From a virus (taxonomy: Duplodnaviria; Heunggongvirae; Uroviricota; Caudoviricetes), in the IMG/VR virus record IMGVR_UViG_2619619134_000012: a DNA stretch of 35,126 bases; one strand, given 5' to 3'. The translations under genes were made by a program, and so were the position numbers. Positions 1 to 35,126 of this stretch are shown in pieces (positions within the stretch are counted from its first letter, which is position 1; each line of letters opens with the position of its first letter). The notes below the pieces were generated by a model. The model did no database searches. It was given only the letters and a program-made list of their open reading frames with translations, and was not told the origin of the DNA.

Positions 1-483
1 ATGACGAAGAAAAAAGCACATAAACCTGGTTCAGCGACCATCGCGCTTAACAAGCGCGCCCGTCACGAATACTTTATCGAAGAAGAGTTCGAAGCGGGAC
101 TTGCCCTGCAAGGCTGGGAAGTTAAATCCCTGCGCGCAGGAAAAGCCAATATCAGCGACAGCTACGTCCTTCTGCGTGACGGAGAGGCATTTCTGTTTGG
201 CGCTAACATCACGCCAATGGCCGTGGCCTCCACGCATGTGGTGTGCGATCCTACCCGTACCCGCAAGTTACTTCTCAACCAGCGCGAACTGGACTCATTG
301 TACGGTCGCGTCAATCGAGAAGGCTATACCGTAGTGGCGCTCTCCCTGTACTGGAAAAATGCCTGGTGCAAAGTGAAAATCGGCGTCGCCAAAGGTAAGA
401 AACAGCACGATAAACGTTCAGATATCAAAGAGCGCGAATGGCAGGTGGATAAAGCACGTATCATGAAAAACGCCCACCGTTAA
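1..483 (+). CDS. smpB: SsrA-binding protein SmpB
   Basis: 160-aa ORF ([47 protein letters not shown]...) recognised as enterobacterial SmpB; lies immediately upstream of tmRNA as in the conserved smpB-ssrA arrangement. Confidence 0.95.
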
Positions 484-697
484 ACCTGCACTCCAATTAT
501 TGACCAGTTCCTCACCGCGCCTCCCTCTCCGGCGGCGCGAATGAACATCTTATTGGCTATCACATCCGACACAAATGTTGCCATCCCATTGCTTAATCGA
601 ATAAAAATCAGGCTACATGGGTGCTAAATCTTTAACGATAACGCCATTGAGGCTGGTCATGGCGCTCATAAATCTGGTATACTTACCTTTACACATT

Positions 698-1060
698 GGG
701 GCTGATTCTGGATTCGACGGGATTTGCGAAACCCAAGGTGCATGCCGAGGGGCGGTTGGCCTCGTAAAAAGCCGCAAAAAATAGTCGCAAACGACGAAAA
801 CTACGCTTTAGCAGCTTAATAACCTGCTTAGAGCCCTCTCTCCCTAGCCTCCGCTCTTAGGACGGGGATCAAGAGAGGTCAAACCCAAAAGAGATCGCGT
901 GGAAGCCCTGCCTGGGGTTGAAGCGTTAAAACTTAATCAGGCTAGTTTGTTAGTGGCGTGTCCGTCCGCAGCTGGCAAGCGAATGTAAAGACTGACTAAG
1001 CATGTAGTACCGAGGATGTAGGAATTTCGGACGCGGGTTCAACTCCCGCCAGCTCCACCA
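698..1060 (+). ncRNA. ssrA: tmRNA (transfer-messenger RNA, 10Sa RNA)
   Basis: 363 nt starting GGGGCTGATTCTGGATTCGACGGG and ending in the tRNA-like ...GGTTCAACTCCCGCCAGCTCCACCA; internal tag reading frame 787-819 GCAAACGACGAAAACTACGCTTTAGCAGCTTAA encodes ANDENYALAA-stop. Confidence 0.95.
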
Positions 1061-1061
1061 A
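1016..1061. repeat. attL: 46-bp att core at the 3' end of ssrA (ATGTAGGAATTTCGGACGCGGGTTCAACTCCCGCCAGCTCCACCAA)
   Basis: Exact 46-bp direct repeat of 33334-33379; sequence diverges immediately on both sides of both copies. Confidence 0.8.
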
Positions 1062-1070
1062 ATAAAACAA

Positions 1071-1103
1071 GGGGTTACGTGAAAGCGTAGCCCCTTTTTC
1101 TTT
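1071..1103 (+). terminator. Rho-independent terminator after the reconstituted ssrA
   Basis: Stem GGGGTTACG / CGTAGCCCC (one G-U pair) with loop TGAAAG, followed by TTTTTCTTT. Confidence 0.6.
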
Positions 1104-1155
1104 GATAGTGGCGACAAAATGGCGGCAAGCATTTATCGATTAAAGGACTACAGAT

Positions 1156-1533
1156 ATGAATAAACCTCTAATAGCCTTATTGCTCATCACCAGCTTCAGC
1201 GCATCTGCTGACAAAATCCCATCTTCTATCCAAAACCTGATTGCTGTTTACGACACCAGGACGCACAGCCTAGAAGATGGTGAGCTTACTATCAGATATA
1301 ACAAACGACTTTTGCTGGTAGATGCAGCTGAATCGATGTTCCAAGGCATCTGTAATGATTATTATATGAACAATTGGAAACCTGGCACGATCAAGAGAAT
1401 TACACTTCTTAATGTCACTAGCGATCAGGGCTTTGAAATCAATGCTGGAGGGGATGAGTGTAGAAAAGCTGGCACAATGAAAGACGAGCAGGCGCGCACC
1501 TATAGAACCAGCTTTATTAAACCTCTTCAATAA
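1156..1533 (+). CDS. Small secreted protein of unknown function (prophage-end cargo)
   Basis: 125-aa ORF with a typical signal peptide MNKPLIALLLITSFSASA|DK; AGGA ribosome-binding site upstream; AT-rich relative to the prophage core; sits between attL and ogr. Confidence 0.5.
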   Translation: MNKPLIALLLITSFSASADKIPSSIQNLIAVYDTRTHSLEDGELTIRYNKRLLLVDAAESMFQGICNDYYMNNWKPGTIKRITLLNVTSDQGFEINAGGDECRKAGTMKDEQARTYRTSFIKPLQ

Positions 1534-1619
1534 TGAAGTTTAATGAAATCCATGATTTTCTTTGGTTTCTTTCGGCATTCCTCCCGTTTCTTTTTGAGGA
1601 AGAATGCCATCAACTTACC

Positions 1620-1838
1620 TTAAAAATTCATGTGCCCTTGCCCACTCACTGTTGGATGTGGAGGAGCGTTATTTACCAATGCTGGCGTAACTATAAAGCG
1701 CACTACCGTTTCATGGGTGACAAAGGTGCTACCACAGTTAATGTTCTGGCACTGGCAGTAACGCTCTTTTGTGCTGTCCGTAACCTGAAAGCTGCTCCTA
1801 GTGTGCGCTGAGTGTCCACACTTTGGACAATTCATCAT
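1620..1838 (-). CDS. ogr: Ogr/Delta-family zinc-finger late-gene transcription activator
   Basis: MMNCPKCGHSAHTRSSFQVTDSTKERYCQCQNINCGSTFVTHETVVRF... shows the C-X2-C-X22-C-X4-C finger and clear similarity to P2 Ogr; start placed at the internal ATG with a GGAG site upstream; lies downstream of D as in P2. Confidence 0.8.
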   Translation of the reverse strand: MMNCPKCGHSAHTRSSFQVTDSTKERYCQCQNINCGSTFVTHETVVRFIVTPALVNNAPPHPTVSGQGHMNF

Positions 1839-1905
1839 TTTAAGTTTCTCCGCCGCCATTAAGTTCTCAATAATGATACACAATAAATTATTATTAAGAA
1901 CTTAT

Positions 1906-3006
1906 TTATTCTATTTCTAAATCATCAATCTTTACCTCAAGCTCCAGACTGGTAGTAAAACCATTATCCGGGCTGACCGTATGCGTCAACGTTGTAATGG
2001 TCCATTCGGCATCGTCGATAGGCTGTTTAAAGCCGCTCACCTTTACTGGCATTTCGGTGTAGAGATCTGCCCGGCCCTCTGCGAGCTGCAGCGAGAATGA
2101 CGCAACCCCACGCTGCAGGCGCTCCCATTGCATTTTTGCCGCACGCTCAGCATTGCTGCGGTTTGCGTAAGTACGATTTAGAACCAGTACGTTTTCATCC
2201 GTTCCCACCAGATAATCACCCTGTTTTGCTTCTGGCTCTTTTGGCGCGGTGGTTTTCTTCCGACGGCGCTTAACCTTGATTGTTTCTTTTTTCTTGGGTT
2301 CGCGGGTATGCAGCCAGCTGGCAATTACGCCGGTATAGGCACCACGATCAGCCAGGGTAAAACGATGACCGTCACCGACTTTACGCTCAATGGTGATAAC
2401 CGGCAGCGGCTTACCGCTCGCCGTTTTTCCCTGCCCCTGCCGGATAAACAACAGGTTTCCATCCTTAACGGAAGCAATCGCCCCATACTGGCGCGCCAGC
2501 TTCATCAGGAAACTGGCATCGCTTTCATTGGTCTGGTCCATGTGATCCAGCGCCTTGTCCGTCAGGTCTTTACCCAGCGCCATTTTGAGGTTATGCCGCG
2601 CTGCGATTTCCTTTACCACATCGCCAACGGTTGTCTGGTGCCATGACTTTTCGCGCCGGGTATTGAGGGTTTCACGGAAATCAGCGCTACGGGCACGGAT
2701 AGTCAGACGATCAGGAGCACCGCTGTGCTCAATCTCATCGACAGTAAACGCCCCTTTCGGGAAAAGCGGCTGTCCTTTCCACCCCAGCGCCAGCTGAATA
2801 ACAGCACCACGTCGCGGCAGAACGATCTGCCCGTCGGCGTCGTCCAGCTCCAGATCAAGTTGGTCAGCCTCAAAACCCCGGTTATCGGTCAGCGTCAGAC
2901 TCATCAGGCGCGCATCCAGCGCGGTTGTCACGTCCTTACCTTCAATAGTGATACTGAAAGCCGGGCTTTTGCTGTTCAGGTCAAAAAGATCAGAGCTAAA
3001 ATTCAC
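1906..3006 (-). CDS. D: Tail protein D (late control gene D family)
   Basis: 366-aa ORF with the gene order and sequence features of P2 gpD; overlaps the U stop codon. Confidence 0.85.
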   Translation of the reverse strand: MNFSSDLFDLNSKSPAFSITIEGKDVTTALDARLMSLTLTDNRGFEADQLDLELDDADGQIVLPRRGAVIQLALGWKGQPLFPKGAFTVDEIEHSGAPDRLTIRARSADFRETLNTRREKSWHQTTVGDVVKEIAARHNLKMALGKDLTDKALDHMDQTNESDASFLMKLARQYGAIASVKDGNLLFIRQGQGKTASGKPLPVITIERKVGDGHRFTLADRGAYTGVIASWLHTREPKKKETIKVKRRRKKTTAPKEPEAKQGDYLVGTDENVLVLNRTYANRSNAERAAKMQWERLQRGVASFSLQLAEGRADLYTEMPVKVSGFKQPIDDAEWTITTLTHTVSPDNGFTTSLELEVKIDDLEIE

Positions 3007-3488
3007 TGCAGCAACCCTCCAACAGTATTTTTAATATTACCTATCGCAGACGTTGCAGAGTCCTGCAGGTTACTGAGCTGATCGCTGAGACTGCCGAACA
3101 TATCAGACAGCGACTCATCAACCCTTTTCAGGGTCAGCGTAAACTCAATACGGCGAGGCATTCCGCTTTCAAAAAATTCCATTTTTGTCTGACTCAGGCT
3201 CTCGATTACAAACATGCCGTAAATGGTCCCGCTACCCTCAATCAGGGGCCATGCTTTGCCCAGCTCTGCCATTTGCTCCAGCGCGAGCAATGACAGCCTG
3301 CCCCCGGTGACTTCCGGCAGCAGTACGCCAGATAACGTCAGCGAGTCATTATCCGGGCCAAGAAACTGCGTTGATGGTCGCCGGTTCACCCGACTGTTGA
3401 CGGCGTGTCGCCAGCTTCGCTGATACTGCAGCTCCTGATATGGCACTGTGCGCAGCATGAAGACATATAACCCCAGCACCATCATCAT
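3003..3488 (-). CDS. U: Tail protein U
   Basis: 161-aa ORF at the P2 gpU position, translationally coupled to T and D. Confidence 0.8.
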   Translation of the reverse strand: MMMVLGLYVFMLRTVPYQELQYQRSWRHAVNSRVNRRPSTQFLGPDNDSLTLSGVLLPEVTGGRLSLLALEQMAELGKAWPLIEGSGTIYGMFVIESLSQTKMEFFESGMPRRIEFTLTLKRVDESLSDMFGSLSDQLSNLQDSATSAIGNIKNTVGGLLQ

Positions 3489-6268
3489 GATTCATATCCC
3501 CCTTGATCACTGAAATTACTGCGCGCTTTAGCCCTGGTCTTGCGCTCGCGTTCGTCAAGCTGTCGGGCAACTTCACGGGCAATATCTTGCGCACTCTGCC
3601 CTGGCTGAGCATAGATAGTGATCGGCGCGTGAGTTTCAAAGTGCATCACTGGCGGCGCGCTGGCAGATTTCGCAGGCTGGCTTTGTTTATATGCCACAGT
3701 AGGCAGACTGTAAGGATGTAGTGGAGCAGCCTCTGCAGGCGCTGCCGCTACGCCCATGACGCCTGCAACGACGGAAGCCAGCGCGGCAGTACGCCGCCTA
3801 CTGGTCACATGTGCGGGGCCGTTCACAATTTCAGGGCCGTTCTCCCCAACAATACCGAACTGACCGCGCGGAATAATCCCACCACTGTCATACATCCCGG
3901 CAAACGGAACCGCAGCAGCCGCTGCTTCACCAACCACCTGCACCTGTGCTTTATTTTGTGTTTTATTATTTCCGGTCATCCAGTCAGGCAGATAATCGGT
4001 GACTGAGGAAAGCTTGCTTTTGAGTGTCTCCCATTTGGCATTAATTCCATTGAGAATGCTGTCAATAATGGCGCTGCCCATGTCCTGAAACTTCGCAGGA
4101 AGCGCGGCAACATCAGCTAGGATCGAATTCCATTTATCACTAATAGATTGTCTGATATTGGCCCACGCCTCAGAAACGCCAGATTTTATTGCATCCCAAT
4201 TTTTAGCTATTAATCCCGGCAAGGTATAATTAAAGAACAGTGACTTAATCCCCTCCCACGCGGCGCTGGCCTTTTCTTTAATCCAATCCCATGCCGTACC
4301 TGTGGCATTACATACGGCATCCCACATGGCCTTGAACTTTGGCCCAAGCGTGTCCCAGTTCTGCCAGATATAAATAGCACCAGCGGCGATCAGCCCTATG
4401 ACAGCCAGTATAGGGTTTGCAAACATCAATCGGCCCAGCCATAAAACTGATTTCCCGATCCCTCCCAGCGCAGCACGAACCAAGCCACCCACCGATGCGA
4501 ACTTCAGGCCCAACATGCCCGCGCTCACTCTGATGATTGCCATCGGACCAAGGATTGATGCCAGCACCAAAGAGATAGCCCCTACAGCCGTTGCAGCAAC
4601 GGCAAATCCTGCAGCCATCTTGAATAAGGCAGACGTAAGCGAGGGATGGCGTTTGACAAAACCGTCCAAACGAGAGGCTAACTCCCCCAGCCAATCGGCG
4701 AGGTTCTTTAATGCAGGTGCTACGGTTTCACCAATACTCGCCATCGCATTAGTGAATGTCCCGGTAGCAGCCTCCCATTTATTCCCCAGGGTGTTCAGCG
4801 ATGCATCAACACGCTCCCTAAGCGATGCCTGATTTTCAAGCTTTGCTGCAGTTTCTCTATATCCTTCAATCCCTTTGGATAGCATAATGTTCAGCGCTTG
4901 TAGCGTTTCCGCATCATTGCCAAACAAATCTTTCATGGTTGCCATTTGGGTTTCTGGATTTAATTTTTTAAGTTTCTCCAGCTGAGCGTACATATTTTCC
5001 AGACCACCAAACCCACCCTTCCCGTCAGAGAAGTTGAATTTAATACCCGCGCCCTTTTCTTTCAGGTCATCGTTAACCGCCTTAATATTGTCAGCATCCA
5101 GAGCGGCCTGAAAAATCTTTCGGTATGCATTACCGGCAGACTCACCAGCCATACTCCCCTGATCAGCCATAACTAACAAAGGCGCGAAAGTTTTGACCGC
5201 TTCCAACCCCTTCTTATTGATGATATTCATCGCGCTGCTGATTTTTGAGAACCCCTGCAGCATATTTCCTGAATCTACCCCCGCGTAGAATCCTTTCTGG
5301 ATCACGTCCATCAGATTCATCATGTCTTTTTCGGAGGTCTGAGTAGCATCTTGTAACTTAGCCGCAAACTCAGCTGCTGCAGTGGGAGCCATCTGTAACT
5401 GCACGCCAAGATAAGCTGCTGACTCTCCCAAGCCGCCCAGGATGACCTGCGCCGACATACCCTGACGGCGTAGCATAGTCATCATGTTCTGAAAGTCGGC
5501 TGTTGTTCCCGGCAGCTTATCGCCCAAAGCAACTGCAAGCCGGTTAATTTTTTCAAATTCAGGCGCTACCTTTCCGCCCGGTCCCATCATTGAACCGGCG
5601 AGCTGATTCGCTGCATTTTCTGATTCTGAATAGGCTTTTACTGGAGCCAACAACGTCATGCCAGTAGTTACCCCAGCCGCCATCGCCCCTGCACCATTAC
5701 CTGCCAGAGAGTTCCTTAACTCGCGGGTCTTTTCAGCCTTGGCTTTGATGGCGTTGAGCTTTCGCTGACGCTCGCCAACTTCACGCAGCCTGCGCTCCTG
5801 CTCAGCCAACTGTCGGTTATACCGCTCAGTTTCTCGTGCAATCCGTGCCGTCTCACGCGCTCCGCCCCCAGCAGATAACCCCAGCCGATAAAGCTCAGCC
5901 CTGGCTGCCGCCATCTGGCGAGTTTCCTGTTGCTGTTTTTGTTCAAGACGTGAAACAGCACGCCACTGAGCTTCCAGCGCCTGCGTTTGTTTTTTTGTCG
6001 GGGATTCCAAAGATGACATTTCGCGCGTCATCATTTGAGCGCGTAGCCTCGCCTGATCCAGTTCGGCACCAGTACGGCTAACACTTTTAGTTAGTTGATC
6101 GAAAGATTTAAGCTGACCTCCAGCATCACTCAGCTTTTTAATCTGATCGCGGGTTTGTCGAATAGCTGATGCCAGCTCCTTAGAGCCAGCCTGTGCATTT
6201 TTAAATGGGCGGGTTAACTTATCCACCGCCCCCAGAACTACCTGCAGTCGCAAGTTATTATCACTCAT
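3485..6268 (-). CDS. T: Tail tape measure protein
   Basis: About 927 aa, coiled-coil-rich middle and hydrophobic segments typical of tape measure proteins; start placed at ATG 6268 (MSDNNLRLQ...) overlapping the E' stop; the ORF track's upstream start 6316 is less likely. Confidence 0.8.
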   Translation of the reverse strand: MSDNNLRLQVVLGAVDKLTRPFKNAQAGSKELASAIRQTRDQIKKLSDAGGQLKSFDQLTKSVSRTGAELDQARLRAQMMTREMSSLESPTKKQTQALEAQWRAVSRLEQKQQQETRQMAAARAELYRLGLSAGGGARETARIARETERYNRQLAEQERRLREVGERQRKLNAIKAKAEKTRELRNSLAGNGAGAMAAGVTTGMTLLAPVKAYSESENAANQLAGSMMGPGGKVAPEFEKINRLAVALGDKLPGTTADFQNMMTMLRRQGMSAQVILGGLGESAAYLGVQLQMAPTAAAEFAAKLQDATQTSEKDMMNLMDVIQKGFYAGVDSGNMLQGFSKISSAMNIINKKGLEAVKTFAPLLVMADQGSMAGESAGNAYRKIFQAALDADNIKAVNDDLKEKGAGIKFNFSDGKGGFGGLENMYAQLEKLKKLNPETQMATMKDLFGNDAETLQALNIMLSKGIEGYRETAAKLENQASLRERVDASLNTLGNKWEAATGTFTNAMASIGETVAPALKNLADWLGELASRLDGFVKRHPSLTSALFKMAAGFAVAATAVGAISLVLASILGPMAIIRVSAGMLGLKFASVGGLVRAALGGIGKSVLWLGRLMFANPILAVIGLIAAGAIYIWQNWDTLGPKFKAMWDAVCNATGTAWDWIKEKASAAWEGIKSLFFNYTLPGLIAKNWDAIKSGVSEAWANIRQSISDKWNSILADVAALPAKFQDMGSAIIDSILNGINAKWETLKSKLSSVTDYLPDWMTGNNKTQNKAQVQVVGEAAAAAVPFAGMYDSGGIIPRGQFGIVGENGPEIVNGPAHVTSRRRTAALASVVAGVMGVAAAPAEAAPLHPYSLPTVAYKQSQPAKSASAPPVMHFETHAPITIYAQPGQSAQDIAREVARQLDERERKTRAKARSNFSDQGGYES

Positions 6269-6697
6269 CGCTTGCCCCGCTTCTCTGAATTGCCTTATGC
6301 CGCCACTCCAGCACATCAGTCAGCGGCATAACGTCAGTGATGGACGGCGACCAGTGAAAGATGGTGGCAATATCTGCCACCAGATCATCAACCGTCAGGT
6401 TGTCGGCAAATCGACAAGCACCGACTTCGGCAACAAAAAAGTCACCACCTCTACAGCCATTGCTGTCAGATCGGCGGGGTCCAGCTCTGCCATTTCCTGC
6501 GCGGTCAGCGTCGGAGTGGAGATTCGCGGGATCACAGTCATCATCGCGCCCACGTCCATATCCATAATGGCCTGCAGACGGGTGCCACGCAGTGCGCCGG
6601 ACTGCGGCTTGCGCAGCACAATTTCGGTAATTTCAGTTTTACCGCGCATGATGGGGGTATCCAGTTTTACGGTCTTTTCAGTCAGCTTGTCGCTCAT
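6261..6697 (-). CDS. Tail assembly chaperone E+E' (predicted -1 programmed frameshift product)
   Basis: After the slippery heptamer the -1 frame stays open for 57 codons (VAEVGACRFADNL...RSGASDE) and stops at TGA 6261-6263, overlapping the T start, as in the P2 E/E+E' arrangement. Confidence 0.5.
6395..6697 (-). CDS. E: Tail assembly chaperone E
   Basis: 100-aa ORF immediately upstream of T at the P2 gpE position; ends ...VVTFLLPKSVLVDLPTT and contains the slippery heptamer. Confidence 0.8.
   Translation of the reverse strand: MSDKLTEKTVKLDTPIMRGKTEITEIVLRKPQSGALRGTRLQAIMDMDVGAMMTVIPRISTPTLTAQEMAELDPADLTAMAVEVVTFLLPKSVLVDLPTT
6434..6440 (-). other. Slippery heptamer T TTT TTG (X XXY YYZ) for -1 ribosomal frameshifting
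   Basis: Minus-strand ACT TTT TTG near the 3' end of E; plus strand reads CAAAAAA. Confidence 0.55.
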
Positions 6698-6751
6698 GTT
6701 CGTATCCTGTTAATGAAATACTGGCGCGGCTGCCCGCGCCGTTAAGGTTAA

Positions 6752-7267
6752 TCAGAGGCCGAGGGCATTACGGTGTTCTTCCATCAGATCCACGCCGTCA
6801 ACGATTTCAACCATGTTGACCAGATCGACCTCATAGAGCACCTCACCGTTAATGGTCAGCTTCGCGTAGCTGTTAGTACTGCTGACCTTGGTGGCGCTAC
6901 TCTCGCCGGTTTTCCACTCGCCGGAATCCACTTCTTTATGACGTCCGCGCACAACCAGCTCAACGGCCTGCACTTCGCCAGTATCGTCACGCTGAATAGA
7001 GCCGGTGAAACGCAGCTGGATGCCGTCAACGGTTGCCTTGCCCATCTGCTTGAATAACAGCAGTTCGGTGCCGCCGATTGAAAATTCCGTGTCCAGTGCG
7101 CCGTCATCCAGCCCCATGTCCACATCCACCGCGCCCGGCATACCGCCGCCGCGATACTTCTCAAACTTGCGGGTGAATTTCGGCAGGGTCAGAGACTCGA
7201 CAATCCCCTGCCAGTTGTTCCCGTCGTTGAACAGGTTCAGGTGTTTTAACTTACGTGGTAAAGCCAT
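6752..7267 (-). CDS. FII: Tail tube protein FII
   Basis: 171-aa ORF recognisably similar to P2 gpFII (MALPRKLKHLNLFNDGNNWQGIVESLTLPKF...). Confidence 0.9.
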   Translation of the reverse strand: MALPRKLKHLNLFNDGNNWQGIVESLTLPKFTRKFEKYRGGGMPGAVDVDMGLDDGALDTEFSIGGTELLLFKQMGKATVDGIQLRFTGSIQRDDTGEVQAVELVVRGRHKEVDSGEWKTGESSATKVSSTNSYAKLTINGEVLYEVDLVNMVEIVDGVDLMEEHRNALGL

Positions 7268-7276
7268 GGTGTCCCC

Positions 7277-8449
7277 TTACGCGCTGACCTGGCTGGAGAA
7301 ATCCAGCAGGTACTGATCGGTGATGCGCTGGCGCAGCATCAGGTTTTCAAGCGGCGGCACCGGCGTGTAGTCGTAGTCGATAGTGAGTTTCCCTGCTTTC
7401 AGGGAGTCTTTATCGTTCACCGACTCATCCAGCCAGCAGTCTGCACCGATGATGTAGCCCTGCGTTTTCAGGCTGCGCAGCTTGGCGCGGATACCTTCGA
7501 TAATGTCACGGGCCAGCGATGGGTTGAGCACGCCATCCACCGCCCACATGTGCGCTTCAGCGATGGTGTCAGCCAGCACCTGCGCCGTGCGGGTGTAGTT
7601 CTCAAAGGCAAACAGCGGATCGTCACTGAGGCAGCGGGAACCCCAGAAGCGGAAGCCGTCTTTGCGGATAAGCGTGGTGACGTCATTCTGGTTGAGCAGT
7701 CCCGCATCAGTTGCCGGGTCCTGCAGATCCCAGAACACATCAGCGGAAATGCCGGTGACACCGTTCACGCCCACGTTGGACAGGGTCTTGTGCCAGCCGG
7801 TCTGCTCGTCAATTTTGGCTCGCAGGCCGAGCGCACGGGCGGAGGCGTAAGCTGTCGCGTCTGCATTCAGCACAGTGTCAAAGTTGATAAAGTCAGGCCA
7901 GATCAGCATCCCCTCGCGCTGGCTGAAATTGTCCCGGTAAGCAATGGCTTCCTCCACCGTCTTGCAGCCATAGGCAGACAGGTAGGCAAACCCGCGCAGA
8001 CTCTGCGCCACGCTCAGCAGCTCAGTGGCAACCGCCTGCGTGTCGTGTCCCGGCACACCGAGAATGCGCGGCTTGACACCGAGCTGCGACTGCGCCGATA
8101 GCAGCGCTTTCATGCCCGTTTTTTTACCGTCAGCAGTCACACCGCCGATAATGTTGGAGGTGGTTTCCGCTTCGGTTTCGCCCTGCGCCACGCGCACAAC
8201 GACGGTCACGGGTTTAGCCTGGTCTGCAATCGCATCCAGCGAACGGGCCAGCGTGCCGGACTCTCCCGCTTTGCCGCTGGCGGTCAGCACATCGGTCAGC
8301 AGAATCGGCTTGTTGAGGGGAAACATGGACGCATCAGCATCATCGCCGGTGCAGACCATGCCCACGATGGCGGTGCTCACCGTGGTAATGGATCGGGTGC
8401 CCTCGTTGATTTCAACAACGCGCACCCCGTGGTGGTAATCCTGAGCCAT
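7277..8449 (-). CDS. FI: Contractile tail sheath protein FI
   Basis: 390-aa ORF recognisably similar to P2 gpFI ([32 protein letters not shown]...). Confidence 0.9.
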
Positions 8450-8525
8450 AGCGGCGAACCTCCTGATTGGAATAGGCTTCGCCCTATGTTGTATTGATTA
8501 CGTCACGCAGACAGCTGTGCGGCGT

Positions 8526-8543
8526 TGTCCTGTTAATCACACA
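8526..8543. promoter_or_regulatory. Candidate Ogr-dependent late promoter element (TGT-N12-ACA) upstream of FI
   Basis: TGTCCTGTTAATCACACA; its centre lies about 85 nt upstream of the FI start codon, compatible with a -55-centred activator site and a ~30-nt leader. Confidence 0.35.
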
Positions 8544-8742
8544 ATGTCGCAGGATCTTTCAGGATGATACTGCCTGGAAAGTATCCACATATCTTCATTA
8601 ATGCTTAACCATACACAAAATGACATAGACATTTTCCGCAATGATCATCCATAATAGTATCTTCCTCTTGCTGCACTTACTTTTAGCACATAGCTAAGTA
8701 GGTTGTTTTTCTCAAATTTACTGTTCATAAAAACACAAGACA

Positions 8743-9930
8743 ATGAATACATATACACTAACAAGCTACAGCATAATTTACTCTATTTTGATTCCTTTTA
8801 TTATATACTTTGCACTATCTATTCTCCCTGTTTTTCGCAGACCAATAATAGAAGATGGTCCAGGGAAATATATTTATCTTGACCCATTAAGAGGCCTTGC
8901 TGCAGTTTTTGTATTTATACACCACTCAATAATGATCTACAATTTACATACGATAGGTACTTTTGCACCAGACGGGGCATTTTCTTACGCATCACAAGCA
9001 GTAACTGTCACATATTACCACTTCGGTCAATCATCTGTGATGATTTTCTTCATGATTACTGGTTTCTTATTTTTTGGGAAAATATTAAATTTCGAAAAAA
9101 AATTTATAAGTGACGACTTCTTTTTATCCAGAATAAAAAGATTATTCCCCGCAATGTGTTCTTGCTTTATCCTTTATATTATCGCATGTTTTCTTTTATC
9201 TGACACCACAGCTAATAACAATTATTTAGAACATGTGTTATCTTGGTTTTCATTTGGTTTTATAAATCTACCAAAAGTTTCAAGCAACATAGATGGTTGG
9301 ATGTTAGTTGCGGGAGTTTTTTGGACGTTAGTTATTGAATGGAAATTTTATCTCATCACCCCTTTATTGAGTTCATTAATTAACACCAAAATTAAATCAA
9401 TTTGTTTTATTCTAATTGCATCTTGCATAACAATACAGTTATTTATAAATAATCAATTAACTGAGAAAGAGGCATCCATATATCTCTGTTTTATTAGCGG
9501 ATTTGTTGCAGCCATAGCCAACAAGTATTATAGAGAGAAATTATCAATGTTATTTACAGGATTTATATCAGCATCATTAATTACTTCCATATACGTATAT
9601 TGTTTTTATAATACCATTGGCTCTTATAACTTCCAAGTTACTGGTGCATTATTTTTGCTGTTTATATCAATAGTATCAGGGAATTCTTTTTTTGGAATCC
9701 TAAAAATTAAAGCTCTGCACTGCGCAGGAAAATGTAGTTATAGTGTATATATAATGCATGCTTTAATATTGAATATTATTTTCTTTGTTATGGCAAAACA
9801 ATATGATTATTACGTTTGTTTTTTAGTGGCTTCTGTAACTCTAGGAGTGCTAACCATTCTTAACTACGTGTTTGTAGAAAGAAAATTCATATCAGGAAAG
9901 CAAGAGAAATTAAAGCAAGCAACTATATAA
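8743..9930 (+). CDS. Acyltransferase family 3 integral membrane protein (OafA/Oac-like O-acetyltransferase)
   Basis: 395-aa polytopic membrane protein with acyltransferase-3 signatures (YLDPLRGLAAVFVFIHH; FFMITGFLFFGK; WTLVIEWKFY); strongly AT-rich; opposite strand to the flanking tail genes; occupies the P2 Z/fun position between G and FI. Confidence 0.8.
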   Translation: MNTYTLTSYSIIYSILIPFIIYFALSILPVFRRPIIEDGPGKYIYLDPLRGLAAVFVFIHHSIMIYNLHTIGTFAPDGAFSYASQAVTVTYYHFGQSSVMIFFMITGFLFFGKILNFEKKFISDDFFLSRIKRLFPAMCSCFILYIIACFLLSDTTANNNYLEHVLSWFSFGFINLPKVSSNIDGWMLVAGVFWTLVIEWKFYLITPLLSSLINTKIKSICFILIASCITIQLFINNQLTEKEASIYLCFISGFVAAIANKYYREKLSMLFTGFISASLITSIYVYCFYNTIGSYNFQVTGALFLLFISIVSGNSFFGILKIKALHCAGKCSYSVYIMHALILNIIFFVMAKQYDYYVCFLVASVTLGVLTILNYVFVERKFISGKQEKLKQATI

Positions 9931-9937
9931 ATAGAAA

Positions 9938-9962
9938 TGGCGCCAATACCGCAATGGCGCCA
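9938..9962 (-). terminator. Hairpin between the convergent acyltransferase and G genes; candidate terminator of the H-G transcript
   Basis: Two copies of the self-complementary TGGCGCCA (9938-9945, 9955-9962) form an 8-bp stem; on the minus strand it is followed by the T-rich ATTTCTATTTATATAG. Confidence 0.4.
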
Positions 9963-9977
9963 CTATGAGATAAAATT

Positions 9978-10409
9978 TCAAATCGGCAATGGCGGCCAGT
10001 AAAATTCAGGCGCAATAGCTGTTTCTACCGGGATAGCCTTAACATCCCGTTTGTAAAGCATCCATTCAGAGAGACTTTTTTTGTTGCCATCACTGATATC
10101 ACCTAACATCAATTCTGTGCGCCAGTCCGCAGTAATACTGTCGGCATATGCCAATAACTCAGCACGACGCGCTTCTGCCGCAGCTATCAGTTCCTCATGT
10201 GTTGGTGGAGTCGGATCGCTCCAGACAGGCAGACCATCCTCACCTGCAATACGAATTTTATCAGGTGGAGACTGAAGAAATGTCTCATAAACATCATCAC
10301 TGATTTCTATGCCATCATCAGGCCAGGAGCCAGCCTGTTCGTAGACTTCCTTAAGTGATAACGGATAAAAAGCATTGTTTTTAGGACCGTATATATAATT
10401 ATTCATCAT
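9978..10409 (-). CDS. G: Tail fibre assembly chaperone
   Basis: 143-aa ORF immediately downstream of the tail fibre gene with a 1-nt overlap, at the P2 gpG position. Confidence 0.75.
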   Translation of the reverse strand: MMNNYIYGPKNNAFYPLSLKEVYEQAGSWPDDGIEISDDVYETFLQSPPDKIRIAGEDGLPVWSDPTPPTHEELIAAAEARRAELLAYADSITADWRTELMLGDISDGNKKSLSEWMLYKRDVKAIPVETAIAPEFYWPPLPI

Positions 10410-12139
10410 TAATATCCAATCGCTATCCAGCGGAAGTTGAAGGTTCCAGTAGATTCAGAACAACGTAATTTGAATGAACTGCTGTTTATCGGAGATGCTG
10501 CTGCGGCTGGTACAACTATCGAACCATTATCAAATACTGCTGATATTGACACCATTTTATTTGCAAAAGCGATGGGAAGATTGACAGTTGTCCCACTTCC
10601 TGACGCTCCACCTGATGCTGCTGCATCATATCCCCATTGCACAATGAACCCATCAGGACCTTTCCTCCACCCCCGGTCAATCCCTGAATATGACCAGCTA
10701 CTCATATCAGGAACCTGCCCTGAACCTGTACCCACATCTCTACTCGCCGCGGTGCCCACAGCCGAGATGTTGACCTTGGTTGCCAGTCCATTGTTGAGAT
10801 CAGTTTGAGTTAATTGCGGGTACCATGGACTCCATTTGGTGTTGGTTTTATCTAACGAAACCCTGATCCAAATATGTCCACCTGTTGTCAGATAAACTTG
10901 TAATCCGTTATATGCCGCAGGAAGAACCAGAAGAGTACCATCATCCTGTTCAGGATAATTTTTCCCTGAAGTGGCGCTGACTGCCACCTCCTGTCCATAA
11001 ATACCAAATGCATCGTCTCCTCCCAGCGCATTGAGGTTTACTGATGCCGGAAGGTATTGTCCTTTAATCAGGAATGCTTTTTCCAGACCAAGGTATTGTA
11101 GAAGGGCAGACACGCTTTTCCCGCTGAGGTTAGTCAAAGTGGCATCAAGGGGCTGTTTTCCCGCCAGCGCGTTCATCACTGTTGTCGCAAAGTTAGGATC
11201 ATTCCCCAGCGCAGCTGCCAGTTCATTCAGTGTGTCCAGCGCCTCCGGCGATGAACCAACCAGCCCAGCAATAGCTGCCTTCACAAATGCTGTAGTGGCA
11301 ATCTGCGTATTGTTCACAGTCTGCGCCGCAGTCGGAGCCGTTGGCGTTCCGGTCAGGGCCGGGCTTGCCAGTGGTGCTTTCAGTGCCAGCGCATTGTTAA
11401 TGGTGGTACTGAAATTCGGGTCATTATTGATAGCTGCCGCAATTTCTTTCAGCGTATCCAGCGTTGCCGGTGCGCCACCAATCAGGGCAAGAATAGCAGC
11501 CTGCACAAAGGCCGTGTTTGCAAGCTGCATGGAATTATTGCCTGCCACCGCCGTCGGCGCTTTTGGCGTACCGGTAAGTGTCGGACTGTCTTTTGGTGCA
11601 TACTGCGAATGAGGATCAACAGCAGCAAGATGCTTTGCCATCAGGTCATCCACATACACCTTAAGCTCCAACACCTTGTCATCCACATATTTGCGAGTTG
11701 CCAGCACCACTGCAGGGTCTATTTTCAGGGTGATGTTATCGGTGCTGCTGGTAATCAGTACCATACGCACGGTCTGCGTACGTCCGCTGCCCTCCGCCAG
11801 CTTCGGCTTGTAGCTCTCCGGGCAGTTTCCCACAGCGATCAGTGCTCCGGTTTCATCAAAAAGGCCGACTTCACGAATCCACCACCCACCCTCATTTTCC
11901 GGGATCACCTGCTCAGCAATAATCTGGCTGCTGTTCTGCGGGTCGATATACAGCATATTCAGCGCTGCGCGGCGCTCCTCTGTAACTAATGCGGTCTGTT
12001 GCGCGTTGGGTGTGGGCAGCGCACCGCCACCGCTACCCACCGCCATATGGGTAATTTTAAGCGGGACACCGAGCGCGGCGGCGCTTGCCAGTTTCGCCGC
12101 GCCGATATCCGTCAGCAGGGTGTAAAATTTTGCGCTCAT
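10409..12139 (-). CDS. H: Tail fibre protein
   Basis: 576-aa ORF with a P2 gpH-like N-terminus (MSAKFYTLLTDIGAAKLASAAALGVPLKITHMAVGSGG...) and internal tandem collar-like repeats. Confidence 0.85.
   Translation of the reverse strand: MSAKFYTLLTDIGAAKLASAAALGVPLKITHMAVGSGGGALPTPNAQQTALVTEERRAALNMLYIDPQNSSQIIAEQVIPENEGGWWIREVGLFDETGALIAVGNCPESYKPKLAEGSGRTQTVRMVLITSSTDNITLKIDPAVVLATRKYVDDKVLELKVYVDDLMAKHLAAVDPHSQYAPKDSPTLTGTPKAPTAVAGNNSMQLANTAFVQAAILALIGGAPATLDTLKEIAAAINNDPNFSTTINNALALKAPLASPALTGTPTAPTAAQTVNNTQIATTAFVKAAIAGLVGSSPEALDTLNELAAALGNDPNFATTVMNALAGKQPLDATLTNLSGKSVSALLQYLGLEKAFLIKGQYLPASVNLNALGGDDAFGIYGQEVAVSATSGKNYPEQDDGTLLVLPAAYNGLQVYLTTGGHIWIRVSLDKTNTKWSPWYPQLTQTDLNNGLATKVNISAVGTAASRDVGTGSGQVPDMSSWSYSGIDRGWRKGPDGFIVQWGYDAAASGGASGSGTTVNLPIAFANKMVSISAVFDNGSIVVPAAAASPINSSSFKLRCSESTGTFNFRWIAIGY
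11153..11587 (-). repeat. Internal tandem duplication in the tail fibre gene (two units of about 70 aa)
   Basis: Residues about 185-254 (SPTLTGTPKAPTAV...DPNFSTTINNALALK) and 259-329 (SPALTGTPTAPTAA...DPNFATTVMNALAGK) are clearly related. Confidence 0.6.
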
Positions 12140-12741
12140 GGGTTCACTCTCATCGTGTCAATAACATGGACCGCCCCGCCCTCATAAGCGGTGCCGCCGG
12201 AAATAATGGTTTCGTTGATATACGGGTAGATCGTGATTTCTTCGCCGGTGTAGGTGGCTGCACTCACAAAATACGGGCCGCCAGTCTGCAGGTTGATGGA
12301 CATACCAACCAGATGACGGCTGCATGGTTTGGCATCACCGATCAGGCGCTCCAGCTCCAGATAGGTTTCTTCTGTTATGCCCTGGTCCTGCACGCCAATA
12401 TCCAGACGGAACGTCCCCGGCGTTTCGCCGGTCTGCCACCACTCAATGATGCGGATCAGGAAGCCAAACGGCTCCACCACACGCCGCACGGCACTGGTTG
12501 TCCCCTTGTGCTGATGGATATAAAAAGCGTCCTGCACAACGCGGCGCTTGACGCTTTCTGTCCAGCTCTCATCCCAACGGTCAACAGAAAACGCCCAGGC
12601 CAGATAGGGCAGGAATCTAATCGGACAGGTTGCCGGATTCCACAAATCACGCAGCGATACCTGCAGATCGGAAATCCCGCTGCAGGTCTGCGCCAGTCTG
12701 CGCTCAAGCGGCGACGAACCCGGCGGCAACAGACTATTCAT
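12136..12741 (-). CDS. I: Baseplate assembly protein I
   Basis: Start placed at internal ATG 12741 (MNSLLPPGSSPLERRLAQT...), which gives an 8-nt overlap with J; the longer track ORF (to 12888) would run deep into J. Confidence 0.75.
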   Translation of the reverse strand: MNSLLPPGSSPLERRLAQTCSGISDLQVSLRDLWNPATCPIRFLPYLAWAFSVDRWDESWTESVKRRVVQDAFYIHQHKGTTSAVRRVVEPFGFLIRIIEWWQTGETPGTFRLDIGVQDQGITEETYLELERLIGDAKPCSRHLVGMSINLQTGGPYFVSAATYTGEEITIYPYINETIISGGTAYEGGAVHVIDTMRVNP

Positions 12742-13642
12742 CTGTGCCCCCGTTGGTGACGCTCCACTCTGTACAGGACGCCGCCTGCGTCTTATCCAGC
12801 ACCACATCCTCCAGCGGGGACGCCAGTTCCACACGCTGGACGCCCTCCACATGCAACGCGGCATAAATGGCGCTGCGGCGGATATCACGTCCCAGCCGCG
12901 TCTGACTGGCGATGTATTTCTGCAGGCTGGCTTTTGCTTCTGCCATCACAGGCTCAGCCTCCGGCCCCGGATAAAGGAAGATCGTCGCATCCACGCTGTA
13001 CGGAATAATTTCAGCGCTGCGCACCGTCAGGCGGTCTGCCACCGGGCGAACCTTTTCACTGTTAAGCGCCTGCTCAACCACTGCCAGCAGGTCAGCCCCT
13101 GCTGTACCGTCACCCTCGCGACTCAGTACGGTAAGCACCACCTCTGCCGGTGCAGGACTGGTTGCGCTGGCATCAGCCACGCGCCCGTCCGCGCTTTTAG
13201 CGTGAAACTCGTAGGCCGCCGTCGGTCCCGCAACGGACAATCCCTCAAACGCAGCCGGAACACGCAGGCGCAACGCCTCATCGCTTTCCATGACGGCAGC
13301 AACCGGCGGCACCGCGTCGTTATCGGCAGGCGTTACCGTCAGGCGTTTCACGTTGTAGTTGGCTGCCAGCTGATCGAGATCGCCGCCGATGGCATACGCC
13401 ACCATAACCGCCTGCGCGGCCTCGTTAATACGCTGGCGCAGCAGGATTTCGCGGTAGGTGCTTTCCTGCAGCAGCTTGGTGACGGGTTCAGATTCCAGTG
13501 CCAGCGTGCGCCGTACCGCGTCCTGCTCAACCGCCGGATAAAGGGCCACAAATGCGGCCTTGCGCTCAGCCAGCAGCGTCTCAAAATCCGGCACGTCCAC
13601 TATCTGCGGCGCGGGCAACTGGGAAAGGTCAATCACTGCCAT
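12734..13642 (-). CDS. J: Baseplate assembly protein J
   Basis: 302-aa ORF at the P2 gpJ position with a matching length. Confidence 0.85.
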   Translation of the reverse strand: MAVIDLSQLPAPQIVDVPDFETLLAERKAAFVALYPAVEQDAVRRTLALESEPVTKLLQESTYREILLRQRINEAAQAVMVAYAIGGDLDQLAANYNVKRLTVTPADNDAVPPVAAVMESDEALRLRVPAAFEGLSVAGPTAAYEFHAKSADGRVADASATSPAPAEVVLTVLSREGDGTAGADLLAVVEQALNSEKVRPVADRLTVRSAEIIPYSVDATIFLYPGPEAEPVMAEAKASLQKYIASQTRLGRDIRRSAIYAALHVEGVQRVELASPLEDVVLDKTQAASCTEWSVTNGGTDE

Positions 13643-13988
13643 TGTCTGCTCCTGTTGATACCGAAAGGGAAACCGGCGCGCCGTTGTTGCGCTGCCCGGT
13701 AAGCTCTACCACCATGGAGCCGTCAAAGCTGCTGCTGATGGTGATGGAATCCAGCGTAAGCCGTGGCTCCCAGCGACTCAGGGCCACATAGACCGCAGAC
13801 ATGACCTGCAGGCGTAGCGCCGGGTTCTGCGGCTGGTCAATCAGGGCAGACAGCAGGGAACCATATTCCCGGCGGGCGATCCGGCTGCCCTGAGGAGTCA
13901 GTAGAATATCCCGCACTGACTGGCGGAGATGGTCCGTATCAGTAATGGCCTTGCCGTTGCCCTGGCTCATGCCGATATACAGCGTCAT
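13629..13988 (-). CDS. W: Baseplate assembly protein W
   Basis: 119-aa ORF between V and J, translationally coupled to both. Confidence 0.8.
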   Translation of the reverse strand: MTLYIGMSQGNGKAITDTDHLRQSVRDILLTPQGSRIARREYGSLLSALIDQPQNPALRLQVMSAVYVALSRWEPRLTLDSITISSSFDGSMVVELTGQRNNGAPVSLSVSTGADNGSD

Positions 13989-14563
13989 ACCGGACCTCCT
14001 GACGTATCGCCGCCTGACTTCACGCCGGTGTGACCGTGTTTATCCACCACGATCCCGTTTGAACTCATCGCGCCGCCGCCCTGGGTGACGCCGCCATTGA
14101 TCACCATCTCGCTGTTAATGCGCGTGGTATCAGCCTCCACCACAAACTCACCGGTTTTGAGGGTGATATTGTCCGCCGCCTCGATCACCATGGATTTGAT
14201 ACCCCGGACATGCCACCGCCCGGTGGCGGGTTCATACTCAAACCAGCCCCCGTCCGGGTACTCCGTCACGCAGCCGTCCACAGAATCCGACGGCGGCGCA
14301 AACTGATTGGAGTAGATGGCGGGCAGCACAAAAGCGGTTTCCAGATTGCCGCCCATGCTCAGCACCACCACCTGCTCATCCGGCGACGGGCACCACCATG
14401 TACGGGCGCCACCGGCACGCAGCGTCAGCCAGTTAATCCAGTTAGTTTCAAGCTCGCCCACTTTCACCCGGCACAGCCAGTTTTCCCGGTCCACTTCGGT
14501 CACGGTGCCGGTGCGGATCAGGTTAGTGATAAGGCGCATGATTTCGGTCAGTTGTGCATTCAT
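13985..14563 (-). CDS. V: Baseplate spike protein V
   Basis: 192-aa ORF at the P2 gpV position, first gene of the V-W-J-I block. Confidence 0.8.
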   Translation of the reverse strand: MNAQLTEIMRLITNLIRTGTVTEVDRENWLCRVKVGELETNWINWLTLRAGGARTWWCPSPDEQVVVLSMGGNLETAFVLPAIYSNQFAPPSDSVDGCVTEYPDGGWFEYEPATGRWHVRGIKSMVIEAADNITLKTGEFVVEADTTRINSEMVINGGVTQGGGAMSSNGIVVDKHGHTGVKSGGDTSGGPV

Positions 14564-14631
14564 AACGAAAGGTTGCCATCAGAGGGGAAAGGGAGGCAGC
14601 GTGGGCGCTTGTGCCAGCGGTGACACAAAGA

Positions 14632-15078
14632 TCACCCCGCCAGCCAGCGCAGCAGAGTGTCACGGGTGATGGTTTCCACCTCATCATTCACGCCTAACAA
14701 GCGGCGCTCTGCGTAGCGGACCTCCGGGCCTTTTCGGCTGACGCTATCACGCAGGCCGTAATGGTGAACACGGGCAATGCGCTGCACCTTGCCATCAAAC
14801 TGCACGCTGGCGGAGTCCGCACTGGCGGCGGTTTTCAGGTATTTTGTGGTGCGAAGCTTTGCAAACATCTGGCGTTTGATGCGCCCCTTCTTGCTGCGGG
14901 CTGTCACCCGTCGCGGCTCATAGCCGCTGCCGTCAGGATTACGCTGTAGCCTGATGTTCTGCTGCTGCGTCCGGCGCAGCTGTTGCGCCAGTTGCCGCAT
15001 CATACGGTTGCGTGCAGCAGGCTCCAGATTTGCCAGCAGCGCCGTCAGCCAGTCATCCGCCCTCTGCAGCTCATCCAC
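14632..15078 (-). CDS. S: Tail completion protein S
   Basis: 148-aa ORF overlapping R by 8 nt, at the P2 gpS position. Confidence 0.75.
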   Translation of the reverse strand: MDELQRADDWLTALLANLEPAARNRMMRQLAQQLRRTQQQNIRLQRNPDGSGYEPRRVTARSKKGRIKRQMFAKLRTTKYLKTAASADSASVQFDGKVQRIARVHHYGLRDSVSRKGPEVRYAERRLLGVNDEVETITRDTLLRWLAG

Positions 15079-15574
15079 GTTTCACCGTCCACATTTCTTC
15101 GGGTTCGTCCGGCTCCGGCACCGCTTCAACGCTCGACACGCTGCCGTCAGTGCTGACCAGCACGCGCTCCGTCAGTTGCAGGTTCAGGCTGATATCGCAC
15201 ACATCGTTGCGCAGAATATCCACTTCAAAGGTGAACAGTTTTTCGCGCAGTTCCGGGTTGTTGATGGCATCCGGCTGGCTGGTACTGAGCCACAGCAGGA
15301 CTGGGGCCATCAGCAGATTCTGGTCGCCGCTGAAATCCTCGATCACCACGTTCAGGGTGTAGCGGTACTCCCATGACATGGAGCTGGCACCGGTTGCCAC
15401 CAGTGATCCGTTATCAACGAAAAGGTGCAGCTTGTCCGGGTTATCGCGGACATAGGCAACCGCTTTATTCAGGGCGCTGCGTAAGGACTGCGGTTTGTTC
15501 ACTGTCTCGCTCCTGACACGCAATAATCGTGTCCACTTTGTCAGCACAGACCGCCCAGGCGGCCTCGGTTTCAT
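15071..15574 (-). CDS. R: Tail completion protein R
   Basis: 167-aa ORF with an internal region typical of P2 gpR (...NKAVAYVRDNPDKLHLFVDNGSLVATGASSMSWEYRYTLNVVIEDFSGD...); the true start may lie downstream of 15574. Confidence 0.7.
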   Translation of the reverse strand: MKPRPPGRSVLTKWTRLLRVRSETVNKPQSLRSALNKAVAYVRDNPDKLHLFVDNGSLVATGASSMSWEYRYTLNVVIEDFSGDQNLLMAPVLLWLSTSQPDAINNPELREKLFTFEVDILRNDVCDISLNLQLTERVLVSTDGSVSSVEAVPEPDEPEEMWTVKRG

Positions 15575-15755
15575 CCAGCACCGTATTCAGATCGCCGTTA
15601 CTGCGCGGCGCTGACCTTTCCAGGCGGCACTGCGTCACTCTGGGACAGCCACTCACGGTAAGCTGCACCTCCGGCGAGGGCTGGACGCTCCCGCAGCCGG
15701 ATAATGTCAGCAGGCAAAGGAGTGTCAGCCCAGCGGCGCAAATCCTCGTTTTCAC
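15465..15755 (-). CDS. lysC: Outer-membrane spanin lipoprotein (LysC/Rz1-like)
   Basis: 96-aa ORF with a lipoprotein signal and lipobox (LLTLSGC); starts inside lysB in another frame and extends past its end (overlapped spanin architecture). Confidence 0.7.
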   Translation of the reverse strand: MKTRICAAGLTLLCLLTLSGCGSVQPSPEVQLTVSGCPRVTQCRLERSAPRSNGDLNTVLDETEAAWAVCADKVDTIIACQERDSEQTAVLTQRPE

Positions 15756-16023
15756 GTTTCAGTTCCTCGATCCGGCGCTGGCGACTTCGCAACAGTGCGG
15801 TGGTCTGCTCCGCTGCCGCATAAAGCCGCGTCTGCTCCCGGCTGTTGGTTTCGGTCAGAATGGACAGGCCGATCAGCTGGCTGTTTTTCTTCGTCAGCTC
15901 CTGCGTTTTGCTTTTCAGCGCCGCACCCTGCGTCTCGATGGTGTGGCTGGCATTGTTAAGCTGCCACGACTGCCAGCCCAGCGCCGCAAGTGCCAGCGCC
16001 AGCACTACCGCCAGCGCACGCAT
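15598..16023 (-). CDS. lysB: Inner-membrane spanin (LysB/Rz-like)
   Basis: 141-aa ORF with an N-terminal transmembrane segment and a charged coiled-coil periplasmic domain; follows lysA. Confidence 0.75.
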   Translation of the reverse strand: MRALAVVLALALAALGWQSWQLNNASHTIETQGAALKSKTQELTKKNSQLIGLSILTETNSREQTRLYAAAEQTTALLRSRQRRIEELKRENEDLRRWADTPLPADIIRLRERPALAGGAAYREWLSQSDAVPPGKVSAAQ

Positions 16024-16400
16024 CAGGCCGCCATCGGCTCATGAAGCTGCGCGCGGGCAATCTGATACAAAACCAGCGTCAGCAGGTAGAAGACCAGGGT
16101 GATCACCCATCCCGAAAACGCCAGGCACAGAACAATAAGCAGCCTGATTACCCATGTACGCACGGGTTTTACGGGGTGCGCCCTGAATTTCAGCAATGCC
16201 GCCCTGACCTCATCGCGCGCCCGATCTCCGGCGAACCACCCGACGGTGCACAGCGCAGCAAGCAGCCAGGCGAGGAAGCATGACACCTGGACAGACGCAC
16301 CAACCAGAACCGGCGCACCGCTGCGCGGATACAGCAGGCTGATAACCAACAGCGCAACCCATGCCAGCTGGAAAAAAACGCTCATGACTTTCTTTTTCAT
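16023..16400 (-). CDS. lysA: Lysis-timing membrane protein (LysA-like)
   Basis: 125-aa protein with several hydrophobic helices, between the endolysin and the spanins as in P2. Confidence 0.55.
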   Translation of the reverse strand: MKKKVMSVFFQLAWVALLVISLLYPRSGAPVLVGASVQVSCFLAWLLAALCTVGWFAGDRARDEVRAALLKFRAHPVKPVRTWVIRLLIVLCLAFSGWVITLVFYLLTLVLYQIARAQLHEPMAA

Positions 16401-16404
16401 TCCG

Positions 16405-16941
16405 TTATGCTCCTTTTAAGCACCAGGCCATTTCCCGCGCGCGGCGGTTCTCCAGACCTTTATTTTTCACACCGTTAACGTAAATCCAGCGAGGTAGCTG
16501 GTTGCATGCCTGCCACCACTGCTGGCGATTGATAAATGACACCATGGTTGACCTGCAGATCGCGCCGGTCCCCACATTGAAACCAATGCTCACCAGCGCA
16601 TCGTAGACATGTTGCGGGGGCTTCACTGTCAGGCAGGCATCCAGCCTTTTTTCAGTCAGCAGCACATTGTTTATTAACCCCTGCGCCGCCTGCCGTTCCG
16701 TGATAGTTTTGCCCGGCACCACACCGGACGTATTGCCGATCCCGTCAGTCCACACGCCCGCGCTGCACTGATAAGGCTGCAGGCGGCATCCCTCGTAATC
16801 GGCGATCAGTTTCAGCCCCTCAACGGAGGTATGAAGCGACTGAAATCCGGGCAGCGTGGCGGCGATAGCCAGCACCGCCCCGACAAGGCAGCGCTTAACG
16901 ATTGAAGGATTCATATTCCCCCCGCGAAATTTTGCCGCCAC
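16405..16941 (-). CDS. K: Endolysin, T4-lysozyme-like with an N-terminal signal-anchor-release segment
   Basis: N-terminal hydrophobic stretch CLVGAVLAIAATLP followed by a lysozyme catalytic region (LIADYEGCRLQPYQCSAGVWTDGIGNT); the start may be the internal ATG at 16914. Confidence 0.8.
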   Translation of the reverse strand: MAAKFRGGNMNPSIVKRCLVGAVLAIAATLPGFQSLHTSVEGLKLIADYEGCRLQPYQCSAGVWTDGIGNTSGVVPGKTITERQAAQGLINNVLLTEKRLDACLTVKPPQHVYDALVSIGFNVGTGAICRSTMVSFINRQQWWQACNQLPRWIYVNGVKNKGLENRRAREMAWCLKGA

Positions 16942-17110
16942 GTAACAATTTGAAAGACTGGTGTTTGTAGTACCAGTTGATAGCCAGCATCAGCACACCA
17001 ATCAGTACGCCGCCAACCGTTGACGCATCCTTGAGCGACAGATCGCCCAGCCATGCCAGCAGCACGGCGATGCAGTAAGTGATAAAGGCGCTGATTCGTT
17101 CAAGCGTCAT
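16895..17110 (-). CDS. Y: Holin
   Basis: 71-aa protein with two predicted transmembrane segments and a charged C-terminus, immediately upstream of the endolysin. Confidence 0.6.
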   Translation of the reverse strand: MTLERISAFITYCIAVLLAWLGDLSLKDASTVGGVLIGVLMLAINWYYKHQSFKLLRGGKISRGEYESFNR

Positions 17111-17113
17111 AAT

Positions 17114-17317
17114 TCAGTCCCATAGCTGGACGGTCTGCGCCGTGGTTGACGCCGTAATGTCCGGCAGTTCCACCTGCAGCCCGTGCGGTAAAAATGGGCC
17201 GTACTCAGCCAGCCCCGGATTAGCCTGCAGAACCTGCTCAGTGACACCCTGCGTGCGCCCGTAATGACGCCAGCAAAGCGCGTCCACCGTGTCATACTGA
17301 TGCGCACGCACTTTCAT
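17114..17317 (-). CDS. X: Tail protein X
   Basis: 67-aa ORF (MKVRAHQYDTVDALCWRHYGRTQGVTEQVLQANPGLAEYG...) recognised as P2 gpX-like. Confidence 0.75.
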   Translation of the reverse strand: MKVRAHQYDTVDALCWRHYGRTQGVTEQVLQANPGLAEYGPFLPHGLQVELPDITASTTAQTVQLWD

Positions 17318-17844
17318 CAGATAAGCTCCACCGTACAGCGCGGCGCATCCTGCACCCTGCTGATAGCCCAGCGAGCATCACGCCACAGATCGCCGCTGGC
17401 CTCCGCCAGCTCCTCCCCTCGCTTCACACCTGACGCCGTGGCGTCATAGTCCTGATAACGCTCATTGAGCACAGCGCGCGCCCAGCAAAAAACAGCGTTG
17501 TGGTAGTGCTGGATACGCTCGCTTTTGCCGTCCAGCATTTCTGCGGGAACCTCAGCAAGTGTCCGCCAGCCCAGCATCTGCTGACGGTTGCGGAAGTCGT
17601 ACAGCTCAGCGTTAACCTCAGAAATAGCCGTCAGCACGACCTGCTTTAAACGCGGCTGCGTCACCGTGCCATCAGTGCGCATCACACTGCGAAATTCCGA
17701 CAGGTCCACATCAGGCCAGAACGGCGTATTTTTTATGACCTCCGCCTGTTCCGGTGCCTGTTCGGGCGCAACAAACTTCATGCGACTTTCTCCTGAATAA
17801 GTGGGCGGTGGACGGGGTTTTGATGTGGCAGTGCCTTTCGCCAC
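17317..17844 (-). CDS. L: Head completion/stabilisation protein L
   Basis: 175-aa ORF following M and N in P2 order. Confidence 0.8.
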   Translation of the reverse strand: MAKGTATSKPRPPPTYSGESRMKFVAPEQAPEQAEVIKNTPFWPDVDLSEFRSVMRTDGTVTQPRLKQVVLTAISEVNAELYDFRNRQQMLGWRTLAEVPAEMLDGKSERIQHYHNAVFCWARAVLNERYQDYDATASGVKRGEELAEASGDLWRDARWAISRVQDAPRCTVELI

Positions 17845-17874
17845 CCCGTGCCGCCCGTGCGCGGGGCACGTTCT

Positions 17875-18525
17875 TTAGCGGCTGTCATTGCGCAGTCTGC
17901 GCTCCAGCTGCTGCTTTTCTTTTTTCACGCCACAGCGGGGATCGAGCTGCAGCGCATGGGTAAGGTGATTCAGGGCAGATGCCGGGTTGCTTTCGCTCAG
18001 TACAGCGCCGATGGCTTTATGCAGGCGCGCCCGCGACTGGTCCGGCATATCCAGATCGGTTGTTAGGTCCAGCGTCTGCAAGAGCAGATCGGCATCAAAA
18101 ACGGCAGCGGCTAGCAGAGCGCTTTGCGCCGCGTCTGCCATTTCTTCTGCCAGCACGGTTTGCACGTTACGGTTGCCCAGCGGCATCACCCAGCCATGGC
18201 GCAGTGCATGACGCCCGATTTCCAGCGCACCGGCATAATCACCGGCGTCGATACGCCACAGCATCACGTACATCAGCACGTCATCCTGCTGCGCACCTCC
18301 GGCAGCCAGCACGCCCTCCGCCCAGGCGGAATATTTCGGCAGCAGCTCCACCTTGATTTCCGCCTTTTTCACCGTGGACTGGACGCCCTTGAGGCGGCGA
18401 CGGTCTTCTGCCAGCTGCAGCAGCATCAGGTCATAGCCCGACGCATGGCGAACACTGCCGCCCTCACGGGCGGCCTGTTCGGCCTGAATGCGCAGGCGGT
18501 GCTGCCGTGCGGGACTCAGGCTCAT
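17875..18525 (-). CDS. M: Terminase small (endonuclease) subunit M
   Basis: 216-aa ORF at the P2 gpM position. Confidence 0.8.
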   Translation of the reverse strand: MSLSPARQHRLRIQAEQAAREGGSVRHASGYDLMLLQLAEDRRRLKGVQSTVKKAEIKVELLPKYSAWAEGVLAAGGAQQDDVLMYVMLWRIDAGDYAGALEIGRHALRHGWVMPLGNRNVQTVLAEEMADAAQSALLAAAVFDADLLLQTLDLTTDLDMPDQSRARLHKAIGAVLSESNPASALNHLTHALQLDPRCGVKKEKQQLERRLRNDSR

Positions 18526-18528
18526 GCG

Positions 18529-19590
18529 TTATTCCCCTCCTTCCGGTGCCGCAGGCGCGCTGAAATCACCGATTTCGATGTTTTCAACCAGCGCCGCGCA
18601 GCGGTAGTCCTCGACCACATACGCCTCGTTGACGGACTCAAAGTTTTCAATCCGGTCACGTTTCGGGTTGTCGATAACAGAACGGCGGCGGGTATCTTCC
18701 TGCCAGTAGATGGACAGGTTATCCAGACGGGTGATCAGCAGGGCATTTGCCGGGAAGTAAGGCGCACGCACGGCCTGCAGGCCGCCCATACGTTTCTGGC
18801 TGATGATCAGATCGGCGGCAATTTTCTCGCTGTTGTCCTGCTCTTTGTTGACCAGCGGGAAATACTTGTCAGACAGCAGTTCACGTCCGCAGACGACAAC
18901 CAGATCGTCATCATCCTGATAAACCGCGTCGATCAGCTCGTTGACGGCATCCATCACCACAGCGTCCAGGTTGGCATAGTCGCCGCCCTTGCCCACTTTG
19001 ACCGCGCCTGCAGTCGTTGCACCGTCTTTTGTGGTGCTGCCCATGACGTGATCCGGCGCGTCTTCGCGGATTTTCTGCAGCCAGCCTTTTTTGACGTCCT
19101 GCAGCAGCGGGTTTTCAGCACGGTTGGAGGTTTTGGCACGCTTCACGCCGTTAAAGCCGATCATGATGCGGTCCAGCGCCTGACGCTTGACGATGGCGTT
19201 GCGGATACGCACCTGGAAGTCCTGGAACTTCGCCCACAGGTCCAGTTTTGCGTAGGTCAGCACCGTGTCAAAGTTGGTCTGCTCGCATTTGTATTCCACG
19301 TCTTCCATCAGCGTCGGATCGGTAGGCTCGCGCTCTTTGGTGGTGGTATCGGTGGTTCCGGCAATGGTGCTGCCAACGCCCAGCCCCAGCAACTGACCGG
19401 ACTGCTCAGTGACCGGCGTGATGTTAATAACCGTCAGGAAAGCGGCGGACTGCTGGATCTGGTCTTCCAGCGTCTGCTGCACGGACGGCTCCACGGTAAA
19501 CTTGCTGGACAGTTCTTCAACTTCCACACCGTTCAGGCGCGCCAGTTGCTGCAGGTAAGCGTTAAAGGCAAAGCGGGTTTTCTTTTTCAT
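18529..19590 (-). CDS. N: Major capsid protein N
   Basis: 353-aa ORF at the P2 gpN position with a matching length. Confidence 0.9.
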   Translation of the reverse strand: MKKKTRFAFNAYLQQLARLNGVEVEELSSKFTVEPSVQQTLEDQIQQSAAFLTVINITPVTEQSGQLLGLGVGSTIAGTTDTTTKEREPTDPTLMEDVEYKCEQTNFDTVLTYAKLDLWAKFQDFQVRIRNAIVKRQALDRIMIGFNGVKRAKTSNRAENPLLQDVKKGWLQKIREDAPDHVMGSTTKDGATTAGAVKVGKGGDYANLDAVVMDAVNELIDAVYQDDDDLVVVCGRELLSDKYFPLVNKEQDNSEKIAADLIISQKRMGGLQAVRAPYFPANALLITRLDNLSIYWQEDTRRRSVIDNPKRDRIENFESVNEAYVVEDYRCAALVENIEIGDFSAPAAPEGGE

Positions 19591-19606
19591 CGGGTTTTAT
19601 GCTCCA

Positions 19607-20440
19607 TCAGCAATTGGTCAGGGTGCCTGCCGGTGCGTCACCGCCCGGCGCGCGCTGGCGGTAATCTTTGCGGCTGTCTTCACGGCTCAGCTGCTGCTGT
19701 AATTCGGCAAAGGCGGTCTGCTGCTCCTGCAGGGAGGACTCCAGCTCAGAAAGGCGCTGGTCCTGATCGGACAGGGATTTATCAGTGCGCTCGCTCAGGA
19801 TCTGCTGCTCAGTAGCGACCAGCTCCACGGCTTTATGCACATCAGAGAATCGCGCATCGTCGGTCTGCTCTTTTTTGGTGAACAGCGCGGTGACGCGGGC
19901 AAAGAGGGACGGCTTTTCGTCCTGGGCTTCTTCCAGTTCAATCAGCGTTTCAACCGCTTCCGAAAACAGGTTTTCAGGGTTCAGCTTACGGTTTGCCAGC
20001 GGGTTATGTGCTGCACTGGCGCTGAAAGCCAGCATTTCGGTGCCCAGGCTCGCAGGATCGTCCGTCGCACCCAGCCCCACAAGATAGGCTTTGCCGGTGT
20101 CGGCAAACTTCGTGCTGACCTCCATGGAGGTGAAAAGCTTCTGGCCTTTCTTCACCAGTTCCACCAGGGCGTCCGTGGGTTCGATATCGGCATAAAGCGC
20201 CATCTTGCCCGCCAGCGGGCCGTCCTGGATTTCTTCTGCAACCAGCCCCGTCACCCTGCCGTAGCGGTTAAAGGTGCTGTCCGGCAGATAAGACTTGATG
20301 TGCTCAAGGTTAATCAGCGCGGTATAGACCGTCGGGTTGTAGCTGGCAGCCATCTGTACCAGCCATTCACGCTGGATCTCGCGCCCGTCAGTGGTGGCAC
20401 CTTCCACCCCGATACGGAAACGCTTTGCTTTCACTGTCAT
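19607..20440 (-). CDS. O: Capsid scaffolding protein O
   Basis: 277-aa ORF with an acidic, coiled-coil-rich C-terminal half, upstream of N. Confidence 0.85.
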   Translation of the reverse strand: MTVKAKRFRIGVEGATTDGREIQREWLVQMAASYNPTVYTALINLEHIKSYLPDSTFNRYGRVTGLVAEEIQDGPLAGKMALYADIEPTDALVELVKKGQKLFTSMEVSTKFADTGKAYLVGLGATDDPASLGTEMLAFSASAAHNPLANRKLNPENLFSEAVETLIELEEAQDEKPSLFARVTALFTKKEQTDDARFSDVHKAVELVATEQQILSERTDKSLSDQDQRLSELESSLQEQQTAFAELQQQLSREDSRKDYRQRAPGGDAPAGTLTNC

Positions 20441-20488
20441 GAGCCGTGCTCCGTTAGAAATAACTTACTGGAGCCTTATGTTTGCGGT

Positions 20489-20536
20489 GATGGGGGGAGT
20501 GAGACAACGCGCTGTATTTGTACGGTAAACCACACA
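20489..20536. promoter_or_regulatory. Divergent late promoter region between O and P with TGT-N12-ACA activator element(s)
   Basis: Perfect TGTACGGTAAACCACACA at 20519-20536, centred about 87 nt upstream of the O start; a degenerate GAT-N12-ACA at 20489-20506 sits at the equivalent distance from the P start. Confidence 0.35.
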
Positions 20537-20582
20537 AACCGCAGCCGGGGAAAGCCTCCATCCAAGGCCGTATGTTTGGGCC

Positions 20583-22349
20583 ATGAACACGACACTGATC
20601 CCCGCAGACCTCGATCCCCGTCGGCAGGCCATGCTGCTGTACTTTCAGGGATACCGCGTAGCCCGCATTGCTGAAATGCTGGGCGAGAAAGTTGCAACCG
20701 TTCACAGCTGGAAGAAGCGCGACAAGTGGGGCGACTATGGGCCGCTGGATCAGATGCAGCTCACCACCGCCGCACGTTACTGCCAGCTCATTATGAAGGA
20801 GCAGAAAGAAGGGAAAGACTTCAAGGAAATTGACCTGCTGGCGCGCCAGTCAGAGCGCCACGCCCGGATCGGTAAATTTAACGATGGCGGGAACGAAGCA
20901 GACTTAAACCCGAACGTTGCCAACCGTAACAAAGGGCCGCGCCGCCAGCCCGAAAAGAATGTTTTCACCGATGAACAGACCGAAAAGCTGGAAGAAATCT
21001 TCCGCAACGGCATGTTTGAATATCAGCGCCACTGGTGGCAGGCAGGCGTAAAACACCGCATTCGCAACCTGCTTAAATCACGTCAGATTGGGGCAACATA
21101 CTTTTTTGCCCGCGAAGCGCTGATTGATGCCATCACCACCGGGCGCAACCAGATCTTCCTCTCAGCCAGTAAGGCGCAGGCGCACGTCTTTAAGCAGTAC
21201 ATCATCGACTTTGCAAAAGAGGTGGATGTTGAGCTGAAAGGCGACCCGATGACGCTCAGCAACGGCGCGTGCCTGTACTTCCTCGGCACCAACGCCCGCA
21301 CGGCGCAGAGCTACCACGGCAATCTGTACCTTGATGAATATTTCTGGATACCGAAATTCCAGGAGCTGCGCAAGGTTGCCTCCGGTATGGCCATTCACAA
21401 GAAATGGCGACAAACCTACTTCTCCACGCCGTCCAGCCTGACCCACAGCGCCTATCCGTTCTGGTCCGGCGCGCTGTTTAACCGGGGCCGTGCCAAAGCG
21501 GACAAGGTGGATATTGACCTGACCCACAGCAACCTTGCGCGCGGCCTGCTCTGCCCTGACGGACAGTACCGCCAGATCGTCACCGTGGAGGATGCGGTGC
21601 GCGGCGGCTGTAACTTGTTCGACCTCGACCAGCTGCGCATGGAGTACAGCCCGGACGAATACCAGAACCTGCTGATGTGCGAATTTATTGACGATCTGGC
21701 GTCAGTATTCCCGCTCAGCGAACTGCAGGCGTGCATGGTGGACAGCTGGGAAGTCTGGACCGATTTTCATGCTCTGGCGCTGCGCCCGTTTGGCTGGCGC
21801 GAAGTCTGGATCGGATACGACCCGGCGAAAGGCACGCAGAACGGTGACAGCGCCGGGTGCGTGGTGGTGGCACCGCCAACCGTGCCAGGCGGCAAGTTCC
21901 GCATTCTGGAGCGACACCAGTGGCGCGGGATGGACTTCCGCGCCCAGGCTGACGCCATTAAAAAACTGACACAGCAGTACAACGTGACCTATATCGGCAT
22001 CGACTCGACCGGCGTCGGTCACGGTGTCTACGAGAACGTGAAAGCGTTCTTTCCTGCCGTGCGGGAGTTTGTCTACAACCCCAACGTCAAAAACGCCCTG
22101 GTGCTCAAGGCCTACGACATCATCAGCCACCGCCGTCTGGAGTTTGACGCCGGGCATACCGACATTGCGCAGTCCTTTATGGCTATCCGCCGGGCCACCA
22201 CCGCCAGCGGCAACCGCCCAACCTATGAAGCCAGCCGCAGCGAAGAAGCCAGCCACGCAGATTTGGCCTGGGCAACGATGCACGCACTGTTTAACGAACC
22301 GCTGCAGGGCGAGGCCGCCAATACCAGCAACATTGTGGAGATTTTCTGA
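20583..22349 (+). CDS. P: Terminase large subunit (ATPase plus nuclease)
   Basis: 588-aa ORF with a lambda-gpA-type deviant Walker A candidate KSRQIGAT, Walker B LYLDE and a C-terminal nuclease region (VWIGYDPAKG...IGIDSTGVGHG). Confidence 0.9.
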   Translation: MNTTLIPADLDPRRQAMLLYFQGYRVARIAEMLGEKVATVHSWKKRDKWGDYGPLDQMQLTTAARYCQLIMKEQKEGKDFKEIDLLARQSERHARIGKFNDGGNEADLNPNVANRNKGPRRQPEKNVFTDEQTEKLEEIFRNGMFEYQRHWWQAGVKHRIRNLLKSRQIGATYFFAREALIDAITTGRNQIFLSASKAQAHVFKQYIIDFAKEVDVELKGDPMTLSNGACLYFLGTNARTAQSYHGNLYLDEYFWIPKFQELRKVASGMAIHKKWRQTYFSTPSSLTHSAYPFWSGALFNRGRAKADKVDIDLTHSNLARGLLCPDGQYRQIVTVEDAVRGGCNLFDLDQLRMEYSPDEYQNLLMCEFIDDLASVFPLSELQACMVDSWEVWTDFHALALRPFGWREVWIGYDPAKGTQNGDSAGCVVVAPPTVPGGKFRILERHQWRGMDFRAQADAIKKLTQQYNVTYIGIDSTGVGHGVYENVKAFFPAVREFVYNPNVKNALVLKAYDIISHRRLEFDAGHTDIAQSFMAIRRATTASGNRPTYEASRSEEASHADLAWATMHALFNEPLQGEAANTSNIVEIF

Positions 22350-23074
22350 TGCACTCAACCCCAACTAACCTCATGACCACCGCCAGCCTGCCTGTAGATC
22401 GCCCTTTCTTTGCTTACCAGCATGAATGGAACAGCGGCGCACGCAGCAGAAACCGTGTGCTTACAAAAATGCGTCAGGCTGGCGCAGATTTCTTTTTCGC
22501 CTACGAAGCCCTGAACGATGCACTGCATACCGGACGCAACCAGATTTTTCTGGGCTGCACCCCGGCATCCGCCCTGACAGTCAAAACCTATATGTCAGCC
22601 TTTATAGATCAGGCTGCAGCCTGGACACACCTTGGAAAAATAAAATCAGGCAAAGCGCATCTGGAACTACCAAACGGTGCAGTCATTTATTTTATCGGGC
22701 CGGAAAGCCTCGCCGCCGCGCTCCATGGAAACGTCTACGTGTCAGAGTATGCCTGGGCGGACTCCCCGAAAAATATGATTGCGCTCGCCAAAAGCCTGTC
22801 CATGCACGCGCGCTATCACGCTACCTACTACACCACCCCAAGCCCCAGCCCGGAAGCATGGCGGGAATACAAGAAGCTGATTGCCCGCAACAGCACAACC
22901 AGCATGACCTTTACCGCTGATGACGCTGCAGCATCCGGGGCAACGCTCGCAACCGGAGCCGCGCTCTTTGATGATGAATGGCTGAATGACATGAAAAAAG
23001 AATTATCAGCAGCGGACTGGAGAATGTTGTTTATGTGCGAATGGCCCCAGTTTGACAAGGAGCAGATGGCATGA
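22349..23074 (+). CDS. Terminase-ATPase-domain-only paralogue (truncated, motif-degenerate terminase large-subunit-like protein)
   Basis: 241-aa ORF overlapping the P stop (TGATG) and the Q start (ATGA); aligns by eye with the ATPase core of the adjacent P protein (KMRQAGADFFFAYEALNDALHTGRNQIFL vs KSRQIGATYFFAREALIDAITTGRNQIFL; LFMCEW vs LLMCEF) but lacks the N-terminal and nuclease regions. Confidence 0.7.
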   Translation: MHSTPTNLMTTASLPVDRPFFAYQHEWNSGARSRNRVLTKMRQAGADFFFAYEALNDALHTGRNQIFLGCTPASALTVKTYMSAFIDQAAAWTHLGKIKSGKAHLELPNGAVIYFIGPESLAAALHGNVYVSEYAWADSPKNMIALAKSLSMHARYHATYYTTPSPSPEAWREYKKLIARNSTTSMTFTADDAAASGATLATGAALFDDEWLNDMKKELSAADWRMLFMCEWPQFDKEQMA

Positions 23075-24123
23075 GCAAACGCAAAAACCGGAATAACCGC
23101 GCAGCGGTAGATCACAAAGCTAAACCGCACGGTGATGCGGTGGCTGAGGCATTCAGCTTTGGCGACCCGGTGCCGGTGCTGGACCGGCGCGAGCTTCTGG
23201 ACTATGTGGAATGCGTGCAGATGGACCGCTGGTATGAGCCGCCGGTCAGCTTTGACGGGCTGGCGCGAACCTACCGCGCCGCCGTGCACCATAGCTCCCC
23301 GATTGCGGTTAAACGTGACATTCTCAGCAGTACGTACATCCCGCACCGCCTGCTCAGCCAGCAGGCTTTTGCCCGTTTCGTCCAGGATTATCTGGTGTTC
23401 GGTAACGCCTATCTGGAAAAGCGCACCAACCGGCTCGGCGGCGTTCTCTCACTGGAGCCAGCACTGGCGAAGTACACACGCCGTGGCGTGGACCTCGACA
23501 CCTACTGGTTTGTGCAGTACGGCCTGACCACGCAGCCCTATGATTTTACACAGGGCAACATTTTTCACCTGATGGAGCCGGATATTAACCAGGAGATTTA
23601 CGGGCTGCCCGGCTATCTCTCCGCCATTCCGTCAACCTTGCTCAACGAGTCCGCCACGCTGTTCCGCCGGAAGTATTACATCAACGGCAGCCACGCGGGT
23701 TTCATCATGTACATGACCGACGCAGCACAGAACCAGGAGGATGTGAACAATATCCGCCAGGCAATGAAAAGCGCCAAAGGACCTGGTAACTTCCGTAACC
23801 TGTTTATGTATTCACCCAACGGTAAAAAGGACGGCATCCAGATCATCCCGTTATCGGAGGTTGCTGCAAAGGATGAGTTTCTGAACATCAAGAACGTCAG
23901 CCGCGATGACATGATGGCAGCGCACCGCGTACCGCCACAGATGATGGGTATTATTCCCAACAATACCGGCGGCTTTGGTGATGTGGAAAAGGCCAGCCGT
24001 GTCTTTGTTCGCAACGAGCTGATGCCGCTGCAGAAGCGACTGCAGGAGCTTAACGACTGGCTGGGCGAAGAAGTGATCCGCTTTGAGCCTTACGACCTGG
24101 GTTTAAAAAGCAAGCGCAACTAA
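23071..24123 (+). CDS. Q: Portal protein
   Basis: 350-aa ORF with clear P2 gpQ similarity (FGDPVPVLDRRELLDYVEC...WYEPPVSFDGLA...AVHHSSPI...); AAGGAG ribosome-binding site. Confidence 0.9.
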   Translation: MSKRKNRNNRAAVDHKAKPHGDAVAEAFSFGDPVPVLDRRELLDYVECVQMDRWYEPPVSFDGLARTYRAAVHHSSPIAVKRDILSSTYIPHRLLSQQAFARFVQDYLVFGNAYLEKRTNRLGGVLSLEPALAKYTRRGVDLDTYWFVQYGLTTQPYDFTQGNIFHLMEPDINQEIYGLPGYLSAIPSTLLNESATLFRRKYYINGSHAGFIMYMTDAAQNQEDVNNIRQAMKSAKGPGNFRNLFMYSPNGKKDGIQIIPLSEVAAKDEFLNIKNVSRDDMMAAHRVPPQMMGIIPNNTGGFGDVEKASRVFVRNELMPLQKRLQELNDWLGEEVIRFEPYDLGLKSKRN

Positions 24124-24160
24124 CCTACTTCAGCACCATTTCAAAGAGATGCCCATTCAC

Positions 24161-24197
24161 AGCGCCCCGGCAGCATTCTGCGGGGCGCTTCTTTTTT
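24161..24197 (+). terminator. Rho-independent terminator after Q
   Basis: AGCGCCCCG ... CGGGGCGCT stem followed by TCTTTTTT. Confidence 0.55.
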
Positions 24198-24284
24198 GCT
24201 GCTGCTCCCTTTCCCTTAGAGATTGAATCCGCCAGCGTGCCTGATATTGTGCCGGATTTTCACCATTTCACCCCATTGCGCGCG

Positions 24285-24303
24285 CTCGTATCCCCGCCAC
24301 GCC
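24285..24303. other. Candidate cos (cohesive end) site
   Basis: Minus strand reads GGCGTGGCGGGGATACGAG, resembling the P2/186 cohesive-end sequences as I recall them (GGCG[A/T]GGCGGGGAAAGCA...); next to Q where cos lies in P2. Confidence 0.4.
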
Positions 24304-24345
24304 TGCCCGCTTTATGTAGTGGTTTTCATGCACCTGCATGAGACA

Positions 24346-24374
24346 GGCAAAAGCCCGCCAGTTCTGGCGGGCCT
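24346..24374 (-). terminator. Candidate terminator of the SOS cassette transcript
   Basis: Perfect GCCCGCCAG / CTGGCGGGC inverted repeat followed on the minus strand by TTTTG. Confidence 0.4.
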
Positions 24375-24438
24375 CAGCATAAACGATCCTTAAACGATCA
24401 TGCGTTTTCATGCGGCATAGTCATGCACTACGACGAAA

Positions 24439-24729
24439 TCAGTCAAACAGAGAATAATTTGCATCAAATTCATGACTTGTGGCTTCGACTTTCGTAATAA
24501 CTATCAAGTAACCAAGTCCATCAGATAAAGACACCGGATACTCCAGCTCAAGCCAGAAACAGTCATCATAAGTTCTTCCCATCCAGTATCCGCCGCCGCA
24601 CTCTTTTGGGCGTTGAAAGAAAACCCACTGACCTGGAATGATTGTTTCCAGCGTTTGACCGCGATATACAATTTGATACTTGTTGTCTTTAGACCCCATA
24701 GCTAACGCCTCGCATAGCTCGTTGTTCAA
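24439..24729 (-). CDS. Hypothetical protein (96 aa), last gene of the SOS cassette
   Basis: ORF in a lower-GC stretch 43 nt downstream of the DinI-like gene on the same strand; no family recognised. Confidence 0.5.
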   Translation of the reverse strand: MNNELCEALAMGSKDNKYQIVYRGQTLETIIPGQWVFFQRPKECGGGYWMGRTYDDCFWLELEYPVSLSDGLGYLIVITKVEATSHEFDANYSLFD

Positions 24730-24772
24730 CCTTGCGAGCGCCAGAACTACGTTCTGCCTCTCACAACGTTAT

Positions 24773-25006
24773 CTAATGTAACCAGCTGTCGTCCTCCCAG
24801 ACCTGCTGCATAATTTCCATCACTCGCTTTTTGTCTTCATCCAGTTTTAACCCGCTCAGTTCAACACCATTGGCACTGCCCTTACGGATACGAATTGCTG
24901 TTTTGGGATACAGAGGGCGCAAATTACGGTAAAGCTCGGATTCAAGGGCTTCCAGTGTGGCCTGGCTAATCTTCTGCTCTTTATCGATCATTATTTCAAT
25001 GCGCAT
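24773..25006 (-). CDS. DinI-family protein
   Basis: 77 aa (MRIEIMIDKEQKISQATLEALESELYRNLRPLYPKTAIRIRKGSANGVEL...KKRVMEIMQQVWEDDSW) with the DinI pattern MRIE...K...AL..EL.R...P...R...K.R..EI.Q..WE...W; own AGGGAA ribosome-binding site. Confidence 0.8.
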   Translation of the reverse strand: MRIEIMIDKEQKISQATLEALESELYRNLRPLYPKTAIRIRKGSANGVELSGLKLDEDKKRVMEIMQQVWEDDSWLH

Positions 25007-25017
25007 ACAGATTCCCT

Positions 25018-25206
25018 TTAACTGGTAACGTCCATTGACCGGCTGTATTCATGGCTGCGAATTTTCGCCATCAACTCGTCTGTCAGTTCGGACACCCACT
25101 GGATAGCCAGCCGCTTTTCTTCGTCGCTGCACTCACTAGCCGCTACAAGCTTGATAAAAAAATCAATACGCTGGAGCTTCAATGACTCCAAAAGATAGTC
25201 CTGCAT
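25018..25206 (-). CDS. Hypothetical small protein (62 aa), first gene downstream of the LexA box; possible Tum-like antirepressor component
   Basis: Start chosen at ATG 25206 (MQDYLLESLKLQRIDFFIKL...) because of a strong AGGAGG site 6 nt upstream; the longer track ORF (to 25383) would run through the promoter and LexA box. Confidence 0.5.
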   Translation of the reverse strand: MQDYLLESLKLQRIDFFIKLVAASECSDEEKRLAIQWVSELTDELMAKIRSHEYSRSMDVTS

Positions 25207-25254
25207 CTTCCCTCCTATCATTACACGGATACACAAGCACTGTATATATACCCA

Positions 25255-25270
25255 CTGTTTATATAAACAG
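25255..25270. promoter_or_regulatory. LexA box (SOS operator)
   Basis: CTGTTTATATAAACAG is a perfect CTGT-N8-ACAG palindrome with an AT-rich spacer, about 50 nt upstream of the 62-aa gene; a second, imperfect half-box (CTGTATATATACCCAC) starts at 25240. Confidence 0.6.
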
Positions 25271-25364
25271 TATAGTAGGAAAGAAAAAATGTAAAACTCT
25301 TTTTTGTCAGTTAATTGGATGTACTGACGCCAGTCAATAAAGCACGAAATGTTAAACAGCATCC

Positions 25365-27764
25365 TTAGTACCATTGACGCCATTTGTCATCTTCCTGCAG
25401 CCTCTGGTTACGGTAAAAAATACGTAAACCGGCACCGGATGGAATGCTGCCGCCACGCAGAAGCAAATCAATCTCAGATGCACTACCTTCAAACCCTCTG
25501 GCAGTCAGTTCTGCCTCAAGCTGCAGGCGCTGCTGCTCCGAAATACTCTGTATGTATGCTTTTTTCCGCTTCGGTTTTACCAGTCTCAACCTGGCTGTCA
25601 GCTCCCGCCGTTCCTTCTGGCCCATGTTGTGGAGATATTCCTGCAGCTCCTTCTCATCCATGGTTTTAATATCGGGTAAATCACCCCCTGATTTGTTCAG
25701 ATTTTCAACAGGGGGACAGTTATTGCCACGAGTCCAAGGGGCGCAAGCGCCCTGGTCGGCTGCCGCCTCCTGAACGTCAACGGCCTTACGAACCTTTTTC
25801 CACTTCATCGCGTGCGTGCAAATCTTGCCCTCTGCAATCGGGGACCAGATGCCATAGATACGGATACCGTGATCGCCGTAGGCGCTCGGTTCGTCGTTAA
25901 GCTCATAAGCAGTGCGGACAAGGTGATGTTTGCGGGGAACCAGTACACCGCCCTGCTTCATGATGTAGGTGGCAAAGCAACCCGCATCTGCAGCCGCCAG
26001 TACCGCATCCAGACGTGGATTATCCAGTACAGGCGCACCCGCTTTGCGTTCGCCCTGTACTCTCGCCGCCTGACCAGCCAGCAAGCGCAGCTCGCGGTAT
26101 GCCTGGCGCCCCGGAATACCAAAGAAACGAAATTGCTGGACACGGTGCAGTGACGCCCAGGCGCTGACATGCTCGGCGCTGTCACGCAGTGATCTGCCGG
26201 TTTCTTTGCTGATTTCTTTAGCCAGCCCGCGCCCGTCGATGTTCTTACTGATGTATTTGGCGATGTAGCTTGTCGGTGTGCCCTTGCGCGGGTTGATTAG
26301 CTCGGACTTGAAGCGCGGTCCGGTATTGGTGCCCAGCTCCTCGCGGTCTTCACGGATGGCAAACTTTCGCAGCAGCGCGGTGATGGAACGACGGTCTTTT
26401 TTGCGCATAAAGCACAGAAGATGCCAGTGCACAGTGCCGTCATGGTGCGGCTCTGCAACGCGGACGCCGTACCAGCGCAGCCCGGCTTTGTGCATGGCCT
26501 TGCGGAAAGCGGCGAATGTATCAACCAGATAGTCACTGCTCTGCCGGACCGTGGCGCTGGTCCATTTCGGATTAGGTCTGCCGTTGTTGAGGGTTGCGTG
26601 GAAGCGTGACGGGCAGGTGATGGTATAGAACACGGCGCAGTCTCCGCGCATTTCCGCGATCAGCTCCAGCCCTTTAACACAGGCCATCATTTCATTACGG
26701 CGGTGCGCCGGGTTGCTGTTGCTGGCGTTCACCACATCTTCCATATCCAGCGTGTCACCGTCTTCGTTGACCAGTTCATGCGAGCGGAAGAACTCCAGCG
26801 ATTTGCGGCGCTGCTCGCGTTTGTGGATCACGGCTTCATAGCTGACATACGGGGACGCTTTCTTGTTGACCAGGCAGACGGCGCGCAGCTGCCCCCCCCG
26901 CCACTCGCAGCGCATCTGCCACAATTTGCGATACCACCAGTCCGCGCACAGCATGCGAGCCAGCGACGGTGGGATCAGTTCATAAGGCACCGACTTGCGG
27001 CGGCGCTTTTTGCGGCGCAACTGCTCAAAGGCAGGCGGGATGACCTCAAGGCGCATGGCTTCTGCTGCAACCCTTTCCCATGCCTGGCGGATTTCTTCTG
27101 GTTTAACATCGTCACTGACAAACAGATCACTGCAGGCCGTATCAAGACACATGCTCATATGTGCCGCAACCAGCGTGGAAAGGCGCTTTACCTGCTCCTG
27201 ATTCATTTCAGGCAGTACCAGCAACCCCTCCAGCCCGTCCTGGATCGCCATGAACCGGAAAGACGCAGACACCTGGCTGTCACGCACGCGCTCCAGCCGC
27301 TCCAGACAAGGCCTGATTGTTTCGCGCAGATAGCGGGAATAAGCTTTAGCCCTGCCCAGGCTATGGAAGTATTTAATCCGCTCCAGCAAAGGCTTGCTGA
27401 TATGGGCAGGCATGGCGCTAACATCGGCAATAATCACCAAATCGGGATTAACGCGCTGCTGTTCGCGGGCCATTTTGGCATGGCTAATCAGCCGATCCTG
27501 CTCCATTTCACGCTGGACAGGATCGCGGGATTCATTAAAGAAATAGAGTTCCCAAACCTCATCACTCAGCGCCTCACGGCGCAGATGCTCCTGCTCGTTA
27601 TCCGCAGCATACAGAGTGATGAGGTTTGAAAGCGCAGACTCCGGCGCAACGTCCGCCGGTTCCAGATACGGATTAACCGCTTTTTTTGTGGTATTCCATG
27701 GAAAGGCTGCGGCGGCCTCATTCGAGCCGCCGGTCGCCGCCATTTCGAAGCTGGTCAACTTCAC
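25365..27764 (-). CDS. A: Replication initiation protein A (rolling-circle nickase)
   Basis: 799-aa ORF with P2 gpA-type motifs ([22 protein letters not shown]; [12 protein letters not shown]); exact start uncertain. Confidence 0.85.
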
Positions 27765-27816
27765 AGGCCAGCCCCCATCATGTAAGACTTGACGAATACT
27801 ACTGCCGCCTCTGCGT

Positions 27817-28761
27817 TTAAGGCGTTTCCGTAGGTTCGAATTCGTCCCACTCTGGAGGCAGCCCCATTAACCAAAGGCTCAAGGCCGGATTTAACTGGCC
27901 TCCATTTTCCATCTGTGCATTTGAGCCAGTCAGCATCTTTCCAGAAGCCGTTAACCGGACCGGGCCTGCAATCTGTGCCACCACATCCAGACGATCTGTC
28001 GATATTTTCCCTTTGCGAATCCTCCCCCCAGGATCCCCCCCCCCTTGTGGTCGCTGGCTGTTGGCGTGGGCCAGCCAGCCATTTTTACCTGTTGCGCAAG
28101 GCTGCTGCCGGACATGCCCTCGGTAATCCCTCGCCCTCCCCGCCTGCTGTCGCTGGCACTCGGAGTTGTCCAGCCCGAAAGCTGCGCAGCTGTCTGCAAG
28201 TTCAATCCTCCCTGACGGCCCGCGTTGCTGGGATGCTTCCAGGCATTCGCTGTTGGTGTGGACCACCCAATAAGTTCTGTCCCGGATGTTCGGGGCACCG
28301 ACGCTCGCAGCCGGAAACGCACTCGCCCCGAAGGCATAACCCAAGGCTTCCACGTCAGTCTGTACAAGGTCGATCCAGTCATTTGCGTCAGCACTTGCAG
28401 ATTGCTCGCCAAAGACAACGACAGGGCGACGCTGCCCGACCAACCAATGCATGGCGGGCCATAAGTGCCGCTCGTCAGCAAACCCTTTTCCTTTGCCTGC
28501 CGCGCTGAAAGGCTGGCATGGGCAGGAACCTGTCCAGACTTCTCTGCTGTCTTCCCAGCCCACACGGCGCAGGGCATATGACCAAATGCCAACCCCTGCA
28601 AAGAAATGGACCTGAGCAAATCCTCGTAAATCATCGGGTCTGACATCTTCAATACTCCTTTCATCTACAACACCCGGCATAATGCGACCGGCAGCCATGT
28701 GTACGCGCAGCCGCGCAGCTGCAAACGGGTCTATCTCGTTGTAATAAGCCCACGCACTCAC
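27817..28761 (-). CDS. DNA (cytosine-5) methyltransferase-like protein; coding frame ambiguous (possible frameshift or phase-variable gene)
   Basis: Frame starting at GTG 28761 carries C5-methyltransferase motifs I ([12 protein letters not shown]), IV ([15 protein letters not shown]), VIII ([13 protein letters not shown]) and a motif IX-like C-terminus ([19 protein letters not shown]); an overlapping second frame and a G10 tract complicate the call. Confidence 0.45.
27951..28664 (-). other. Alternative-frame ORF (237 aa) fully overlapping the methyltransferase-like gene, with three tandem GW[STP]TP[TS]A repeats
   Basis: Open across about 700 nt in a second frame; tandem repeat units start near 28279, 28175 and 28077 (period about 100 nt); passes through the G10 tract. 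Confidence 0.3.
28035..28044. repeat. Homopolymer tract C10 (G10 on the coding strand) inside the methyltransferase-like gene
   Basis: Plus strand ...GGATCCCCCCCCCCTTGTGG...; a second C6 run lies at 28024-28029. Confidence 0.9.
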
Positions 28762-29615
28762 GCCTGCACCTCATACTTAACGCAGCAATCAGGACCGCCA
28801 GCAGGATCAAAACCAATCCAGTGATGAGGTTTAGAAGTAGCGATGATTTCCACGGCGGACTTACCATCACCGGCAGCCACACCCATGCTGCGCTTTGCCG
28901 TCAGCCGATAGCGGGAGAAATTGCGATAAAGAGAACGGGTCAAAGATGTATCACTGTTGGACACAATGACCGGATGACCTTCTGATGAACGACGCTCAAG
29001 AATAGACGCCAGATGATACTGATCATCCTCAGTAAATCCGGCGGTGTGATAACCGGTAAACGTTCCGTCATATGGCGGATCGCAATAAACCACATCACCA
29101 GTCTTCAGCAGTGCCAGTGTTTCCTCATAGCTGGCACAGATAAACGTTGCACGTTGTGCCTTTTCTGCAAAAGCGCGTATTTCGTTTTCGGGGAAGTACG
29201 GATTTTTATAATTACCGTAAGGAACATTAAAGTGACCACTCAAGTTATAGCGGCACAGTCCGCGATAACAATGGCGATTAAGATAAATAAACATGGCTGC
29301 GCGGCAATCCACAGGCCAATCACGTCCATGGTTAAATTCTTTTCGAATATCGTAGTAATCCTCTGCCGATTTATTTTTAGCAAATAAATCCTTGCCAATT
29401 GAGATTAATAATTCAGGTCCGCTTTTAATGGCATTGTAAAGACTTATCAGATCTGGATTAATATCCGCGACAAGATAATGAGGATAGTCTGTCTCCATCA
29501 TCACAGCGCACGAACCCGCGAAAGGCTCAACCAGTCGCGGGCCTGCTGGAAGGTGTTTTTTCAGTTCTGGCATTATGGCGGTTTTATTACCCGCCCATTT
29601 CAGGATGGTGCTCAT
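28758..29615 (-). CDS. DNA adenine (N6) methyltransferase, Dam/D12 class
   Basis: Start at ATG 29615 ([18 protein letters not shown]...); motifs KWAGNK, FAGSCAV and DPPY; stop overlaps the start of the cytosine methyltransferase-like gene. Confidence 0.85.
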
Positions 29616-29839
29616 ACAGCCCCCCCTACGTAATGTTTGCCTTTCAGCTCTGCGATTTCCTGACAGGTGACGCAACACTGCACGCCCGGAATAGCGCGGC
29701 GGCGAGCTGGCGGGATCGGTGCATCGCAATCAATGCAGAGCACACGGGAAACGCCCGGTGTTCTGTTGCGGGCGGTGTGGATGTGGCGCTGACGTTCTTC
29801 TTCAACGCGCTGCTGTACAAGGTCCATTGAATCAGCCAT
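29612..29839 (-). CDS. TraR/DksA-family C4 zinc-finger protein
   Basis: 75 aa with CIDCDAPIP...CCVTCQ, a Cys4 arrangement typical of phage TraR-like proteins. Confidence 0.7.
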   Translation of the reverse strand: MADSMDLVQQRVEEERQRHIHTARNRTPGVSRVLCIDCDAPIPPARRRAIPGVQCCVTCQEIAELKGKHYVGGAV

Positions 29840-30072
29840 CAGTGGATCTCCTGTGCTTCGTTCTGAATGTTTTCAGCCGCAATACGCAGCAGCTCCGCCG
29901 CTTCAACGTGGTTAAGCTGACGTGACGTGATATGGCAAGCGAGGCTATCAAGACGGGCTGCCATTGCCGCGGCCCGTGCACGACGTTCTTCCATGCGTGC
30001 ATCAGTCTGCATCTGGTTAAGGCCAGCATCATCTGGTCCTGTTTTGGTGATACGGGTTTCAATATTTCGCAT
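29839..30072 (-). CDS. Hypothetical early-region protein (77 aa)
   Basis: ORF translationally coupled to the TraR-like gene; no family recognised. Confidence 0.4.
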   Translation of the reverse strand: MRNIETRITKTGPDDAGLNQMQTDARMEERRARAAAMAARLDSLACHITSRQLNHVEAAELLRIAAENIQNEAQEIH

Positions 30073-30139
30073 TGTTGTTTCTCCTGAATTTGGGCAATAA
30101 GAAGCCCGGCGGGGTTACGCCTTTAATTTCGGTTGTTTG

Positions 30140-30481
30140 TTAATTCGGCATGGCTAGCCGATTTGGAAATAAACTCACCACTGTACGGAAATGGTTCATT
30201 GCTTTAATCAGCTCCCGCTTTTCGTCAGTCGTCAGCTCACTAACATTGACGCTATGACGTTCCGCCGGAATCTTTGCCATAAAGAATATTGCGGCTAGTG
30301 CGCGTTTATTCTGCTCATGGTTAATATCCCGTTGGTCCCGCATATCGCTAATAAAGCGCTCCAGTTCTGAATCAATATTTAAGCCAAACACTTTCGCCCT
30401 TAATTCCGCGATGTGGTTTAACCCATTAAGGCGGAGGCCAGCGCTTAGCGGAACAGTCGCTGCATCGCCTTCAATAGCCAT
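30140..30481 (-). CDS. Hypothetical early-region protein (113 aa)
   Basis: ORF on the early (pR-side) strand; no family recognised. Confidence 0.4.
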   Translation of the reverse strand: MAIEGDAATVPLSAGLRLNGLNHIAELRAKVFGLNIDSELERFISDMRDQRDINHEQNKRALAAIFFMAKIPAERHSVNVSELTTDEKRELIKAMNHFRTVVSLFPNRLAMPN

Positions 30482-30651
30482 GGTTTCCTCTGCTTTTTAG
30501 TAGACAGTTCAGCCAGCAGCGCATCCTGAGAGCGGCACGGGTGCCAGCGCTTGCCATCCTTCCCCATAATCCAGCCATGACCGCAGTGCATTGCAGGACT
30601 TTGCTTAACGAGCAGTGATGCAAAAGATGGTTCTTTAGTCAGCATAACCAC
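30445..30651 (-). CDS. Hypothetical small protein downstream of cII (68 aa)
   Basis: ORF directly after cII where phage 186 carries small early genes; not recognised with certainty. Confidence 0.35.
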   Translation of the reverse strand: MVMLTKEPSFASLLVKQSPAMHCGHGWIMGKDGKRWHPCRSQDALLAELSTKKQRKPWLLKAMQRLFR

Positions 30652-30652
30652 C

Positions 30653-31162
30653 TCAGATCAGACCGAACGAAGCGCCGAGGCCCGTCACGGTATCTACTGC
30701 GCTTGCCATCGCCGGATTAGCCTGCAAACGCGCATGCAATGAAACTGCAGTGAGTGCCATAAGGCGCGTAACAGAGTTGATGCTATTGATCACATCGCGG
30801 CGGCCTGCACTGGTTTTCACATCACCGGATACTGCGCCTGCAGCTACACGCCCAATCTCCGCAGTTGCACTCATGACGTAATGCGGCAGGTTCTCTTTTG
30901 CCACTTCATTCAATGGCACGCACGGCAGGCAATGGATTTGAGCCAGAAAACCGTCAACCAGCGTGGAGTCCTCAGTAAGATCGGTAAGCAGCCAAATTTC
31001 CGACGGCGTGAGCTGATGCGGTTGCTCCGGGTTCAGTTTGTTACGCAGCGTCTGGACGTTCATTCCCGCACGTTCTGCCAGCTTCGCCATGTTGTGACGC
31101 AGCGCAAAAGCCCGGCAGGCTTCATCAAAATGCGGATGTTTGGAAATCTTATAATCAAACAT
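30653..31162 (-). CDS. cII: CII-like transcriptional activator (phage 186 CII family)
   Basis: 169 aa (MFDYKISKHPHFDEACRAFALRHNMAKLAERAGMNVQTLRNKLNPEQPHQ...) recognisably 186 CII-like with a helix-turn-helix region. Confidence 0.75.
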   Translation of the reverse strand: MFDYKISKHPHFDEACRAFALRHNMAKLAERAGMNVQTLRNKLNPEQPHQLTPSEIWLLTDLTEDSTLVDGFLAQIHCLPCVPLNEVAKENLPHYVMSATAEIGRVAAGAVSGDVKTSAGRRDVINSINSVTRLMALTAVSLHARLQANPAMASAVDTVTGLGASFGLI

Positions 31163-31194
31163 GCAAGCCCCTTAGAAAGTTCTCATAATTGAAC

Positions 31195-31437
31195 TTACAG
31201 ACCAACAATGACGCGAAAGTTGGAATGACCGAGGGATTCACGAACCTGATCCGTTTTGTACATCAGGTAACGCAGGCTTACGCGCCCCTTGTTTTTATCC
31301 TTTTTAACCATGTATTTAGCCAGCTTACCATGGTGGATTTTTTGATAAACAGAACCGCGTGAAATGCCTTCCCATTCGGCGAATTCTGCAGGCGTAGCCA
31401 TCTCTTTTGGTACACGAATTGAAATATCAGTGCTCAT
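31195..31437 (-). CDS. apl: Apl/Cox-like excisionase and switch regulator (helix-turn-helix)
   Basis: 80-aa helix-turn-helix protein (ATPAEFAEWEGISRGSVYQKIHHGKL), first gene of the rightward early operon, divergent from cI. Confidence 0.6.
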   Translation of the reverse strand: MSTDISIRVPKEMATPAEFAEWEGISRGSVYQKIHHGKLAKYMVKKDKNKGRVSLRYLMYKTDQVRESLGHSNFRVIVGL

Positions 31438-31556
31438 AGTGCAGTATCTCTCAGTTAAGGTTTGGTTTATGTCGTTTTATCTTGTTTTATACGATTCAAT
31501 ACTTGAACAATCGAGATACTACGATCCAATATTTGATACGTCAATAGGATTAAAAA
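31438..31556. promoter_or_regulatory. Lysis-lysogeny switch region (face-to-face promoters and candidate operators between apl and cI)
   Basis: AT-rich 119-bp intergenic region between divergent apl and cI, with short direct repeats (GTTTTAT x2) and inverted repeats (TTCAA-TACT-TGAA; ATCG-N8-CGAT). Confidence 0.4.
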
Positions 31557-32189
31557 ATGATACAGGTGAAAGCTGGCGAGAATACAGGGGGTAGAGAGGC
31601 TATCCATAGGTTGATGGCGGCCTATGATTTCAAGTCCAGACAGCAGCTATGCGATCACCTAGGCGCATCTAAAAGCACCATGGCAAACAGATACTTAAGG
31701 GACAGCTTTCCTGCAGAATGGGTGATCCAATGCGCTCTTGAAACAGGCGTTTCGTTACTCTGGCTAACCACAGGGCAAGGCGAACCAGGAGCAAAAATTG
31801 ATGATAAAAAAAGTATCAATATCGTGAACTCCAGCAAGGTTAAACCTCTTTCTGAACTTATATCGCCAGAGATCGACAAGGCTACCCTTATGGGAGGTTC
31901 GTTGGTTGAAGCCGGGAAGGCCATCATTGATAGCAGCCTGCTTCCCCCTGACTCAAACGAGCTGCTTCTCGTAAATACCACTGGCGATTCATATTTAGTT
32001 GACCGTAACCAGACACCACCAGTGAATGGGATGTGGTTGGTCGATATCGACGGGATAAAAAGCATTGTTAAGCTAACTCGCCTTCCGGGAAACAGATTAG
32101 TTGTGCATCAAGATGACTCTTCGTTTGAGTGCAGCCTGGATGATATCGAGGTTGTTGGCCGCGCATTGAAAATTATTAAGAGCCTTTGA
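31557..32189 (+). CDS. cI: CI-like immunity repressor (phage 186 CI family)
   Basis: 210-aa ORF with helix-turn-helix region AAYDFKSRQQLCDHLGASKSTMANRYLRD and CALETGVSLLWLTTGQGE; immediately upstream of int as in the 186 cI-int operon. Confidence 0.75.
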   Translation: MIQVKAGENTGGREAIHRLMAAYDFKSRQQLCDHLGASKSTMANRYLRDSFPAEWVIQCALETGVSLLWLTTGQGEPGAKIDDKKSINIVNSSKVKPLSELISPEIDKATLMGGSLVEAGKAIIDSSLLPPDSNELLLVNTTGDSYLVDRNQTPPVNGMWLVDIDGIKSIVKLTRLPGNRLVVHQDDSSFECSLDDIEVVGRALKIIKSL

Positions 32190-32190
32190 T

Positions 32191-33216
32191 ATGACCATCA
32201 GAAAACAGCCGAACGGAAAATGGTTGTGCGAGTGTTACCCGAACGGGCGTGACGGTAAGCGCGTGCGCAAGCAATTTGCGACAAAGGGCGAGGCTGTAGC
32301 ATTCGAAAACTTCACCATGGATGAAGTGAACAAAAAGCCGTGGCTGGGTGAAAAGGAAGATCGGCGGCGTTTGTCAGAATTGATTGAGCAGTGGCATTCA
32401 CTTTATGGGCAGACGCTGGCTGACCCCAAACGCCTTATGGCAAAACTCAGCATTATTTGTAATGGCCTTGGTGATCCCATCGCCTCAGAGTTAACCGCAG
32501 GCGATTTTACGAAATACCGGGAAGCACGTCTAAAAGGTGAAGTAAAAAATGAAGATGGCGTGCTTATGTCGCCAGTTAAACCCCGCACGGTAAACCTTGA
32601 GCAACGCAACCTATCCTCTGTTTTTGGCACGCTGAAAAAGCTGGGCCATTGGTCAGCCCCAAACCCGCTAGCCGGTCTGCCAACATTCAAAATTGCCGAA
32701 GGTGAATTGGCGTTCCTAGCCCCGGAAGAAATTAAACGCCTGCTGGATTCCTGTGCTGAATCTCAAAGCCCCAGCTTACTGATGATTGCAAAAGTATGCC
32801 TAGCCACTGGTGCACGATGGAGTGAAGCAGAAAACCTACAAGGACACCAGCTGTCGAAATATCGCATCACCTACACCAAGACCAAAGGCAAGAAAAACAG
32901 AACCGTGCCAATATCACAAGATCTGTATGACGAACTACCCAAGAACAGAGGGAAGTTATTCACGCCATGTAGAAAAGCCTTTGAGCGCGCAGTGAAGCGG
33001 GCCGGAATCGATCTGCCAGAGGGTCAATGTACTCATGTGCTGCGCCATACATTCGCCAGCCATTTTATGATGAACGGCGGAAACATACTGGTGCTGCGCG
33101 ATATTCTAGGCCATGCCGATATAAAAATGACAATGGTATATGCTCACTTTGCACCCGATCACCTCGAAGATGCAGTGACAAAAAACCCGCTTCACAATCT
33201 CAACTGGAAGCGCTAA
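32191..33216 (+). CDS. int: Tyrosine integrase of the prophage
   Basis: 341 aa with the C-terminal catalytic region HVLRHTFASHFMMNGGNILVLRDILGHADIKMTMVYAH; adjacent to the right att repeat. Confidence 0.9.
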   Translation: MTIRKQPNGKWLCECYPNGRDGKRVRKQFATKGEAVAFENFTMDEVNKKPWLGEKEDRRRLSELIEQWHSLYGQTLADPKRLMAKLSIICNGLGDPIASELTAGDFTKYREARLKGEVKNEDGVLMSPVKPRTVNLEQRNLSSVFGTLKKLGHWSAPNPLAGLPTFKIAEGELAFLAPEEIKRLLDSCAESQSPSLLMIAKVCLATGARWSEAENLQGHQLSKYRITYTKTKGKKNRTVPISQDLYDELPKNRGKLFTPCRKAFERAVKRAGIDLPEGQCTHVLRHTFASHFMMNGGNILVLRDILGHADIKMTMVYAHFAPDHLEDAVTKNPLHNLNWKR

Positions 33217-33333
33217 TTTATGGCGGCATTTTGGCGGCAGAGCATTAAAAACGCATAAAACGGACAAACACCAAATAACACTAACCCACTGTTTCTAAAG
33301 GTAACTCACTGTTTTTATTATACTAAAAATGGT

Positions 33334-33379
33334 ATGTAGGAATTTCGGACGCGGGTTCAACTCCCGCCAGCTCCACCAA
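33334..33379. repeat. attR: displaced 3' end of ssrA (46-bp core repeat)
   Basis: Identical to 1016-1061; followed by a terminator hairpin and a second integrase. Confidence 0.8.
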
Positions 33380-33412
33380 TTTTTGATATATTGAAGTTCA
33401 GTGAAGTCTATC

Positions 33413-33447
33413 AAGCCCGCATGGAACCAGCCTTGCGGGCTTTTTTA
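33413..33447 (+). terminator. Rho-independent terminator after the displaced ssrA 3' fragment (probably the ancestral ssrA terminator)
   Basis: GCCCGCA ... TGCGGGC stem followed by TTTTTT. Confidence 0.55.
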
Positions 33448-33544
33448 CGTCTATAGTAGTCTACCGAGAATTGCTAGAATCTACTCGTTATGGCACCCTT
33501 TTTGGGACCCAACACAAAGGGTCCAAAACATGAGGGTCCCAAAC

Positions 33545-34774
33545 ATGGCAAAAATCGCTAAGAAGCTCACTGACACTGAAATCAAAAGCACCAAACCTGC
33601 CGAGAAAGAGGTTAACCTTTTTGACGGCGATGGTTTGCTCCTGCGAATCGCCCCCTTAGCGAAGGGAGGAAAGAAAAATTGGTATTTCAGATATGCAGTG
33701 CCTGTGACCAAAAAGCGAACTAAGGTGAGCTTAGGAACCTATCCTCACCTTACACTTGCGAAGGCACGAGCTTTACGTGATGAGTACTTGTCGTTGCTTG
33801 CAAATGGTATAGACCCACAAGTTCATAACACCCACAAAGCCAATGCCCTTAAGGATGCAACGGAACATACATTTCAAGCAGTAGCCAAGAAGTGGCTTGA
33901 TGAGAAAGTCAAAACGTCAGGCATCTCCCAGGATCATGCTAACGACATCTGGCGAAGCCTAGAGAGAAATATCTTTCCAACGTTGGGTGATACCCCCATT
34001 AAGGAGATTCGCCCTAAAATGCTTAAACAGCATTTAGACCCCATAGAAAAACGAGGTGTCCTTGAAACACTTCGCCGCGTCATATCCCGCCTGAATGAAA
34101 TTTTCCGCTATGCAGCAACAGAAGAACTCATAGAATTCAATCCGGCTGACAACCTGGGGCAACGGTTCAGCAAGCCAAAAAAACAGAATATGCCAGCATT
34201 ACCCCCTTCCGAACTCCCCCGCTTCCTGGTTGCTCTAAACAATGCTTCTATCCGTTTAGAAACAAGGCTACTGATTGAGTGGCAACTTCTCACATGGGTT
34301 CGCCCTGGTGAAGCTGTTCGCACAAGATGGTCAGATATTGATATAGAAACCAGCATGTGGAACATCCCGGCGGAGTTTATGAAAATGAAGAAGCCTCACA
34401 AAGTTCCACTGAGCAAAGAATCTTTGCGAGTCTTGGATTCAATGAAAGCCATCAGCGGGCATAGAGAGTGGGTTTTTCCCAGTATCAAAGCTCCACTCAA
34501 TCACATGCATGAACAAACAGCTAATGCGGCTATAATCCGTATGGGCTTCGGAGGTGAGCTTGTAGCTCATGGTATGCGATCAATCGCTAGAACGGCGGCT
34601 GAGGAGTGTGGCAAGTTTAGAACTGATGTCTTAGAAGCCGCCCTTGCCCACTCGAAAAAAGATGAAATAATTGCAGCCTACAATCGTGCAGAGTATCTCA
34701 CAGAACGTGTGGTTCTCATGCAATGGTGGAGTGACTATGTTTCGTCTCAAAAATACAAAGTTATTGCCGCATAA
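33545..34774 (+). CDS. P4/CP4-57-family tyrosine integrase of a second, tandem integrative element
   Basis: Start at MAKIAKKLTDTEIKSTKPAEKEVNLFDGDGLLLRIAPL..., clearly related to E. coli CP4-57 IntA (LTDTEIK, DGDGL, DIWRSLER, HGMRSIA, LAH); sits directly 3' of the ssrA-derived repeat. Confidence 0.85.
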   Translation: MAKIAKKLTDTEIKSTKPAEKEVNLFDGDGLLLRIAPLAKGGKKNWYFRYAVPVTKKRTKVSLGTYPHLTLAKARALRDEYLSLLANGIDPQVHNTHKANALKDATEHTFQAVAKKWLDEKVKTSGISQDHANDIWRSLERNIFPTLGDTPIKEIRPKMLKQHLDPIEKRGVLETLRRVISRLNEIFRYAATEELIEFNPADNLGQRFSKPKKQNMPALPPSELPRFLVALNNASIRLETRLLIEWQLLTWVRPGEAVRTRWSDIDIETSMWNIPAEFMKMKKPHKVPLSKESLRVLDSMKAISGHREWVFPSIKAPLNHMHEQTANAAIIRMGFGGELVAHGMRSIARTAAEECGKFRTDVLEAALAHSKKDEIIAAYNRAEYLTERVVLMQWWSDYVSSQKYKVIAA

Positions 34775-34795
34775 CTCTTCCATGATGGGTTAACT

Positions 34796-35126
34796 GGTAA
34801 TGGTGCCAACTTACTGATTTAGTGTATGATGGTGTTTTTGAGGTGCTCCAGTGGCTTCTGTTTCTATCAGCTGTCCCTCCTGTTCAGCTACTGAAGGCGT
34901 GGTGCGTAACGGTAAAAGTACTGCCGGACATCAGCGCTATCTCTGCTCTCACTGCCGTAAAACATGGCAGCTACAGTTCACTTACACCGCTTCTCAACCC
35001 GGTACGCATCAGAAAATCATTGATATGGCCATGAATGGCGTTGGATGCCGGGCAACCGCCCGCATTATGGGCGTTGGCCTCAACACGATTTTACGTCACT
35101 TAAAAAACTCAGGCCGCAGTCGGTAA
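34796..35126 (+). mobile_element. IS1 insertion sequence, partial (truncated by the window end)
   Basis: IS1 terminal inverted repeat GGTAATGGTGCCAACTTACTGAT at 34796 followed by insA; begins 21 bp after the integrase stop. Confidence 0.9.
34851..35126 (+). CDS. insA: IS1 transposase component InsA
   Basis: 91 aa [91 protein letters not shown], essentially identical to IS1 InsA as I remember it. Confidence 0.9.

Follow-up and report, generated by a model that had tools for sequence, protein, structure and literature searches.

Phages of the Fels-2 group are the closest described relatives of the element reported here. Fels-2 and SopEPhi integrate into the tmRNA gene ssrA without altering it (PMC3448106; PMC10107115 Table 1). 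Insertions of this type can be recognised by the Islander signature, in which an intact tDNA and a displaced 3' fragment in direct orientation have the integrase gene between them (PMC4383910). A different kind of element, the cryptic prophage CP4-57 of E. coli K-12, has been reported to excise; when islands of this type excise, ssrA is normally left with the inactivating delta-T357 scar and the ribosome-rescue pathway of the cell is switched (PMC10107115).

The DNA analysed here (the window, 35,126 nucleotides in all) contains an ssrA locus at which both kinds of element appear to be present. The reading preferred, to which a probability of about 93% is given, is that a temperate P2/186-like phage of the Fels-2 group has integrated in the 3' end of the E. 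coli tmRNA gene, between ssrA and a resident island of the P4 type.

The tmRNA gene and its 46-bp repeat

Intact ssrA lies at 698-1060 (+ strand), downstream of the host gene smpB (1-483, + strand; an ORF whose counterpart is annotated as smpB in E. coli genomes with 100% identity to this region) and of a promoter-like site at 654-683. ARAGORN placed a tmRNA with the tag peptide ANDENYALAA at exactly these positions, Rfam RF00023 matched them with 295.8 bits as a full-length, untruncated hit, and the gene is identical to ssrA of E. coli K-12 at all 363 of 363 positions. A preliminary description of the locus, made from the sequence and its open reading frames, had reported an identical 46-bp sequence at 1016-1061 and 33334-33379 and had taken it for the 3' end of ssrA plus one base. 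The repeat search recovered precisely this direct repeat, ATGTAGGAATTTCGGACGCGGGTTCAACTCCCGCCAGCTCCACCAA, with both copies exact and on the + strand. As the full-length tmRNA was placed at 698-1060, the left copy consists of the last 45 nt of ssrA and one further base; in the tmRNA structure it supplies 17 nt of the 3' strand of helix P2, the T arm, the 3' acceptor strand and the CCA. No direct repeat of the window is longer than this block, whose copies start 32,318 bp apart, and their identity ends on both sides (g/t before, a/t after). No further copy was found in the window even with 3 mismatches allowed, and 100 shuffles gave 0 matches.

The same description had proposed the two copies as attL and attR and had suggested a comparison with an ssrA locus lacking the prophage. 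Both junctions were reconstructed in silico. Joining the phage-side arms gave a predicted attP that is colinear with the attP of SEN8, MLG42 and Fels-2. In SEN8 and MLG42, whose genomes are known in excised or virion form, the sequence runs from int through a P arm of ~115 bp into the same 46 bp and then into the terminator and P' arm found in the window from 1062 onward, and the 24+23 bp annotated as attP in the Fels-2 record (a 47-bp core) contain the identical 46 bp. Deletion of 1062-33379 gave a predicted attB junction of 1,201 bp, which is found at 100% identity in ML35, G4/9 and numerous further complete E. coli genomes; matches to the junction cover 80% or more of it in 973 complete E. 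coli genomes. To the right of the second copy the window continues exactly as in these empty-site genomes. The two tests confirmed, at the level of sequence, the copies as the attL core (1016-1061, + strand) and attR (33334-33379, + strand) of a prophage, attR being the displaced 3' fragment of ssrA. This right copy presumably doubles as attL for the next island. The Islander signature is seen in full, with ssrA at 698-1060, int at 32191-33216 and the fragment at 33334-33379 in the same orientation as ssrA.

A chance or non-phage origin of the repeat was ruled out by the shuffles, the phage attP matches and the attB match. It is barely conceivable, moreover, that the repeat came from the P4-type island or from some other duplication and that the true phage ends lie elsewhere. 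Islands at ssrA do likewise leave 3' fragments of the gene, but the fragment left by P4-type islands is just ~14 bp long, the full 46 bp is found together with both phage arms inside free phage genomes, and the sequence shortened by exactly one repeat unit is found at 100% identity in real genomes. Junctions of the same attL type occur in ~230 of 5,426 complete E. coli genomes, and strain 160-11H1 carries an independent, diverged relative of the prophage between the same two 46-bp copies, adjoining the same island integrase.

The left copy had also been described as completing a functional ssrA and being followed by a phage-side terminator, which agrees with what was found, the completed gene being functional in appearance. 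A terminator scan located an intrinsic terminator at 1069-1103 (+ strand), with a hairpin at 1069-1096 (fold -21.2 kcal/mol, z = -5.95) and a T run, and this terminator directly follows the core in the attP of SEN8, MLG42 and Fels-2. It is phage-borne and now serves ssrA.

The motif TGGCGRCA occurs 11 times in the window, where 4.2 matches would be expected, and four of the 11 form two tandem pairs flanking the core. In the P' arm two TGGCGRCA repeats lie 11 bp apart at 1109-1127 (+ strand) and are kept in relatives; in the P arm two TGGCGGCA repeats, also 11 bp apart, lie at 33221-33239 (+ strand). By analogy with the attP organisation of P2-like phages (PMC3448106), both pairs are candidate arm-type sites for Int. 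Strand exchange is predicted to fall towards the left (5') side of the 46-bp block, within roughly its first 7-15 bp (1016-1030). A scan of GTDB genomes with the P-arm/core junction found two loci, in Enterobacter bugandensis and a Citrobacter sp., each with the attR side alone; one has a C-to-G change in the ssrA fragment, which is uninformative on the crossover point because the matching attL is absent.

The following course of events is proposed. The tyrosine integrase of the phage would recombine attP with attB at the 3' end of ssrA and, since attP carries the last 45 nt of ssrA plus one base, one 46-bp copy would come to lie at each end of the prophage. At attL an unchanged ssrA would be rebuilt, ending now in the terminator brought by the phage, and attR would hold the displaced 3' fragment. 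Excision would need Int and Apl acting on both copies and would restore ssrA exactly. The predicted attP and attB junction sequences can be used for PCR, and the coordinates of the prophage (1062-33379, one genome equivalent) and of both att cores are exact to the base.

Gene content and intactness of the prophage

The preliminary estimate of about 32.4 kb is borne out: one phage-genome equivalent occupies 32,318 bp, or 32,364 bp with both repeat copies. By megablast and a gene-by-gene tblastn map it is of the Fels-2 / P2-186 type. The megablast search, for which the left 24 kb were used, gave 90-92% identity over 68-76% to MLG42, SEN8, SopEPhi and Fels-2, and the map was made by tblastn of the SEN8 and Fels-2 proteins against the window. 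It also upheld the earlier impression of a complete gene set, as the P2-type core genes are all full length and syntenic and align in single pieces with no frameshifts.

An ogr/B-type late-gene activator is encoded at 1623-1838 (- strand; 73.6% identical to Fels-2 Ogr, Pfam Ogr_Delta 3e-20). An ORF at 1533-1811 (+ strand) overlaps ogr on the opposite strand and was rejected as a gene. The late genes for tail, lysis and head follow at 1906-20440 (- strand; tblastn map, with Pfam for T, G and the cargo gene) and comprise D, U, T, E/E', FII, FI, G, H, I, J, W, V, S, R, LysC/B/A, endolysin, holin, X, L, M, N, O. They give full-length single alignments at 79-100% identity, the exceptions being G, the C-terminus of H and the tape-measure gene T, which is just 33% identical to that of SEN8. 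Within this region lies one cargo gene on the other strand (8743-9930, + strand, Pfam). The packaging operon (20583-24123, + strand; tblastn, Pfam) comprises terminase P, an extra terminase-ATPase-like ORF (22349-23074) and portal Q; the extra ORF is also present in the isolated phage MLG42. A cos site at 24285-24303 (- strand), between Q and a DinI-like gene, agrees at all 19 nt with the cos annotated in SEN8.

A LexA-box-like palindrome, CTGTTTATATAAACAG, with 2 matches where 0.29 would be expected, is found at 25255-25270 (+ strand), upstream of a 62-aa ORF and the DinI-like gene on the - strand. The region resembles the tum-type SOS module of phage 186, and by this analogy induction may proceed through a LexA-controlled, tum-like module. 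The early and replication genes at 25365-31162 (- strand; tblastn, Pfam) encode a gpA endonuclease, a C5-methylase-like protein, Dam, a DksA-type Zn finger, DUF2732, DUF5347, Fil and CII. A switch of the 186 type (CI, Apl, CII) has int downstream of cI, and its proteins are 92-99% identical to those of SEN8. The apl gene (31195-31437, - strand), for the 186-type excisionase and lytic repressor, is 98.7% identical to the SEN8 protein annotated excisionase/Apl, and cI (31557-32189, + strand; Pfam Phage_CI_repr and Phage_CI_C), for the 186-type immunity repressor, is 91.9% identical to SEN8 CI. The P2-type tyrosine integrase gene int (32191-33216, + strand; Pfam Int_N and Phage_integrase) adjoins the right copy, as had been stated, with attR beginning 117 bp past its stop codon. 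Int is 97.4% identical to SEN8 Int over 341 aa and the catalytic motifs are intact in the translation (..ATGARWSE.., HVLRH, LGH, MVYAH).

Although these boundaries would be right in either case, the prophage could be cryptic or defective, giving neither excision nor particles, with the repeat only a scar. The strongly divergent tape measure, the extra terminase-like ORF between P and Q and the acyltransferase in place of an invertase and alternative fibre module could be taken as signs of decay, and no identical phage has been isolated. The core genes, however, are full length and unbroken, the two att copies are 100% identical, cos is exact and the catalytic motifs of Int are intact, and MLG42, an isolated phage, has the extra ORF too. 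A defective prophage is therefore considered rather unlikely. A search of complete E. coli genomes through the attR junction, which four of them cover in full, found no identical prophage, the best match being 91% identical; as the exact prophage was not found, viability cannot be transferred from an identical characterised phage. Judged by its intactness, the prophage is probably still active.

The second element at ssrA

The hairpin at 33414-33441 and its T run form a terminator (33414-33447, + strand) that had been described as the apparent ancestral terminator of ssrA. This was right in that it lay beside ssrA and would have served it before the phage arrived, but the terminator belongs to an island with a P4-type integrase and not to the ancestral host. 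It is homologous to a hairpin annotated inside CP4-57 in K-12 and is absent from island-free E. coli.

The integrase of this second element is encoded at 33545-34774 (+ strand; Pfam Arm-DNA-bind_3, Phage_int_M, Phage_integrase), a gene on which the preliminary description is silent. It is 49% identical to K-12 IntA and 100% identical to the integrase of strains G4/9, ML35 and 160-11H1. An IS1 copy (34796-35126, + strand; insA, Pfam Zn_ribbon_InsA and HTH_Tnp_IS1) begins 22 bp after the integrase stop codon and runs off the window; its end at 34796 was placed by what we take to be the IS1 terminal repeat.

In 1,385 complete E. coli genomes ssrA is joined straight to the ypjA flank, with neither island nor integrase. 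Immediately ahead of ypjA, the same island in G4/9 and 160-11H1 terminates in a degenerate piece of ssrA, CGCCAGCCCACCAA, and CP4-57 has exactly this end in K-12. The ML35 island was dropped for defining this far end, as it is rearranged by IS3 copies; the cargo of the ML35 and 160-11H1 islands includes recombinase and ParB-like genes. Strain 160-11H1 has the same arrangement as the window, with all three ssrA copies present. The right flank of the window contributes an Arm-DNA-bind_3 integrase of the CP4-57-like kind, and the distal fragment, which accompanies the identical integrase in G4/9 and 160-11H1, would lie beyond the window.

The DNA right of the prophage is thus a second, older integrated island and not the original chromosome. 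The contrary case, in which everything from 33380 onward, terminator included, is ancestral chromosome and the locus holds one mobile element, could draw on the good terminator and on the 973 E. coli genomes in which this flank stands directly beside ssrA. It is nevertheless very improbable, given the 1,385 genomes that join ssrA to ypjA without flank sequence or integrase, the P4-type integrase with which the flank starts, the CGCCAGCCCACCAA end before ypjA and the annotation of the homologous K-12 terminator inside CP4-57, an element reported to excise (PMC10107115). Because the right terminator stands on a second island and so many genomes are island-free, the locus is most probably a tandem array at ssrA: the island with its P4-type integrase would already have been in place, and entry of the phage between ssrA and this island would have produced the array. 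The corrected right flank means that the locus should be annotated as ssrA, Fels-2-like phage and P4-type island, in tandem.

A tentative and rather doubtful suggestion is that a prophage in this position turns the attL of the island into a non-functional ssrA fragment, and so uncouples a known phage regulatory switch or makes it a two-step one. Were this so, excision of the island in such a lysogen would scar the displaced fragment alone and leave tmRNA intact, and the scar would reach functional ssrA only upon later excision of the phage. The IS1 copy adjoining the island integrase, and the position of the far end of the island outside the window, bear on this suggestion.

Comparison with known phages and islands

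Integration into the tmRNA gene that restores the gene and exchanges its terminator is a well-known arrangement, of which the locus is a textbook example, and it opens no new question. Fels-2 (Salmonella Typhimurium LT2; Felsduovirus Fels2, NC_010463) and SopEPhi share the target ssrA, the orientation ssrA-attL-ogr-D...CI-int-attR and the gene order. With Fels-2 the prophage further shares the phage-side terminator, both arms and the 46 bp within the 47-bp attP core. It differs from these two phages in its host, E. coli, in having an acyltransferase-3 gene in place of the DNA invertase and alternative tail-fibre module, in its divergent tape measure and extra terminase-like ORF, and in other genes beside attL and near gpA.

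The free phage genomes of SEN8, a Salmonella phage, and vB_YpM_MLG42, a Yersinia phage (both Peduoviridae), have an identical attP core and the same arms. SEN8 has the nearly identical Int and the identical cos 19-mer, and MLG42 is the best overall match and has the extra terminase-like ORF in common with the prophage; both show mosaic differences from it in cargo, tape-measure, fibre and methylase genes. The ICTV genus rule is ~70% nucleotide identity over the whole genome. Identity multiplied by coverage, for the left 24 kb only, is roughly 61% for Fels-2 and SEN8 (~90% x 68%), which are in Felsduovirus, and roughly 70% for MLG42 (91.8% x 76%), which, unlike them, is in Elveevirus.

Coliphage 186 resembles the prophage in its P2-type late genes, in a DinI/Tum-like module and in the type of its switch (CI, Apl, CII, Fil). 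Its integrase, too, uses a long common core to enter the 3' end of a tDNA (PMC3448106), but the targets are the isoleucine tRNA genes ileY/ileX and not ssrA (PMC3448106, Table 1). The downstream island differs from CP4-57 of K-12 in its integrase, at just 49% identity, in its other cargo and, in the window, in the IS1 after the integrase. Both nevertheless have a P4-type integrase straight after the 3' end of ssrA, with a homologous terminator hairpin before it, and the same degenerate CGCCAGCCCACCAA end before ypjA, seen for the island in related genomes.

The 46-bp repeat as attL and attR

The window contains two exact copies of the 46-mer ATGTAGGAATTTCGGACGCGGGTTCAACTCCCGCCAGCTCCACCAA, at 1016-1061 and 33334-33379, each in + orientation. 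No third copy was found in the window with three mismatches allowed, and 100 dinucleotide-preserving shuffles gave no match. The block is the longest direct repeat found; its two starts are 32,318 bp apart, and the identity breaks off abruptly at both of its ends. ARAGORN placed a single tmRNA gene, ssrA, at 698-1060 (Rfam 295.8 bits, full length), just downstream of smpB (1-483), and the left copy therefore consists of the final 45 nt of this gene and one further base. This ssrA is identical to that of K-12 (363/363). In the Rfam alignment the left copy corresponds to 17 nt from helix P2 (3' strand) together with the T arm (GCGGG/UUCAACU/CCCGC), the acceptor strand on the 3' side and CCA. The duplication of the ssrA 3' end reported in the preliminary description was thus found exactly as written by exact search, ARAGORN and Rfam.

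The same description had proposed the two copies as attL and attR, and both junctions were reconstructed in silico. For attP, 33217-33379 was joined to 1062-1160. The genome records of SEN8 and MLG42 have an uninterrupted attachment region in their interior, where the int stop is followed by about 115 bp, the identical 46 bp and finally 'ataaaacaaggggttacgtg...cccctttttc'; this last stretch is what the window has from 1062 onwards. The reconstructed attP aligned colinearly with those of SEN8, MLG42 and Fels-2; the Fels-2 record annotates attP as 24+23 bp, and the resulting 47 bp includes the 46 bp of the window. For attB, 1062-33379 was deleted with 600 bp retained on each side. ML35, G4/9 and many further complete genomes of E. 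coli match the resulting 1,201-bp junction at 100% identity, and at least 80% of its length is covered in 973 genomes. By these two independent in-silico tests, the copies are attL and attR. Strain 160-11H1 provides an independent case, with a diverged relative of the prophage between the same two 46-bp copies and an attR junction 91% identical to that of the window. Among 5,426 complete genomes of E. coli, about 230 have this same attL junction of ssrA plus phage arm.

On the phage side of attL there is a strong hairpin followed by a T run (1069-1103, -21.2 kcal/mol, z = -5.95), as the preliminary description had noted. This hairpin is kept in all four attP sequences (4/4), so the phage supplies a replacement terminator for the gene that it splits. 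In elements that integrate into tDNA, the identity block usually starts at the crossover and stops where the gene ends on its 3' side; strand exchange would therefore be expected near the left end of the 46-bp block, around 1016-1030. The octamer TGGCGRCA occurs 11 times in the window (4.2 expected), including pairs 11 bp apart in the P arm (33221/33232) and in the attL-side arm (1109/1120), and both pairs are conserved in relatives. Because an arm and core organisation has been described for the attachment sites of P2-like integrases (PMC3448106), these pairs are taken to be candidate arm-type sites for Int.

A second island to the right of attR

The terminator after the right copy had been described as apparently the ancestral one of ssrA. 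This hairpin with its T run (hairpin at 33414-33441) did adjoin ssrA before the phage arrived, as the empty-site genomes show, but it belongs to an island and not to the ancestral chromosome. An integrase of 409 aa (33545-34774; Arm-DNA-bind_3, Phage_int_M and Phage_integrase) starts 165 bp past the right copy. In G4/9, ML35 and 160-11H1 the integrase after ssrA is the same protein (100% identity). IntA of CP4-57, a cryptic prophage of K-12, is 49% identical to it, and a hairpin homologous to 33414-33441 is annotated within CP4-57. In G4/9 and 160-11H1 the degenerate ssrA fragment CGCCAGCCCACCAA closes the island with this integrase, immediately ahead of ypjA; CP4-57 likewise ends at a degenerate ssrA fragment before ypjA (the psaA pseudogene). 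Deletion of CP4-57 in silico from K-12 gave an ssrA-ypjA junction that was 100% identical to real genomes and at least 80% covered in one place in 1,385 complete E. coli genomes. In these the closest terminator-like hairpin lies about 130 nt downstream and is not the same one. The P4-type integrase, the CP4-57-like hairpin and end and the 1,385 island-free genomes together lead us to reject the right flank as ancestral chromosome.

An IS1 (InsA domains; 34796-35126, +) begins 22 bp after the island integrase stop, and the remainder of the island falls beyond the window. The slot holds a recombinase gene in ML35 and 160-11H1 and an IS3 in G4/9, so the content of the island varies between strains. 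At the ML35 locus (about 28600-34300) IS3 copies come after the ssrA island, with hemB and the tau genes beyond them in place of ypjA, which points to an IS3-mediated rearrangement.

With a second integrated element in its right flank, the locus is best read as a tandem array of ssrA, Fels-2-like phage and P4-type island, an arrangement known from tDNA sites (PMC4383910). Strain 160-11H1 is arranged alike and has all three ssrA copies. The phage most likely came after the island, entering the intact ssrA, to judge from two features of the sequences: the empty-site genomes already have the island at 100% identity, and its distal ssrA fragment, at about 14 bp, is too short to serve as a 46-bp attB. 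When one genome per GTDB species was scanned, an array of this kind turned up in Enterobacter bugandensis and in a Citrobacter species (strain FP75), where a Fels-2-type P arm and ssrA 3' fragment are followed by a left end of the K-12 CP4-57 type; the tandem thus recurs across genera. The E. bugandensis fragment carries a single C-to-G change (GGAGGCGGG). Excision of CP4-57-type islands leaves a delta-T357 scar (PMC10107115). It is conceivable, though doubtful, that the position of the phage would shield the functional ssrA from this scar; this is the only mildly novel reading of the locus.

Gene content of the prophage

Compared with phage records by megablast, 1062-25000 matched Yersinia phage MLG42, Salmonella phages SEN8, SopEPhi and RE2010, and Fels-2, at 90-92% identity across 68-76% of the query; the cII-apl-cI-int segment found its matches among the same phages. 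Against a genus threshold of about 70% over the whole genome, identity times coverage for the left 24 kb came to roughly 61% with Fels-2 and SEN8 and roughly 70% with MLG42, which is classified in Elveevirus, so that the prophage may belong to either Felsduovirus or Elveevirus. The annotated proteins of SEN8 and Fels-2, searched against the window with tblastn, gave a colinear, full-length map. It comprises the late gene activator ogr (1623-1838); tail genes D, U, T, E/E', FII, FI, G, H, I, J, W, V, S and R; lysis genes (LysC, LysB, LysA-like, endolysin and holin); head and packaging genes X, L, M, N, O, P and Q; and early and switch genes (DinI-like, gpA, Dam, three small early genes, Fil, CII, Apl, CI and Int). 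A 19-nt cos site (24285-24303) exactly matches that annotated in SEN8. Int (32191-33216; Pfam Int_N and Phage_integrase) is 97.4% identical to that of SEN8 and retains the R / H-x-x-R / H / Y motifs. The sequence therefore bears out the apparently complete gene set of the preliminary description.

A perfect LexA-box-like palindrome, CTGTTTATATAAACAG (CTGT-N8-ACAG, 25255-25270), lies upstream of a 62-aa ORF (25021-25206, -) and the DinI-like gene (24773-25006, -). By analogy, this arrangement suggests SOS induction of the 186 type, in which a Tum-like antirepressor would be controlled by LexA.

Comparison with Fels-2-like phages

Several slots differ from those of the relatives. Where Fels-2 and SEN8 have an invertase and alternative fibre genes, the window has an acyltransferase-3 / O-acetyltransferase-like gene (8743-9930, +; PF01757, phrog_3333) in a patch of 30% GC flanked by the tail sheath gene FI and the fibre-assembly gene G, a candidate lysogenic-conversion gene for surface polysaccharide acetylation. 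The tape-measure protein (943 aa; 3485-6316, -) shares only 33% identity with its SEN8 counterpart, whereas the flanking tail genes are 94-98% identical, and its gene is a sharp mosaic replacement. A C5-cytosine-methylase-like gene lies beside the phage Dam (D12 N6-adenine) methylase (27817-28761 and 28758-29729, both -); SEN8 instead has an exonuclease gene in the adjacent slot. Between terminase P and portal Q there is an extra terminase-like ORF (241 aa; 22349-23074, +; Terminase_6N ATPase domain) whose start and stop codons overlap both genes. As a paralogue of the ATPase domain of the terminase, it is 32% identical to P residues 145-368. Of 50,697 phage records searched, only MLG42 (95%) and, in part, E. 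coli phage 500465-1 had it, and it was not found in SEN8, Fels-2 or the 160-11H1 prophage. Right after attL, 1156-1533 (+) encodes a 125-aa protein with a signal-peptide-like N-terminus that matches phrog_3807 and has no Pfam match; this slot varies among relatives, and the 160-11H1 prophage has a BRCT-domain protein there.

The main interpretation of the preliminary description is supported, with the second island on the right as the single correction. In PMC3448106 (citing Pelludat et al. 2003) and in Table 1 of PMC10107115 (citing Williams 2003), Fels-2 and SopEPhi enter ssrA via a P2-type integrase and leave its 3' end unaltered. The window fits the Fels-2/SopEPhi family on every sequence-level defining feature tested, and the prophage is an ordinary addition to the well-known ssrA-integrated Fels-2-like phages.

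Follow-up and report, generated by a model that had tools for sequence, protein, structure and literature searches.

A predicted AT3 membrane acyltransferase carried with a tail-fibre end as cargo of a P2-like prophage

Why should a membrane enzyme be encoded among the tail genes of a prophage, on the strand opposite to all of them, and what would it do there? The question is raised by an open reading frame at 8743-9930 (plus strand, 395 aa, stop codon within these coordinates) of the window, by which we mean the whole 35,126-nucleotide stretch of DNA that was analysed. The window holds a complete prophage, running from ogr and gpD to the integrase and adjoining tmRNA, and the element that hosts the gene is a P2-like prophage integrated at ssrA. 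The gene almost certainly encodes a functional AT3 acyltransferase carried as prophage cargo. The fuller account that we favour, and regard as fairly probable, is of an OacB-like, AT3-only O-acyltransferase that is expressed in the lysogen and modifies a surface glycan. The features around the gene are given below, with L001 and L002 denoting nearby E. coli prophages.

7277..8449, minus strand: tail sheath gene, part of the backbone (Pfam Phage_sheath_1 and Phage_sheath_1C; 98.9% identity to L002)
8526..8543, minus strand: TGT-N12-ACA dyad, probably the site at which Ogr activates pF, the late promoter of the sheath operon; left boundary of the conserved backbone
8533..8559, minus strand: relic of a DNA invertase gene, the last 27 nt of its 3' end; an invertase fills the slot in the nearest relatives
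8560..8742, plus strand: AT-rich region upstream of the acyltransferase (34% GC), missing from the closest E. coli prophages; the similarity shared with L001 and L002 stops at 8559
8743..9930, plus strand: acyltransferase gene
9938..9962, no strand assigned: GC-rich hairpin with an 8-10 bp stem, in which the palindrome TGGCGCCA occurs twice, at the point where the acyltransferase and chaperone genes converge
9978..10409, minus strand: tail-fibre assembly chaperone (Caudo_TAP, 143 aa; Pfam PF02413, E=1.1e-24), in the swapped block
10409..11086, minus strand: C-terminal 226 residues of the fibre, the receptor-binding end (Gp53-like_C; Pfam PF21882, residues 495-576), in the swapped block
11087..12139, minus strand: N-terminal 351 residues of the fibre, part of the backbone (93% DNA identity to L002; Pfam Phage_tail_fib N-terminal domain)

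The initial annotation had described the gene as the only one between the fibre chaperone and the sheath gene, opposite in strand to the flanking tail genes, and its product as a polytopic AT3 membrane protein with Oac/OafA-type motifs. All of this was borne out. No other frame of at least 50 aa lies wholly between the two tail genes (a 59-aa frame at 8703..8882 overlaps the start of the acyltransferase frame), and the gene is on the plus strand while all flanking tail genes are on the minus strand. In a profile search, Pfam PF01757 (Acyl_transf_3) matched residues 44-371 at E=3.8e-25, covering profile positions 2-324 of 326 and scoring 89.1 bits against a curated cut-off of 31. PHROG 3333, 'O-acetyltransferase', matched at E=9e-36. 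AT3 is the single Pfam domain of the protein, which carries no fused SGNH domain. Neither the PADLOC defence-system models (0 families) nor a sequence-profile search of the PDB returned a match.

The AT3 motifs as defined in the literature (R/K-X10-H, RXXR, FFXISG-like, FXXXXXL and SXXXY) are all present and, by alignment, invariant across 24 homologues. R-X10-H is represented by R50 and H61 in the first core helix and RXXR by R130-I-K-R133 at the cytoplasmic end of core helix 3, with both residues of the first pair and both arginines of the second invariant in that alignment. The FFXISG-type motif of core helix 2 reads F102-F-M-I-T-G107, with Thr in place of Ser; FXXXXXL is represented by F103/L109, and SXXXY by S332-Y-S-V-Y336 in core helix 9. 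An AlphaFold model (pLDDT 89) has the ten-helix transmembrane acyltransferase fold, and its only strong matches among solved structures are HGSNAT and GWT1. The N-terminus is predicted outside and the C-terminus inside, a topology that is supported by the positive charge of loops 29-45 and 118-130 and of the C-terminal tail and that agrees with the prediction for OacB.

How the gene came to this position was examined by comparison with related prophages. Similarity to the nearest E. coli prophages ends at 8559 and restarts at 11087, and the interval 8560-11086 is, to judge from these alignments, a foreign block of about 2.5 kb that comprises the acyltransferase, the chaperone and the C-terminal 226 residues of the fibre. 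By the same comparison it took the place of an invertase and an invertible fibre segment. Positions 7002-8559 of the window align to 2503-4060 of L002 at 98.9%, and the 'recombinase family protein' CDS of L002 occupies 4034-4591 on the minus strand; within 8450-9977, only 8450-8559 matches complete E. coli genomes, again under 'recombinase family protein'. The gene had been described as inserted here. That it is foreign cargo holds, but it is not a lone insertion, being one part of a mosaic that replaced the invertase module. Simple insertion into an empty slot was rejected because the divergence runs through the chaperone and the fibre C-terminus and because the 27-nt relic of the invertase persists. 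A repeat search of 8400-11400 offered no explanation for the junctions: it turned up neither IS ends nor target duplications nor inverted repeats of crossover-site type. Related prophages do hold different cargo at this site, either the invertase with its invertible fibre segment or a pair of genes that includes an MBOAT acyltransferase.

The acyltransferase gene was missing from all 5,426 complete E. coli genomes searched, and 9931-11086 had no DNA match covering more than 20% in the same genomes and none in the phage collection. An identical protein was found on about 100 contigs from sources labelled E. coli and Citrobacter, always at full length where the contig permits. It occupies the same slot in 10/10 contexts shown, all of them prophage (24 contigs read).

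The gene had also been called far more AT-rich than the prophage core, and composition agrees. Its GC content is 30.3% and its GC3 26.0%, whereas the corresponding values are 60.0 and 73.9% for the sheath, 55.4 and 68.6% for the tube, 57.0 and 72.0% for the capsid and 58.1 and 74.2% for the terminase; the GC3 of 26% thus stands against 69-74% in conserved head and tail genes, and GC content and codon usage are clearly distinguishable from those of the tail genes. In 500-nt windows, GC is 29-37% over 8501-10000 and 55-60% on the sheath side. We rejected the reading that low GC merely reflects the amino-acid bias of a membrane protein because third codon positions are the most extreme. GC3 is 37% in the chaperone and also 37% in the C-terminal part of the fibre, against 57% in its N-terminal part. 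The difference between 26% and 37% suggests that the acyltransferase may lack a long common history with the tip and chaperone.

An AT-rich promoter region of its own had likewise been proposed. The AT-richness of 8560-8742 stands; a promoter within it is only plausible. The best sigma-70-like candidate, TAGACA-18-CATAAT at 8626-8655, agrees at 10/12 positions, but such hexamers number 8 in the upstream region against 7.7 expected from shuffles. Since the consensus scan for promoters and terminators did no better than shuffles, no mapped promoter is claimed, and no clear Shine-Dalgarno sequence precedes the ATG. This weak ribosome-binding site and the chance-level promoter signal, together with the absence of the gene from complete E. 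coli genomes, are what one would expect if the gene were an inert passenger of the fibre-tip module, a remnant that is decaying or unexpressed and lacks current function. We consider such a passenger very unlikely. The frame is full length with every catalytic motif intact, and the identical protein recurs in two genera. Moreover, the confident fold model and the retention of the same residues by homologues at 28-50% identity indicate purifying selection on the family.

The neighbouring signals bear on when the gene would be expressed. TGT-N12-ACA dyads occur 8 times in the window, and 3 of the 8 lie in gaps where late promoters are expected, namely those that precede the sheath gene and gpV and the one between gpO and terL. 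The dyad at 8526-8543 has been retained in L001, L002, L033 and L021 although the surrounding sequence diverges, and in alignment it coincides with the pF activator site annotated in P2. On the other side of the gene, the hairpin at 9938-9962 has an RNA folding energy of -16.3 kcal/mol (z -3.7) for the plus strand; for the minus strand, where a T-rich tail is present, the values are -17.3 kcal/mol and z -2.2. It probably terminates transcription in both directions, and in P2 a terminator is annotated at the corresponding point downstream of G. Because the gene points away from pF and the hairpin parts it from the fibre operon, it is probably expressed on its own in the lysogen.

An alternative is a role mainly in the lytic cycle, in which a late product would alter the receptor as the cell dies and thereby keep progeny from being lost on debris, lysogenic conversion being secondary or absent. 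Late-operon readout is possible in L021, L025, L026, L028 and L033, where the AT3 gene is co-directional with, and directly downstream of, the fibre and chaperone genes, and the same idea is put forward for phage BZS1. The gene studied here runs against both late operons, with the hairpin between it and the fibre operon, and the only TGT-N12-ACA dyad upstream of it is the pF site, which faces away. We therefore judge a primarily lytic role improbable for this prophage, and retain expression in the lysogen as the preferred reading.

For the donor, the acceptor, the expression in the lysogen and the phenotype, what we infer is drawn largely by analogy with studied AT3/TmAT proteins. The ten-helix core and one extra N-terminal helix would form a pore. 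Cytoplasmic acyl-CoA, most likely acetyl-CoA, would enter this pore and be held by R130 and R133 of RXXR and by R50, and at H61 the acyl group would be handed to a sugar hydroxyl of a surface polysaccharide at the periplasmic face. The likeliest acceptor would be the O-antigen repeat unit, an assignment that we hold at about even chances. AT3 proteins also modify enterobacterial common antigen (ECA), capsules, periplasmic glucans and other acceptors, and because of this variety, and of an identity of only 26% to any characterised enzyme, the O-antigen is a prior and not a result. In the lysogen, the altered surface antigen would reduce adsorption by phages that use that glycan, in line with the lysogenic-conversion or exclusion role that the initial annotation had proposed by analogy. 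Since the gene came in a 2.5-kb block with a receptor-binding end and its chaperone, the arrangement suggests that the modified glycan is the one recognised by the linked fibre, which would lead to self-exclusion, to release of progeny from debris, or to both. Exclusion of the phage's own type we regard as possible but somewhat doubtful. If the enzyme does acylate a surface glycan, the E. coli and Citrobacter strains that carry this prophage would change in serotype and in their susceptibility to phages, with relevance to serotyping, to vaccine and antibody targets, and to the choice of therapy phages.

The acceptor may instead be another envelope glycan common to E. coli and Citrobacter, such as ECA, the LPS core, capsule or colanic acid, or periplasmic glucans, with masking or a fitness effect exerted through that polymer. 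The occurrence of an identical protein in prophages of both genera is no harder to explain with a widely shared acceptor than with a serotype-specific O-antigen, and AT3 proteins as a family have many acceptors. P2-type fibres are generally thought to bind the LPS core, not the O-antigen, which counts for this alternative, as does a 43%-identical homologue whose gene lies between mig-14 and cpxP on a chromosome, outside a phage context. Weighing against it, no NCBIfam model matched the protein (0 families at E up to 0.1), and NCBIfam probably includes models for some named enterobacterial AT3 enzymes, for example OpgC. The closest characterised relative found, OacB, is an O-antigen enzyme, and many relatives adjoin tailspike genes (Tail_spike_N and P22-type Head_binding), a class typically aimed at O-antigen or capsule. 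On balance we think a different glycan unlikely, and keep the O-antigen as the leading candidate.

The genomic setting of relatives bears on the link between enzyme and fibre. AT3 relatives usually have receptor-binding genes next to them: in 9-10 of 16 dereplicated viral locus types the immediate neighbour encodes a tailspike, fibre or chaperone. If the per-locus rate is assumed to be 0.1-0.2, 9 or more of 16 would arise by chance with a probability of about 6e-6 to 1.5e-3. A second, distantly related block of 2.4 kb, consisting of fibre tip, chaperone (TAP) and AT3, is common to the P2-like L025 and the Mu-like L026 at 79% DNA identity, and these two share nothing else. Across loci, the identities of AT3, TAP and tip co-vary. 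In a scan of species-representative genomes, relatives of the acyltransferase were all at most 33% identical. Tip, chaperone and surface-modifying enzyme are found travelling together, and the pattern recurs with unrelated acyltransferase lineages and phage backbones. From it follows a simple rule by which one could predict the glycan that a prophage fibre recognises, as well as the phages against which a given prophage gene protects. The pattern could be read as a portable 'recognise-and-mask' cassette of acyltransferase, receptor-binding fibre end and chaperone, in which the enzyme acylates the glycan bound by the linked tip. Neighbouring genes are co-inherited by linkage alone, and the cassette is no proof of functional coupling; we put this reading forward tentatively and think it rather unlikely. 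Were it true, such cassettes would pass between backbones that are unrelated, among them P2-like, Mu-like and a third baseplate type, and a phage that gains a new host-range module by recombination would gain with it the self-exclusion or progeny-release function that matches.

Among known systems, the closest characterised relative found was OacB of Shigella phage Sf101 (26% identity over residues 15-388), a serotype-converting enzyme of Shigella flexneri with rhamnose III and GlcNAc as acceptors. Both proteins are AT3-only and of similar length (390 and 395 aa), and the extra N-terminal helix falls inside the alignment, giving 11 predicted helices with the N-terminus outside. Of the seven OacB residues that experiments mark as critical, five are identical here, R47, H58, F98, R116 and R119 corresponding to R50, H61, F110, R130 and R133. 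Critical W71 aligns with F80, and critical S146, in an unalignable periplasmic loop where the aligned residue is A157, lacks a clear counterpart. Both genes are prophage-borne and convergent with a receptor-binding gene. Sf101, however, is a P22-like podovirus with its gene between integrase and tailspike, whereas the present gene lies between chaperone and sheath in a P2-like myovirus.

The Salmonella AT3-SGNH O-antigen acetyltransferases OafA and OafB share the R-X10-H, RXXR, FFXISG-like and SXXXY core motifs and a predicted pore fold related to HGSNAT. The present protein differs in having neither the SGNH domain nor the helix that links it to the core, with its extra helix N-terminal instead, and the 24-homologue alignment shows no evident GG-F/Y-XGV-D/P/V loop motif, which is specific to AT3-SGNH proteins.

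The position had been likened to the P2 accessory locus (Z/fun), and the P2 record confirms the same order: G, terminator, fun(Z) on the opposite strand, pF activator site, FI. Both genes follow a G-type chaperone gene and terminator, lie back to back with the pF site and FI, and are non-essential cargo of lysogen type. The correspondence is positional only, with no homology; a tblastn search of the acyltransferase against 50,697 phage records gave 10 matches, none of them P2. Fun(Z), whose annotated function is to block the growth of T5, also differs in length (its coordinates give about 528 aa), and nothing suggests an acyltransferase mechanism for it. Our literature search for an AT3 gene at this site in P2-like phages or Peduoviridae found no description of the gene studied here.

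In Serratia phage vB_SspM_BZS1, PhiBZS1_p24 is a pfam01757 gene in opposite orientation among tail and fibre genes, read by its authors as an O-antigen conversion gene aiding exclusion and progeny release. It resembles the present gene in its family and placement as described, and is accompanied by two more small divergent ORFs. The cargo of L001, the E. coli H9Ecoli prophage, has the same backbone (sheath gene 91% identical), slot and orientation away from pF, and is also a membrane O-acyltransferase. It differs in belonging to the unrelated MBOAT fold family (PF03062), in having a 341-aa partner with no Pfam match, and in that a frameshifted invertase is still in place. The acyltransferase studied here adds to a known kind, phage AT3 genes acting on host surface sugars, and is a well supported but fairly ordinary candidate for a lysogenic-conversion gene.

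The acyltransferase-3 (AT3) open reading frame (ORF) is the sole substantial one between the tail sheath gene and the Caudo_TAP tail-fibre assembly (chaperone) gene:

7277..8449, minus strand, tail sheath gene
8743..9930, plus strand, acyltransferase ORF, 395 aa
9978..10409, minus strand, Caudo_TAP tail-fibre assembly gene

Its GC content was 30.3% and its third-position GC (GC3) 26.0%, compared with a GC3 of 73.9% in the sheath, 68.6% in the tube, 72.0% in the capsid and 74.2% in the terminase gene. The ORF is foreign by composition, and the initial annotation was right to call it AT-rich relative to the prophage core. Hydrophobic amino-acid content was rejected as the cause of the low GC because third codon positions deviate most.

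The gene had been placed at the Z/fun position of P2. The P2 reference record reads G, terminator, fun(Z) on the opposite strand, pF activator binding site, F-operon start and FI, an order that the window shares. A TGT-N12-ACA dyad at 8526-8543, 77-94 nt upstream of the sheath ATG, aligns with the annotated activator site of P2 and is kept in four related loci although its surroundings diverge. Seven other such dyads occur in the window; one of them precedes gpV and another lies between gpO and the terminase gene, where the other late promoters are expected. Between the convergent acyltransferase and chaperone genes there is a GC-rich hairpin (9938-9962) with a T-rich tail on the minus strand, as in the V-operon terminator of P2. 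Because layout, dyad and hairpin arrangement match P2, the positional claim is correct, although Fun(Z) of P2 is a protein unrelated to the acyltransferase. The strand and terminator arrangement also makes a purely lytic-cycle role less likely here; it is plausible in those relatives whose acyltransferase gene lies behind the chaperone gene in the same direction.

The extent of the foreign DNA was assessed against L002, the closest prophage in the complete E. coli genomes. Identity to this locus is 98.9% across the sheath gene and as far as window position 8559; similarity returns (93%) only from 11087, within the fibre gene. The foreign block is therefore 8560-11086; besides the acyltransferase gene it includes the chaperone and the last 226 residues of the fibre. 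GC3 of the chaperone and fibre end was 37%, versus 57% for the N-terminal part of the fibre. In the same interval, L002 carries a DNA invertase and an invertible alternative fibre-tip/chaperone set, and window positions 8533-8559 are the surviving last 27 nt of the invertase gene. Thus, of the description of the gene as inserted, the foreign origin by composition stood but a lone insertion did not, since the divergence from L002 spans the whole block and the invertase gene end remains. Cargo at this site differs between related prophages, as had been proposed for checking. In another relative (L001; E. coli H9Ecoli, NZ_CP029180.1, 6893-9390), the same prophage backbone carries a frameshifted invertase, then a 486-aa MBOAT O-acyltransferase together with a 341-aa protein that had zero matches in a Pfam search. 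The MBOAT protein is a different, unrelated membrane acyltransferase system at the same hot spot. A search of 5,426 complete E. coli genomes found no copy of the AT3 gene; the chaperone/fibre-tip DNA matched only eight of these genomes (72-73% identity, each with at most 20% query coverage) and had zero matches in the phage collection.

The window contains a complete P2-like prophage, integrated directly downstream of smpB and the tmRNA gene; after gpD follow tail, head and replication genes, a CI-type repressor and the integrase:

1-483, smpB
698-1060, tmRNA gene
1620-1883, ogr
1906-3006, gpD
32191-33216, prophage integrase

A second integrase (457 aa; region 33401-34774) lies beyond that of the prophage, and the right end (33300-35126) matches E. 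coli at 99.3%, with annotations 'integrase ... ssrA'; both suggest that the ssrA site is occupied by two tandem elements. Between the tmRNA gene and ogr, a plus-strand 125-aa ORF (1156-1533; GC 42%) with a signal-peptide-like N-terminus (MNKPLIALLLITSFSASA) had zero Pfam and PADLOC matches and may be further prophage-end cargo. An AT-rich patch on the minus strand (24439-25383; 44-47% GC), between the portal-side end and replication gene A, occupies the P2 tin/old accessory position; its ORFs are small orphans (96, 77 and 121 aa), and the 121-aa one had zero Pfam and PADLOC matches. In the early region (27817-29729), two DNA methyltransferase genes lie side by side:

27817-28761, minus strand, C-5 cytosine methyltransferase
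28758-29729, minus strand, D12-class N6-adenine (Dam-like) methyltransferase

The prophage thus has its own Dam-like methylase, and phase variation through Dam is known for certain O-antigen modification genes of phages. A GATC site (8643-8646) in front of the acyltransferase gene overlaps a candidate -10 hexamer, GATCAT (8643-8648). With only two GATC sites there, this is at most a hint of Dam-dependent phase variation.

Relatives in viral contigs were surveyed and their neighbouring genes annotated. By our own count, the immediate neighbour was recognisable as a receptor-binding or chaperone gene in 9-10 of 16 dereplicated locus types; three were unclear and three clearly had no such neighbour. 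If each locus is given a chance rate of 0.1-0.2, a value estimated rather than measured, P(>=9/16) is 6e-6 to 1.5e-3. The homologues in two loci with another phage backbone (L015 and L018; DUF2612 / Baseplate_J type) are likewise convergent with a Caudo_TAP gene and with a fibre of the Gp53-like_C type. P2-like loci L021, L028 and L033/34 have 30-33% identical homologues between the chaperone and sheath genes. In L021 (5339-8123), the AT3 gene is flanked by two chaperone genes in opposed orientation and an orphan inverted fibre tip, and so has what looks like a mid-position in a former invertible segment; an invertase before the sheath gene was absent. Tailspike genes directly adjoin the homologues in L020/22/23, L032/39 and Sf101. 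The large neighbours in L024 and L027 are probably tailspikes; in L024 the match scores under the Pfam cut-off, and for L027 we infer the role. The clearest case was L025 (P2-like, with gpI and gpJ homologues) versus L026 (Mu-like, gp44-gp48), whose sole common DNA is 2.4 kb, at 79.4% identity, of fibre tip, chaperone and acyltransferase. Three AT3-domain ORFs fall inside 6 kb of L026 (5980-7230, 9365-10072 and 10915-12048; region 5980-12048). Identities of the three proteins co-vary across loci:

L025 and L026: AT3 77%, chaperone 73%, tip 86%
L015 and L018: AT3 55%, chaperone 48%, tip 59%
window versus L015 and L018: AT3 48-49%, chaperone 35-42%, tip 43%

In every other pair, AT3 identity was about 30% and the tips were at most 36% identical or gave no meaningful alignment. 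The co-varying identities and the stretch common to L025 and L026 show that AT3, chaperone and fibre tip are exchanged as one block, which by itself does not demonstrate a functional match among them.

Assignment to the acyltransferase-3 family was confirmed by Pfam (Acyl_transf_3, PF01757; 89.1 bits against a cut-off of 31, nearly the entire profile covered), and PHROG 3333, 'O-acetyltransferase', matched with E=9e-36. NCBIfam and PADLOC defence models gave zero matches, and no solved structure was detectable by sequence search. In an alignment with 23 homologues (27-50% identity), invariant residues coincided with published AT3 motifs (PMC7448272, PMC9833829):

R50-X10-H61, motif R-X10-H, invariant
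F102-F-M-I-T-G107, FFXISG type, with invariant residues
F103...L109, invariant
R130-I-K-R133, motif RXXR, invariant
S332...Y336, motif SXXXY, invariant

A polytopic membrane protein had been proposed, and the confident AlphaFold2 model built from the homologue alignment (pLDDT 89, pTM 0.89) agrees, with eleven predicted membrane-length helices; charged residues put the RXXR loop and the C-terminal tail on the inner side and the N-terminus on the outer side. The exact protein is recorded on some 100 contigs with E. coli or Citrobacter labels; in all 10 contexts displayed it occupies this prophage slot, next to the fibre and chaperone found here. An inert remnant is unlikely because the motifs are intact and the sequence is identical across many assemblies.

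The simplest interpretation is that the gene encodes an Oac/OacB-type O-acyltransferase serving lysogenic conversion. Located in the classic P2 accessory slot, the gene would be transcribed apart from the late operons, and its product would acylate a surface glycan. The fibre-tip linkage suggests that this glycan is the receptor of the phage's own fibre. Receptor acylation could then lead to self-exclusion and perhaps progeny release from debris; the authors of the Serratia phage BZS1 paper suggested exclusion and progeny release for a similar gene (PMC7556043). The acceptor might instead be a glycan other than O-antigen, and the finding of the prophage in two genera is a mild argument in favour of a structure common to both. 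For the O-acyltransferase reading, we infer donor, acceptor, expression in the lysogen and phenotype alike.

Detectable relatives were encoded in only 10 of 50,697 phage records, and the closest proteins beyond the 99% cluster of the acyltransferase itself share about 50% identity with it. A 43%-identical homologue in L014 (6123-9194) lies between a mig-14-family gene and cpxP/cpxRA, a chromosomal, non-phage context; the subfamily is therefore not confined to phages. The best annotated phage matches were Escherichia Peduoviridae phage ESSI2_ev239 (30% identity), whose gene adjoins the integrase, and OacB of Shigella phage Sf101 (26%). The OacB alignment spans residues 15 to 388, including the extra N-terminal helix that gives OacB 11 predicted helices and a periplasmic N-terminus. 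Seven OacB residues are critical by mutagenesis (PMC8952252), and five are identical here (R47/H58/F98/R116/R119 correspond to R50/H61/F110/R130/R133); W71 aligns with F80, and S146 sits in a variable periplasmic loop that is not alignable. Literature searches found no description of the present protein. Earlier work already describes AT3 acetyltransferases carried by phages, the G/FI hot spot of P2 and an AT3 gene lying among tail genes on the opposite strand; to these we add, from sequence comparisons, that the acyltransferase belongs to a mobile block with fibre tip and chaperone, a readily testable finding, and that a second such block is common to P2-like and Mu-like phages.

Follow-up and report, generated by a model that had tools for sequence, protein, structure and literature searches.

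Two tandem copies of a 74-residue module are present in the tail fibre protein encoded in the window, as we call here the whole stretch of 35,126 nucleotides that was analysed. The module has recombined repeatedly among the close relatives of this gene, as can be seen from their copy number, which ranges from one to four, and from the hybrid units that join the copies. In the reading that we consider probable, the repeat would consist of two copies, of the old subtypes A and B, of a tail fibre shaft block that follows the N-terminal domain, by which the fibre is fixed to the baseplate, and precedes a variable, presumably host-binding distal end; these blocks would add length to the shaft, and would be reshuffled by unequal exchange and by exchange of the distal end.

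The gene product can be assigned to the P2 gpH type of tail fibre on account of its PF12571 and PF21882 domains, its flanking genes, and its nearest database protein, a Citrobacter freundii "phage tail-collar fiber domain-containing protein" of equal length and 99% identity; the original prediction, that this is a tail fibre gene, was correct in this respect. The PF12571 match (E 3.8e-63, 212 bits with a cutoff of 23) covers profile positions 1-150 of 150. According to Pfam, the gene is preceded by a Tail_P2_I (P2 gpI) gene and followed by a Caudo_TAP gene, the latter an assembly gene of the lambda-gpK/Tfa type whose start overlaps the stop of the fibre gene. The order baseplate J, I, fibre H and assembly gene G is that of P2-like phages, and is identical in the relatives L001 and L002. 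The window also holds genes for the sheath, tape measure, terminase, portal, gpA replication protein and integrase, and taken together it is a nearly complete P2-like prophage. The features of the fibre gene are listed in Table 1. In addition, 12 nt of the linker are repeated exactly and in the same orientation (11645-11656 and 11678-11689), and a sequence search of the Protein Data Bank weakly matched the distal part to the solved "short tail fiber gp92" (9ZD7). The gpI ORF (12136-12888, minus strand; 250 aa from a GTG) is probably over-extended; its relatives are called with a 201-aa product and the Pfam match begins at residue 54. A plus-strand ORF antisense to the repeat (11031-11612, 193 aa) was dismissed, as it lies wholly within a well-supported gene and comes from the mechanical ORF list only.

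Table 1. Coordinates in the window of the tail fibre gene, its parts and the adjoining assembly gene
Feature	Position	Strand	Basis or remark
Tail fibre gene, 576 aa, P2 gpH type	10409..12139, stop codon included	-	ORF and Pfam
N-terminal baseplate-attachment domain, aa 1-150	11690..12139	-	PF12571 Phage_tail_fib
Linker before the repeat, aa 151-181 (YVDDKVLELKVYVDDLMAKHLAAVDPHSQYA)	11597..11689	-	predicted helical
Repeat unit A, aa 182-255 (PKDSPTLTGTPKAPTA...NNDPNFSTTINNALALKA)	11375..11596	-	internal alignment
Repeat unit B, aa 256-329 (PLASPALTGTPTAPTA...GNDPNFATTVMNALAGKQ)	11153..11374	-	internal alignment
Conserved segment after the repeat, aa 330-352 (PLDATLTNLSGKSVSALLQYLGL)	11084..11152	-	main mosaic junction at its end
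Variable distal part, aa 353-576	10412..11083	-	presumed receptor-binding end
Gp53-like C-terminal domain, aa 495-576	10412-10657	-	PF21882, E 7e-14
Tail fibre assembly (chaperone) gene, 143 aa	9978..10409	-	PF02413 Caudo_TAP, E 1e-24; phrog_188

On the opposite strand, between the fibre assembly and the sheath genes, there is a gene (8743-9930, plus strand) for a 395-aa Acyl_transf_3 protein (PF01757; "O-acetyltransferase" / "O-antigen acetylase" in PHROG), which is absent from this place in L001 and L002; it looks like a cargo gene, adjoining the fibre genes, that could modify the host surface sugar. Elsewhere in the window, an extra ORF of 241 aa (22349-23074, plus strand) lies between the full-length terminase (20583-22349) and portal (23071-24123) genes and overlaps both of them; it gives a partial match to the terminase large subunit (Terminase_6N, 1e-14; positions 123-370 of 374 in phrog_3746). 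The match to Escherichia phage 500465-1 is a single piece that runs through this insert region and covers 97% of the query; Fels-2, SopEPhi and RE2010, which match about 75% of the query in two pieces, are apparently without it. Two adjacent DNA methyltransferase genes (27817-28761 and 28758-29729, minus strand) are located beside the gpA replication gene, one with a partial C-5 cytosine match and the other with a full D12 N6-adenine match. Two tyrosine integrase genes are consecutive (32191-33216 and 33401-34774, plus strand), the first encoding 341 aa at the prophage end and the second 457 aa with an Arm-DNA-binding domain, an arrangement that suggests that a second integrated element abuts the prophage.

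The best internal alignment of the fibre protein sets unit A against unit B without gaps, the two being displaced by exactly 74 aa (222 nt), with 45 of the 74 residues identical (61%) and 54 positives. In a scan of all diagonals of the 576-aa protein this offset was the sole signal (score 108, every other offset 29 or less), and no third copy of the unit was found. A profile of the unit gives two full-length matches spaced by 74 aa, at aa 182-255 and 256-329, with 143 and 140 bits. Each unit begins with a proline/glycine-rich part, P..SP.[LF]TG.P..PT....N..Q.A.TAFV, and ends with a helix-prone part,.P..LDTL.E.A.A...DP.F..T...AL..K. As it comes after the attachment domain and before the variable distal part, the repeat belongs to the fibre shaft. 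The original prediction had already placed two related tandem units in the shaft, and its proposed check, a comparison of the gene with itself, revealed strong similarity at the offset of 74 aa and on no other diagonal; its estimate of about 70 aa per unit has to be raised to 74, and its span of 11153-11587, which corresponds to aa 185-329 on the minus strand, falls 9 nt short of the true start at 11596.

At the DNA level the two units are 62% identical (138/222), and the longest identical run between them is 8 nt; Tandem Repeats Finder does not detect the A-B repeat in the DNA for this reason, and a DNA repeat search returned a single 52-nt patch (11326-11377 and 11548-11599, 73% identity). 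Identity at codon positions 1, 2 and 3 amounts to 73%, 74% and 39%, respectively, a pattern which indicates that the duplication is old and has been maintained at the protein level by selection.

The unit is widespread. When unit B alone was used as query against 1.84 billion cluster representatives (clusters at 50% identity), it matched 27,088 clusters at E <= 1e-3, 7,715 at E <= 1e-10 and 764 at E <= 1e-30. The best 149 proteins contain up to 11 full units each, 74 aa being by far the commonest spacing, and among them the N-terminal half-unit can also stand by itself, repeated up to 21 times; the C-terminal half-unit is found on its own in minor tail proteins of Mycobacterium, Gordonia and Microbacterium phages and in other fibres. 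The unit is also present in fibres of phages that infect Gram-positive bacteria, cyanobacteria or mycobacteria, and it matches numerous whole-protein tail fibre families of PHROG. Among 25 diverse units, the invariant or near-invariant residues include P1, S4, P5, G9, P11, P14, T15, V31, P43, L46, T48, L49, D59 and K73. The unit is not covered by a curated model in Pfam or NCBIfam: aa 151-494 of the window protein have no Pfam match at E <= 0.1, none of the 25 diverse units has a meaningful Pfam family match, and no NCBIfam model matches the unit. A full-text literature search with the motif strings of the unit found no paper.

These results bear on two other explanations of the repeat. A, T, L and N are abundant in the region, and together with the blank result of Tandem Repeats Finder this composition would fit a chance similarity of alanine-/threonine-rich low-complexity sequence; nonetheless, the BLOSUM62 local score of A against B is 224, as compared with 33.8 +/- 6.3 (maximum 73) in 2000 composition-preserving shuffles (z = 30), the alignment is ungapped over 74 residues, and each unit type is separately conserved in hundreds of proteins. 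The shuffle test, the conservation in homologues and the spread over 27,088 clusters refute this explanation, to which we attach practically no weight. It could also be proposed that the units are binding sites, for an assembly chaperone, a baseplate partner or a host surface sugar, and not spacers. We regard this as highly improbable, given that the unit is found with many different distal ends and chaperone types, and that its presence in fibres of phages with Gram-positive, cyanobacterial and mycobacterial hosts is more in keeping with a generic scaffold than with a specific ligand site. Moreover, chaperones of the lambda gpK/Tfa type act on the C-terminal part of the fibres.

As for the structure of the unit, the AlphaFold2 monomer models are unreliable, with a mean pLDDT of 44.5 for the whole protein (25 aligned homologues) and 42.1 for aa 151-360 (121 sequences); in the latter, only the linker (aa 151-181) reaches a pLDDT of 59-75. 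The secondary structures of these two low-pLDDT models agree loosely, and in both an extended N-terminal stretch is predicted for each unit, followed by three helices in the first model and by two to four in the second, which would cover roughly Q.A.TAFV..AI..L, LDTL.E.A.A and F.TT..NALA. The models are monomeric, and the fibre itself should be a trimer. Protein and unit-profile searches of the Protein Data Bank found no solved structure with the whole 74-aa unit, only with half-units: the C-terminal half has matches in Bxb1 gp4 (9D93, E 5e-14) and 80alpha FibU gp68 (6V8I), and the N-terminal half in the phiTE long tail fibre (9CUY) and, as two copies, in cyanophage A4 gp24 (9K09). In the papers on three of these entries the matching parts are not described. 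The part of 80alpha FibU that matches the unit is not visible in the map (PMC7048315), and the model of the A4 fibre is partly based on AlphaFold2 (PMC12002296).

The number of units varies among close relatives. In the best 120 of 8000 or more homologues, a list that favours query-like proteins, two units are present in 96 proteins, three in 22 and four in 2, and the unit starts are nearly all in register, at aa 182, 256, 330 and 404. Because of that preference, a second sample of 80 viral-contig loci was chosen by the N-terminal domain only (aa 1-181, at least 89% identical). It includes 70 complete genes, of which 50 have the A and B units, 11 a single unit, 2 three units, 5 a shortened A of 46 aa with B, and 1 two shortened A units with B; the remaining one is truncated. 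Copy number in related prophages, which the original prediction had proposed to check, therefore varies in register from one to four units.

The shortened A unit consists of unit positions 1-38 joined to 67-74, and it was observed at fibre aa 182-227 in L021, L039, L046, L063, L068 and L083, as a tandem pair in L068, and is followed by a normal B unit. It is devoid of the helix-prone middle of the unit (positions 39-66), and for this reason the 74-aa unit might be viewed as a smaller core with a helical piece inserted.

In the homologues, the first unit is always of type A (...LTGTPKAPTA..GNNS.Q.A.TAFVQAAI.ALIGGAPATLDTLKEIAAAINNDPNFSTTINNALALKA), and the last one is always of type B (...LTGTPTAPTAAQ..NNTQIATTAFVK.AIAGLVGSSPEALDTLNELAAALGNDPNFATTVMNALAGKQ). 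The extra units of the three- and four-unit proteins have a B-like start and an A-like end, always with B at the 5' side and A at the 3' side. The switch from B to A occurs at about unit positions 4-6 (P0005, P0003 and others), 12-18 (P0011), 22-32 (P0010, P0023, L047 and L048) or 45-50 (P0008), so at least four different crossover points are represented. For instance, the extra unit of L001 has a 213-nt exact run in common with unit 1, its first 15 nt being those of unit 3, and represents a recent duplication; in the DNA of L002, the middle unit tracks unit 3 for about 95 nt and thereafter unit 1. The single-unit fibres start as A and end as B, the change from one type to the other being near position 33-36, within the TAFVQAAI patch. 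These hybrid junction units have the polarity predicted for duplication and deletion products, and the B-to-A extra units and the A-to-B single units are the two products expected of unequal crossing-over. An exchange between different fibre genes could be an alternative route to the chimeric units, in place of an exchange within one gene. The one-unit relative L022 is a case of exchange with another fibre gene in which the crossover is within the unit: over its first 543 nt the gene shares 98% identity with the window, and nt 1-105 of its unit are 96% identical to A of the window, but beyond nt 105 of the unit there is a B allele with just 74% identity to that of the window, followed by a different distal end.

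The proposal that the repeats are recombination substrates is supported by the copy-number variation and the chimeras of the relatives, with a caveat for the pair in the window. With 62% DNA identity and no identical run above 8 nt, the similarity of its two copies is insufficient for homologous recombination, and at present the pair is a poor substrate for ordinary events of this kind; further unequal exchange here would thus need microhomology or relaxed recombination. The comparison of units shows that the conserved patches SP.LTG, APTA, TQIATTAFV and LDTL have been used as points of crossover, and in the mechanism that we propose a misaligned exchange between A and B would give rise to the fibres with three or four units, with B-to-A units in the middle, and to the fibres with a single A-to-B unit.

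The distal end of the fibre changes at a different place. In 94 of the 96 two-unit homologues the similarity to the query collapses at aa 343-351, where the conserved PLDATLTNLSGKS...YLGL segment ends, about 20 residues past unit B. The DNA matches in phage and E. coli prophage records end at nt 986-1065 of the gene, and in this DNA-level search no record of the phage or E. coli collections covered the distal 40% of the gene. The repeat is part of the conserved proximal region, the commonest swap junction being placed just beyond the repeat and not inside it. Exchange with other fibre genes, within the unit or just after it, has brought new distal ends to the same proximal part. The mosaic nature of the fibre genes of P2, P1, Mu and lambda is classical knowledge.

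The tail fibre S of phage P1 also has an A-B tandem, with 74-aa units at aa 254-327 and 328-401. This pair shows 82% protein identity (over 165 aa) and 73% DNA identity to that of the window, and its own A and B units are 62% identical in DNA, as in the window; since the A-B pair of P1 is equally diverged, the split between A and B predates the divergence of the P1 and window cassettes. In contrast, the rest of S, a protein of 987 aa, has another N-terminal part and another distal end, so that good alignment is limited to the A-B cassette plus the next 16 or so residues. P2 gpH resembles the window protein in the family of its N-terminal attachment domain, in the gene order I, H, G and in overall design, and is 47% identical to aa 1-354; it differs in that it has one B-type unit only (aa 209-282), another linker ahead of it and an unrelated distal end. 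In the P2 pseudotyping paper, the fusion points in gpH are elsewhere than the repeat. One B-type unit was also found in lambda Stf, in the Stf reading frame of phage DE3, although this siphovirus side fibre has an unrelated N-terminal part and a single unit.

The presence of the B unit and the following segment in the unrelated phages P2, P1 and lambda, the location of the main mosaic junction directly after unit B, and the exchange in L022, which within a unit brings a new distal end, could also be accounted for if the units were conserved adapters for the exchange of distal ends, their number being a neutral by-product without functional effect. We consider this unlikely. The strong conservation of the protein over 27,088 clusters, in spite of a saturated third codon position, argues for a structural role of the protein rather than for DNA homology alone; in addition, the two-unit form dominates (50/70), which suggests that the number of units is not free to drift. 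Under the shaft-block explanation, which we favour, the position and modularity of the unit lead us to infer that, in the trimeric fibre, each unit would add a fixed length to the shaft and the number of units would set the reach of the receptor-binding end.

A further step, which we put forward tentatively and with more doubt than conviction, is that the number of units is a tunable ruler that matches the reach of the fibre to the thickness of the O-antigen or capsule layer of the host. If this were true, the near-identical prophages with one to four units would be a natural test set to relate fibre length to host range.

The repeat is an ordinary feature of a tail fibre, a further instance of the well-known modular and mosaic build of these proteins, and it leaves current views of phage biology as they are. 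It is mildly notable that such a common module has neither a curated family nor a known structure of the whole unit, and that close relatives form a natural series of one to four units. The main use of these results is in annotation, given that they set borders for the attachment domain, for both shaft units, for the conserved junction and for the distal end that can be swapped, and these are the borders that nature uses in the reshuffling of fibres; the unit borders and the YLGL junction are natural fusion points for the construction of chimeric fibres of P2-like phages and tailocins.

What the first reader, a model, noticed from the sequence alone, without database searches (positions are those of the whole stretch)
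15465..16941. Lysis cassette with a signal-anchor-release-type endolysin and overlapped spanin genes
The endolysin has an N-terminal hydrophobic segment (CLVGAVLAIAATLP) ahead of a T4-lysozyme-like catalytic region, suggesting secretion-dependent activation. The lipoprotein spanin gene starts inside the inner-membrane spanin gene in another frame and extends beyond it. Both are known architectures, noted for annotation accuracy.
Basis: partly seen in the sequence, partly recalled or inferred. Interest (0 to 1): 0.2.

Follow-up and report, generated by a model that had tools for sequence, protein, structure and literature searches.

The report
Ordinary P2/Fels-2-type phage lysis cassette
This is the standard host-lysis gene block of a Fels-2/P2-like prophage: a small holin, a membrane-tethered lysozyme like that of phage P1, a LysA membrane protein and overlapping LysB/LysC spanin genes.

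Summary
The window is a Fels-2-like (Peduoviridae) prophage inserted next to smpB and ssrA. Its lysis genes lie on the minus strand in P2 order:
- Endolysin, 16914..16405.
- i-spanin LysB, 16023..15598.
- o-spanin LysC, 15755..15465.

The endolysin is a GH24 lysozyme. Its best solved relative, by sequence and by fold, is P1 Lyz. It has a Lys-Arg-flanked, Gly/Ala-rich N-terminal helix. It also has the P1-type cysteine set: Glu41-Cys50-Thr56, caging Cys43 and leader Cys9. That leader cysteine is conserved 30-32 residues before the catalytic Glu in 21 of 23 distinct homologous leaders.

lysC starts inside lysB in the +1 frame. It overlaps lysB by 158 nt, runs 133 nt beyond it and ends 38 nt inside gene R. 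This is P2's geometry. Its lipobox is LTLSG|C21, and substitutions show purifying selection in its own frame.

Corrections:
- The true endolysin start is ATG 16914, not GTG 16941.
- The mechanism is specifically P1-like disulfide caging (inferred).

Salmonella phage SEN8 (93.7% identical) already annotates the same cassette. It is already known and of low interest.

The parts
16895..17110 (-). Holin, 71 aa, class II (two hydrophobic segments, about residues 6-22 and 29-48; basic C-tail). HP1 holin family, a candidate pinholin. Its last 20 nt overlap the endolysin start.
   Evidence: PF16080 Phage_holin_2_3, 36.6 bits (cut-off 28.8), and phrog_20 holin E=3e-26. Hydropathy. C-tail has 6 K+R against 2 D+E. 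SEN8 annotates the identical protein as 'pin holin'. The HP1 holin was shown experimentally to behave as a pinholin (PMC7312051).
16405..16914 (-). Endolysin, 169 aa, GH24 muramidase with an N-terminal signal-anchor-release (SAR) domain, P1 Lyz type. The ORF reaches a GTG at 16941, which is not the likely start.
   Evidence: PF00959 E=1.8e-37. P1 Lyz 1XJT E=3.6e-28. The AF2 model's best fold match is 1XJT. The exact protein is called from the ATG in public assemblies.
16843..16914 (-). Endolysin residues 1-24: n-region MNPSIVKR plus SAR core CLVGAVLAIAATLPGF, containing Cys9.
   Evidence: Hydropathy and composition. Predicted helix at residues 3-18. K7, R8 and C9 are invariant in A1. A single leader Cys lies 30-32 aa before the catalytic Glu in 21 of 23 distinct leaders.
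16747..16794 (-). Catalytic motif E41-G-C43-x6-C50-x5-T56: Glu-Cys-Thr triad plus caging Cys.
   Evidence: Aligns to P1 Lyz EGCRRDPYMCPAGVWT. P1 triad is Glu42/Cys51/Thr57 (PMC8228626, Table 3). Invariant in A1.
16023..16400 (-). LysA-family membrane protein, 125 aa. About four hydrophobic segments, N-in/C-in by the positive-inside rule. Putative lysis-timing regulator (antiholin). Its stop overlaps the lysB start by 1 nt.
   Evidence: NF038378, 124.9 bits. The identical protein carries PF28015 LysA in public contigs. 24% identity to P2 LysA over 136 aa. Hydropathy. Loop 57-81 has 7 K+R. phrog_162 labels it 'endolysin', probably wrongly.
15598..16023 (-). i-spanin LysB (Rz-like), 141 aa, with an N-terminal transmembrane segment and a periplasmic helical domain. 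It has no cysteine.
   Evidence: TIGR03495 phage_LysB equivalog, 173.7 bits (cut-off 92.75). phrog_89 E=2.6e-45. 26% identity to P2 LysB. Hydropathy. Cys count.
15465..15755 (-). o-spanin LysC (Rz1-like), 96 aa, GTG start, +1 frame relative to lysB. Its last 38 nt overlap tail gene R.
   Evidence: NF038368 P2_Rz1 equivalog, 123.1 bits (cut-off 27). PF23793 LysC. 40% identity to P2 LysC. Frame-specific purifying selection. Conserved in 8 relatives.
15693..15755 (-). LysC lipoprotein signal: MKTR + ICAAGLTLLCLLT + lipobox L-S-G-C21. The +2 residue is Gly, which implies outer-membrane sorting.
   Evidence: PROSITE PS51257 rule met. Lipobox conserved as L(T/A)LSGC in all relatives. +2 residue.
15598..15755 (-). 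158-nt stretch read in two frames (lysB C-terminus and lysC N-terminus).
   Evidence: Geometry computed. In this stretch variable sites are spread evenly over the codon positions of both frames.

Best explanation
This is the late-operon lysis module of a Fels-2-like P2-family prophage. It most likely works by the pinholin / SAR-endolysin / two-component-spanin route.

1. **Holin.** The 71-aa two-helix holin accumulates in the inner membrane.
2. **Export and tethering.** The Sec system exports the endolysin, which stays tethered by its uncleaved N-terminal helix (residues about 9-24). It is enzymatically dead there because catalytic Cys50 is locked in a disulfide with Cys43.
3. **Trigger and activation.** The holin triggers and the membrane potential collapses, so the weakly hydrophobic helix leaves the bilayer. 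The thiol of Cys9 then attacks the Cys43-Cys50 bond. This gives Cys9-Cys43, frees Cys50 and activates the muramidase, as in P1 Lyz.
4. **Outer membrane.** With the murein gone, the LysB (inner membrane) - LysC (outer-membrane lipoprotein) complex fuses the two membranes.
5. **Timing.** The LysA-family four-helix protein modulates timing, as in P2, and is dispensable.

What is shown here: gene identities, family memberships, the motif and cysteine pattern and their conservation, the overlap geometry, and selection on lysC.

What is inferred: non-cleavage of the anchor, disulfide isomerisation, small-hole behaviour of the holin, and the role of LysA.
For: **Context**
- Gene order X-holin-endolysin-lysA-lysB-lysC-R-S is identical to P2 and to SEN8, Fels-2 and MLG42.
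- SEN8 is 93.7% identical over 2 kb. It annotates pin holin, endolysin, membrane protein, i-spanin and o-spanin.

**Endolysin**
- PF00959 match.
- The closest solved structure is P1 Lyz, by sequence and by fold.
- E41/C43/C50/T56 align with P1 E42/C44/C51/T57.
- Among 1.8 billion cluster representatives, N-terminal hydrophobic leaders co-occur with the E-x-C...C...T motif. 31 of 36 leader-bearing hits have all three cysteines.
- 21 of 23 distinct leaders have a single Cys 30-32 residues before the Glu. In P1 the distance is 29.
- There are seven cysteines, an odd number, and all are invariant among 15 homologues.

**Spanins**
- Equivalog HMM hits.
- Same +1 frame as P2, and the same 38-nt overlap with R.
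- Lipobox and four periplasmic Cys conserved, also in P2 LysC.
- Frame-specific selection.
- Fels-2 is listed in overlapped spanin families (PMC6139136).

**Holin**
- HP1 family by HMM. HP1's holin and endolysin were shown experimentally to be a pinholin and a SAR endolysin (PMC7312051).

**LysA**
- Family hits.
- P2 lysA is non-essential and affects lysis timing (annotation; PMC3091744).
- The gene is absent from RE-2010, Cartapus and ST13-OXA48phi12.1.
Against: - No experiment and no dedicated topology or signal-peptide predictor was available.
- The leader contains A16-I17-A18, a possible signal-peptidase I site, so cleavage cannot be excluded from sequence alone.
- Cys9 does not align column-for-column with P1 Cys13. 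It lies six alignment positions earlier, right at the cytoplasmic edge of the helix.
- The AF2 model is of low confidence at residues 40-65, the catalytic hairpin. It gives no information on disulfide geometry.
- The holin matches the HP1 family only modestly (36.6 bits) and was not linked to HP1 by tblastn at E<=1e-3.
- P1 itself uses a holin reported as canonical (PMC6116005), so a SAR endolysin does not prove a pinholin.
- The LysA role as antiholin rests on old P2 genetics and on 24% identity.
Confidence: 0.85

Rival explanations
1. The N-terminal hydrophobic segment of the endolysin is an ordinary cleavable Sec signal peptide, as in Oenococcus phage fOg44 Lys44. The enzyme would then be released soluble into the periplasm and be restrained in some other way.
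For: The leader has a signal-peptide-like layout: a basic n-region, a 16-residue h-region, and a possible A-x-A site at residues 16-18. SAR domains and signal peptides are often confused by predictors, as reported for HP1 Lys (PMC7312051).
Against: Cleavage would discard Cys9. Yet a single leader Cys at a fixed distance from the catalytic Glu is conserved in 21 of 23 diverged leaders that carry the Cys43/Cys50 pair. The closest structural and sequence relative is P1 Lyz, whose anchor is known not to be cleaved (Xu et al. 2004, from my own knowledge; the paper is not held). The predicted model aligns with full-length active P1 Lyz, leader helix included.
Confidence: 0.08
2. It is a SAR endolysin, but it is activated as in phage 21 R: purely by refolding after the helix leaves the membrane, with no disulfide isomerisation. 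The cysteines would be structural only.
For: R21 (3HDE) is also a significant sequence and fold match. Cys9 is not in the same alignment column as P1 Cys13.
Against: The catalytic position holds Cys, not the Asp of R21 and T4L. The E+2 caging Cys is present exactly as in P1. All three cysteines are invariant and co-occur with the leader across the family. The odd cysteine count (7) fits one free thiol.
Confidence: 0.12
3. The holin is a canonical large-hole holin rather than a pinholin. The rest of the pathway is unchanged.
For: P1 pairs its SAR endolysin with a holin reported as canonical (PMC6116005). Hole size cannot be read from sequence. The match to the phage 21 S family is below cut-off (20.4 bits against 26).
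Against: The protein passes the HP1 holin family cut-off, and HP1's holin behaved as a pinholin. It has the class II two-helix layout, with an S30-x3-G34-x3-G38 motif in helix 2 reminiscent of the S21 glycine zipper (read from the sequence; the comparison is from my own knowledge).
Confidence: 0.25
4. The lysC reading frame is a chance ORF in GC-rich DNA, and only lysB is a real gene.
For: The window is full of long spurious ORFs. The PROSITE lipobox rule is matched by 11 of 1134 start/ORF combinations. Many public annotations omit or truncate lysC.
Against: Equivalog HMM at 123 bits (cut-off 27) and a Pfam LysC match. 40% identity to P2 LysC, whose alleles have genetic phenotypes (Markov et al. 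2004, cited in PMC3091744). The ORF, start, lipobox and four Cys are conserved in 8 relatives. Third-position bias and the syn:nonsyn ratio appear only in the lysC frame.
Confidence: 0.01

Closest known systems
Lysis cassettes of Salmonella phage SEN8, Fels-2, SopEPhi, RE-2010 and Yersinia phage vB_YpM_MLG42 (Peduoviridae, Felsduovirus/Elveevirus)
   Same: 90-94% nucleotide identity over the cassette, with the same gene order. The holin is identical in SEN8, Fels-2, RE-2010 and SopEPhi. SEN8 annotates pin holin, endolysin, membrane protein, i-spanin and o-spanin. Fels-2 notes similarity of its endolysin to P1 Lyz.
   Different: The C-terminal half of the window's endolysin is of the allele seen in Klebsiella, Enterobacter and Citrobacter prophages: 93-98% identity against about 79% to the Salmonella type. 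Fels-2 has a different or broken lysA region, and RE-2010 lacks lysA.
Phage P1 endolysin Lyz (PDB 1XJT/1XJU), a SAR endolysin activated by disulfide isomerisation
   Same: GH24 fold. Glu-Cys-Thr triad, caging Cys two residues after the Glu, and one Cys in the N-terminal anchor. Best sequence and fold match among solved structures.
   Different: Only about 34-36% identity. The anchor Cys is 32 rather than 29 residues before the Glu and sits at the cytoplasmic edge, right after Lys-Arg. P1 has an insertion in the C-terminal lobe. The P1 lyz gene is not part of a P2-type cassette.
Phage P2 lysis module Y-K-lysA-lysB-lysC
   Same: Same position between X and R, and the same order. LysA, LysB and LysC are homologous (24%, 26% and 40% identity). 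lysC is in the +1 frame, with 158 nt overlap against 146 nt in P2, 133 nt beyond lysB against 145 nt, and a 38-nt overlap with R in both.
   Different: The holin and endolysin are unrelated to P2 Y (a three-helix class I holin) and K (a soluble lambda-R-like enzyme). This is a module swap. LysB here has no cysteine, whereas P2 LysB has two.
Haemophilus phage HP1 hol/lys (pinholin + SAR endolysin) and phage 21 S21/R21
   Same: A small class II holin of the same Pfam family as HP1's (PF16080). hol and lys overlap. The endolysin has an N-terminal anchor.
   Different: The relationship is distant: HMM only, with no tblastn link at 1e-3. R21 uses Asp and no cysteine switch. The window's holin has no dual-start antiholin, since a stop codon lies two codons upstream.
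Lambda Rz/Rz1
   Same: A two-component spanin: a type II inner-membrane protein plus an outer-membrane lipoprotein encoded in the +1 frame.
   Different: Lambda Rz1 is fully embedded in Rz. Here the o-spanin gene is overlapped and extends beyond (PMC6139136). The sequence families differ.

Membership tests
GH24 / T4-type phage lysozyme (PF00959) | Profile match above the curated cut-off over the whole domain | tested here: met
   128.9 bits against 22.3, profile positions 2-125 of 125.
GH24 / T4-type phage lysozyme (PF00959) | Catalytic triad E-8aa-D/C-5aa-T | tested here: met
   E41, C50 and T56. The triad definition is in PMC4640515. Alignment to P1 Lyz.
SAR (signal-anchor-release) endolysin | N-terminal transmembrane segment, preceded by basic residues and rich in weakly hydrophobic/small residues | tested here: met
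   K7 and R8, then 16 uncharged residues that are 44% G/A/S/T, with KD 2.1. Predicted helix at 3-18. TMHMM and SignalP were not available.
SAR (signal-anchor-release) endolysin | Anchor not cleaved by signal peptidase; Sec-dependent export; release on membrane depolarisation | not testable with these tools
   Needs fractionation and western blots, azide or SecA depletion, and CCCP triggering.
P1 Lyz-type disulfide-caged SAR endolysin | Catalytic Cys in place of Asp, plus a caging Cys at Glu+2 | tested here: met
   EGCRLQPYQC aligns with P1 EGCRRDPYMC. Invariant in A1.
P1 Lyz-type disulfide-caged SAR endolysin | A cysteine inside the SAR domain that can displace the caging disulfide | tested here: met
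   Cys9. A single leader Cys lies 30-32 aa before the Glu in 21 of 23 distinct leaders. It is not in the same alignment column as P1 Cys13.
P1 Lyz-type disulfide-caged SAR endolysin | Actual disulfide isomerisation (C43-C50 to C9-C43) on release | not testable with these tools
   Needs Cys mutants and disulfide mapping. The structure tool returns no coordinates.
Two-component spanin, overlapped architecture (Kongari et al. 2018) | i-spanin: N-terminal transmembrane segment plus a periplasmic helical domain | tested here: met
   Hydrophobic residues 2-17. TIGR03495 equivalog. A weak coiled-coil-like bZIP hit.
Two-component spanin, overlapped architecture (Kongari et al. 2018) | o-spanin: signal peptidase II lipobox, with no Asp at +2 | tested here: met
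   LTLSG|C21 with G22. PS51257 rule met, and the lipobox is conserved. The rule alone is weak (11 of 1134). LipoP was not available.
Two-component spanin, overlapped architecture (Kongari et al. 2018) | o-spanin gene starts inside the i-spanin gene in another frame and ends beyond it | tested here: met
   +1 frame, 158 nt shared, 133 nt beyond.
P2 LysB / LysC equivalogs (TIGR03495, NF038368, PF23793) | Score above the curated cut-offs | tested here: met
   173.7 against 92.75, 123.1 against 27, and 50.9 against 27.
Pinholin | Small class II holin with two transmembrane helices | tested here: met
   Two hydropathy peaks and a basic C-tail. PF16080, 36.6 against 28.8.
Pinholin | Forms only small, depolarising holes; helix 1 leaves the membrane | not testable with these tools
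   Inferred from HP1 (PMC7312051). Helix 1 is 35% small residues with KD 2.1, which is not decisive.
P2 LysA family (PF28015 / NF038378) | Profile match, and a multi-pass membrane protein located between the endolysin and lysB | tested here: met
   NF038378, 124.9 bits (cut-off 40). The identical protein carries PF28015 in L011-L013. 24% identity to P2 LysA. The local Pfam copy lacks this model.
P2 LysA family (PF28015 / NF038378) | Antiholin / lysis-timing function | not testable with these tools
   Rests on P2 genetics cited in PMC3091744.

The most novel reading that the evidence does not exclude
The endolysin may represent a large enterobacterial subfamily with its own variant of the P1 Lyz switch. 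In it the activating cysteine sits at the very cytoplasmic edge of the anchor, right after Lys-Arg and a fixed 30-32 residues before the catalytic Glu. The enzyme also has two further conserved cysteine pairs. The LysA-family protein, present or absent between otherwise near-identical phages, may be a dedicated regulator of this pinholin/SAR pair. Both would refine known mechanisms rather than found a new kind.
Probability: 0.15. Interest if true: 0.25.

Novelty: already known. Interest (0 to 1): 0.1.

Why it matters
It matters mainly for annotation quality.

- The o-spanin gene lysC is missing or truncated in many public records of this phage group.
- The endolysin start is set too far downstream in Fels-2 RefSeq and in vB_EcoM-813R9. 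That removes the anchor and its cysteine.
- PHROG 162 labels the LysA membrane protein an 'endolysin'.

Correct calls matter for anyone who clones these endolysins as antibacterials. A SAR domain with a regulatory cysteine changes how the enzyme must be expressed and whether it is active. Biologically, the cassette illustrates module swapping inside a conserved P2 late operon. Nothing here challenges current understanding.

Tried and rejected
1. **GTG 16941 as the start, or as a second (dual) start of the endolysin.** Rejected. It has no Shine-Dalgarno sequence. The extension is only the holin's C-terminal coding region read in another frame. It is absent in the E. coli and Klebsiella relatives.
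2. **A dual-start antiholin in the holin gene.** Rejected. A TGA lies two codons upstream in frame. One Klebsiella relative does begin MM-.
3. **The PROSITE lipobox rule as stand-alone proof.** Too permissive: 11 of 1134 combinations match.
4. **A tblastn link from the holin to HP1.** None found at E<=1e-3. The relationship rests on the Pfam HMM only.
5. **The weak bZIP_1 hit on LysB.** It is below cut-off and is read only as a sign of a coiled-coil-like helix.
6. **The promoter/terminator scan.** Nothing convincing inside the cassette. The only sensible site is a terminator-like hairpin at 14659..14633, right after gene S, where P2 also has its operon terminator.
7. **Primary papers on P1 Lyz, R21 and disulfide caging.** PMC404059, PMC3075974 and PMC2953681 are not held. 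The residue numbers for Cys13 and Cys44 of P1, and the non-cleavage of its anchor, therefore rest on my own knowledge of Xu et al. 2004/2005. The triad Glu42/Cys51/Thr57 is cited from PMC8228626.
8. **Structure prediction.** It gave only moderate confidence (pLDDT 75, below 50 at residues 40-65) and no coordinates. It could not test disulfide geometry.
Full report
**Context**

The 35-kb window is a P2-family prophage.
- It begins with smpB (1-483) and the tmRNA gene ssrA (698-1060). ssrA is the attachment site used by Fels-2 (my own knowledge).
- From about position 1016 it matches Fels-2-like phages at about 90-92% identity. These are Yersinia phage vB_YpM_MLG42, Salmonella phages SEN8, SopEPhi, Fels-2 and RE-2010.
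- It ends with a phage integrase gene near 32191-33216, followed by a second integrase.
- The finding lies in the late morphogenetic operon on the minus strand, between tail gene X and tail-completion genes R and S. This is where P2 keeps its lysis genes.

**What is there**

Five genes lie on the minus strand.
- Holin, 17110..16895, 71 aa.
- Endolysin, 16914..16405, 169 aa.
- LysA-family protein, 16400..16023, 125 aa.
- LysB, 16023..15598, 141 aa.
- LysC, 15755..15465, 96 aa, GTG start.

The junctions are tight.
- Holin and endolysin overlap by 20 nt.
- A 4-nt gap separates the endolysin from lysA, with an AAGGAG ribosome-binding site.
- lysA and lysB overlap by 1 nt.
- lysB and lysC overlap by 158 nt.
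- lysC and R overlap by 38 nt.

**Endolysin start**

The ORF finder reports GTG 16941, but ATG 16914 is the likely start.
- A GGGGGGA run precedes the ATG. The GTG has no such site.
- The upstream extension exists only in the Salmonella-type relatives, where it is just the holin's 3' end read in another frame. The E. coli and Klebsiella relatives start at the ATG.
- Public assemblies call exactly the 169-aa protein. It is on record in 737 blocks of the collection.

**Endolysin identity and mechanism**

- It matches Phage_lysozyme/GH24 (PF00959, E=1.8e-37) and PHROG 7.
- The best solved relatives are the two P1 Lyz structures: 1XJT, E=3.6e-28, and 1XJU. They rank ahead of R21 and DLP12 RrrD.
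- An AlphaFold model (pLDDT 75; helix 3-18) has 1XJT, 'active form of P1 phage endolysin Lyz', as its top fold match. The TM-score is 0.71 over 170 columns.
- The N-terminus is MNPSIVKR followed by CLVGAVLAIAATLPGF. That is 16 uncharged residues, 44% Gly/Ala/Ser/Thr. This is the make-up expected of a signal-anchor-release domain.
- The catalytic motif is E41-G-C43-RLQPYQ-C50-SAGVW-T56. It aligns with P1's EGCRRDPYMCPAGVWT. P1's triad is Glu42/Cys51/Thr57 (PMC8228626). The general triad is E-8aa-D/C-5aa-T (PMC4640515).
- The enzyme is therefore of the Cys-type, with the Glu+2 'caging' cysteine and a cysteine (C9) in the anchor. In P1 Lyz these three residues form the disulfide-isomerisation switch (Xu et al. 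2005, cited; the mechanism is from my own knowledge).

Conservation supports a function for C9.
- In a scan of 1.84 billion cluster representatives, 31 of the 36 leader-bearing top hits have all three cysteines.
- After removing duplicates, 21 of 23 distinct leaders have exactly one leader Cys, 30-32 residues before the Glu. The two exceptions look N-terminally truncated.
- All seven cysteines (9, 43, 50, 94, 120, 137, 165) are invariant among 15 homologues at 71-93% identity. An odd number fits one free thiol at any time. This last point is inference.

**Spanins**

- LysB is an equivalog-level match to TIGR03495, and LysC to NF038368 'P2_Rz1' and Pfam LysC.
- Against P2 itself they are 26% and 40% identical.
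- The geometry is the same as P2's:

| Feature | Window | P2 |
|---|---|---|
| lysC frame relative to lysB | +1 | +1 |
| nt shared by lysB and lysC | 158 | 146 |
| nt of lysC beyond the lysB stop | 133 | 145 |
| nt of lysC inside R | 38 | 38 |

- This agrees with the published description of P2 lysC (PMC3091744).
- LysC has the signal MKTR-ICAAGLTLLCLLT-LSG|C21, with Gly at +2. The mature lipoprotein is 76 aa and 6.6% proline.
- A lipobox alone is not significant here, since 11 of 1134 start/ORF combinations pass the PROSITE rule.
- However, the ORF, its GTG start, the lipobox and four periplasmic cysteines (37, 43, 70, 80; also present in P2 LysC) are conserved in all eight relatives.
- In the stretch read only as lysC, third codon positions vary most: 17/32 against 8/32 and 5/31. 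Synonymous:nonsynonymous differences are 164:121 in frame, against 47:250 and 37:257 out of frame.
- Kongari et al. 2018 list Fels-2 and RE-2010 in overlapped i-spanin and o-spanin families.

**Holin and LysA**

- The holin passes the HP1 holin family cut-off (PF16080, 36.6 bits against 28.8). It falls just short for the phage 21 S family.
- It has two hydrophobic helices and a basic tail. SEN8 calls the identical protein a 'pin holin'.
- HP1's holin and endolysin were characterised as a pinholin and a SAR endolysin (PMC7312051).
- Whether this holin makes small or large holes cannot be told from sequence. P1 pairs its SAR enzyme with a canonical holin (PMC6116005).
- The 125-aa protein has about four hydrophobic segments, a basic N-terminus and a basic central loop.
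- It matches NF038378. In identical copies it carries the newer Pfam model PF28015 'LysA'. It is 24% identical to P2 LysA.
- P2 lysA is non-essential and affects lysis timing.
- Consistent with an accessory role, the gene is absent from RE-2010, Cartapus and ST13-OXA48phi12.1. It is different or broken in Fels-2.

**Comparison and novelty**

- Relative to P2, lysA, lysB and lysC are homologous. The holin and endolysin are replaced by an unrelated pair of HP1/P1 type.
- The whole arrangement is already present, and largely correctly annotated, in SEN8 (93.7% identity). Fels-2's record notes the P1 Lyz similarity.
- The finding is therefore real, correctly interpreted and ordinary.
- Its practical value is as a template for correcting frequent errors: missing or truncated lysC, endolysin starts that cut off the anchor, and LysA labelled 'endolysin'.

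**Limits**

- No dedicated topology, signal-peptide or lipoprotein predictor could be run, and no experiment.
- Non-cleavage of the anchor, the disulfide switch, pinhole formation and the LysA role are inferences from homology and conservation.

Noticed in passing
window 1-1060 and 32191-34774: smpB (1-483) and the tmRNA gene ssrA (698-1060, tag ANDENYALAA) flank the prophage. So it sits at the ssrA site, as Fels-2 does. After the prophage integrase (about 32191-33216) a second, larger integrase gene (33401-34774; Arm-DNA-bind_3 + Phage_int_M + Phage_integrase) begins. This suggests a second element integrated in tandem.
   Followed up: partly
window 8743-9930 (+): A 395-aa Acyl_transf_3 / O-antigen O-acetyltransferase-like gene lies on the opposite strand, between the tail sheath gene and the tail-fibre assembly gene. 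It is a likely lysogenic-conversion 'moron' (PF01757 E=3.8e-25; phrog_3333).
   Followed up: partly
window 27817-29729 (-): Two adjacent DNA methyltransferase genes: a Dam-like D12 N6-adenine enzyme (28758-29729, E=3.6e-71) and a partial-looking C5-cytosine methylase match (27817-28761). Both hit orphan/type II MTase models in PADLOC, with no partner nuclease seen.
   Followed up: partly
L005, L006, L008 (lysA absent); L002:2224-2599 (Fels-2); window 16023-16400: The lysA-like gene is a presence/absence polymorphism among otherwise collinear relatives. In RE-2010, Cartapus and ST13-OXA48phi12.1 the endolysin abuts lysB directly. Fels-2 has two small unrelated or broken ORFs in its place.
   Followed up: partly
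proteins P0023, P0053 and about 45 other 276-296-aa hits: Many public assemblies encode endolysin-LysA fusion proteins (PF00959 + PF28015). Comparison with the unfused E. coli phage sequence (L004) suggests independent 1-nt deletions near the endolysin stop, one of them in a GGG run. These could be real inactivating or tethering mutations in E. coli prophages, or assembly errors. P0014 (235 aa) is a similar holin-endolysin fusion.
   Followed up: partly
window 16405-16680 (endolysin residues about 80-169): The endolysin is mosaic. Residues 1-80 are nearly identical in all relatives. The C-terminal half is the allele found in Citrobacter, Enterobacter and Klebsiella prophages (93-98% overall identity). 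It is not the allele of the Salmonella phages that best match the flanking DNA (about 79%).
   Followed up: partly
L002 (Fels-2 RefSeq), L003, L004, L005-L008, L010, L012: Public annotation errors. lysC is absent (Cartapus, RE-2010, ST437-OXA245phi4.1, L010, L012). Elsewhere it is truncated to 117-249 nt, which cuts off the lipoprotein signal (MLG42, 813R9, ST13-OXA48phi12.1, L011, L013). The endolysin start is set 11-13 codons too far downstream in Fels-2 and 813R9, removing the basic n-region and Cys9. PHROG 162 and RefSeq label LysA 'endolysin'.
   Followed up: yes
window 15598-16023 and 15465-15755: The i-spanin LysB has no cysteine at all, whereas P2 LysB has two. The o-spanin keeps four periplasmic cysteines shared with P2 LysC. 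Any covalent linkage in this spanin would therefore have to be within or between LysC chains only.
   Followed up: no
endolysin residues 40-65 (window 16720-16797): AlphaFold confidence drops below 50 exactly over the catalytic hairpin that carries Glu41, Cys43, Cys50 and Thr56, while the rest of the domain is at 75-95. From my own knowledge, this hairpin is the part that differs between the inactive and active P1 Lyz crystal forms. The low confidence may equally reflect the shallow alignment.
   Followed up: no
window 14633-14659 (-): A terminator-like hairpin (10 pairs) lies right at the end of gene S. P2 has its putative O-operon terminator at the same place. The lysis genes thus appear to be internal to one long late transcript.
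   Followed up: no

What the first reader, a model, noticed from the sequence alone, without database searches (positions are those of the whole stretch)
24439..25290. SOS-controlled three-gene cassette (LexA box, small protein, DinI-like protein, unknown gene) at the cos-proximal hotspot
A perfect LexA box lies about 50 nt upstream of a 62-aa gene with a strong ribosome-binding site, followed by a separately initiated DinI-family gene and a 96-aa gene of unknown function, then a hairpin and the cos-like site. In phage 186 this position holds the LexA-repressed tum antirepressor operon, so, together with the 186-type cI/apl/cII switch, the prophage is predicted to be SOS-inducible. The split into a small protein plus a separate DinI-like protein, and the extra third gene, do not match anything I can name.
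Basis: partly seen in the sequence, partly recalled or inferred. Interest (0 to 1): 0.6.

Follow-up and report, generated by a model that had tools for sequence, protein, structure and literature searches.

The report
SOS-controlled prophage induction operon (split tum)
This is the known DNA-damage switch of 186/Fels-2-type P2-family prophages, a LexA-repressed operon with a small antirepressor and a DinI-like protein; the only new part is its third gene, from an uncharacterised phage protein family that is under LexA control wherever it occurs.

Summary
On the minus strand, between the replicase gene A and cos, lie a promoter with a high-scoring LexA box, a 62-aa gene, a 77-aa DinI-family gene, a third gene, a terminator and cos.

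Two corrections:
- There are two LexA boxes whose cores overlap by 1 bp, the arrangement described for colicin promoters.
- The third gene is 86 aa (ATG at 24699), not 96 aa.

PSP3 annotates tumA/tumB, and Fels-2 has the same split. In the E. coli HS prophage DuoHS, deleting the small gene (90% identical to this one) abolished mitomycin C induction. The 62-aa protein is a remote homologue of the N-terminal half of 186 Tum.

The new result concerns the third gene (phrog_2100; no Pfam, PADLOC or fold match). It is a mobile cargo gene found in P2-like, P22-like, lambdoid and SSU5-type phages. All 25 stand-alone copies examined carry their own LexA box just upstream of the start codon. Copies inside tum operons lack their own box. 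Its function is unknown. A conserved acidic C-terminal tail suggests it docks on a host replication or repair protein.

Verdict: an ordinary cassette with one interesting passenger.

The parts
25290..25295 (-). -35 hexamer TTTACA of the tum promoter (equivalent of 186 p95)
   Evidence: Lies 17 nt upstream of TACTGT. TTTACA is conserved in Fels-2, HS and MLG42. The layout matches the p95 annotation of 186.
25267..25272 (-). -10 hexamer TACTGT, inside LexA box 1. An alternative is TATACT at 25269-25274 with a 15-nt spacer.
   Evidence: By analogy with 186, where the annotated -10 of p95 is the TACTGT of the LexA box. Coordinates. The simple promoter scan does not call it, because this -10 matches the consensus at only 3 of 6 positions.
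25253..25272 (-). LexA box 1, TACTGTTTATATAAACAGTG (core 25255-25270)
   Evidence: Exact CTGT-N8-ACAG match. Scores 24.5-26.3 bits and is the best site in the window.
25238..25257 (-). LexA box 2, CAGTGGGTATATATACAGTG (core GTG-N10-CAG at 25240-25255). It shares one G with the core of box 1 and covers the predicted transcription start.
   Evidence: Scores 15.8-18.2 bits and is the second-best site in the window. The +15-nt second box is conserved in 8 relatives, including Fels-2, HS and MLG42.
25018..25206 (-). tumA-type gene, 62 aa: the predicted antirepressor of CI. AGGAGG ribosome-binding site at 25211-25216.
   Evidence: phrog_698, E=1.5e-36. 90% identical to the E. coli HS gene whose deletion blocks induction. 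The N-terminal 70 aa of 186 Tum hit phrog_698 at E=5.9e-6. hhalign E=1.2e-4. AF2 model is a helical hairpin, pLDDT 91.
24773..25006 (-). tumB / DinI-family gene, 77 aa
   Evidence: Pfam DinI 84.4 bits. 40% identical to 186 Tum residues 71-145. Matches E. coli DinI structure 1GHH at E=2.5e-8.
24728..24770 (-). Conserved intergenic hairpin (about 15 bp, no U-run) between the DinI-like gene and orf86
   Evidence: -29.2 kcal/mol for the 76-nt intergenic stretch, z=-3.5. 12 of 24 predicted pairs keep pairing through changes on both sides, across 13 loci.
24702..24730 (-). Near-invariant non-coding block GTTGAACAACGAG-N4-GCGAGGCGTTAG. It ends 2 nt before the orf86 ATG and includes the orf86 Shine-Dalgarno GAGG. 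Its role is otherwise unexplained.
   Evidence: Alignment of 13 loci. Also present in MLG42, which lacks orf86, and after gene A in L016.
24439..24699 (-). orf86 (phrog_2100), 86 aa: an SOS-linked accessory gene of unknown function
   Evidence: phrog_2100, E=4.9e-41 over residues 11-94 of the 96-aa ORF. Family members are 85-86 aa. A clean indel of coding-sequence size, window 24702..24431, relative to MLG42. All 25 stand-alone copies have their own LexA box.
24349..24375 (-). Intrinsic terminator of the operon (GC-rich hairpin plus UUUU)
   Evidence: -27 kcal/mol, z=-4.2. Coordinates.
24285..24303 (-). cos cohesive-end sequence GGCGTGGCGGGGATACGAG. Repeated (C/T)GCATGA motifs lie upstream at 24326-24427.
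   Evidence: The first 13 of 19 nt are identical to the annotated cos of 186, and the flank is conserved.
31557..32189 (+). 186-type CI repressor: the inferred target of the 62-aa protein
   Evidence: Pfam Phage_CI_repr E=5.8e-31 and Phage_CI_C E=1.1e-28.

Best explanation
This is the SOS induction operon of a 186/Fels-2-type prophage of the P2 family, probably in a Citrobacter-like host.

1. In undamaged cells, two LexA dimers occupy two boxes whose cores overlap by 1 bp. The boxes cover the -10 hexamer and the transcription start of a promoter (TTTACA, 17 nt, TACTGT). This presumably keeps the operon fully off.
2. After DNA damage, RecA-stimulated self-cleavage of LexA frees the promoter.
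3. The first product is a 62-aa helical-hairpin protein equivalent to PSP3 TumA and the N-terminal half of 186 Tum. It binds the 186-type CI repressor and prevents operator binding, which switches the prophage to lytic growth.
4. The second product is a DinI-family protein, equivalent to TumB and the C-terminal half of 186 Tum. It probably modulates RecA filaments, and therefore the strength or duration of the SOS signal.
5. The third gene, orf86, is cargo inserted precisely between a conserved hairpin block and the cos-proximal repeats. It probably receives SOS control by read-through, because the hairpin has no U-run. It most likely acts on a conserved host target during the SOS response.

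Basis of each step:
- Shown by sequence here: the boxes, the promoter layout, the family assignments and the synteny.
- Shown by published experiment in a 90%-identical orthologue: the small gene and cleavable LexA are both required for induction.
- Inferred: LexA occupancy of both boxes, binding of the 62-aa protein to CI, co-transcription of orf86, and the role of orf86.
For: LexA boxes
- They are the two top-scoring sites in the window.
- Every related locus has a box of at least 21 bits upstream of its tumA gene. Eight relatives conserve the second box 15 nt downstream.

Synteny and family assignment
- Same synteny as the annotated 186 p95-tum operon, PSP3 tumA/tumB and Fels-2.
- DinI by Pfam, by BLASTP to 186 Tum residues 71-145, and by match to structure 1GHH.
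- Remote homology of the 62-aa protein to the N-terminal half of Tum. The protein hits phrog_698, phrog_8554 and phrog_1993 at 1.5e-36, 2.3e-8 and 1.8e-3. Tum residues 1-70 hit the same three at 5.9e-6, 3.4e-12 and 1.5e-23. hhalign gives E=1.2e-4 and is collinear.

Published experiments
- The DuoHS delta-tum deletion removes exactly the 62-aa ORF, and it and lexA(Ind-) both block mitomycin C induction.
- The upstream PSP3 gene is the antirepressor (PMC3121763).
- Overlapping SOS boxes at colicin genes bind two LexA dimers and give no detectable basal expression (PMC2994835).

Context
- A 186-type CI, CII, Fil and integrase are present.

orf86 under SOS control
- The scan finds no sigma-70-like promoter on the minus strand between the DinI-like gene and orf86.
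- 25 of 25 stand-alone homologues carry their own LexA box. All 14 distinct loci where the gene sits inside a tum operon lack one.
Against: - No experiment has been done on this particular element.
- BLASTP finds no alignment between the 62-aa protein and 186 Tum. Homology rests on profiles, with hhalign probability only 55%.
- Box 2 begins GTG rather than CTG and scores only 15.8 bits once colicin boxes are left out of the training set.
- The -10 hexamer is weak, and the simple scan does not call the promoter.
- CI here is only 43% identical to DuoHS CI, so antirepressor-repressor pairing is extrapolated.
- A stable 15-bp hairpin lies between the DinI-like gene and orf86. It could stop or process the transcript, as the annotated partial terminator t95a does in 186.
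- In Gifsy prophages, deleting the dinI homologues had no measurable effect on induction (PMC3121763). The role of the DinI-like protein is therefore uncertain.
Confidence: 0.85

Rival explanations
1. Only the first two genes form the SOS operon. The conserved hairpin after the DinI-like gene ends or processes the transcript. In this prophage, orf86 would then be a separately or constitutively expressed lysogenic-conversion gene, or a silent one.
For: - A stable hairpin supported by compensatory changes lies between the DinI-like gene and orf86.
- 186 has an annotated partial terminator, t95a, at the equivalent place.
- orf86 is a precise cargo insertion with lower GC than its neighbours: 0.43 against 0.47-0.56.
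Against: - The hairpin is not followed by a U-run.
- No minus-strand promoter is detected between 24700 and 24775.
- Across the family, the gene has its own LexA box in every stand-alone context and lacks one only when it sits behind a LexA-controlled tumA. That pattern is what reliance on read-through predicts.
Confidence: 0.2
2. orf86 is itself a LexA-controlled antirepressor, of the kind seen in Gifsy prophages or N15. It would act on a repressor of this or a co-resident prophage, making the cassette a double antirepressor module.
For: - It is a small, LexA-controlled protein in temperate phages, like Tum, GfoA/GftA and AntC (PMC3121763).
- In L016 it occupies the slot after gene A, with its own LexA box and with no tumA or DinI-like gene.
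Against: - Its core, WVFFQRPKECGGGYWLGRTY, is nearly invariant. The family occurs in phages with unrelated immunity systems: P2-like, P22-like, lambdoid and SSU5 phage-plasmids. That points to a conserved host target rather than to fast-evolving phage repressors.
- It co-occurs with a functional-type tumA gene in most P2-like loci.
Confidence: 0.1
3. The DinI-like protein, not the 62-aa protein, is the inducer. The small ORF would be a leader peptide or not a real gene.
For: The DinI-like half is the only part of 186 Tum that pairwise search detects.
Against: - The DuoHS deletion removes only the small ORF, leaves the DinI-like gene intact, and abolishes induction.
- The PSP3 antirepressor activity maps to the upstream gene.
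- The small protein is conserved at 85-100% identity across many genera, has a strong ribosome-binding site, and folds confidently.
- Deleting dinI in Gifsy prophages had no effect on induction.
Confidence: 0.03

Closest known systems
Phage 186 SOS operon (p95-tum-orf97)
   Same: - Same position between replicase gene A and cos.
- A LexA box overlaps the -10 hexamer TACTGT.
- An antirepressor module is followed by a DinI-like module. 186 also has an internal GTG start that produces the DinI-like part on its own.
- A further cargo gene follows before the terminator and cos.
- 186-type CI, Apl and CII switch.
   Different: - In 186 the two modules are fused into one 146-aa Tum. Here they are separate genes, 11 nt apart.
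- 186 has one LexA box; this element has two overlapping boxes.
- The antirepressor module is only a remote homologue, detectable by profiles and not by BLASTP.
- The cargo gene is unrelated: orf97 belongs to phrog_3403, orf86 to phrog_2100.
PSP3 tumA/tumB, the Fels-2 STM2728/DinI pair, and E. coli HS prophage DuoHS tum
   Same: - Split arrangement: a small antirepressor gene followed by a separately translated DinI-family gene.
- Fels-2 and DuoHS share the same small-protein family (87-90% identical) and the same dual overlapping LexA boxes.
- DuoHS provides the experimental proof of function.
   Different: - PSP3 TumA belongs to the other subfamily, phrog_1993, and has a single LexA box.
- Fels-2 and DuoHS carry different cargo after the DinI-like gene (phrog_1353 plus larger genes). 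They also lack the conserved hairpin block.
- CI here is only 43% identical to DuoHS CI, with most of the identity in the N-terminal DNA-binding domain.
Colicin-operon dual overlapping SOS boxes
   Same: - Two 16-bp LexA cores share one base pair, and the second core begins GTG.
- The window reads CTGTTTATATAAACAGTGGGTATATATACAG. I recall ColE1 as CTGTATATAAAACCAGTGGTTATATGTACAG. That sequence is from memory, not from a tool.
- The second box of Fels-2 reads CAGTGGTTATATGTACAGTA, identical to the ColE1 second box as I recalled it.
- In colicin operons this layout binds two LexA dimers and prevents untimely expression of a lethal function (PMC2994835).
   Different: - Here it controls prophage induction rather than a bacteriocin.
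- Cooperative binding and delayed induction are untested here.
Gifsy-prophage LexA-controlled operons (dinI - antirepressor gfoA/gftA - irsA)
   Same: A LexA-controlled prophage operon outside the immunity region. It combines a DinI homologue, a small antirepressor and a third small gene of unknown role (PMC3121763).
   Different: - The gene order is reversed.
- These are lambdoid phages.
- I did not compare the window's proteins directly with GfoA, GftA or IrsA, so any relationship is untested. orf86 has no Pfam match.

Membership tests
186 Tum / PSP3 TumA antirepressor (the 62-aa gene) | Encoded between replicase gene A and cos, as the first gene behind a LexA-box promoter, and followed by a DinI-like coding region | tested here: met
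186 Tum / PSP3 TumA antirepressor (the 62-aa gene) | Sequence homology to the N-terminal half of Tum or to TumA | tested here: met
   Met at profile level only. Tum residues 1-70 hit phrog_698 at E=5.9e-6. Both proteins hit phrog_8554 (2.3e-8 and 3.4e-12) and phrog_1993. hhalign gives E=1.2e-4, probability 55%. BLASTP finds nothing.
186 Tum / PSP3 TumA antirepressor (the 62-aa gene) | Required for SOS induction of the prophage | not testable with these tools
   Shown in the literature for the 90%-identical DuoHS orthologue. Not shown for this element.
186 Tum / PSP3 TumA antirepressor (the 62-aa gene) | Binds CI and reversibly prevents operator binding | not testable with these tools
   Known for 186 Tum (cited in PMC3121763). 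A 186-type CI is present in the window.
DinI family (PF06183) | Pfam score above the gathering threshold, with a full-length match | tested here: met
   84.4 bits against a cut-off of 24.2, covering profile positions 2-63 of 63. Matches 1GHH at E=2.5e-8.
LexA operator (E. coli-type SOS box) | CTG-N10-CAG palindrome with an AT-rich spacer that overlaps a promoter | tested here: met
   Box 1 matches exactly and scores 24.5-26.3 bits. It overlaps the -10 hexamer.
LexA operator (E. coli-type SOS box) | Bound by LexA; the transcript is induced by DNA damage | not testable with these tools
   Needs a gel-shift or footprint assay and transcript mapping.
Colicin-type dual overlapping SOS boxes | A second box offset by 15 bp that shares one base pair of the 16-bp core | tested here: met
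   Box 2 scores 15.8-18.2 bits and is conserved at +15 in 8 relatives. Cooperative LexA binding was not tested.
Known anti-phage defence systems of the P2 gpA-gpQ hotspot | Match to a PADLOC defence model | tested here: not met
   No PADLOC hit for any of the three proteins at E<=1. The locus is nevertheless the published hotspot (PMC9122126).
Beta-clamp-binding (QL[SD]LF) or SSB C-terminal-tip (DFDDDIPF) mimic (tail of orf86) | C-terminal peptide that matches the motif and is conserved across the family | tested here: inconclusive
   Family tails read FD[DAP][ND][YF]SLF, FDDDFxL, Q[LIM]PLF and ELPF, and about half end in a free Phe. The window copy ends SLFD. The two reference motifs are from my own knowledge. 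No binding test is possible with these tools.

The most novel reading that the evidence does not exclude
orf86 (phrog_2100) would define an unrecognised class of SOS effector carried by temperate phages.

It is a small, conserved beta-sheet-plus-helix protein. It is kept under direct LexA control in at least five unrelated lineages of temperate elements.

Its disordered acidic tail (FDDD-aromatic-x-L-F, with variants ending IPLF or ELPF) resembles the C-terminal tip of SSB, or alternatively a beta-clamp-binding motif. Under this reading the tail docks on a host replication or repair hub during DNA damage. That could redirect or block host replication, restart or nuclease activities in favour of the induced phage.
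Probability: 0.2. Interest if true: 0.75.

Novelty: new member of a known kind. Interest (0 to 1): 0.4.

Why it matters
The cassette itself adds little. It is one more copy of the tum-type SOS switch. A match to this 1.2-kb region is found in 1,281 of 5,426 complete E. coli genomes.

Two points could be useful:

- **Dual LexA operator.** The Fels-2/DuoHS subgroup uses a colicin-style double LexA operator, where 186 and PSP3 have a single box. This predicts tighter repression and later firing of induction. It could explain differences in spontaneous induction among P2-family prophages.
- **orf86.** This is a clean case of comparative genomics pointing to regulation before function.
  - The LexA box is an island of conservation in otherwise unrelated upstream DNA: 1.43 against 0.24 bits per column.
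  - All 25 stand-alone copies have the box. It is missing only where the gene sits behind a LexA-controlled tumA.
  - The family is widespread and easy to clone, and it has no annotation. It is a straightforward target for finding a new phage-host interaction tied to DNA damage.

Tried and rejected
Searches that gave nothing useful
- BLASTP of the 62-aa protein against 186 Tum found no alignment, so homology had to be established with profiles.
- Pfam gave nothing meaningful for the 62-aa protein and nothing for orf86. PADLOC gave nothing for any of the three proteins.
- The Protein Data Bank sequence search found nothing for the 62-aa protein or orf86.
- The 62-aa model gave only generic helical-hairpin matches.
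- A profile search of 1.84 billion representative proteins extended the orf86 family to 112 small proteins. None of the ten distant members I scanned had a Pfam domain.
- Rfam found nothing credible in 24100-25450.
- Bunny et al. 2002 (PMC151935), the primary paper on Fels-2 tum, is not in the held library. I could not check whether the double box has already been described.
- No paper mentions phrog_2100.

Ideas considered and rejected
- The 47-aa ORF at 24268-24411 is probably not a gene. It spans the terminator and cos, and its conservation is explained at the DNA level.
- The TTG start that gives 96 aa is rejected. Family members are 85-86 aa, and the upstream extension is interrupted by a stop codon in L014.
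- The LexA-like sites at 8719-8738 and 9656-9675 are probably chance. They lie in AT-rich DNA and score 14.3-16.1 bits, at or just above the 95th percentile of the best site per shuffled window (14.3 bits).
Full report
**What is in the sequence**

The finding lies on the minus strand, between the P2-type replicase gene A (25365-27764, Pfam Phage_GPA, E=4e-130) and the portal gene Q (23071-24123, plus strand). Reading 5' to 3' on the minus strand:

- -35 hexamer TTTACA at 25290-25295.
- A 17-nt spacer, then -10 hexamer TACTGT at 25267-25272.
- LexA box 1 at 25253-25272 and LexA box 2 at 25238-25257.
- AGGAGG ribosome-binding site at 25211-25216.
- A 62-aa gene at 25018-25206.
- An 11-nt gap, then a 77-aa gene at 24773-25006.
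- A structured intergenic region at 24702-24770.
- An 86-aa gene at 24439-24699.
- Repeated (C/T)GCATGA motifs.
- A GC-rich hairpin followed by UUUU at 24349-24375.
- The cos sequence at 24285-24303.

**Is it more than chance?**

The pattern CTGT-N8-ACAG occurs twice in the window, against 0.29 expected. The second occurrence, at 24898-24913 inside the DinI-like gene, has a GC-rich spacer and scores only 8.9 bits.

I scored the window with a position weight matrix built from E. coli LexA boxes that I recalled from the literature. The list comes from my own knowledge, not from a tool.

| Site | 17 chromosomal boxes | Plus two colicin boxes |
|---|---|---|
| Box 1, 25253-25272 | 24.5 bits | 26.3 bits |
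| Box 2, 25238-25257 | 15.8 bits | 18.2 bits |

In the run these are the two best sites in all 35 kb. In shuffled windows from the same run, the best site has median 11.1 and 95th percentile 14.3 bits.

The two 16-bp cores, CTGTTTATATAAACAG and GTGGGTATATATACAG, share a single G.

The terminator hairpin folds at -27 kcal/mol, z=-4.2. The cos 19-mer GGCGTGGCGGGGATACGAG matches the annotated cos of 186, GGCGTGGCGGGGAAAGCAT, over its first 13 nt, and the upstream flank is conserved.

There are two LexA boxes, and the third gene is 86 aa.

**The first two genes are a known split tum**

In phage 186, the interval between gene A and cos holds promoter p95, a LexA site over its -10 hexamer (TACTGT), tum, the partial terminator t95a, orf97 and the terminator t95b.

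The window's 77-aa protein is a DinI-family protein.
- Pfam DinI, 84.4 bits.
- 40% identical to 186 Tum residues 71-145.
- E=2.5e-8 to E. coli DinI, structure 1GHH.

The 62-aa protein gives no BLASTP alignment with Tum. Profile searches do connect them:

| PHROG family | 62-aa protein | 186 Tum residues 1-70 |
|---|---|---|
| phrog_698 | 1.5e-36 | 5.9e-6 (collinear, residues 6-44) |
| phrog_8554 | 2.3e-8 | 3.4e-12 |
| phrog_1993 | 1.8e-3 | 1.5e-23 |

A profile-profile comparison of the two subfamilies gives E=1.2e-4 over 42 collinear columns, with a probability of only 55%.

The AF2 model of the 62-aa protein is a two-helix hairpin, pLDDT 91. It has no informative structural neighbour.

The split is documented in the literature and in database records.
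- PSP3 annotates tumA ("similar to 5' end 186 tum; UV induction of prophage") and tumB ("similar to dinI and 3' end of 186 tum").
- Fels-2 has the same pair.
- Lemire et al. 2011 state that Fels-2 and PSP3 have tum split by a stop codon. [quoted passage not shown] 2002 (PMC3121763).

The strongest evidence is experimental. In the E. coli HS prophage DuoHS, both lexA(Ind-) and delta-tum abolish mitomycin C-induced lysis and virion foci (PMC12055606).
- The deletion primer NHR28 reads ATAGGAGGAAAGATGTGAGGTGACTTTTATGCGCATTG (PMC11195241).
- It fuses the ATG of the 62-aa ORF to its TGA, and leaves the downstream DinI-like gene (ATGCGCATTG...) intact (HS sequence).
- That protein is 90% identical to the window's.

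Even in 186, the DinI-like part is annotated as separately translated from an internal GTG. The fused and split forms are therefore close variants of one design.

The cassette is common. 1,281 of 5,426 complete E. coli genomes have a match to this 1.2-kb region. The small protein occurs at 85-100% identity in Salmonella, Citrobacter, Enterobacter, Raoultella, Leclercia, Kosakonia and Tatumella, always labelled hypothetical.

**The target and the switch**

The window has a 186-type immunity region:
- CI at 31557-32189 (Phage_CI_repr and Phage_CI_C domains).
- An 80-aa divergent ORF in the apl position.
- CII (CP76 family).
- Fil.
- An integrase directly after CI.

CI is only 43% identical to DuoHS CI. 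Residues 11-75, the DNA-binding domain, are highly similar, while the C-terminal domain has diverged. The antirepressor is 90% conserved between the two phages. My inference, untested, is that it contacts the N-terminal domain.

**The double operator**

Among relatives, the second box 15 nt downstream is conserved in the window, L013, L014, L015, L030, L010, Fels-2, DuoHS and MLG42. All of these have a phrog_698-type small protein and a TTTACA -35 hexamer. 186, PSP3 and loci with PSP3-type TumA have a single box.

The layout is the one described for colicin operons. There, two overlapping SOS boxes bind two LexA dimers and prevent untimely expression of a lethal function, with no detectable basal expression (PMC2994835).

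The similarity to the ColE1 sequence is from my memory. The second box of Fels-2 is identical to the ColE1 second box as I recall it.

By analogy, I predict very tight repression and late firing of the antirepressor. I could not check whether this was already noted for Fels-2, because Bunny et al. 2002 is not held.

**The third gene**

orf86 belongs to phrog_2100 (E=4.9e-41). It has no Pfam, PADLOC or Protein Data Bank sequence match. Family members are 85-86 aa, with a near-invariant core WVFFQRPKECGGGYWLGRTY.

Relative to Yersinia phage MLG42, orf86 is a clean insertion the size of its coding sequence (window 24702..24431). It lies in the gpA-gpQ interval, the published variable hotspot of P2-like phages (PMC9122126).

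The gene is not confined to P2-like phages. It occurs in:
- the end of a lambdoid prophage in Serratia fonticola;
- another prophage in Erwinia rhapontici;
- positions just upstream of terminase small-subunit genes, or after tail-fibre assembly genes;
- P22-like Salmonella phages such as SE1, and the phage-plasmid SSU5.

The key result is its link to LexA.
- In all 25 stand-alone copies examined, a LexA box of 18.9-27.4 bits lies just upstream of the start codon. The gap is 8-26 nt in 24 of them. For L044 the tool measured 56 nt from a partial protein match, and the sequence shows the ATG 23 nt after the box.
- The 25 copies are 21 from a scan of one genome per species, 2 from contig look-ups and 2 phage records.
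- Their 23 distinct upstream regions are otherwise unrelated. Information content is 0.24 bits per column in the 45 nt upstream, against 1.43 in the box, and CTG and CAG are invariant.
- The 14 distinct loci where the gene sits inside a tum operon (13 scan loci and the window; the Salmonella arrangement L010-L012 is the same) have no box of their own. Each has a box of at least 21 bits upstream of tumA.
- Variant architectures exist. In L022, L033 and L037, tumA is followed directly by orf86 with no DinI-like gene. In L016, orf86 follows gene A directly, with its own box and no tumA.
- Two further loci were uninformative: a contig end and a truncated copy.

SOS control therefore appears to be a selected property of this gene family. 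In the window it is most simply supplied by read-through from the tum promoter.

**What orf86 might do**

Nothing tested here fixes the function. The invariant core across phages with unrelated immunity systems argues for a conserved host target rather than a phage repressor.

The tail is the best lead.
- Close relatives end in FD[DAP][ND][YF]SLF.
- More divergent members have FDDDFxL, Q[LIM]PLF or ELPF.
- About half of the family ends in a free Phe.

These tails resemble the SSB C-terminal tip (DFDDDIPF) and, in part, the beta-clamp-binding motif (QL[SD]LF). Both reference motifs come from my own knowledge.

The window copy ends SLFD, so its Phe is not terminal. The occasional replacement of the DinI-like gene by orf86 in the same slot would also fit a RecA-directed role.

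My working hypothesis is an SOS-induced protein that docks on a host replication or repair hub. I give it about 20%.

**The intergenic hairpin**

Between the DinI-like gene and orf86 lies a stem of about 15 bp. Twelve of the 24 predicted pairs keep pairing through changes on both sides, across 13 loci.

It is followed by a nearly invariant block, GTTGAACAACGAG-N4-GCGAGGCGTTAG.

The block is part of the phage backbone. MLG42 has it without orf86, and L016 has it directly after gene A. Fels-2 and DuoHS lack it.

There is no U-run, so it is not a canonical terminator. No Rfam family matches. It may be an RNA processing or stabilising element, or a weak attenuator comparable to t95a of 186. This is unexplained, and it is the main uncertainty about co-transcription of orf86.

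**Verdict**

The cassette is a new member of a well-known kind, the tumA/tumB-type SOS induction operon, and not something unnameable.

Two details deserve follow-up: the colicin-like double LexA operator, and the obligately LexA-linked orf86 family.

Noticed in passing
window 24702-24770 (minus strand): A hairpin of about 15 bp, supported by compensatory changes, followed by a nearly invariant non-coding block GTTGAACAACGAG-N4-GCGAGGCGTTAG. It belongs to the phage backbone: it is present in MLG42 without orf86 and after gene A in L016, and absent in Fels-2 and DuoHS. It has no U-run and no Rfam match. Function unexplained.
   Followed up: partly
window 31557-32189 compared with L005 28701-29270: CI is only 43% identical to the CI of E. 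coli HS DuoHS, although the antirepressors are 90% identical. The identity is concentrated in the N-terminal DNA-binding domain. This suggests that the antirepressor contacts that domain.
   Followed up: partly
window 8743-9930 (plus strand), with upstream 8719-8738: An AT-rich Acyl_transf_3 membrane acyltransferase is inserted next to the tail sheath gene. It is probably an O-antigen-modifying conversion gene. A LexA-like half-match, TACTGTTCATAAAAACACAA (14.3 bits, at the 95th percentile of shuffles), lies just upstream and is probably chance. A second LexA-like site at 9656-9675 (16.1 bits) lies inside the AT-rich coding sequence.
   Followed up: partly
window 33401-34774 (plus strand): A second integrase, of the P4-like type with an Arm-DNA-bind_3 domain, lies immediately beyond the prophage's own integrase (32191-33216). 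This suggests a second integrative element in tandem at the same site.
   Followed up: no
window 27817-29729 (minus strand): Two DNA methyltransferase-like genes lie just upstream of gene A. One is a Dam-type D12-class N6-adenine methylase (28758-29729). The other is an ORF with a partial C-5 cytosine methylase match (27817-28761).
   Followed up: no
window 24326-24427 (minus strand): Four copies of (C/T)GCATGA lie between orf86 and cos, flanking the terminator. They are conserved in MLG42, Fels-2 and DuoHS and are possibly terminase-binding repeats. The 47-aa ORF at 24268-24411 that spans them is probably not a gene.
   Followed up: partly
L016 3369-3758; L022, L033 and L037 3200-3758: Variant architectures in other P2-like prophages. 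In L016, orf86 sits directly after gene A with its own LexA box and no tumA or DinI-like gene. In L022, L033 and L037, tumA is followed directly by orf86 with no DinI-like gene.
   Followed up: partly
L013 (Citrobacter sp. FP75, NZ_JAFDOE010000002.1): The closest relative found. It is about 98% identical across gene A to cos, and its tumA, DinI-like and orf86 proteins are 100% identical. The portal region is only 85% identical, so the packaging module is mosaic.
   Followed up: no

What the first reader, a model, noticed from the sequence alone, without database searches (positions are those of the whole stretch)
24439..24729. Unrecognised 96-aa gene at the P2 tin/old-equivalent position
The last gene of the SOS cassette lies in a lower-GC stretch at the locus where P2 carries its phage-exclusion genes tin and old. 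I cannot assign it to any family from its sequence. Its location and apparent SOS co-regulation make it a candidate accessory function such as exclusion, anti-defence or induction modulation.
Basis: inference. Interest (0 to 1): 0.45.

Follow-up and report, generated by a model that had tools for sequence, protein, structure and literature searches.

The report
SOS-controlled small phage gene, function unknown
The flagged ORF is a real, strongly conserved 86-residue phage gene of unknown function that sits behind a LexA (DNA-damage) operator in nearly every temperate phage carrying it, and its conserved C-terminal peptide resembles the motif proteins use to dock on the bacterial sliding clamp.

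Summary
The ORF is real, but it most likely starts at the ATG at 24699 (86 aa), not at the TTG at 24729 (96 aa). It belongs to PHROG 2100, an uncharacterised family. It has no Pfam, NCBIfam, PADLOC or PDB match. A confident AlphaFold model matches no solved or viral fold. It is under strong purifying selection (dN/dS 0.05-0.19).

In this window the gene is the third cistron of a LexA-boxed tumA-dinI operon. In P2-type (C/Cox) phages, P22-like and other lambdoid phages, and SSU5, homologues carry their own promoter. That promoter has a perfect CTGT-N8-ACAG box 32-40 nt before the ATG.

It is not tin/old-type cargo. It sits at a fixed position on the gene-A side of the variable gpA-gpQ slot. That slot is empty here and holds AbiL or NsnA-like systems in relatives.

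The exposed, conserved tail (NYSLF-D here; QLPLF or QxxLPF in homologues) resembles the beta-clamp-binding motif QL[SD]LF. It resembles the SSB tip DDDIPF less well.

My best guess is an SOS-induced protein that docks on a host replication hub. Confidence in this is modest, and the function is untested.

The parts
25255..25296 (-). SOS promoter and operator of the cassette. It has a -35-like TTTACA, a -10-like TATACT and the LexA box CTGTTTATATAAACAG (25255-25270).
   Evidence: The box was found: 2 matches in the window against 0.29 expected. The sequence was read. The equivalent box lies 564-602 nt upstream of the orf86 ATG in 52 of 56 type-(a) loci. The promoter hexamers are my own reading, and the spacing is 15-16 nt. 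The consensus scan did not call this promoter.
25018..25209 (-). First cistron: a 63-aa TumA-like ORF with a strong RBS (AGGAGGG).
   Evidence: It matches PHROG 698 at E 1.5e-36 over its full length. Fels-2 and PSP3 have tum split into an upstream antirepressor gene and a downstream DinI homologue (PMC3121763). The Fels-2 record names its DinI gene as similar to PSP3 TumB.
24773..25006 (-). Second cistron: a 77-aa DinI homologue (TumB-like).
   Evidence: Pfam PF06183 at E 6.8e-24. PHROG 189 at E 9.7e-30, matching profile positions 71-148 of 151, which is the C-terminal half of a Tum-sized profile.
24731..24772 (-). Intergenic hairpin between dinI and orf86, with no U-tract.
   Evidence: Folding 24700-24775(-) gives -29.2 kcal/mol, z -3.5. 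Relatives carry different sequences at this place (L020, L006). That these also pair into hairpins is my reading. They were not folded.
24701..24730 (-). Conserved 30-nt element GTTGAACAACGAGnnnnGCGAGGCGTTAGC.
   Evidence: It is present upstream of orf86 in both P2-like architectures. It is also present in Yersinia phage MLG42, which lacks orf86. In type-(b) loci about 60 nt carrying a promoter and LexA box separate it from the ATG.
24439..24699 (-). orf86: an 86-aa acidic protein (pI 4.6) of PHROG 2100, stop codon included.
   Evidence: dN/dS against relatives is 0.05-0.19.
24442..24468 (-). Codons for the conserved C-terminal tail FDANYSLFD (residues 78-86). NYSLF is encoded at 24445-24459.
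   Evidence: In the AlphaFold model the tail is coil after helix 58-77, with pLDDT about 61. Column conservation is F78 0.82, D79 0.71, L84 0.94 and F85 0.65, against a mean of 0.46 for the helix.
24349..24373 (-). Intrinsic-terminator-like hairpin (GGCCCGCCA-GAAC-UGGCGGGC followed by UUUU) that closes the cassette.
   Evidence: Folding gives -23.3 kcal/mol, z -3.3, and 0 of 200 shuffles fold as well. The consensus scan did not call it on the minus strand.
24285..24303 (-). cos-like 19-mer GGCGTGGCGGGGATACGAG.
   Evidence: The sequence was read. The resemblance to the P2 and 186 cohesive ends is from my memory and was not tested. Its distance of about 165 nt from the portal stop at 24123 fits the P2 layout.

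Best explanation
SHOWN:
- orf86 (24439-24699, minus strand) is a genuine gene under purifying selection. It encodes a small acidic protein of an uncharacterised, mainly enterobacterial temperate-phage family (PHROG 2100).
- In nearly every genomic setting examined (78 of 89 loci) the family sits behind an exact LexA operator. Here it does so as the third cistron of the tumA-dinI SOS operon.
- It sits next to the P2 defence hotspot but is not part of that hotspot's variable cargo.

INFERRED:
- It is made only when the lysogen suffers DNA damage, and it acts on a conserved host component rather than on a phage repressor.
- Most likely mechanism: a compact beta-sheet-plus-helix domain presents a flexible, conserved C-terminal peptide that resembles a clamp-binding motif. 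The peptide is ...EFDANYSLFD here, and QLPLF-COOH or QxxLPF-COOH in diverged homologues.
- That peptide would insert into the hydrophobic cleft of the beta sliding clamp (DnaN). There it would compete with Pol III, Hda and the SOS translesion polymerases.
- The outcome would be to slow or re-programme replication and mutagenesis in the SOS-induced cell. This would complement the neighbouring DinI, which acts on RecA.
For: Real gene:
- PHROG 2100 match at E 4.9e-41.
- 63 cluster representatives at 90% identity and 113 at 50% identity. Nearly all are short stand-alone proteins of about 31-128 aa. The two long exceptions match only through short repeated stretches.
- dN/dS is 0.05-0.19.

SOS control:
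- 52 of 56 tumA-dinI-orf86 loci have CTGT-N8-ACAG ahead of tumA.
- 19 P2-like loci without the usual tumA-dinI operon directly upstream have their own box 34-40 nt before the ATG. One of the 19, L071, has a DinI match 143 nt upstream.
- SSU5, P22-like SE1, Serratia BZS1, Cronobacter ENT47670 and a lambda-like prophage carrying the distant subfamily all have a TTGAC -35, a -10 and a perfect box 32-37 nt before the ATG.
- Chance expectation for the box is 0.29 per 35 kb.

Host-directed rather than repressor-directed:
- The same protein (50-100% identical, with the invariant core WVFFQRPKECGGGYW) occurs in phages with 186-type CI (this window) and P2-type C/Cox. It also occurs in P22-like/lambdoid phages and in SSU5, whose repressors I did not examine.

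Tail:
- The model has pLDDT 83.8. Residues 78-86 are coil at about 61, yet they are more conserved than the preceding helix.
- 50 of 83 full-length members end in [ND][YFL][SPT]LF(D).
- Other members end in QLPLF, QIPLF, QMPLF or Q-x-x-L-P-F-COOH. Q is at position -6 in every 'LPF' member.
- 0 of 1876 unrelated ORFs from the same loci end this way.
- The published clamp-binding consensus is QL[SD]LF, usually C-terminal (PMC9690074). In phage Mu Mor, DLF alone is functional and L-to-A abolishes the effect (PMC12867686).

The protein is acidic (pI 4.6), so it is unlikely to bind DNA itself.
Against: - No binding or expression data exist.
- The motif in this window's protein is degenerate: N for Q, Y for L, and an extra C-terminal D.
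- 21 of 83 members end in DDDFxL[T/E/S/V]. These lack the terminal aromatic residue and make poor clamp motifs.
- The acidic run (E/D)FDDD is closer to the SSB tip DFDDDIPF than to any clamp motif.
- Short linear motifs are easy to over-read.
- A hairpin between dinI and orf86 could attenuate read-through, so co-transcription in this window is inferred and not shown.
Confidence: 0.35

Rival explanations
1. SSB-tail mimic. The acidic C-terminal peptide imitates the SSB C-terminal tip. It would compete with SSB for its client proteins (ExoI, RecQ, RecJ, PriA, RecO, chi, Pol IV). The effect would be to alter processing of single-stranded DNA, and so the SOS signal or phage DNA survival.
For: - Many members carry (M)(D/E)FDDD followed by hydrophobic-x-hydrophobic, for example P0057 'MDFDDDFQLT' and P0056 'EFDDDFTLF'.
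- The distant roughly 100-aa subfamily ends exactly in [E/G]LPF-COOH.
- The SSB-Ct motif is DDDIPF (PMC5872125).
- An SOS-timed protein would act when SSB-coated ssDNA is abundant.
Against: - The window protein and 19 of the other 49 members of its tail class carry a residue after the Phe. From my own knowledge, SSB-Ct recognition uses the free carboxylate of the terminal Phe.
- Most members lack the Pro.
- The invariant Q at -6 in the LPF subfamily has no counterpart in SSB, but it is the hallmark of clamp motifs.
Confidence: 0.15
2. Antirepressor or induction trigger. Like Tum, AntC or GfoA, the LexA-controlled small protein would bind a prophage repressor and start lytic development. That could include otherwise non-inducible P2-type phages.
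For: - Known LexA-controlled small prophage proteins are mostly antirepressors (PMC3121763).
- In P2-type (C/Cox) relatives orf86 is the only LexA-boxed gene found in the gpA-portal interval, where 186 has tum.
Against: - This window already has a TumA-like first cistron.
- The protein is highly conserved across phages whose repressors differ: a 99-aa P2-type C and a 210-aa 186-type CI. It also occurs in lambdoid phages and SSU5.
- Antirepressors normally co-vary with their repressor.
Confidence: 0.1
3. Phage-exclusion or anti-defence gene of the tin/old hotspot. This includes an SOS-timed weapon against co-resident prophages that induce at the same moment.
For: - It lies in the gpA-gpQ hotspot (PMC9122126).
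- 19% of P2-like phages lack recognisable defence genes and carry unknown genes there. In the P4 hotspot, 6 of 8 tested unknown-gene loci proved defensive (PMC13586616).
- It is small and acidic, like many anti-defence proteins.
Against: - No PADLOC hit.
- Its position is fixed, and real defence systems sit downstream of it in relatives.
- It also lies in the lambdoid early-left region and in SSU5.
- LexA repression would keep it off in an unstressed lysogen, and during ordinary infection it would also stay off.
Confidence: 0.12
4. SOS-induced growth or division inhibitor acting on another target such as FtsZ or RecA. Alternatively the conserved tail is merely a degradation tag or a self-association element.
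For: - Prophage and host SOS genes include small division inhibitors and short-lived proteins (my own knowledge: SulA, SfiC, UmuD).
- The orphan fold leaves the target open.
Against: - There is no membrane segment and no similarity to known inhibitors.
- The tail pattern is not a known ClpX or Lon tag (my own knowledge).
- Nothing points specifically to this reading.
Confidence: 0.13

Closest known systems
DinI (host, and the prophage copy encoded next door at 24773-25006)
   Same: It is a small, acidic, LexA-controlled protein carried by many prophages. It acts on a host SOS component (RecA) rather than on the phage. Here it is in the same operon as orf86.
Tum of coliphage 186; split TumA/TumB of PSP3 and Fels-2; the Gifsy dinI-antirepressor-irsA operon
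   Same: All are LexA-boxed operons of small genes in temperate enterobacterial phages. The 186, PSP3 and Fels-2 operons lie downstream of gene A. A third gene of unknown role (irsA in Gifsy, orf86 here) rides with DinI (PMC3121763).
   Different: orf86 is a separate family from the TumA-like ORF (PHROG 2100 against PHROG 698). It occurs with phages that have different repressors. A tblastn search of the phage collection with orf86 returned no record with Gifsy in its name. IrsA itself was not compared directly.
P2 Tin and Old (phage-exclusion genes of the gpA-gpQ hotspot)
   Same: Same interval of the P2-like genome (PMC9122126).
   Different: orf86 has no defence-profile hit and is only 86 aa. 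It holds a fixed flank position with separate cargo downstream in relatives. It is LexA-repressed rather than constitutively expressed, which is inferred.
Phage Mu MuC and Mor; Caulobacter toxin SocB; E. coli Pol II, Pol IV and UmuC (proteins that dock on the beta clamp through QL[SD]LF-type motifs)
   Same: All have a terminal short motif with invariant Leu and usually Phe. Mor works with only DLF (PMC12867686). SocB blocks replication by occupying the cleft (PMC9690074). The translesion polymerases are SOS-induced.
   Different: orf86 has no DNA-binding or catalytic domain. Its motif is degenerate in this window (NYSLF-D), and binding is untested.
SSB C-terminal tip (DDDIPF)
   Same: It is an acidic run followed by a hydrophobic C-terminus on a flexible tail. 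Some homologues share DFDDD or end in LPF-COOH (PMC5872125).

Membership tests
PHROG 2100 (uncharacterised phage protein family) | Full-length match to the 85-position family profile | tested here: met
   E 4.9e-41, with residues 11-94 of the 96-aa ORF matching profile positions 1-84 of 85. A profile search of 1.84 billion representatives finds 113 relatives, nearly all short stand-alone proteins.
LexA (SOS) regulon genes | CTGT-N8-ACAG operator overlapping or next to the promoter that drives the gene | tested here: met
   The box is at 25255-25270, ahead of the operon. The box is conserved in 52 of 56 operon-type loci. It lies 32-40 nt before the ATG in 21 stand-alone loci, plus L087-L089, L094 and L095.
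LexA (SOS) regulon genes | LexA binding and damage-inducible transcription in vivo, with co-transcription across the dinI-orf86 junction | not testable with these tools
   No expression data were found. An intergenic hairpin without a U-tract leaves the extent of read-through open.
P2 Tin/Old-type exclusion or other known defence systems | Homology to a known defence protein | tested here: not met
   No PADLOC, Pfam or NCBIfam hit at E up to 1.
P2 Tin/Old-type exclusion or other known defence systems | Belongs to the variable cargo of the gpA-gpQ slot | tested here: not met
   Its position is constant. The distance from the orf86 stop to the portal stop ranges from 303 to 4219 nt among 76 loci. 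AbiLi/AbiLii and NsnA-like genes lie downstream of it. In MLG42 the gene is precisely absent between the same flanks.
Beta-clamp-binding proteins | QL[SD]LF-like penta- or hexapeptide in an exposed terminal segment | tested here: inconclusive
   The window protein has NYSLF, matching 3 of 5 consensus positions, followed by D. It lies in a coil tail of low pLDDT. Homologues carry QLPLF, QIPLF, QMPLF or QxxLPF. 21 of 83 members have the poor variant DDDFxL[TESV].
Beta-clamp-binding proteins | Physical binding to the DnaN cleft | not testable with these tools
SSB-Ct mimics | Acidic run ending in [I/L]-P-F with a free carboxylate | tested here: not met
   The window protein ends in ...EFDANYSLFD. 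The feature is met only in the distant roughly 100-aa subfamily, which ends in ELPF or GLPF.
Tum-type antirepressors | Homology to the Tum N-terminal half or TumA | tested here: not met
   The TumA-like ORF is the separate first cistron (PHROG 698). orf86 hits only PHROG 2100.
DinI family | PF06183 domain | tested here: not met
   orf86 has no Pfam hit. The neighbouring ORF carries PF06183.

The most novel reading that the evidence does not exclude
orf86 would define a new class of autonomous, LexA-switched phage cassette whose product plugs the beta sliding clamp (or another replisome hub) through a C-terminal mimic peptide. It would be a phage-encoded SOS 'checkpoint' that halts or re-directs host replication and translesion synthesis at the moment of DNA damage. 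At least four temperate-phage lineages carry it, including classically non-inducible P2-type prophages. In those it could serve as a weapon or a brake in competition between co-resident prophages.
Probability: 0.2. Interest if true: 0.75.

Novelty: new variant of a known kind. Interest (0 to 1): 0.5.

Why it matters
LexA-controlled prophage genes decide what happens to a lysogen in the minutes after DNA damage. So far essentially only antirepressors and DinI homologues have been characterised.

This family is a third such module:
- It is widespread. The exact sequence alone is on 397 contigs, and related forms occur in Salmonella, Citrobacter, Klebsiella, Enterobacter, Cronobacter, Serratia, Erwinia and E. 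coli.
- It is portable. It carries its own operator and promoter.
- It is also kept by P2-type prophages, which are not thought to respond to SOS.

If its tail really targets the sliding clamp or SSB clients, it would be a compact natural inhibitor of a validated antibacterial target. It would also be a new way for phages to tune mutagenesis and replication during induction.

It also matters for annotation. Surveys of the P2 gpA-gpQ hotspot that count every unknown gene there as candidate defence would misclassify this flank-resident SOS gene.

Tried and rejected
- Pfam, NCBIfam and PADLOC scans of orf86 gave nothing at E up to 1.
- A Pfam scan of ten distant family members gave nothing meaningful.
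- A profile search against PDB sequences gave best E 0.1 on short stretches.
- Foldseek against PDB (best E 0.22) and against BFVD (best E 0.06) gave nothing.
- The afdb50 library was not available.
- A literature search for core-motif strings, 'phrog_2100' and 'SSU5_103' found 0 papers.
- Searches on phage proteins that bind the clamp or mimic the SSB tail found no description of this family.
- I recalled that UmuD binds the clamp through TFPLF, which is close to the NFPLF ending of some homologues. I could not find this in the papers held, so it stays a memory-based lead.
- The 96-aa TTG start was rejected.
- 'Not a gene' was rejected on dN/dS and conservation.
- 'Cognate antirepressor' was down-weighted after finding the gene with both P2-type C and 186-type CI immunity regions.
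- The LF82 prophage paper (Cartapus carries a homologue) has no data on this gene.

Full report
OBSERVATION. The ORF reported at 24439-24729 on the minus strand exists: 96 aa from a TTG. It lies in a stretch of 42-49% GC between flanks of 55-61%.

The coding start should be moved to the ATG at 24699, giving 86 aa. Four points support this:
- The PHROG 2100 profile aligns from residue 11.
- Most of the 63 cluster representatives found are 84-86 aa, and every homologue in alignment A1 begins MG, MA or MS.
- A GAGG lies 8 nt upstream of the ATG.
- In relatives that have an insertion between the TTG and the ATG, the TTG frame runs into a stop (L064).

ANATOMY IN THE WINDOW. The window is a 186/Fels-2-type P2-like prophage. 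It has a CI repressor, an Apl/Cox-like gene, CII, integrase, gpA at 25365-27764 and a portal gene at 23071-24123.

Downstream of gpA, on the minus strand, the features run in this order:
- a promoter-like region with a perfect LexA box, CTGTTTATATAAACAG, at 25255-25270;
- a 63-aa ORF with a strong ribosome-binding site (PHROG 698), corresponding to the split-tum upstream gene of PSP3 and Fels-2 (PMC3121763);
- a DinI homologue (PF06183);
- a hairpin without a U-tract, then a conserved 30-nt element that supplies the ribosome-binding site;
- orf86;
- a GC-rich hairpin followed by UUUU at 24349-24373 (-23.3 kcal/mol, z -3.3);
- a cos-like 19-mer. Its resemblance to the P2 and 186 cohesive ends is from memory.

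The consensus scan called no sigma-70-like promoter on the minus strand between the LexA promoter and orf86. That scan also missed the LexA promoter itself, so this is weak evidence. orf86 is therefore most simply the third cistron of the SOS operon. Co-transcription is inferred, not shown.

IS IT A REAL GENE? Yes.
- An exhaustive profile search finds 113 representatives at 50% identity. Nearly all are short stand-alone proteins of about 31-128 aa. The two long exceptions match only through short repeated stretches.
- Twelve columns are invariant in alignment A1, and the core reads WVFFQRPKECGGGYWLGRTYDD.
- Pairwise dN/dS against the window copy is 0.05-0.19.

SOS CONTROL IS A PROPERTY OF THE FAMILY, NOT OF THIS OPERON. 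I examined 84 loci with a homologue (80 IMG/VR loci plus phage records).
- 56 have the window's architecture, with a constant 73-79 nt between dinI and the ATG. Of these, 52 have an exact CTGT-N8-ACAG box 564-602 nt upstream, ahead of tumA.
- 19 P2-like loci lack the usual tumA-dinI operon directly upstream. One of them, L071, has a DinI match 143 nt upstream. They carry their own perfect box 34-40 nt before the ATG.
- One such phage was walked to its immunity region. It has the 99-aa P2-type C repressor and Cox. From established knowledge of P2, that immunity type is not SOS-inducible.

Outside the P2 group, the homologue has a TTGAC-type -35, a -10 and a perfect LexA box 32-37 nt before its ATG in each of these:
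- the phage-plasmid SSU5;
- P22-like SE1;
- Serratia phage BZS1;
- Cronobacter phage ENT47670;
- a lambda-like prophage that carries the most distant subfamily.

The box is expected 0.29 times per 35 kb by chance.

The window's arrangement looks like a stand-alone cassette that lost its roughly 60-nt promoter/operator segment on joining the tumA-dinI operon. The same 30-nt element precedes the promoter in stand-alone loci and abuts the ATG here.

RELATION TO THE TIN/OLD HOTSPOT. But orf86 is not the variable cargo.
- Across 76 loci the distance from its stop to the portal stop ranges from 303 to 4219 nt.
- Where DNA is inserted, it lies downstream of orf86 and encodes recognisable systems. These are AbiLi/AbiLii in Klebsiella phage ST13-OXA48phi12.1 and an NsnA-like protein in L064.
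- In the window the distance is 316 nt, so the slot is empty.
- Yersinia phage MLG42 has the same flanks joined directly without orf86. The gene is therefore a discrete presence/absence module.
- In lambdoid phages the cassette sits in the early-left region between the recombination genes and xis-int.

The tail is more conserved than the helix before it. F78 is 0.82, D79 0.71, L84 0.94 and F85 0.65, against a helix mean of 0.46. That is the signature of a short linear motif.

The tails fall into three classes:
- 50 of 83 full-length members, including the window's protein, end in [N/D]-[Y/F/L]-[S/P/T]-L-F, with or without one more residue.
- 21 of 83 end in DDDFxL[T/E/S/V].
- Diverged members end in QLPLF, QIPLF, QMPLF or QMQLF. 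The roughly 100-aa subfamily always ends in Q-x-x-L-P-F-COOH.

None of 1876 unrelated ORFs from the same loci ends in such a pattern.

MECHANISM. The bacterial clamp-binding consensus is QL[SD]LF, typically C-terminal (PMC9690074). In phage Mu, MuC (QHDLF and QPDLF) and Mor (only DLF) bind the clamp functionally, and L-to-A abolishes the effect (PMC12867686).

The family's invariant Leu, frequent terminal Phe, Ser or Pro at position 3 and recurrent Gln fit this motif. I therefore favour an SOS-induced protein that docks on DnaN and competes with other clamp clients. One coherent reading pairs it with DinI to restrain replication or translesion synthesis while the cell is in SOS. This step is inference only, and I give it about 0.3-0.35.

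The acidic run (D/E)FDDD and the LPF-COOH endings also recall the SSB tip DDDIPF (PMC5872125). This rival is weakened by the extra residue after Phe in many members, by the missing Pro, and by the conserved Gln.

A cognate-antirepressor role is unlikely. The same protein travels with a P2-type C repressor and with a 186-type CI repressor, and it also occurs in lambdoid phages and SSU5. This window already has a TumA-like gene as well.

Exclusion or anti-defence cannot be excluded. It fits poorly with LexA repression, with the fixed flank position and with the absence of any defence-profile hit.

NOVELTY AND VERDICT. The kind of gene is known: LexA-controlled prophage accessory genes that modulate the damaged host, such as DinI and Tum. 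This family, its orphan fold, its portable operator-promoter-gene unit and its hub-motif-like tail have not been described in any source I could search. It is rare in E. coli, matching in 72 of 5426 complete genomes. Named homologues also come from Citrobacter, Salmonella, Enterobacter, Cronobacter, Klebsiella, Serratia and Erwinia, among others.

I rate it a new variant of a known kind, of moderate interest. The SOS layer is solid and the biochemical mechanism is open.

LIMITS. There are no expression or interaction data. Complex prediction with host proteins was not possible with the tools. The afdb50 library was unavailable. The promoter hexamers, the cos assignment and the UmuD TFPLF comparison rest on my own reading or memory.

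Noticed in passing
window 24268-24411 (-): This 47-aa ORF matches PHROG 28685 (E 9.9e-28). It spans the terminator hairpin (24349-24373) and the cos-like 19-mer (24285-24303). The 'family' probably reflects conserved cos-proximal DNA rather than a protein.
   Followed up: partly
window 24701-24730 (-); also L005, L001, L006, L064 and others: A 30-nt element, GTTGAACAACGAGnnnnGCGAGGCGTTAGC, is conserved in P2-like phages whether or not orf86 follows. It supplies the RBS here and apparently the -35 region (TTAGCA) of the stand-alone promoter elsewhere. Its own function, perhaps as a recombination boundary of the module, is unknown.
   Followed up: partly
window 24731-24772 (-); L020 and L006 at the equivalent place: There is a strong hairpin between dinI and orf86 with no U-tract. 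Relatives have different sequences at the same place. They look to me as if they also pair, but they were not folded. It may be an attenuator, an RNA-processing site or a stabiliser. It would set the ratio of DinI to orf86 expression.
   Followed up: partly
L064/L097 (IMGVR_UViG_2506520035_000001) and 18 similar loci: P2-like prophages without the tumA-dinI operon carry a perfectly LexA-boxed stand-alone orf86. The one contig that was walked (L064/L097) has P2-type C/Cox immunity, which is classically non-inducible. This implies an SOS-responsive function in a prophage that is not expected to induce.
   Followed up: partly
window 22349-23074 (+): A 241-aa ORF lies between the 588-aa terminase gene and the portal gene. 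It matches the C-terminal two-thirds of a terminase-large-subunit profile (PHROG 3746, positions 123-370 of 374). It is an extra, partial terminase-like gene that P2 does not have at this place.
   Followed up: no
window 27817-28761 and 28758-29729 (-): Two adjacent, overlapping DNA methyltransferase genes (PHROG 363 and PHROG 56) lie directly upstream of gpA.
   Followed up: no
window 33401-34774 (+): A second, 457-aa integrase-family gene lies just beyond the prophage integrase at 32191-33216. It may belong to a neighbouring integrated element at the same attachment region.
   Followed up: no
window 24898-24913: A second CTGT-N8-ACAG match lies inside the dinI coding sequence, CTGTTTTGGGATACAG on the plus strand. 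It recurs in close relatives. Its spacer contains a GGG run. It is probably a coding-sequence coincidence rather than an operator.
   Followed up: no
L003 (SSU5) 3353-5339; L002 (SE1) 3512-3862; L095 3786-4133: In SSU5 and the lambdoid phages, further small genes of unknown function follow the LexA-boxed orf86 homologue in the same direction. They might form a longer SOS operon.
   Followed up: no

Follow-up and report, generated by a model that had tools for sequence, protein, structure and literature searches.

A probable nested two-protein cytosine-5 methyltransferase gene, frameshifted at a G10 tract, in a P2/186-like prophage

Positions 27761-28761 on the minus strand of the window, which is the whole 35,126-nucleotide stretch of the IMG/VR virus record IMGVR_UViG_2619619134_000012, are the cytosine-5 DNA methyltransferase gene of a P2/186-like prophage. 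The locus is a member of a very large family, found in phages and prophages, whose genes would encode two proteins over the same DNA and in the same direction. The best explanation of the data, which we consider probable, is a nested two-protein C5 methyltransferase consisting of α and β, frameshifted in the window at a G10 tract. α (frame 0, approximately 332 aa) would be the catalytic large domain, and β would supply the motif IX and the target-recognition part that α is without; by analogy with M.EcoHK31I, the two proteins would be translated separately and then assemble into the active enzyme. In the window, the G10 tract puts both frames out of register, leaving a hybrid α and a truncated β, and would turn the enzyme off. 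An earlier, sequence-only reading had offered an overlapping gene and a frameshifted methyltransferase as alternatives; both hold, as parts of one explanation.

The methyltransferase locus and its catalytic frame

The two overlapping long frames described previously were both found in the ORF listing, on the minus strand: a 314-codon ORF at 28761..27817 and a 237-codon ORF at 28664..27951. The whole locus, 27761..28761 (-), corresponds to the span of the intact α gene in close relatives. α starts at GTG 28761, within a GTGA overlap (28758-28761) with the stop codon of the upstream gene for a Dam (D12 N6-adenine) methyltransferase (28758..29615 (-); Pfam PF02086), which is called as a 285-aa gene in the related locus L012. 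At the other end, the α stop codon, TGA 27763-27761, overlaps the start codon of the replication gene A, GTG 27764, in a second GTGA (27761..27764 (-)), which is also present in ESSI2_ev129, SI7, and SEN5. In the window, the coupling between α and gene A is lost, because the 314-codon ORF ends at 27817. Dam on one side and gene A on the other were seen in the window and in the relatives, and there was no endonuclease gene among these neighbors with which the methyltransferase could form a restriction-modification pair. DNA and protein matches of the locus included ESSI2_ev129, SI7, SEN5, epsilon15, Klebsiella phages, BcepC6B, N15, and K1ind3, and no close copy was found by megablast against complete E. 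coli genomes.

The 314-codon ORF matched Pfam PF00145 with 45 bits (cutoff, 22) over residues 75-178, and the frame starting at 28761 aligned to motifs I and IV-VIII of M.HhaI in HMM and hhalign comparisons, in agreement with the motifs I, IV, and VIII noted before. The N-terminal segment of α (28045..28761 (-); frame coordinate mod 3 = 0) contains, in this order, AYYNEID (motif II/III-like), HFFAGVG (motif I), PCQPFS (motif IV), GEQ (motif VI), IRDRTYWV (motif VIII), and a low-complexity linker. The catalytic signature, i.e., the P-C-Q of motif IV, the E of ENV in motif VI, and the RxR of motif VIII, is present as PCQPFS, GEQ, and IRDR, which align to M.HhaI residues 72-173. The order of the motifs differs from the standard I, II-III, IV: HFFAGVG is motif I, and the counterpart of HhaI residues 34-68 (motifs II-III) is missing ahead of motif IV, where hhalign required a 35-residue gap. 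The unusual closeness of motifs I and IV, pointed out in the sequence-only reading, is thus borne out. In addition, TIGR00675 aligned epsilon15 residues 5-174 to profile positions 24-166, and the AF2 model showed a strand-helix-strand ahead of the motif I strand. The N-terminal AYYNEID segment looks like a displaced motif II-III, and it would be this rearrangement of the α N-terminus that brings motifs I and IV close together.

α on its own is an incomplete methyltransferase. In the AF2 model of an intact α homologue (P0385), residues 1-170 were predicted with pLDDT values of 80-95, and the C-terminal helix was the only other confident part; residues 172-312, which are unalignable, had values of about 25. 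Foldseek matched the α model to M.HhaI with E = 7e-7, covering only about half of M.HhaI, and the TIGR00675 score was 30 bits, versus a cutoff of 100. No single chain combines a target-recognition domain with motifs IX and X: the sole motif IX-like element lies in the +1 frame, and the motif X-like GNAL helix lies on α. In intact α proteins of approximately 332 aa, an unconserved linker of approximately 100 residues is followed by a conserved NGFW...CRDGKWRP element and then by a motif X-like GNA[IL] helix. In the window, the corresponding C-terminal segment (27761..28034 (-), with the motif X-like element at 27818-27829 (-); a helix in the AF2 model of P0385) lies in a third frame, in phase with neither start. 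This third frame, with the true methyltransferase C-terminus (GNAL and the stop codon overlapping the gene A start), had been missed previously.

The nested +1 frame and its conservation in the family

In intact relatives, β (275 aa) lies wholly within α (332 aa), on the same strand and in the +1 frame. The 237-codon ORF of the window overlaps the 314-codon ORF in the +1 frame, and the window β is the same as an intact 275-aa protein (P0001) except for the tract; if the tract were in frame, β would span 28646..27817, within 28761..27761. The N-terminal and repeat segment of β (28045..28646 (-), from ATG 28646), delineated by the ORF listing, family alignments, and the selection signal, is preceded by a Shine-Dalgarno sequence, AAGGAG, read from the sequence at 28655..28660 (-), 8 nt upstream of the ATG. 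This element is made of the rare codons AGG AGT within DERSIEDV of α. The arrangement of (A/C)GGAG, 8 nt, and ATG, which is maintained by way of rare AGG/AGT codons, recurs in most of 74 family members, including the Burkholderia phage BcepC6B, and gene callers have placed the β start at the ATG after GGAG in thousands of assemblies. The profile search with β yielded 18,438 clusters at 50% identity.

β is predicted to begin with a helix-hairpin module (GSTLYKLTWK...RLRAS), to continue with G-W-P-T-P-T-A-x-D units, whose number varies, and to have at its C-terminus an LNPxxSRWLMGxPxxW element resembling motif IX. The window has three of the repeat units, GWSTPTA (28248..28268 (-)), GWTTPSA (28155..28175 (-)), and GWPTPTA (28056..28076 (-)), so that the three GW[STP]TP[TS]A motifs reported near 28279, 28175, and 28077 are present, starting at 28268, 28175, and 28076 with spacings of 93 and 99 nt. 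The tandem DNA repeats of about 100 nt reported along with them did not hold up: TRF (27700-28800) found no array in the repeat region, and the first 48 nt of the three units show 21-24 differences. Only the short peptide motif recurs, and the reading as DNA repeats is rejected.

The C-terminal segment of β (27817..28034 (-)), with a motif IX-like element at 27847-27894 (-), is in phase with the α start, not the β start, in the window. The motif IX-like C-terminus, previously taken as native to the frame from 28761, is part of the nested frame, and only the frameshift at the G tract attaches it to the former. When the β profile was compared with M.HhaI by hhalign, the sole match was on motif IX, a 19-residue pattern with a nonsignificant E-value of 0.38. 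Pfam detected neither motif IX nor motif X even in an artificial α(1-167)+β+α-tail chimera, and neither the chimera nor the two tail fragments scanned against Pfam gave any gain over α alone. Of the two frames put through a profile search, as had been proposed, α matched PF00145, and β had no match in Pfam or NCBIfam, nor among PDB sequences. AF2 modeling of β alone gave a mean pLDDT of 54.7, with confidence only at residues ~70-120, and Foldseek with this model returned nothing at E ≤ 0.001. None of the potential single-chain relatives among the long β matches (P0250, P0365, P0253, and others) carried PF00145; one long β match is a β-HNH fusion.

Among 80 diverse viral loci from IMG/VR, 79 had both frames open, at 47-83% α identity. 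A motif scan matched 69 of these loci, all with both frames open, and 11 loci missed by the scan were read by eye (10/11 open); the exception, L053, has a stop codon within β. The third frame of the family loci contains 7-25 stop codons. Both frames are also open in the phages epsilon15, N15, BcepC6B, and K1ind3 and in a Paenibacillus plasmid. The overlapping-gene explanation is upheld by this family-wide conservation.

These observations bear on the possibility that α is the sole protein and that the openness and conservation of the +1 frame are a by-product of the α sequence, the G+C content, or nucleotide-level constraints. The poor AF2 model of β and its lack of a Pfam or NCBIfam family would be in keeping with this, and part of the β conservation over the α motifs IV-VIII is forced by the conserved codon positions 1 and 2 of α. 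However, in synonymous shuffles that kept the α protein and its codon usage, 1.56 stop codons per sequence were expected in the +1 frame and 2.74 per sequence in the middle region of frame 0, whereas none was observed in either in the 52 analyzable relatives. The +1 frame is open for approximately 325 codons even in the low-GC Paenibacillus plasmid, and β is conserved from Rhodobacter and Paenibacillus to Escherichia where the ~100-codon middle of α is unalignable. The diversity at α third positions, about 0.5 in codons 1-84, drops to 0.13-0.33 exactly below the conserved β segments. The mean at conserved four-fold sites of α was 0.616 in non-overlapped versus 0.356 in overlapped columns (Mann-Whitney p = 4.6e-4), so that these sites are frozen under the β motifs. 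In the repeat region in the middle of the gene, β third positions are the most variable (π of 0.51-0.65 vs 0.22-0.45). The third-position signal hinted at in the sequence-only reading stands at the family level. Its count of about 7 in 10 substitutions was not reproduced within the window, where 30 variable sites fell 8/8/14 on codon positions 1/2/3. A by-product of α is thus highly improbable as an account of β. Taken together, the sequence comparisons point to purifying selection on β and to the two overlapping frames being a family-wide feature, not a product of chance.

A single active chain might alternatively be made by two programmed ribosomal frameshifts, from the α N-terminus to the +1 frame (repeats and motif IX) and back to motif X of α. 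The canonical order of motif VIII, target recognition, IX, and X is recovered only by reading 0, +1, 0, and G-rich runs occur near the second junction in this clade. Against such recoding, frame 0 is open through the unconserved middle and the +1 frame is open ~120 codons upstream in all tested sequences, neither of which frameshifting would need, and the selection on β reaches well upstream of the presumed first junction. Both frames are open end to end, whereas programmed frameshifting would call for a conserved slippery site with the zero frame closed downstream; there is no conserved slippery site, 41 of 74 members are without a G run of at least five, and most members have an interrupted tract site (AAGGGCGGT). 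The experimentally studied analogue, EcoHK31I, uses separate initiation. We consider recoding quite improbable, and separate translation of α and β is retained as the preferred reading.

The G tract and the state of the gene in the window

The G10 homopolymer (C10 on the plus strand) lies on the minus strand at exactly 28035..28044, as originally located, two bases beyond the in-frame state, and shifts both ORFs. A comparison of orthologues for an intact frame, suggested in the sequence-only reading, showed that one frame of 332 aa is read through in two relatives with 98% identity (L011 and L009). When the window tract was set to G8 or G11 in a simulation, both ORFs were restored, with an α of 332/333 aa. 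Of the single-G slip envisaged earlier, insertion of one G would restore function, whereas deletion of one G would not.

With the tract at G10, the α product is a 314-aa hybrid consisting of α(I-VIII), the linker, and the β tail, without motif X, and the last 90 codons of the α C-terminus are unread. β is 231 aa without its motif IX-like end, and its truncated ORF closes with an out-of-frame tail at 27951..28034 (-). The odd three-frame appearance of the window gene arises because of one frameshift in a two-frame gene. The tract being out of register relative to the relatives and the restoration at G8 or G11 support the frameshifted-methyltransferase explanation, and we infer that the enzyme is off in the window copy.

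Tract alleles were sought in IMG/VR and Logan/ENA contigs. G7 (in frame), G8 (+1), and G10 (+2) were found on backgrounds at least 99.87% identical to one another. G10 is carried by the window and by the NCBI contig JORY01000153.1 (locus L012), which are 3 SNPs apart in 6.5 kb, and the G8 frameshift allele is present on 23 contigs, which represent at least 27 samples. Homopolymers are error-prone, and the exact 314-aa hybrid protein is found on 2 contigs only, as would be expected if G10 were an assembly or sequencing error in an intact gene, which the sequence-only reading had raised as a possibility. Conversely, the two G10 carriers are not one sequence, because they differ at 3 other positions in the 6.5 kb; the tract differs from the relatives by substitutions (A to G and T to G) as well as in length; and the G8 allele recurs across contigs and samples. 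The occurrence of G7, G8, and G10 in prophages with at least 99.87% identity shows that the tract is hypervariable and makes a sequencing error unlikely.

A further possibility is plain decay, in which the methyltransferase gene is dying in a resident prophage and the G tract is prone to mutation without having a regulatory role. Within the lineage, frameshifted alleles exceed intact ones, with 23 (G8) plus 2 (G10) contigs versus 3 (G7), and 8 of the best 120 β clusters are β-to-α hybrids, broken at the tract site with 75-100% identity. The long tract is derived and lineage-specific, with G6 (G6AT) in near relatives and no such tract in most of the family. On the other side, there is no disabling change besides the tract, and one inserted G restores both ORFs. 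The 6.5-kb region is otherwise at least 99.87% identical between alleles, and the lesions are for that reason recent and potentially reversible. Decay is a substantial possibility, although we would not put it at even chances; it overlaps the two-protein explanation and differs solely in whether switching is used.

For the two-protein gene, slippage of the tract to G11 or G8 may switch the enzyme back on, because the tract varies among near-identical prophages. Phase variation at the tract is plausible but unproven, and the commonness of frameshifted alleles could instead mean that the enzyme is dispensable in lysogens.

Implications and comparison with known systems

A broader proposal can be put forward tentatively, with a little less than even confidence. 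A very large class of C5 methyltransferases in phages and prophages, extending from Proteobacteria to Firmicutes and with ~18,000 clusters (50% identity) lacking a family assignment, would depend on β as an obligatory, unrecognized second subunit that provides the small domain, target recognition, and motif IX; the EcoHK31I oddity would be the rule, specificity would be adjusted by how many W-P-T-P units are present, and the G tract of this lineage would be a reversible switch that silences both subunits together. If β is a real subunit, thousands of annotations as "DNA cytosine methyltransferase" cover only one half of the enzyme, the other half being thousands of "hypothetical proteins", and assays of cloned α alone would yield false-negative activity or specificity. 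The family would then rank among the largest and oldest examples, in bacteria and phages, of nearly complete dual coding on one strand and would be a good system for the evolution of two proteins on one sequence, and the variable repeats would be candidates for setting methylation specificity in phage anti-restriction. The finding in the window also flags the hypervariable tract.

The closest comparison is with M.EcoHK31I (YGGCCR; Lee, Kam and Shaw, 1995), a two-polypeptide C5 methyltransferase whose β is encoded within α in another frame, initiates at internal initiation codons, and carries motif IX, and whose activity needs both chains (PMC2836561; PMC3404938). Compared by description rather than by sequence, the present locus likewise has β nested in α, sharing its strand but not its frame, with sizes of ~36.5 and at most 29.5 kDa versus 38 and 23 (from the plasmids pET3a-M38 and pET3a-C23, the numbers being read as kDa). 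The division of motifs, with I-VIII and X on α and a IX-like element on β, fits the same pattern, although the match of β to HhaI motif IX is the one with E = 0.38. That both chains would be made and needed here as well has indirect support, from the selection on both frames and from the separate Shine-Dalgarno sequence and ATG of β. EcoHK31I is part of a restriction-modification system, whereas the window gene is an orphan between Dam and a replication gene. In addition, the α N-terminus is rearranged here, and β looks like the target-recognition part as well, because it is almost coextensive with α and bears the W-P-T-P array. M.AquI (CYCGRG) is another natural C5 methyltransferase of two polypeptides that must associate (PMC3404938), but it is split serially, with motifs I-VIII on α and IX-X on β, whereas here one subunit would be nested almost completely in the other, and motif X stays on α.

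The orphan methylases epsilon15 gp41, N15 gp58, BcepC6B gp33, and K1ind3 ORF30/ORF29 belong to the same family, with α 47-58% identical and the same two open frames, and their copies are intact, unlike that of the window. Most of their records annotate one frame only; the GenBank record of K1ind3 has both nested CDSs, one labeled "C-specific methylase" and the other "Mte8-like protein". A literature search yielded no paper on nested frames in phage C5 methylases, no discussion of the function of the nested frame in these orphan enzymes, and no origin of the "Mte8-like" label.

In the spanin of phage lambda, Rz1 is embedded fully in the +1 frame of Rz, and the two products form one complex. The full +1 embedding is shared with the present locus, and the differences are the lysis function and the much shorter length of the embedded gene relative to its host gene.

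The phasevarions of Haemophilus, Neisseria, and Helicobacter comprise phase-variable methyltransferases with homopolymer tracts. The window gene resembles them in the poly-G tract within its methyltransferase ORF, since near-identical strains carry tract lengths that put the reading in different phases. It differs from them in that the tract is recently derived from G6AT and is not conserved, in that one tract would switch two overlapping ORFs, and in that the switching here is a prediction from sequence.

Reading frames at the methyltransferase locus

The two overlapping long reading frames reported by the sequence-only reading were recovered on the minus strand by ORF listing: a 314-codon ORF from the GTG at 28761 to 27817, which begins the C5 methyltransferase alpha and whose residues 75-178 match Pfam PF00145, and, over the same DNA, a 237-codon ORF in the +1 frame (28664 to 27951), for which a Pfam scan gave no match. 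With frames numbered as the minus-strand coordinate mod 3, the catalytic N-terminus lies in frame 0, and frame 2, the +1 frame, encodes an RLRASV segment and the W-x-T-P units of the nested ORF, beta. The G10 run (C10 on the plus strand) claimed at 28035-28044 was found there. Past this tract, three frames are in play, as frames 0 and 1 each carry one conserved tail, that of frame 1 being a GNAL tail whose TGA overlaps the gene A GTG. In ESSI2_ev129 and SI7, the closest phage records, the annotated methylase is one frame from the N-terminus through the GNAL tail. The three GW[STP]TP[TS]A motifs were present (starts at 28268, 28175, and 28076), but the tandem DNA repeats reported with them were not: because TRF found no DNA repeat in the W-x-T-P region of the window and the DNA of the three units agrees at only about half of its positions, they are peptide motifs.

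A D12 Dam methylase (Pfam; minus strand) lies upstream of the locus and a replication gene A protein (PF05840) downstream, so the locus belongs to the early genes of a P2/186-like prophage. The Dam/alpha joint at 28758-28761 and the alpha/gene A joint at 27761-27764 (both minus strand) are GTGA stop/start overlaps, an arrangement that suggests translational coupling of the three genes. The frameshift in the window places the upstream stop at 27817, 53 nt short of the gene A start, and this displacement might reduce synthesis of the replication protein. The prophage appears to adjoin ssrA, as a full-length tmRNA gene occupies 698-1060 (+) at the left end of the window (Rfam RF00023, 296 bits). 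At the far end, a CI-type repressor ORF (31557-32189), a homologue of which was called in L012 (JORY01000153.1), is directly followed by a 341-aa ORF (32191-33216) that, by position, is possibly an integrase. The long antisense ORFs opposite the methylase and gene A (27915-28508, +, 197 aa; 26703-27629, +, 308 aa) are probably a mere side effect of the G+C-rich genes they face.

Constraint on both frames and spread of the nested frame

In a synonymous-codon shuffle of 52 sequences, which kept the protein and codon usage, 1.56 +1-frame stops per sequence were expected from alpha codon 45 to motif VIII, and 2.74 frame-0 stops in the middle region, and none of either kind was observed in the 52 sequences. 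Alpha was alignable at residues 1-167 and 270-323 and unalignable between, and beta was alignable over its full length. The third-position nucleotide diversity of alpha, about 0.5 in codons 1-84 and past the beta stop, drops to 0.13-0.33 at codons 85-96, 121-168, and 265-300, and these stretches underlie conserved beta segments, including GGQLNP..SRWLMG. In the repeat region, the highest diversity (0.51-0.65) falls on beta's own third positions. Among alpha columns whose conserved residue is four-fold degenerate, diversity at third positions was 0.616 outside the overlap (n = 14) versus 0.356 inside (n = 38; one-sided Mann-Whitney p = 4.6e-4), with several sites within the overlap at only 0.00-0.05; the p = 9e-7 obtained with regions picked after viewing the profile is circular. 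These results show that each of the two nested ORFs is maintained open and is under constraint.

Beta was also shown to have initiation signals of its own. Its ATG at 28646 (minus strand) has AAGGAG 8 nt ahead, which is alpha's DERSIEDV written with the rare codons AGG AGT. The pattern (A/C)GGAG-N8-ATG was found in most family members, including a GC-rich Burkholderia phage, with the beta start 13 codons further downstream in one sub-clade, and in thousands of assemblies gene callers choose beta from these starts. Among close relatives, beta carries from 1 to about 5 W-P-T-P units (P0065, 211 aa; P0078, 220 aa; P0001, 275 aa; P0097, 329 aa), and the alpha linker length shifts along with the unit number. 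The junctions lie exactly at GWPTPTA|SDHKGG, the pattern expected of recombination between units. One beta-family protein (P0167, 492 aa) bears a C-terminal HNH endonuclease domain (PF01844, residues 396-435).

An overlapping gene, one of the explanations first proposed, was borne out as a property of the family. In an alpha profile scan of IMG/VR (80 loci, 47-83% identity), both frames were open end to end in 79 loci, with beta ORFs of 235-370 aa, and the third frame held 7-25 stops. The sole locus with a stop in the nested frame, L053 (IMGVR_UViG_3300010399_000014), has one, at GSTLF*MTWKE; it falls in the most conserved beta motif, and alpha is intact there. The pair of long frames and their motifs recur in epsilon15, Klebsiella phages, SEN5, Burkholderia BcepC6B, Pseudomonas PMG1, in whose record the +1 frame is the one annotated, and Rhodobacter RcBigEagle; N15 gp58 also belongs to the family. 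On Paenibacillus polymyxa plasmid pAP1 (NZ_CP040830.1; 837-2327 of locus L106), a Firmicute C5 methylase with normal motif order (LFSGIGG...GYPCQPFS...GENV...HRRDR...GNAV) also contains a +1 frame that stays open over about 325 codons and reads LSWRASVTPGRRLLFRL...LWATP..., three further WPTP units, then QLNPTWVECLMGFPLDWT; the nesting therefore occurs outside Proteobacteria and without the rearranged N-terminus. A second copy of the QLNPxWVECLMGFPxGWT element follows after two stops.

A beta profile search matched 18,438 clusters at 50% identity (E <= 1e-3), of which 5,777 reached E <= 1e-30. Beta matched no family in Pfam or NCBIfam; in PHROGs it is phrog_1008 and phrog_31772, labelled 'DNA methyltransferase'. 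This label and the Escherichia phage K1ind3 record (GU196281.1), in which both nested CDSs are annotated (650-1579 and 738-1535 of locus L104), indicate that some annotators had already noticed the second frame; a literature search found no paper treating the nested second frame of phage C5 methylases. The inner K1ind3 CDS is named 'putative Mte8-like protein' ('DNA methyltransferase' in RefSeq, under phage K1ind2, of identical sequence). The name Mte8, for which no origin was found, may refer to a beta-like protein that has been characterised.

Alleles of the G tract

An exact-pattern scan of IMG/VR returned three loci 97.8-99.75% identical to the window (L009, L010, and L011). L011 and L009 read CACAA GGGGGG AT ATCCT at the tract site, and both ORFs are uninterrupted, giving an alpha of 332 aa (C-terminus MMGAGL*) and a beta of 275 aa (MSDPMIY...TETP*). 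Relative to these, the tract has one additional base in L010 (G8+T) and two in the window (G10). In silico, changing the window tract to G8 or G11 restored both ORFs, and G9 or G12 gave the L010-type state. Contig look-ups among prophages whose 6.5-kb regions are at least 99.87% identical yielded G7-TAT, which is intact, in 3 contigs, G8-TAT in 23 contigs from at least 27 samples, and G10-AT in the window and JORY01000153.1, which differ from each other at 3 other positions. Since these alleles occur on such closely identical backgrounds, the G tract is genuinely hypervariable, and an assembly error is an unlikely source of G10. Thus, between two options raised from the sequence, the frameshifted methyltransferase stands, with G10 two bases longer than the intact L011/L009 tract, and sequencing error is unlikely, as G10 occurs in two differing contigs.

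Eight clusters at 75-100% identity contain hybrid ORFs, beta-to-alpha, that break at this G-rich site. A long tract is not general in the family: most relatives read AAGGGCGGT here, and in 41 of 74 the gene contains no run of five or more Gs. Members of another clade (L016, L017, L020, L026, and L028) carry an in-frame G8 run at a different beta site (codons RQGGV, CAG GGG GGG GTA). G tracts recur in the family through G-rich Gly-Gly codons. The window copy is an allele frameshifted at the hypervariable G tract; it would be inactive, and tract slippage could restore it.

Predicted products and comparison with two-polypeptide methyltransferases

The AF2 model of alpha, built from an alignment of 59 homologues, was confident at residues 1-170 and in the C-terminal helix 313-330, with pLDDT of about 25 at residues 172-312. 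Foldseek aligned it with M.HhaI over about 170-195 columns (E = 7e-7), roughly the large domain; alpha alone was shown to have nothing like the small domain or motif IX. The closeness of motifs I and IV, remarked on earlier, was upheld by hhalign, in which alpha requires a 35-residue gap where M.HhaI has motifs II-III (two long stretches of the M.HhaI sequence used were confirmed). An N-terminal AYYNEID segment resembles motifs II-III, forming a strand-helix-strand before the motif I strand; it precedes motif I (HFFAGVG) at 28600-28761 (minus strand) and at residues 1-66 of the intact homologue P0385. In sequence order, the alpha N-terminus thus appears to be a rearranged version of the methyltransferase fold, and the position of the motif II/III-like segment ahead of motif I explains why motifs I and IV lie close together.

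Beta modelled alone reached a mean pLDDT of 54.7 and was confident only in a helix and beta-hairpin at residues ~70-120. Its sole hhalign match to M.HhaI, a 19-residue stretch on KLHPRECARVMGYPDSYKV (motif IX; E = 0.38), is best read as pattern resemblance rather than demonstrated homology, and Pfam recognised neither motif IX nor motif X, even in an artificial chimera.

By analogy with M.EcoHK31I, alpha and beta would be synthesised separately and then assemble, with beta supplying motif IX and probably target recognition. Two programmed frameshifts yielding one chain would likewise give the canonical motif order, but would not account for each frame staying open in the stretches where conservation lies in the other, and the family has no conserved slippery site. 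The only natural C5 methyltransferases of two polypeptides named in a 2012 paper (PMC3404938) are M.AquI and M.EcoHK31I. The methylase described here resembles M.EcoHK31I in layout and in predicted motif distribution. In contrast to that restriction-modification pair, however, it is an orphan phage gene, its beta is nearly coextensive with alpha and bears a repeat array, and its alpha N-terminus is rearranged.
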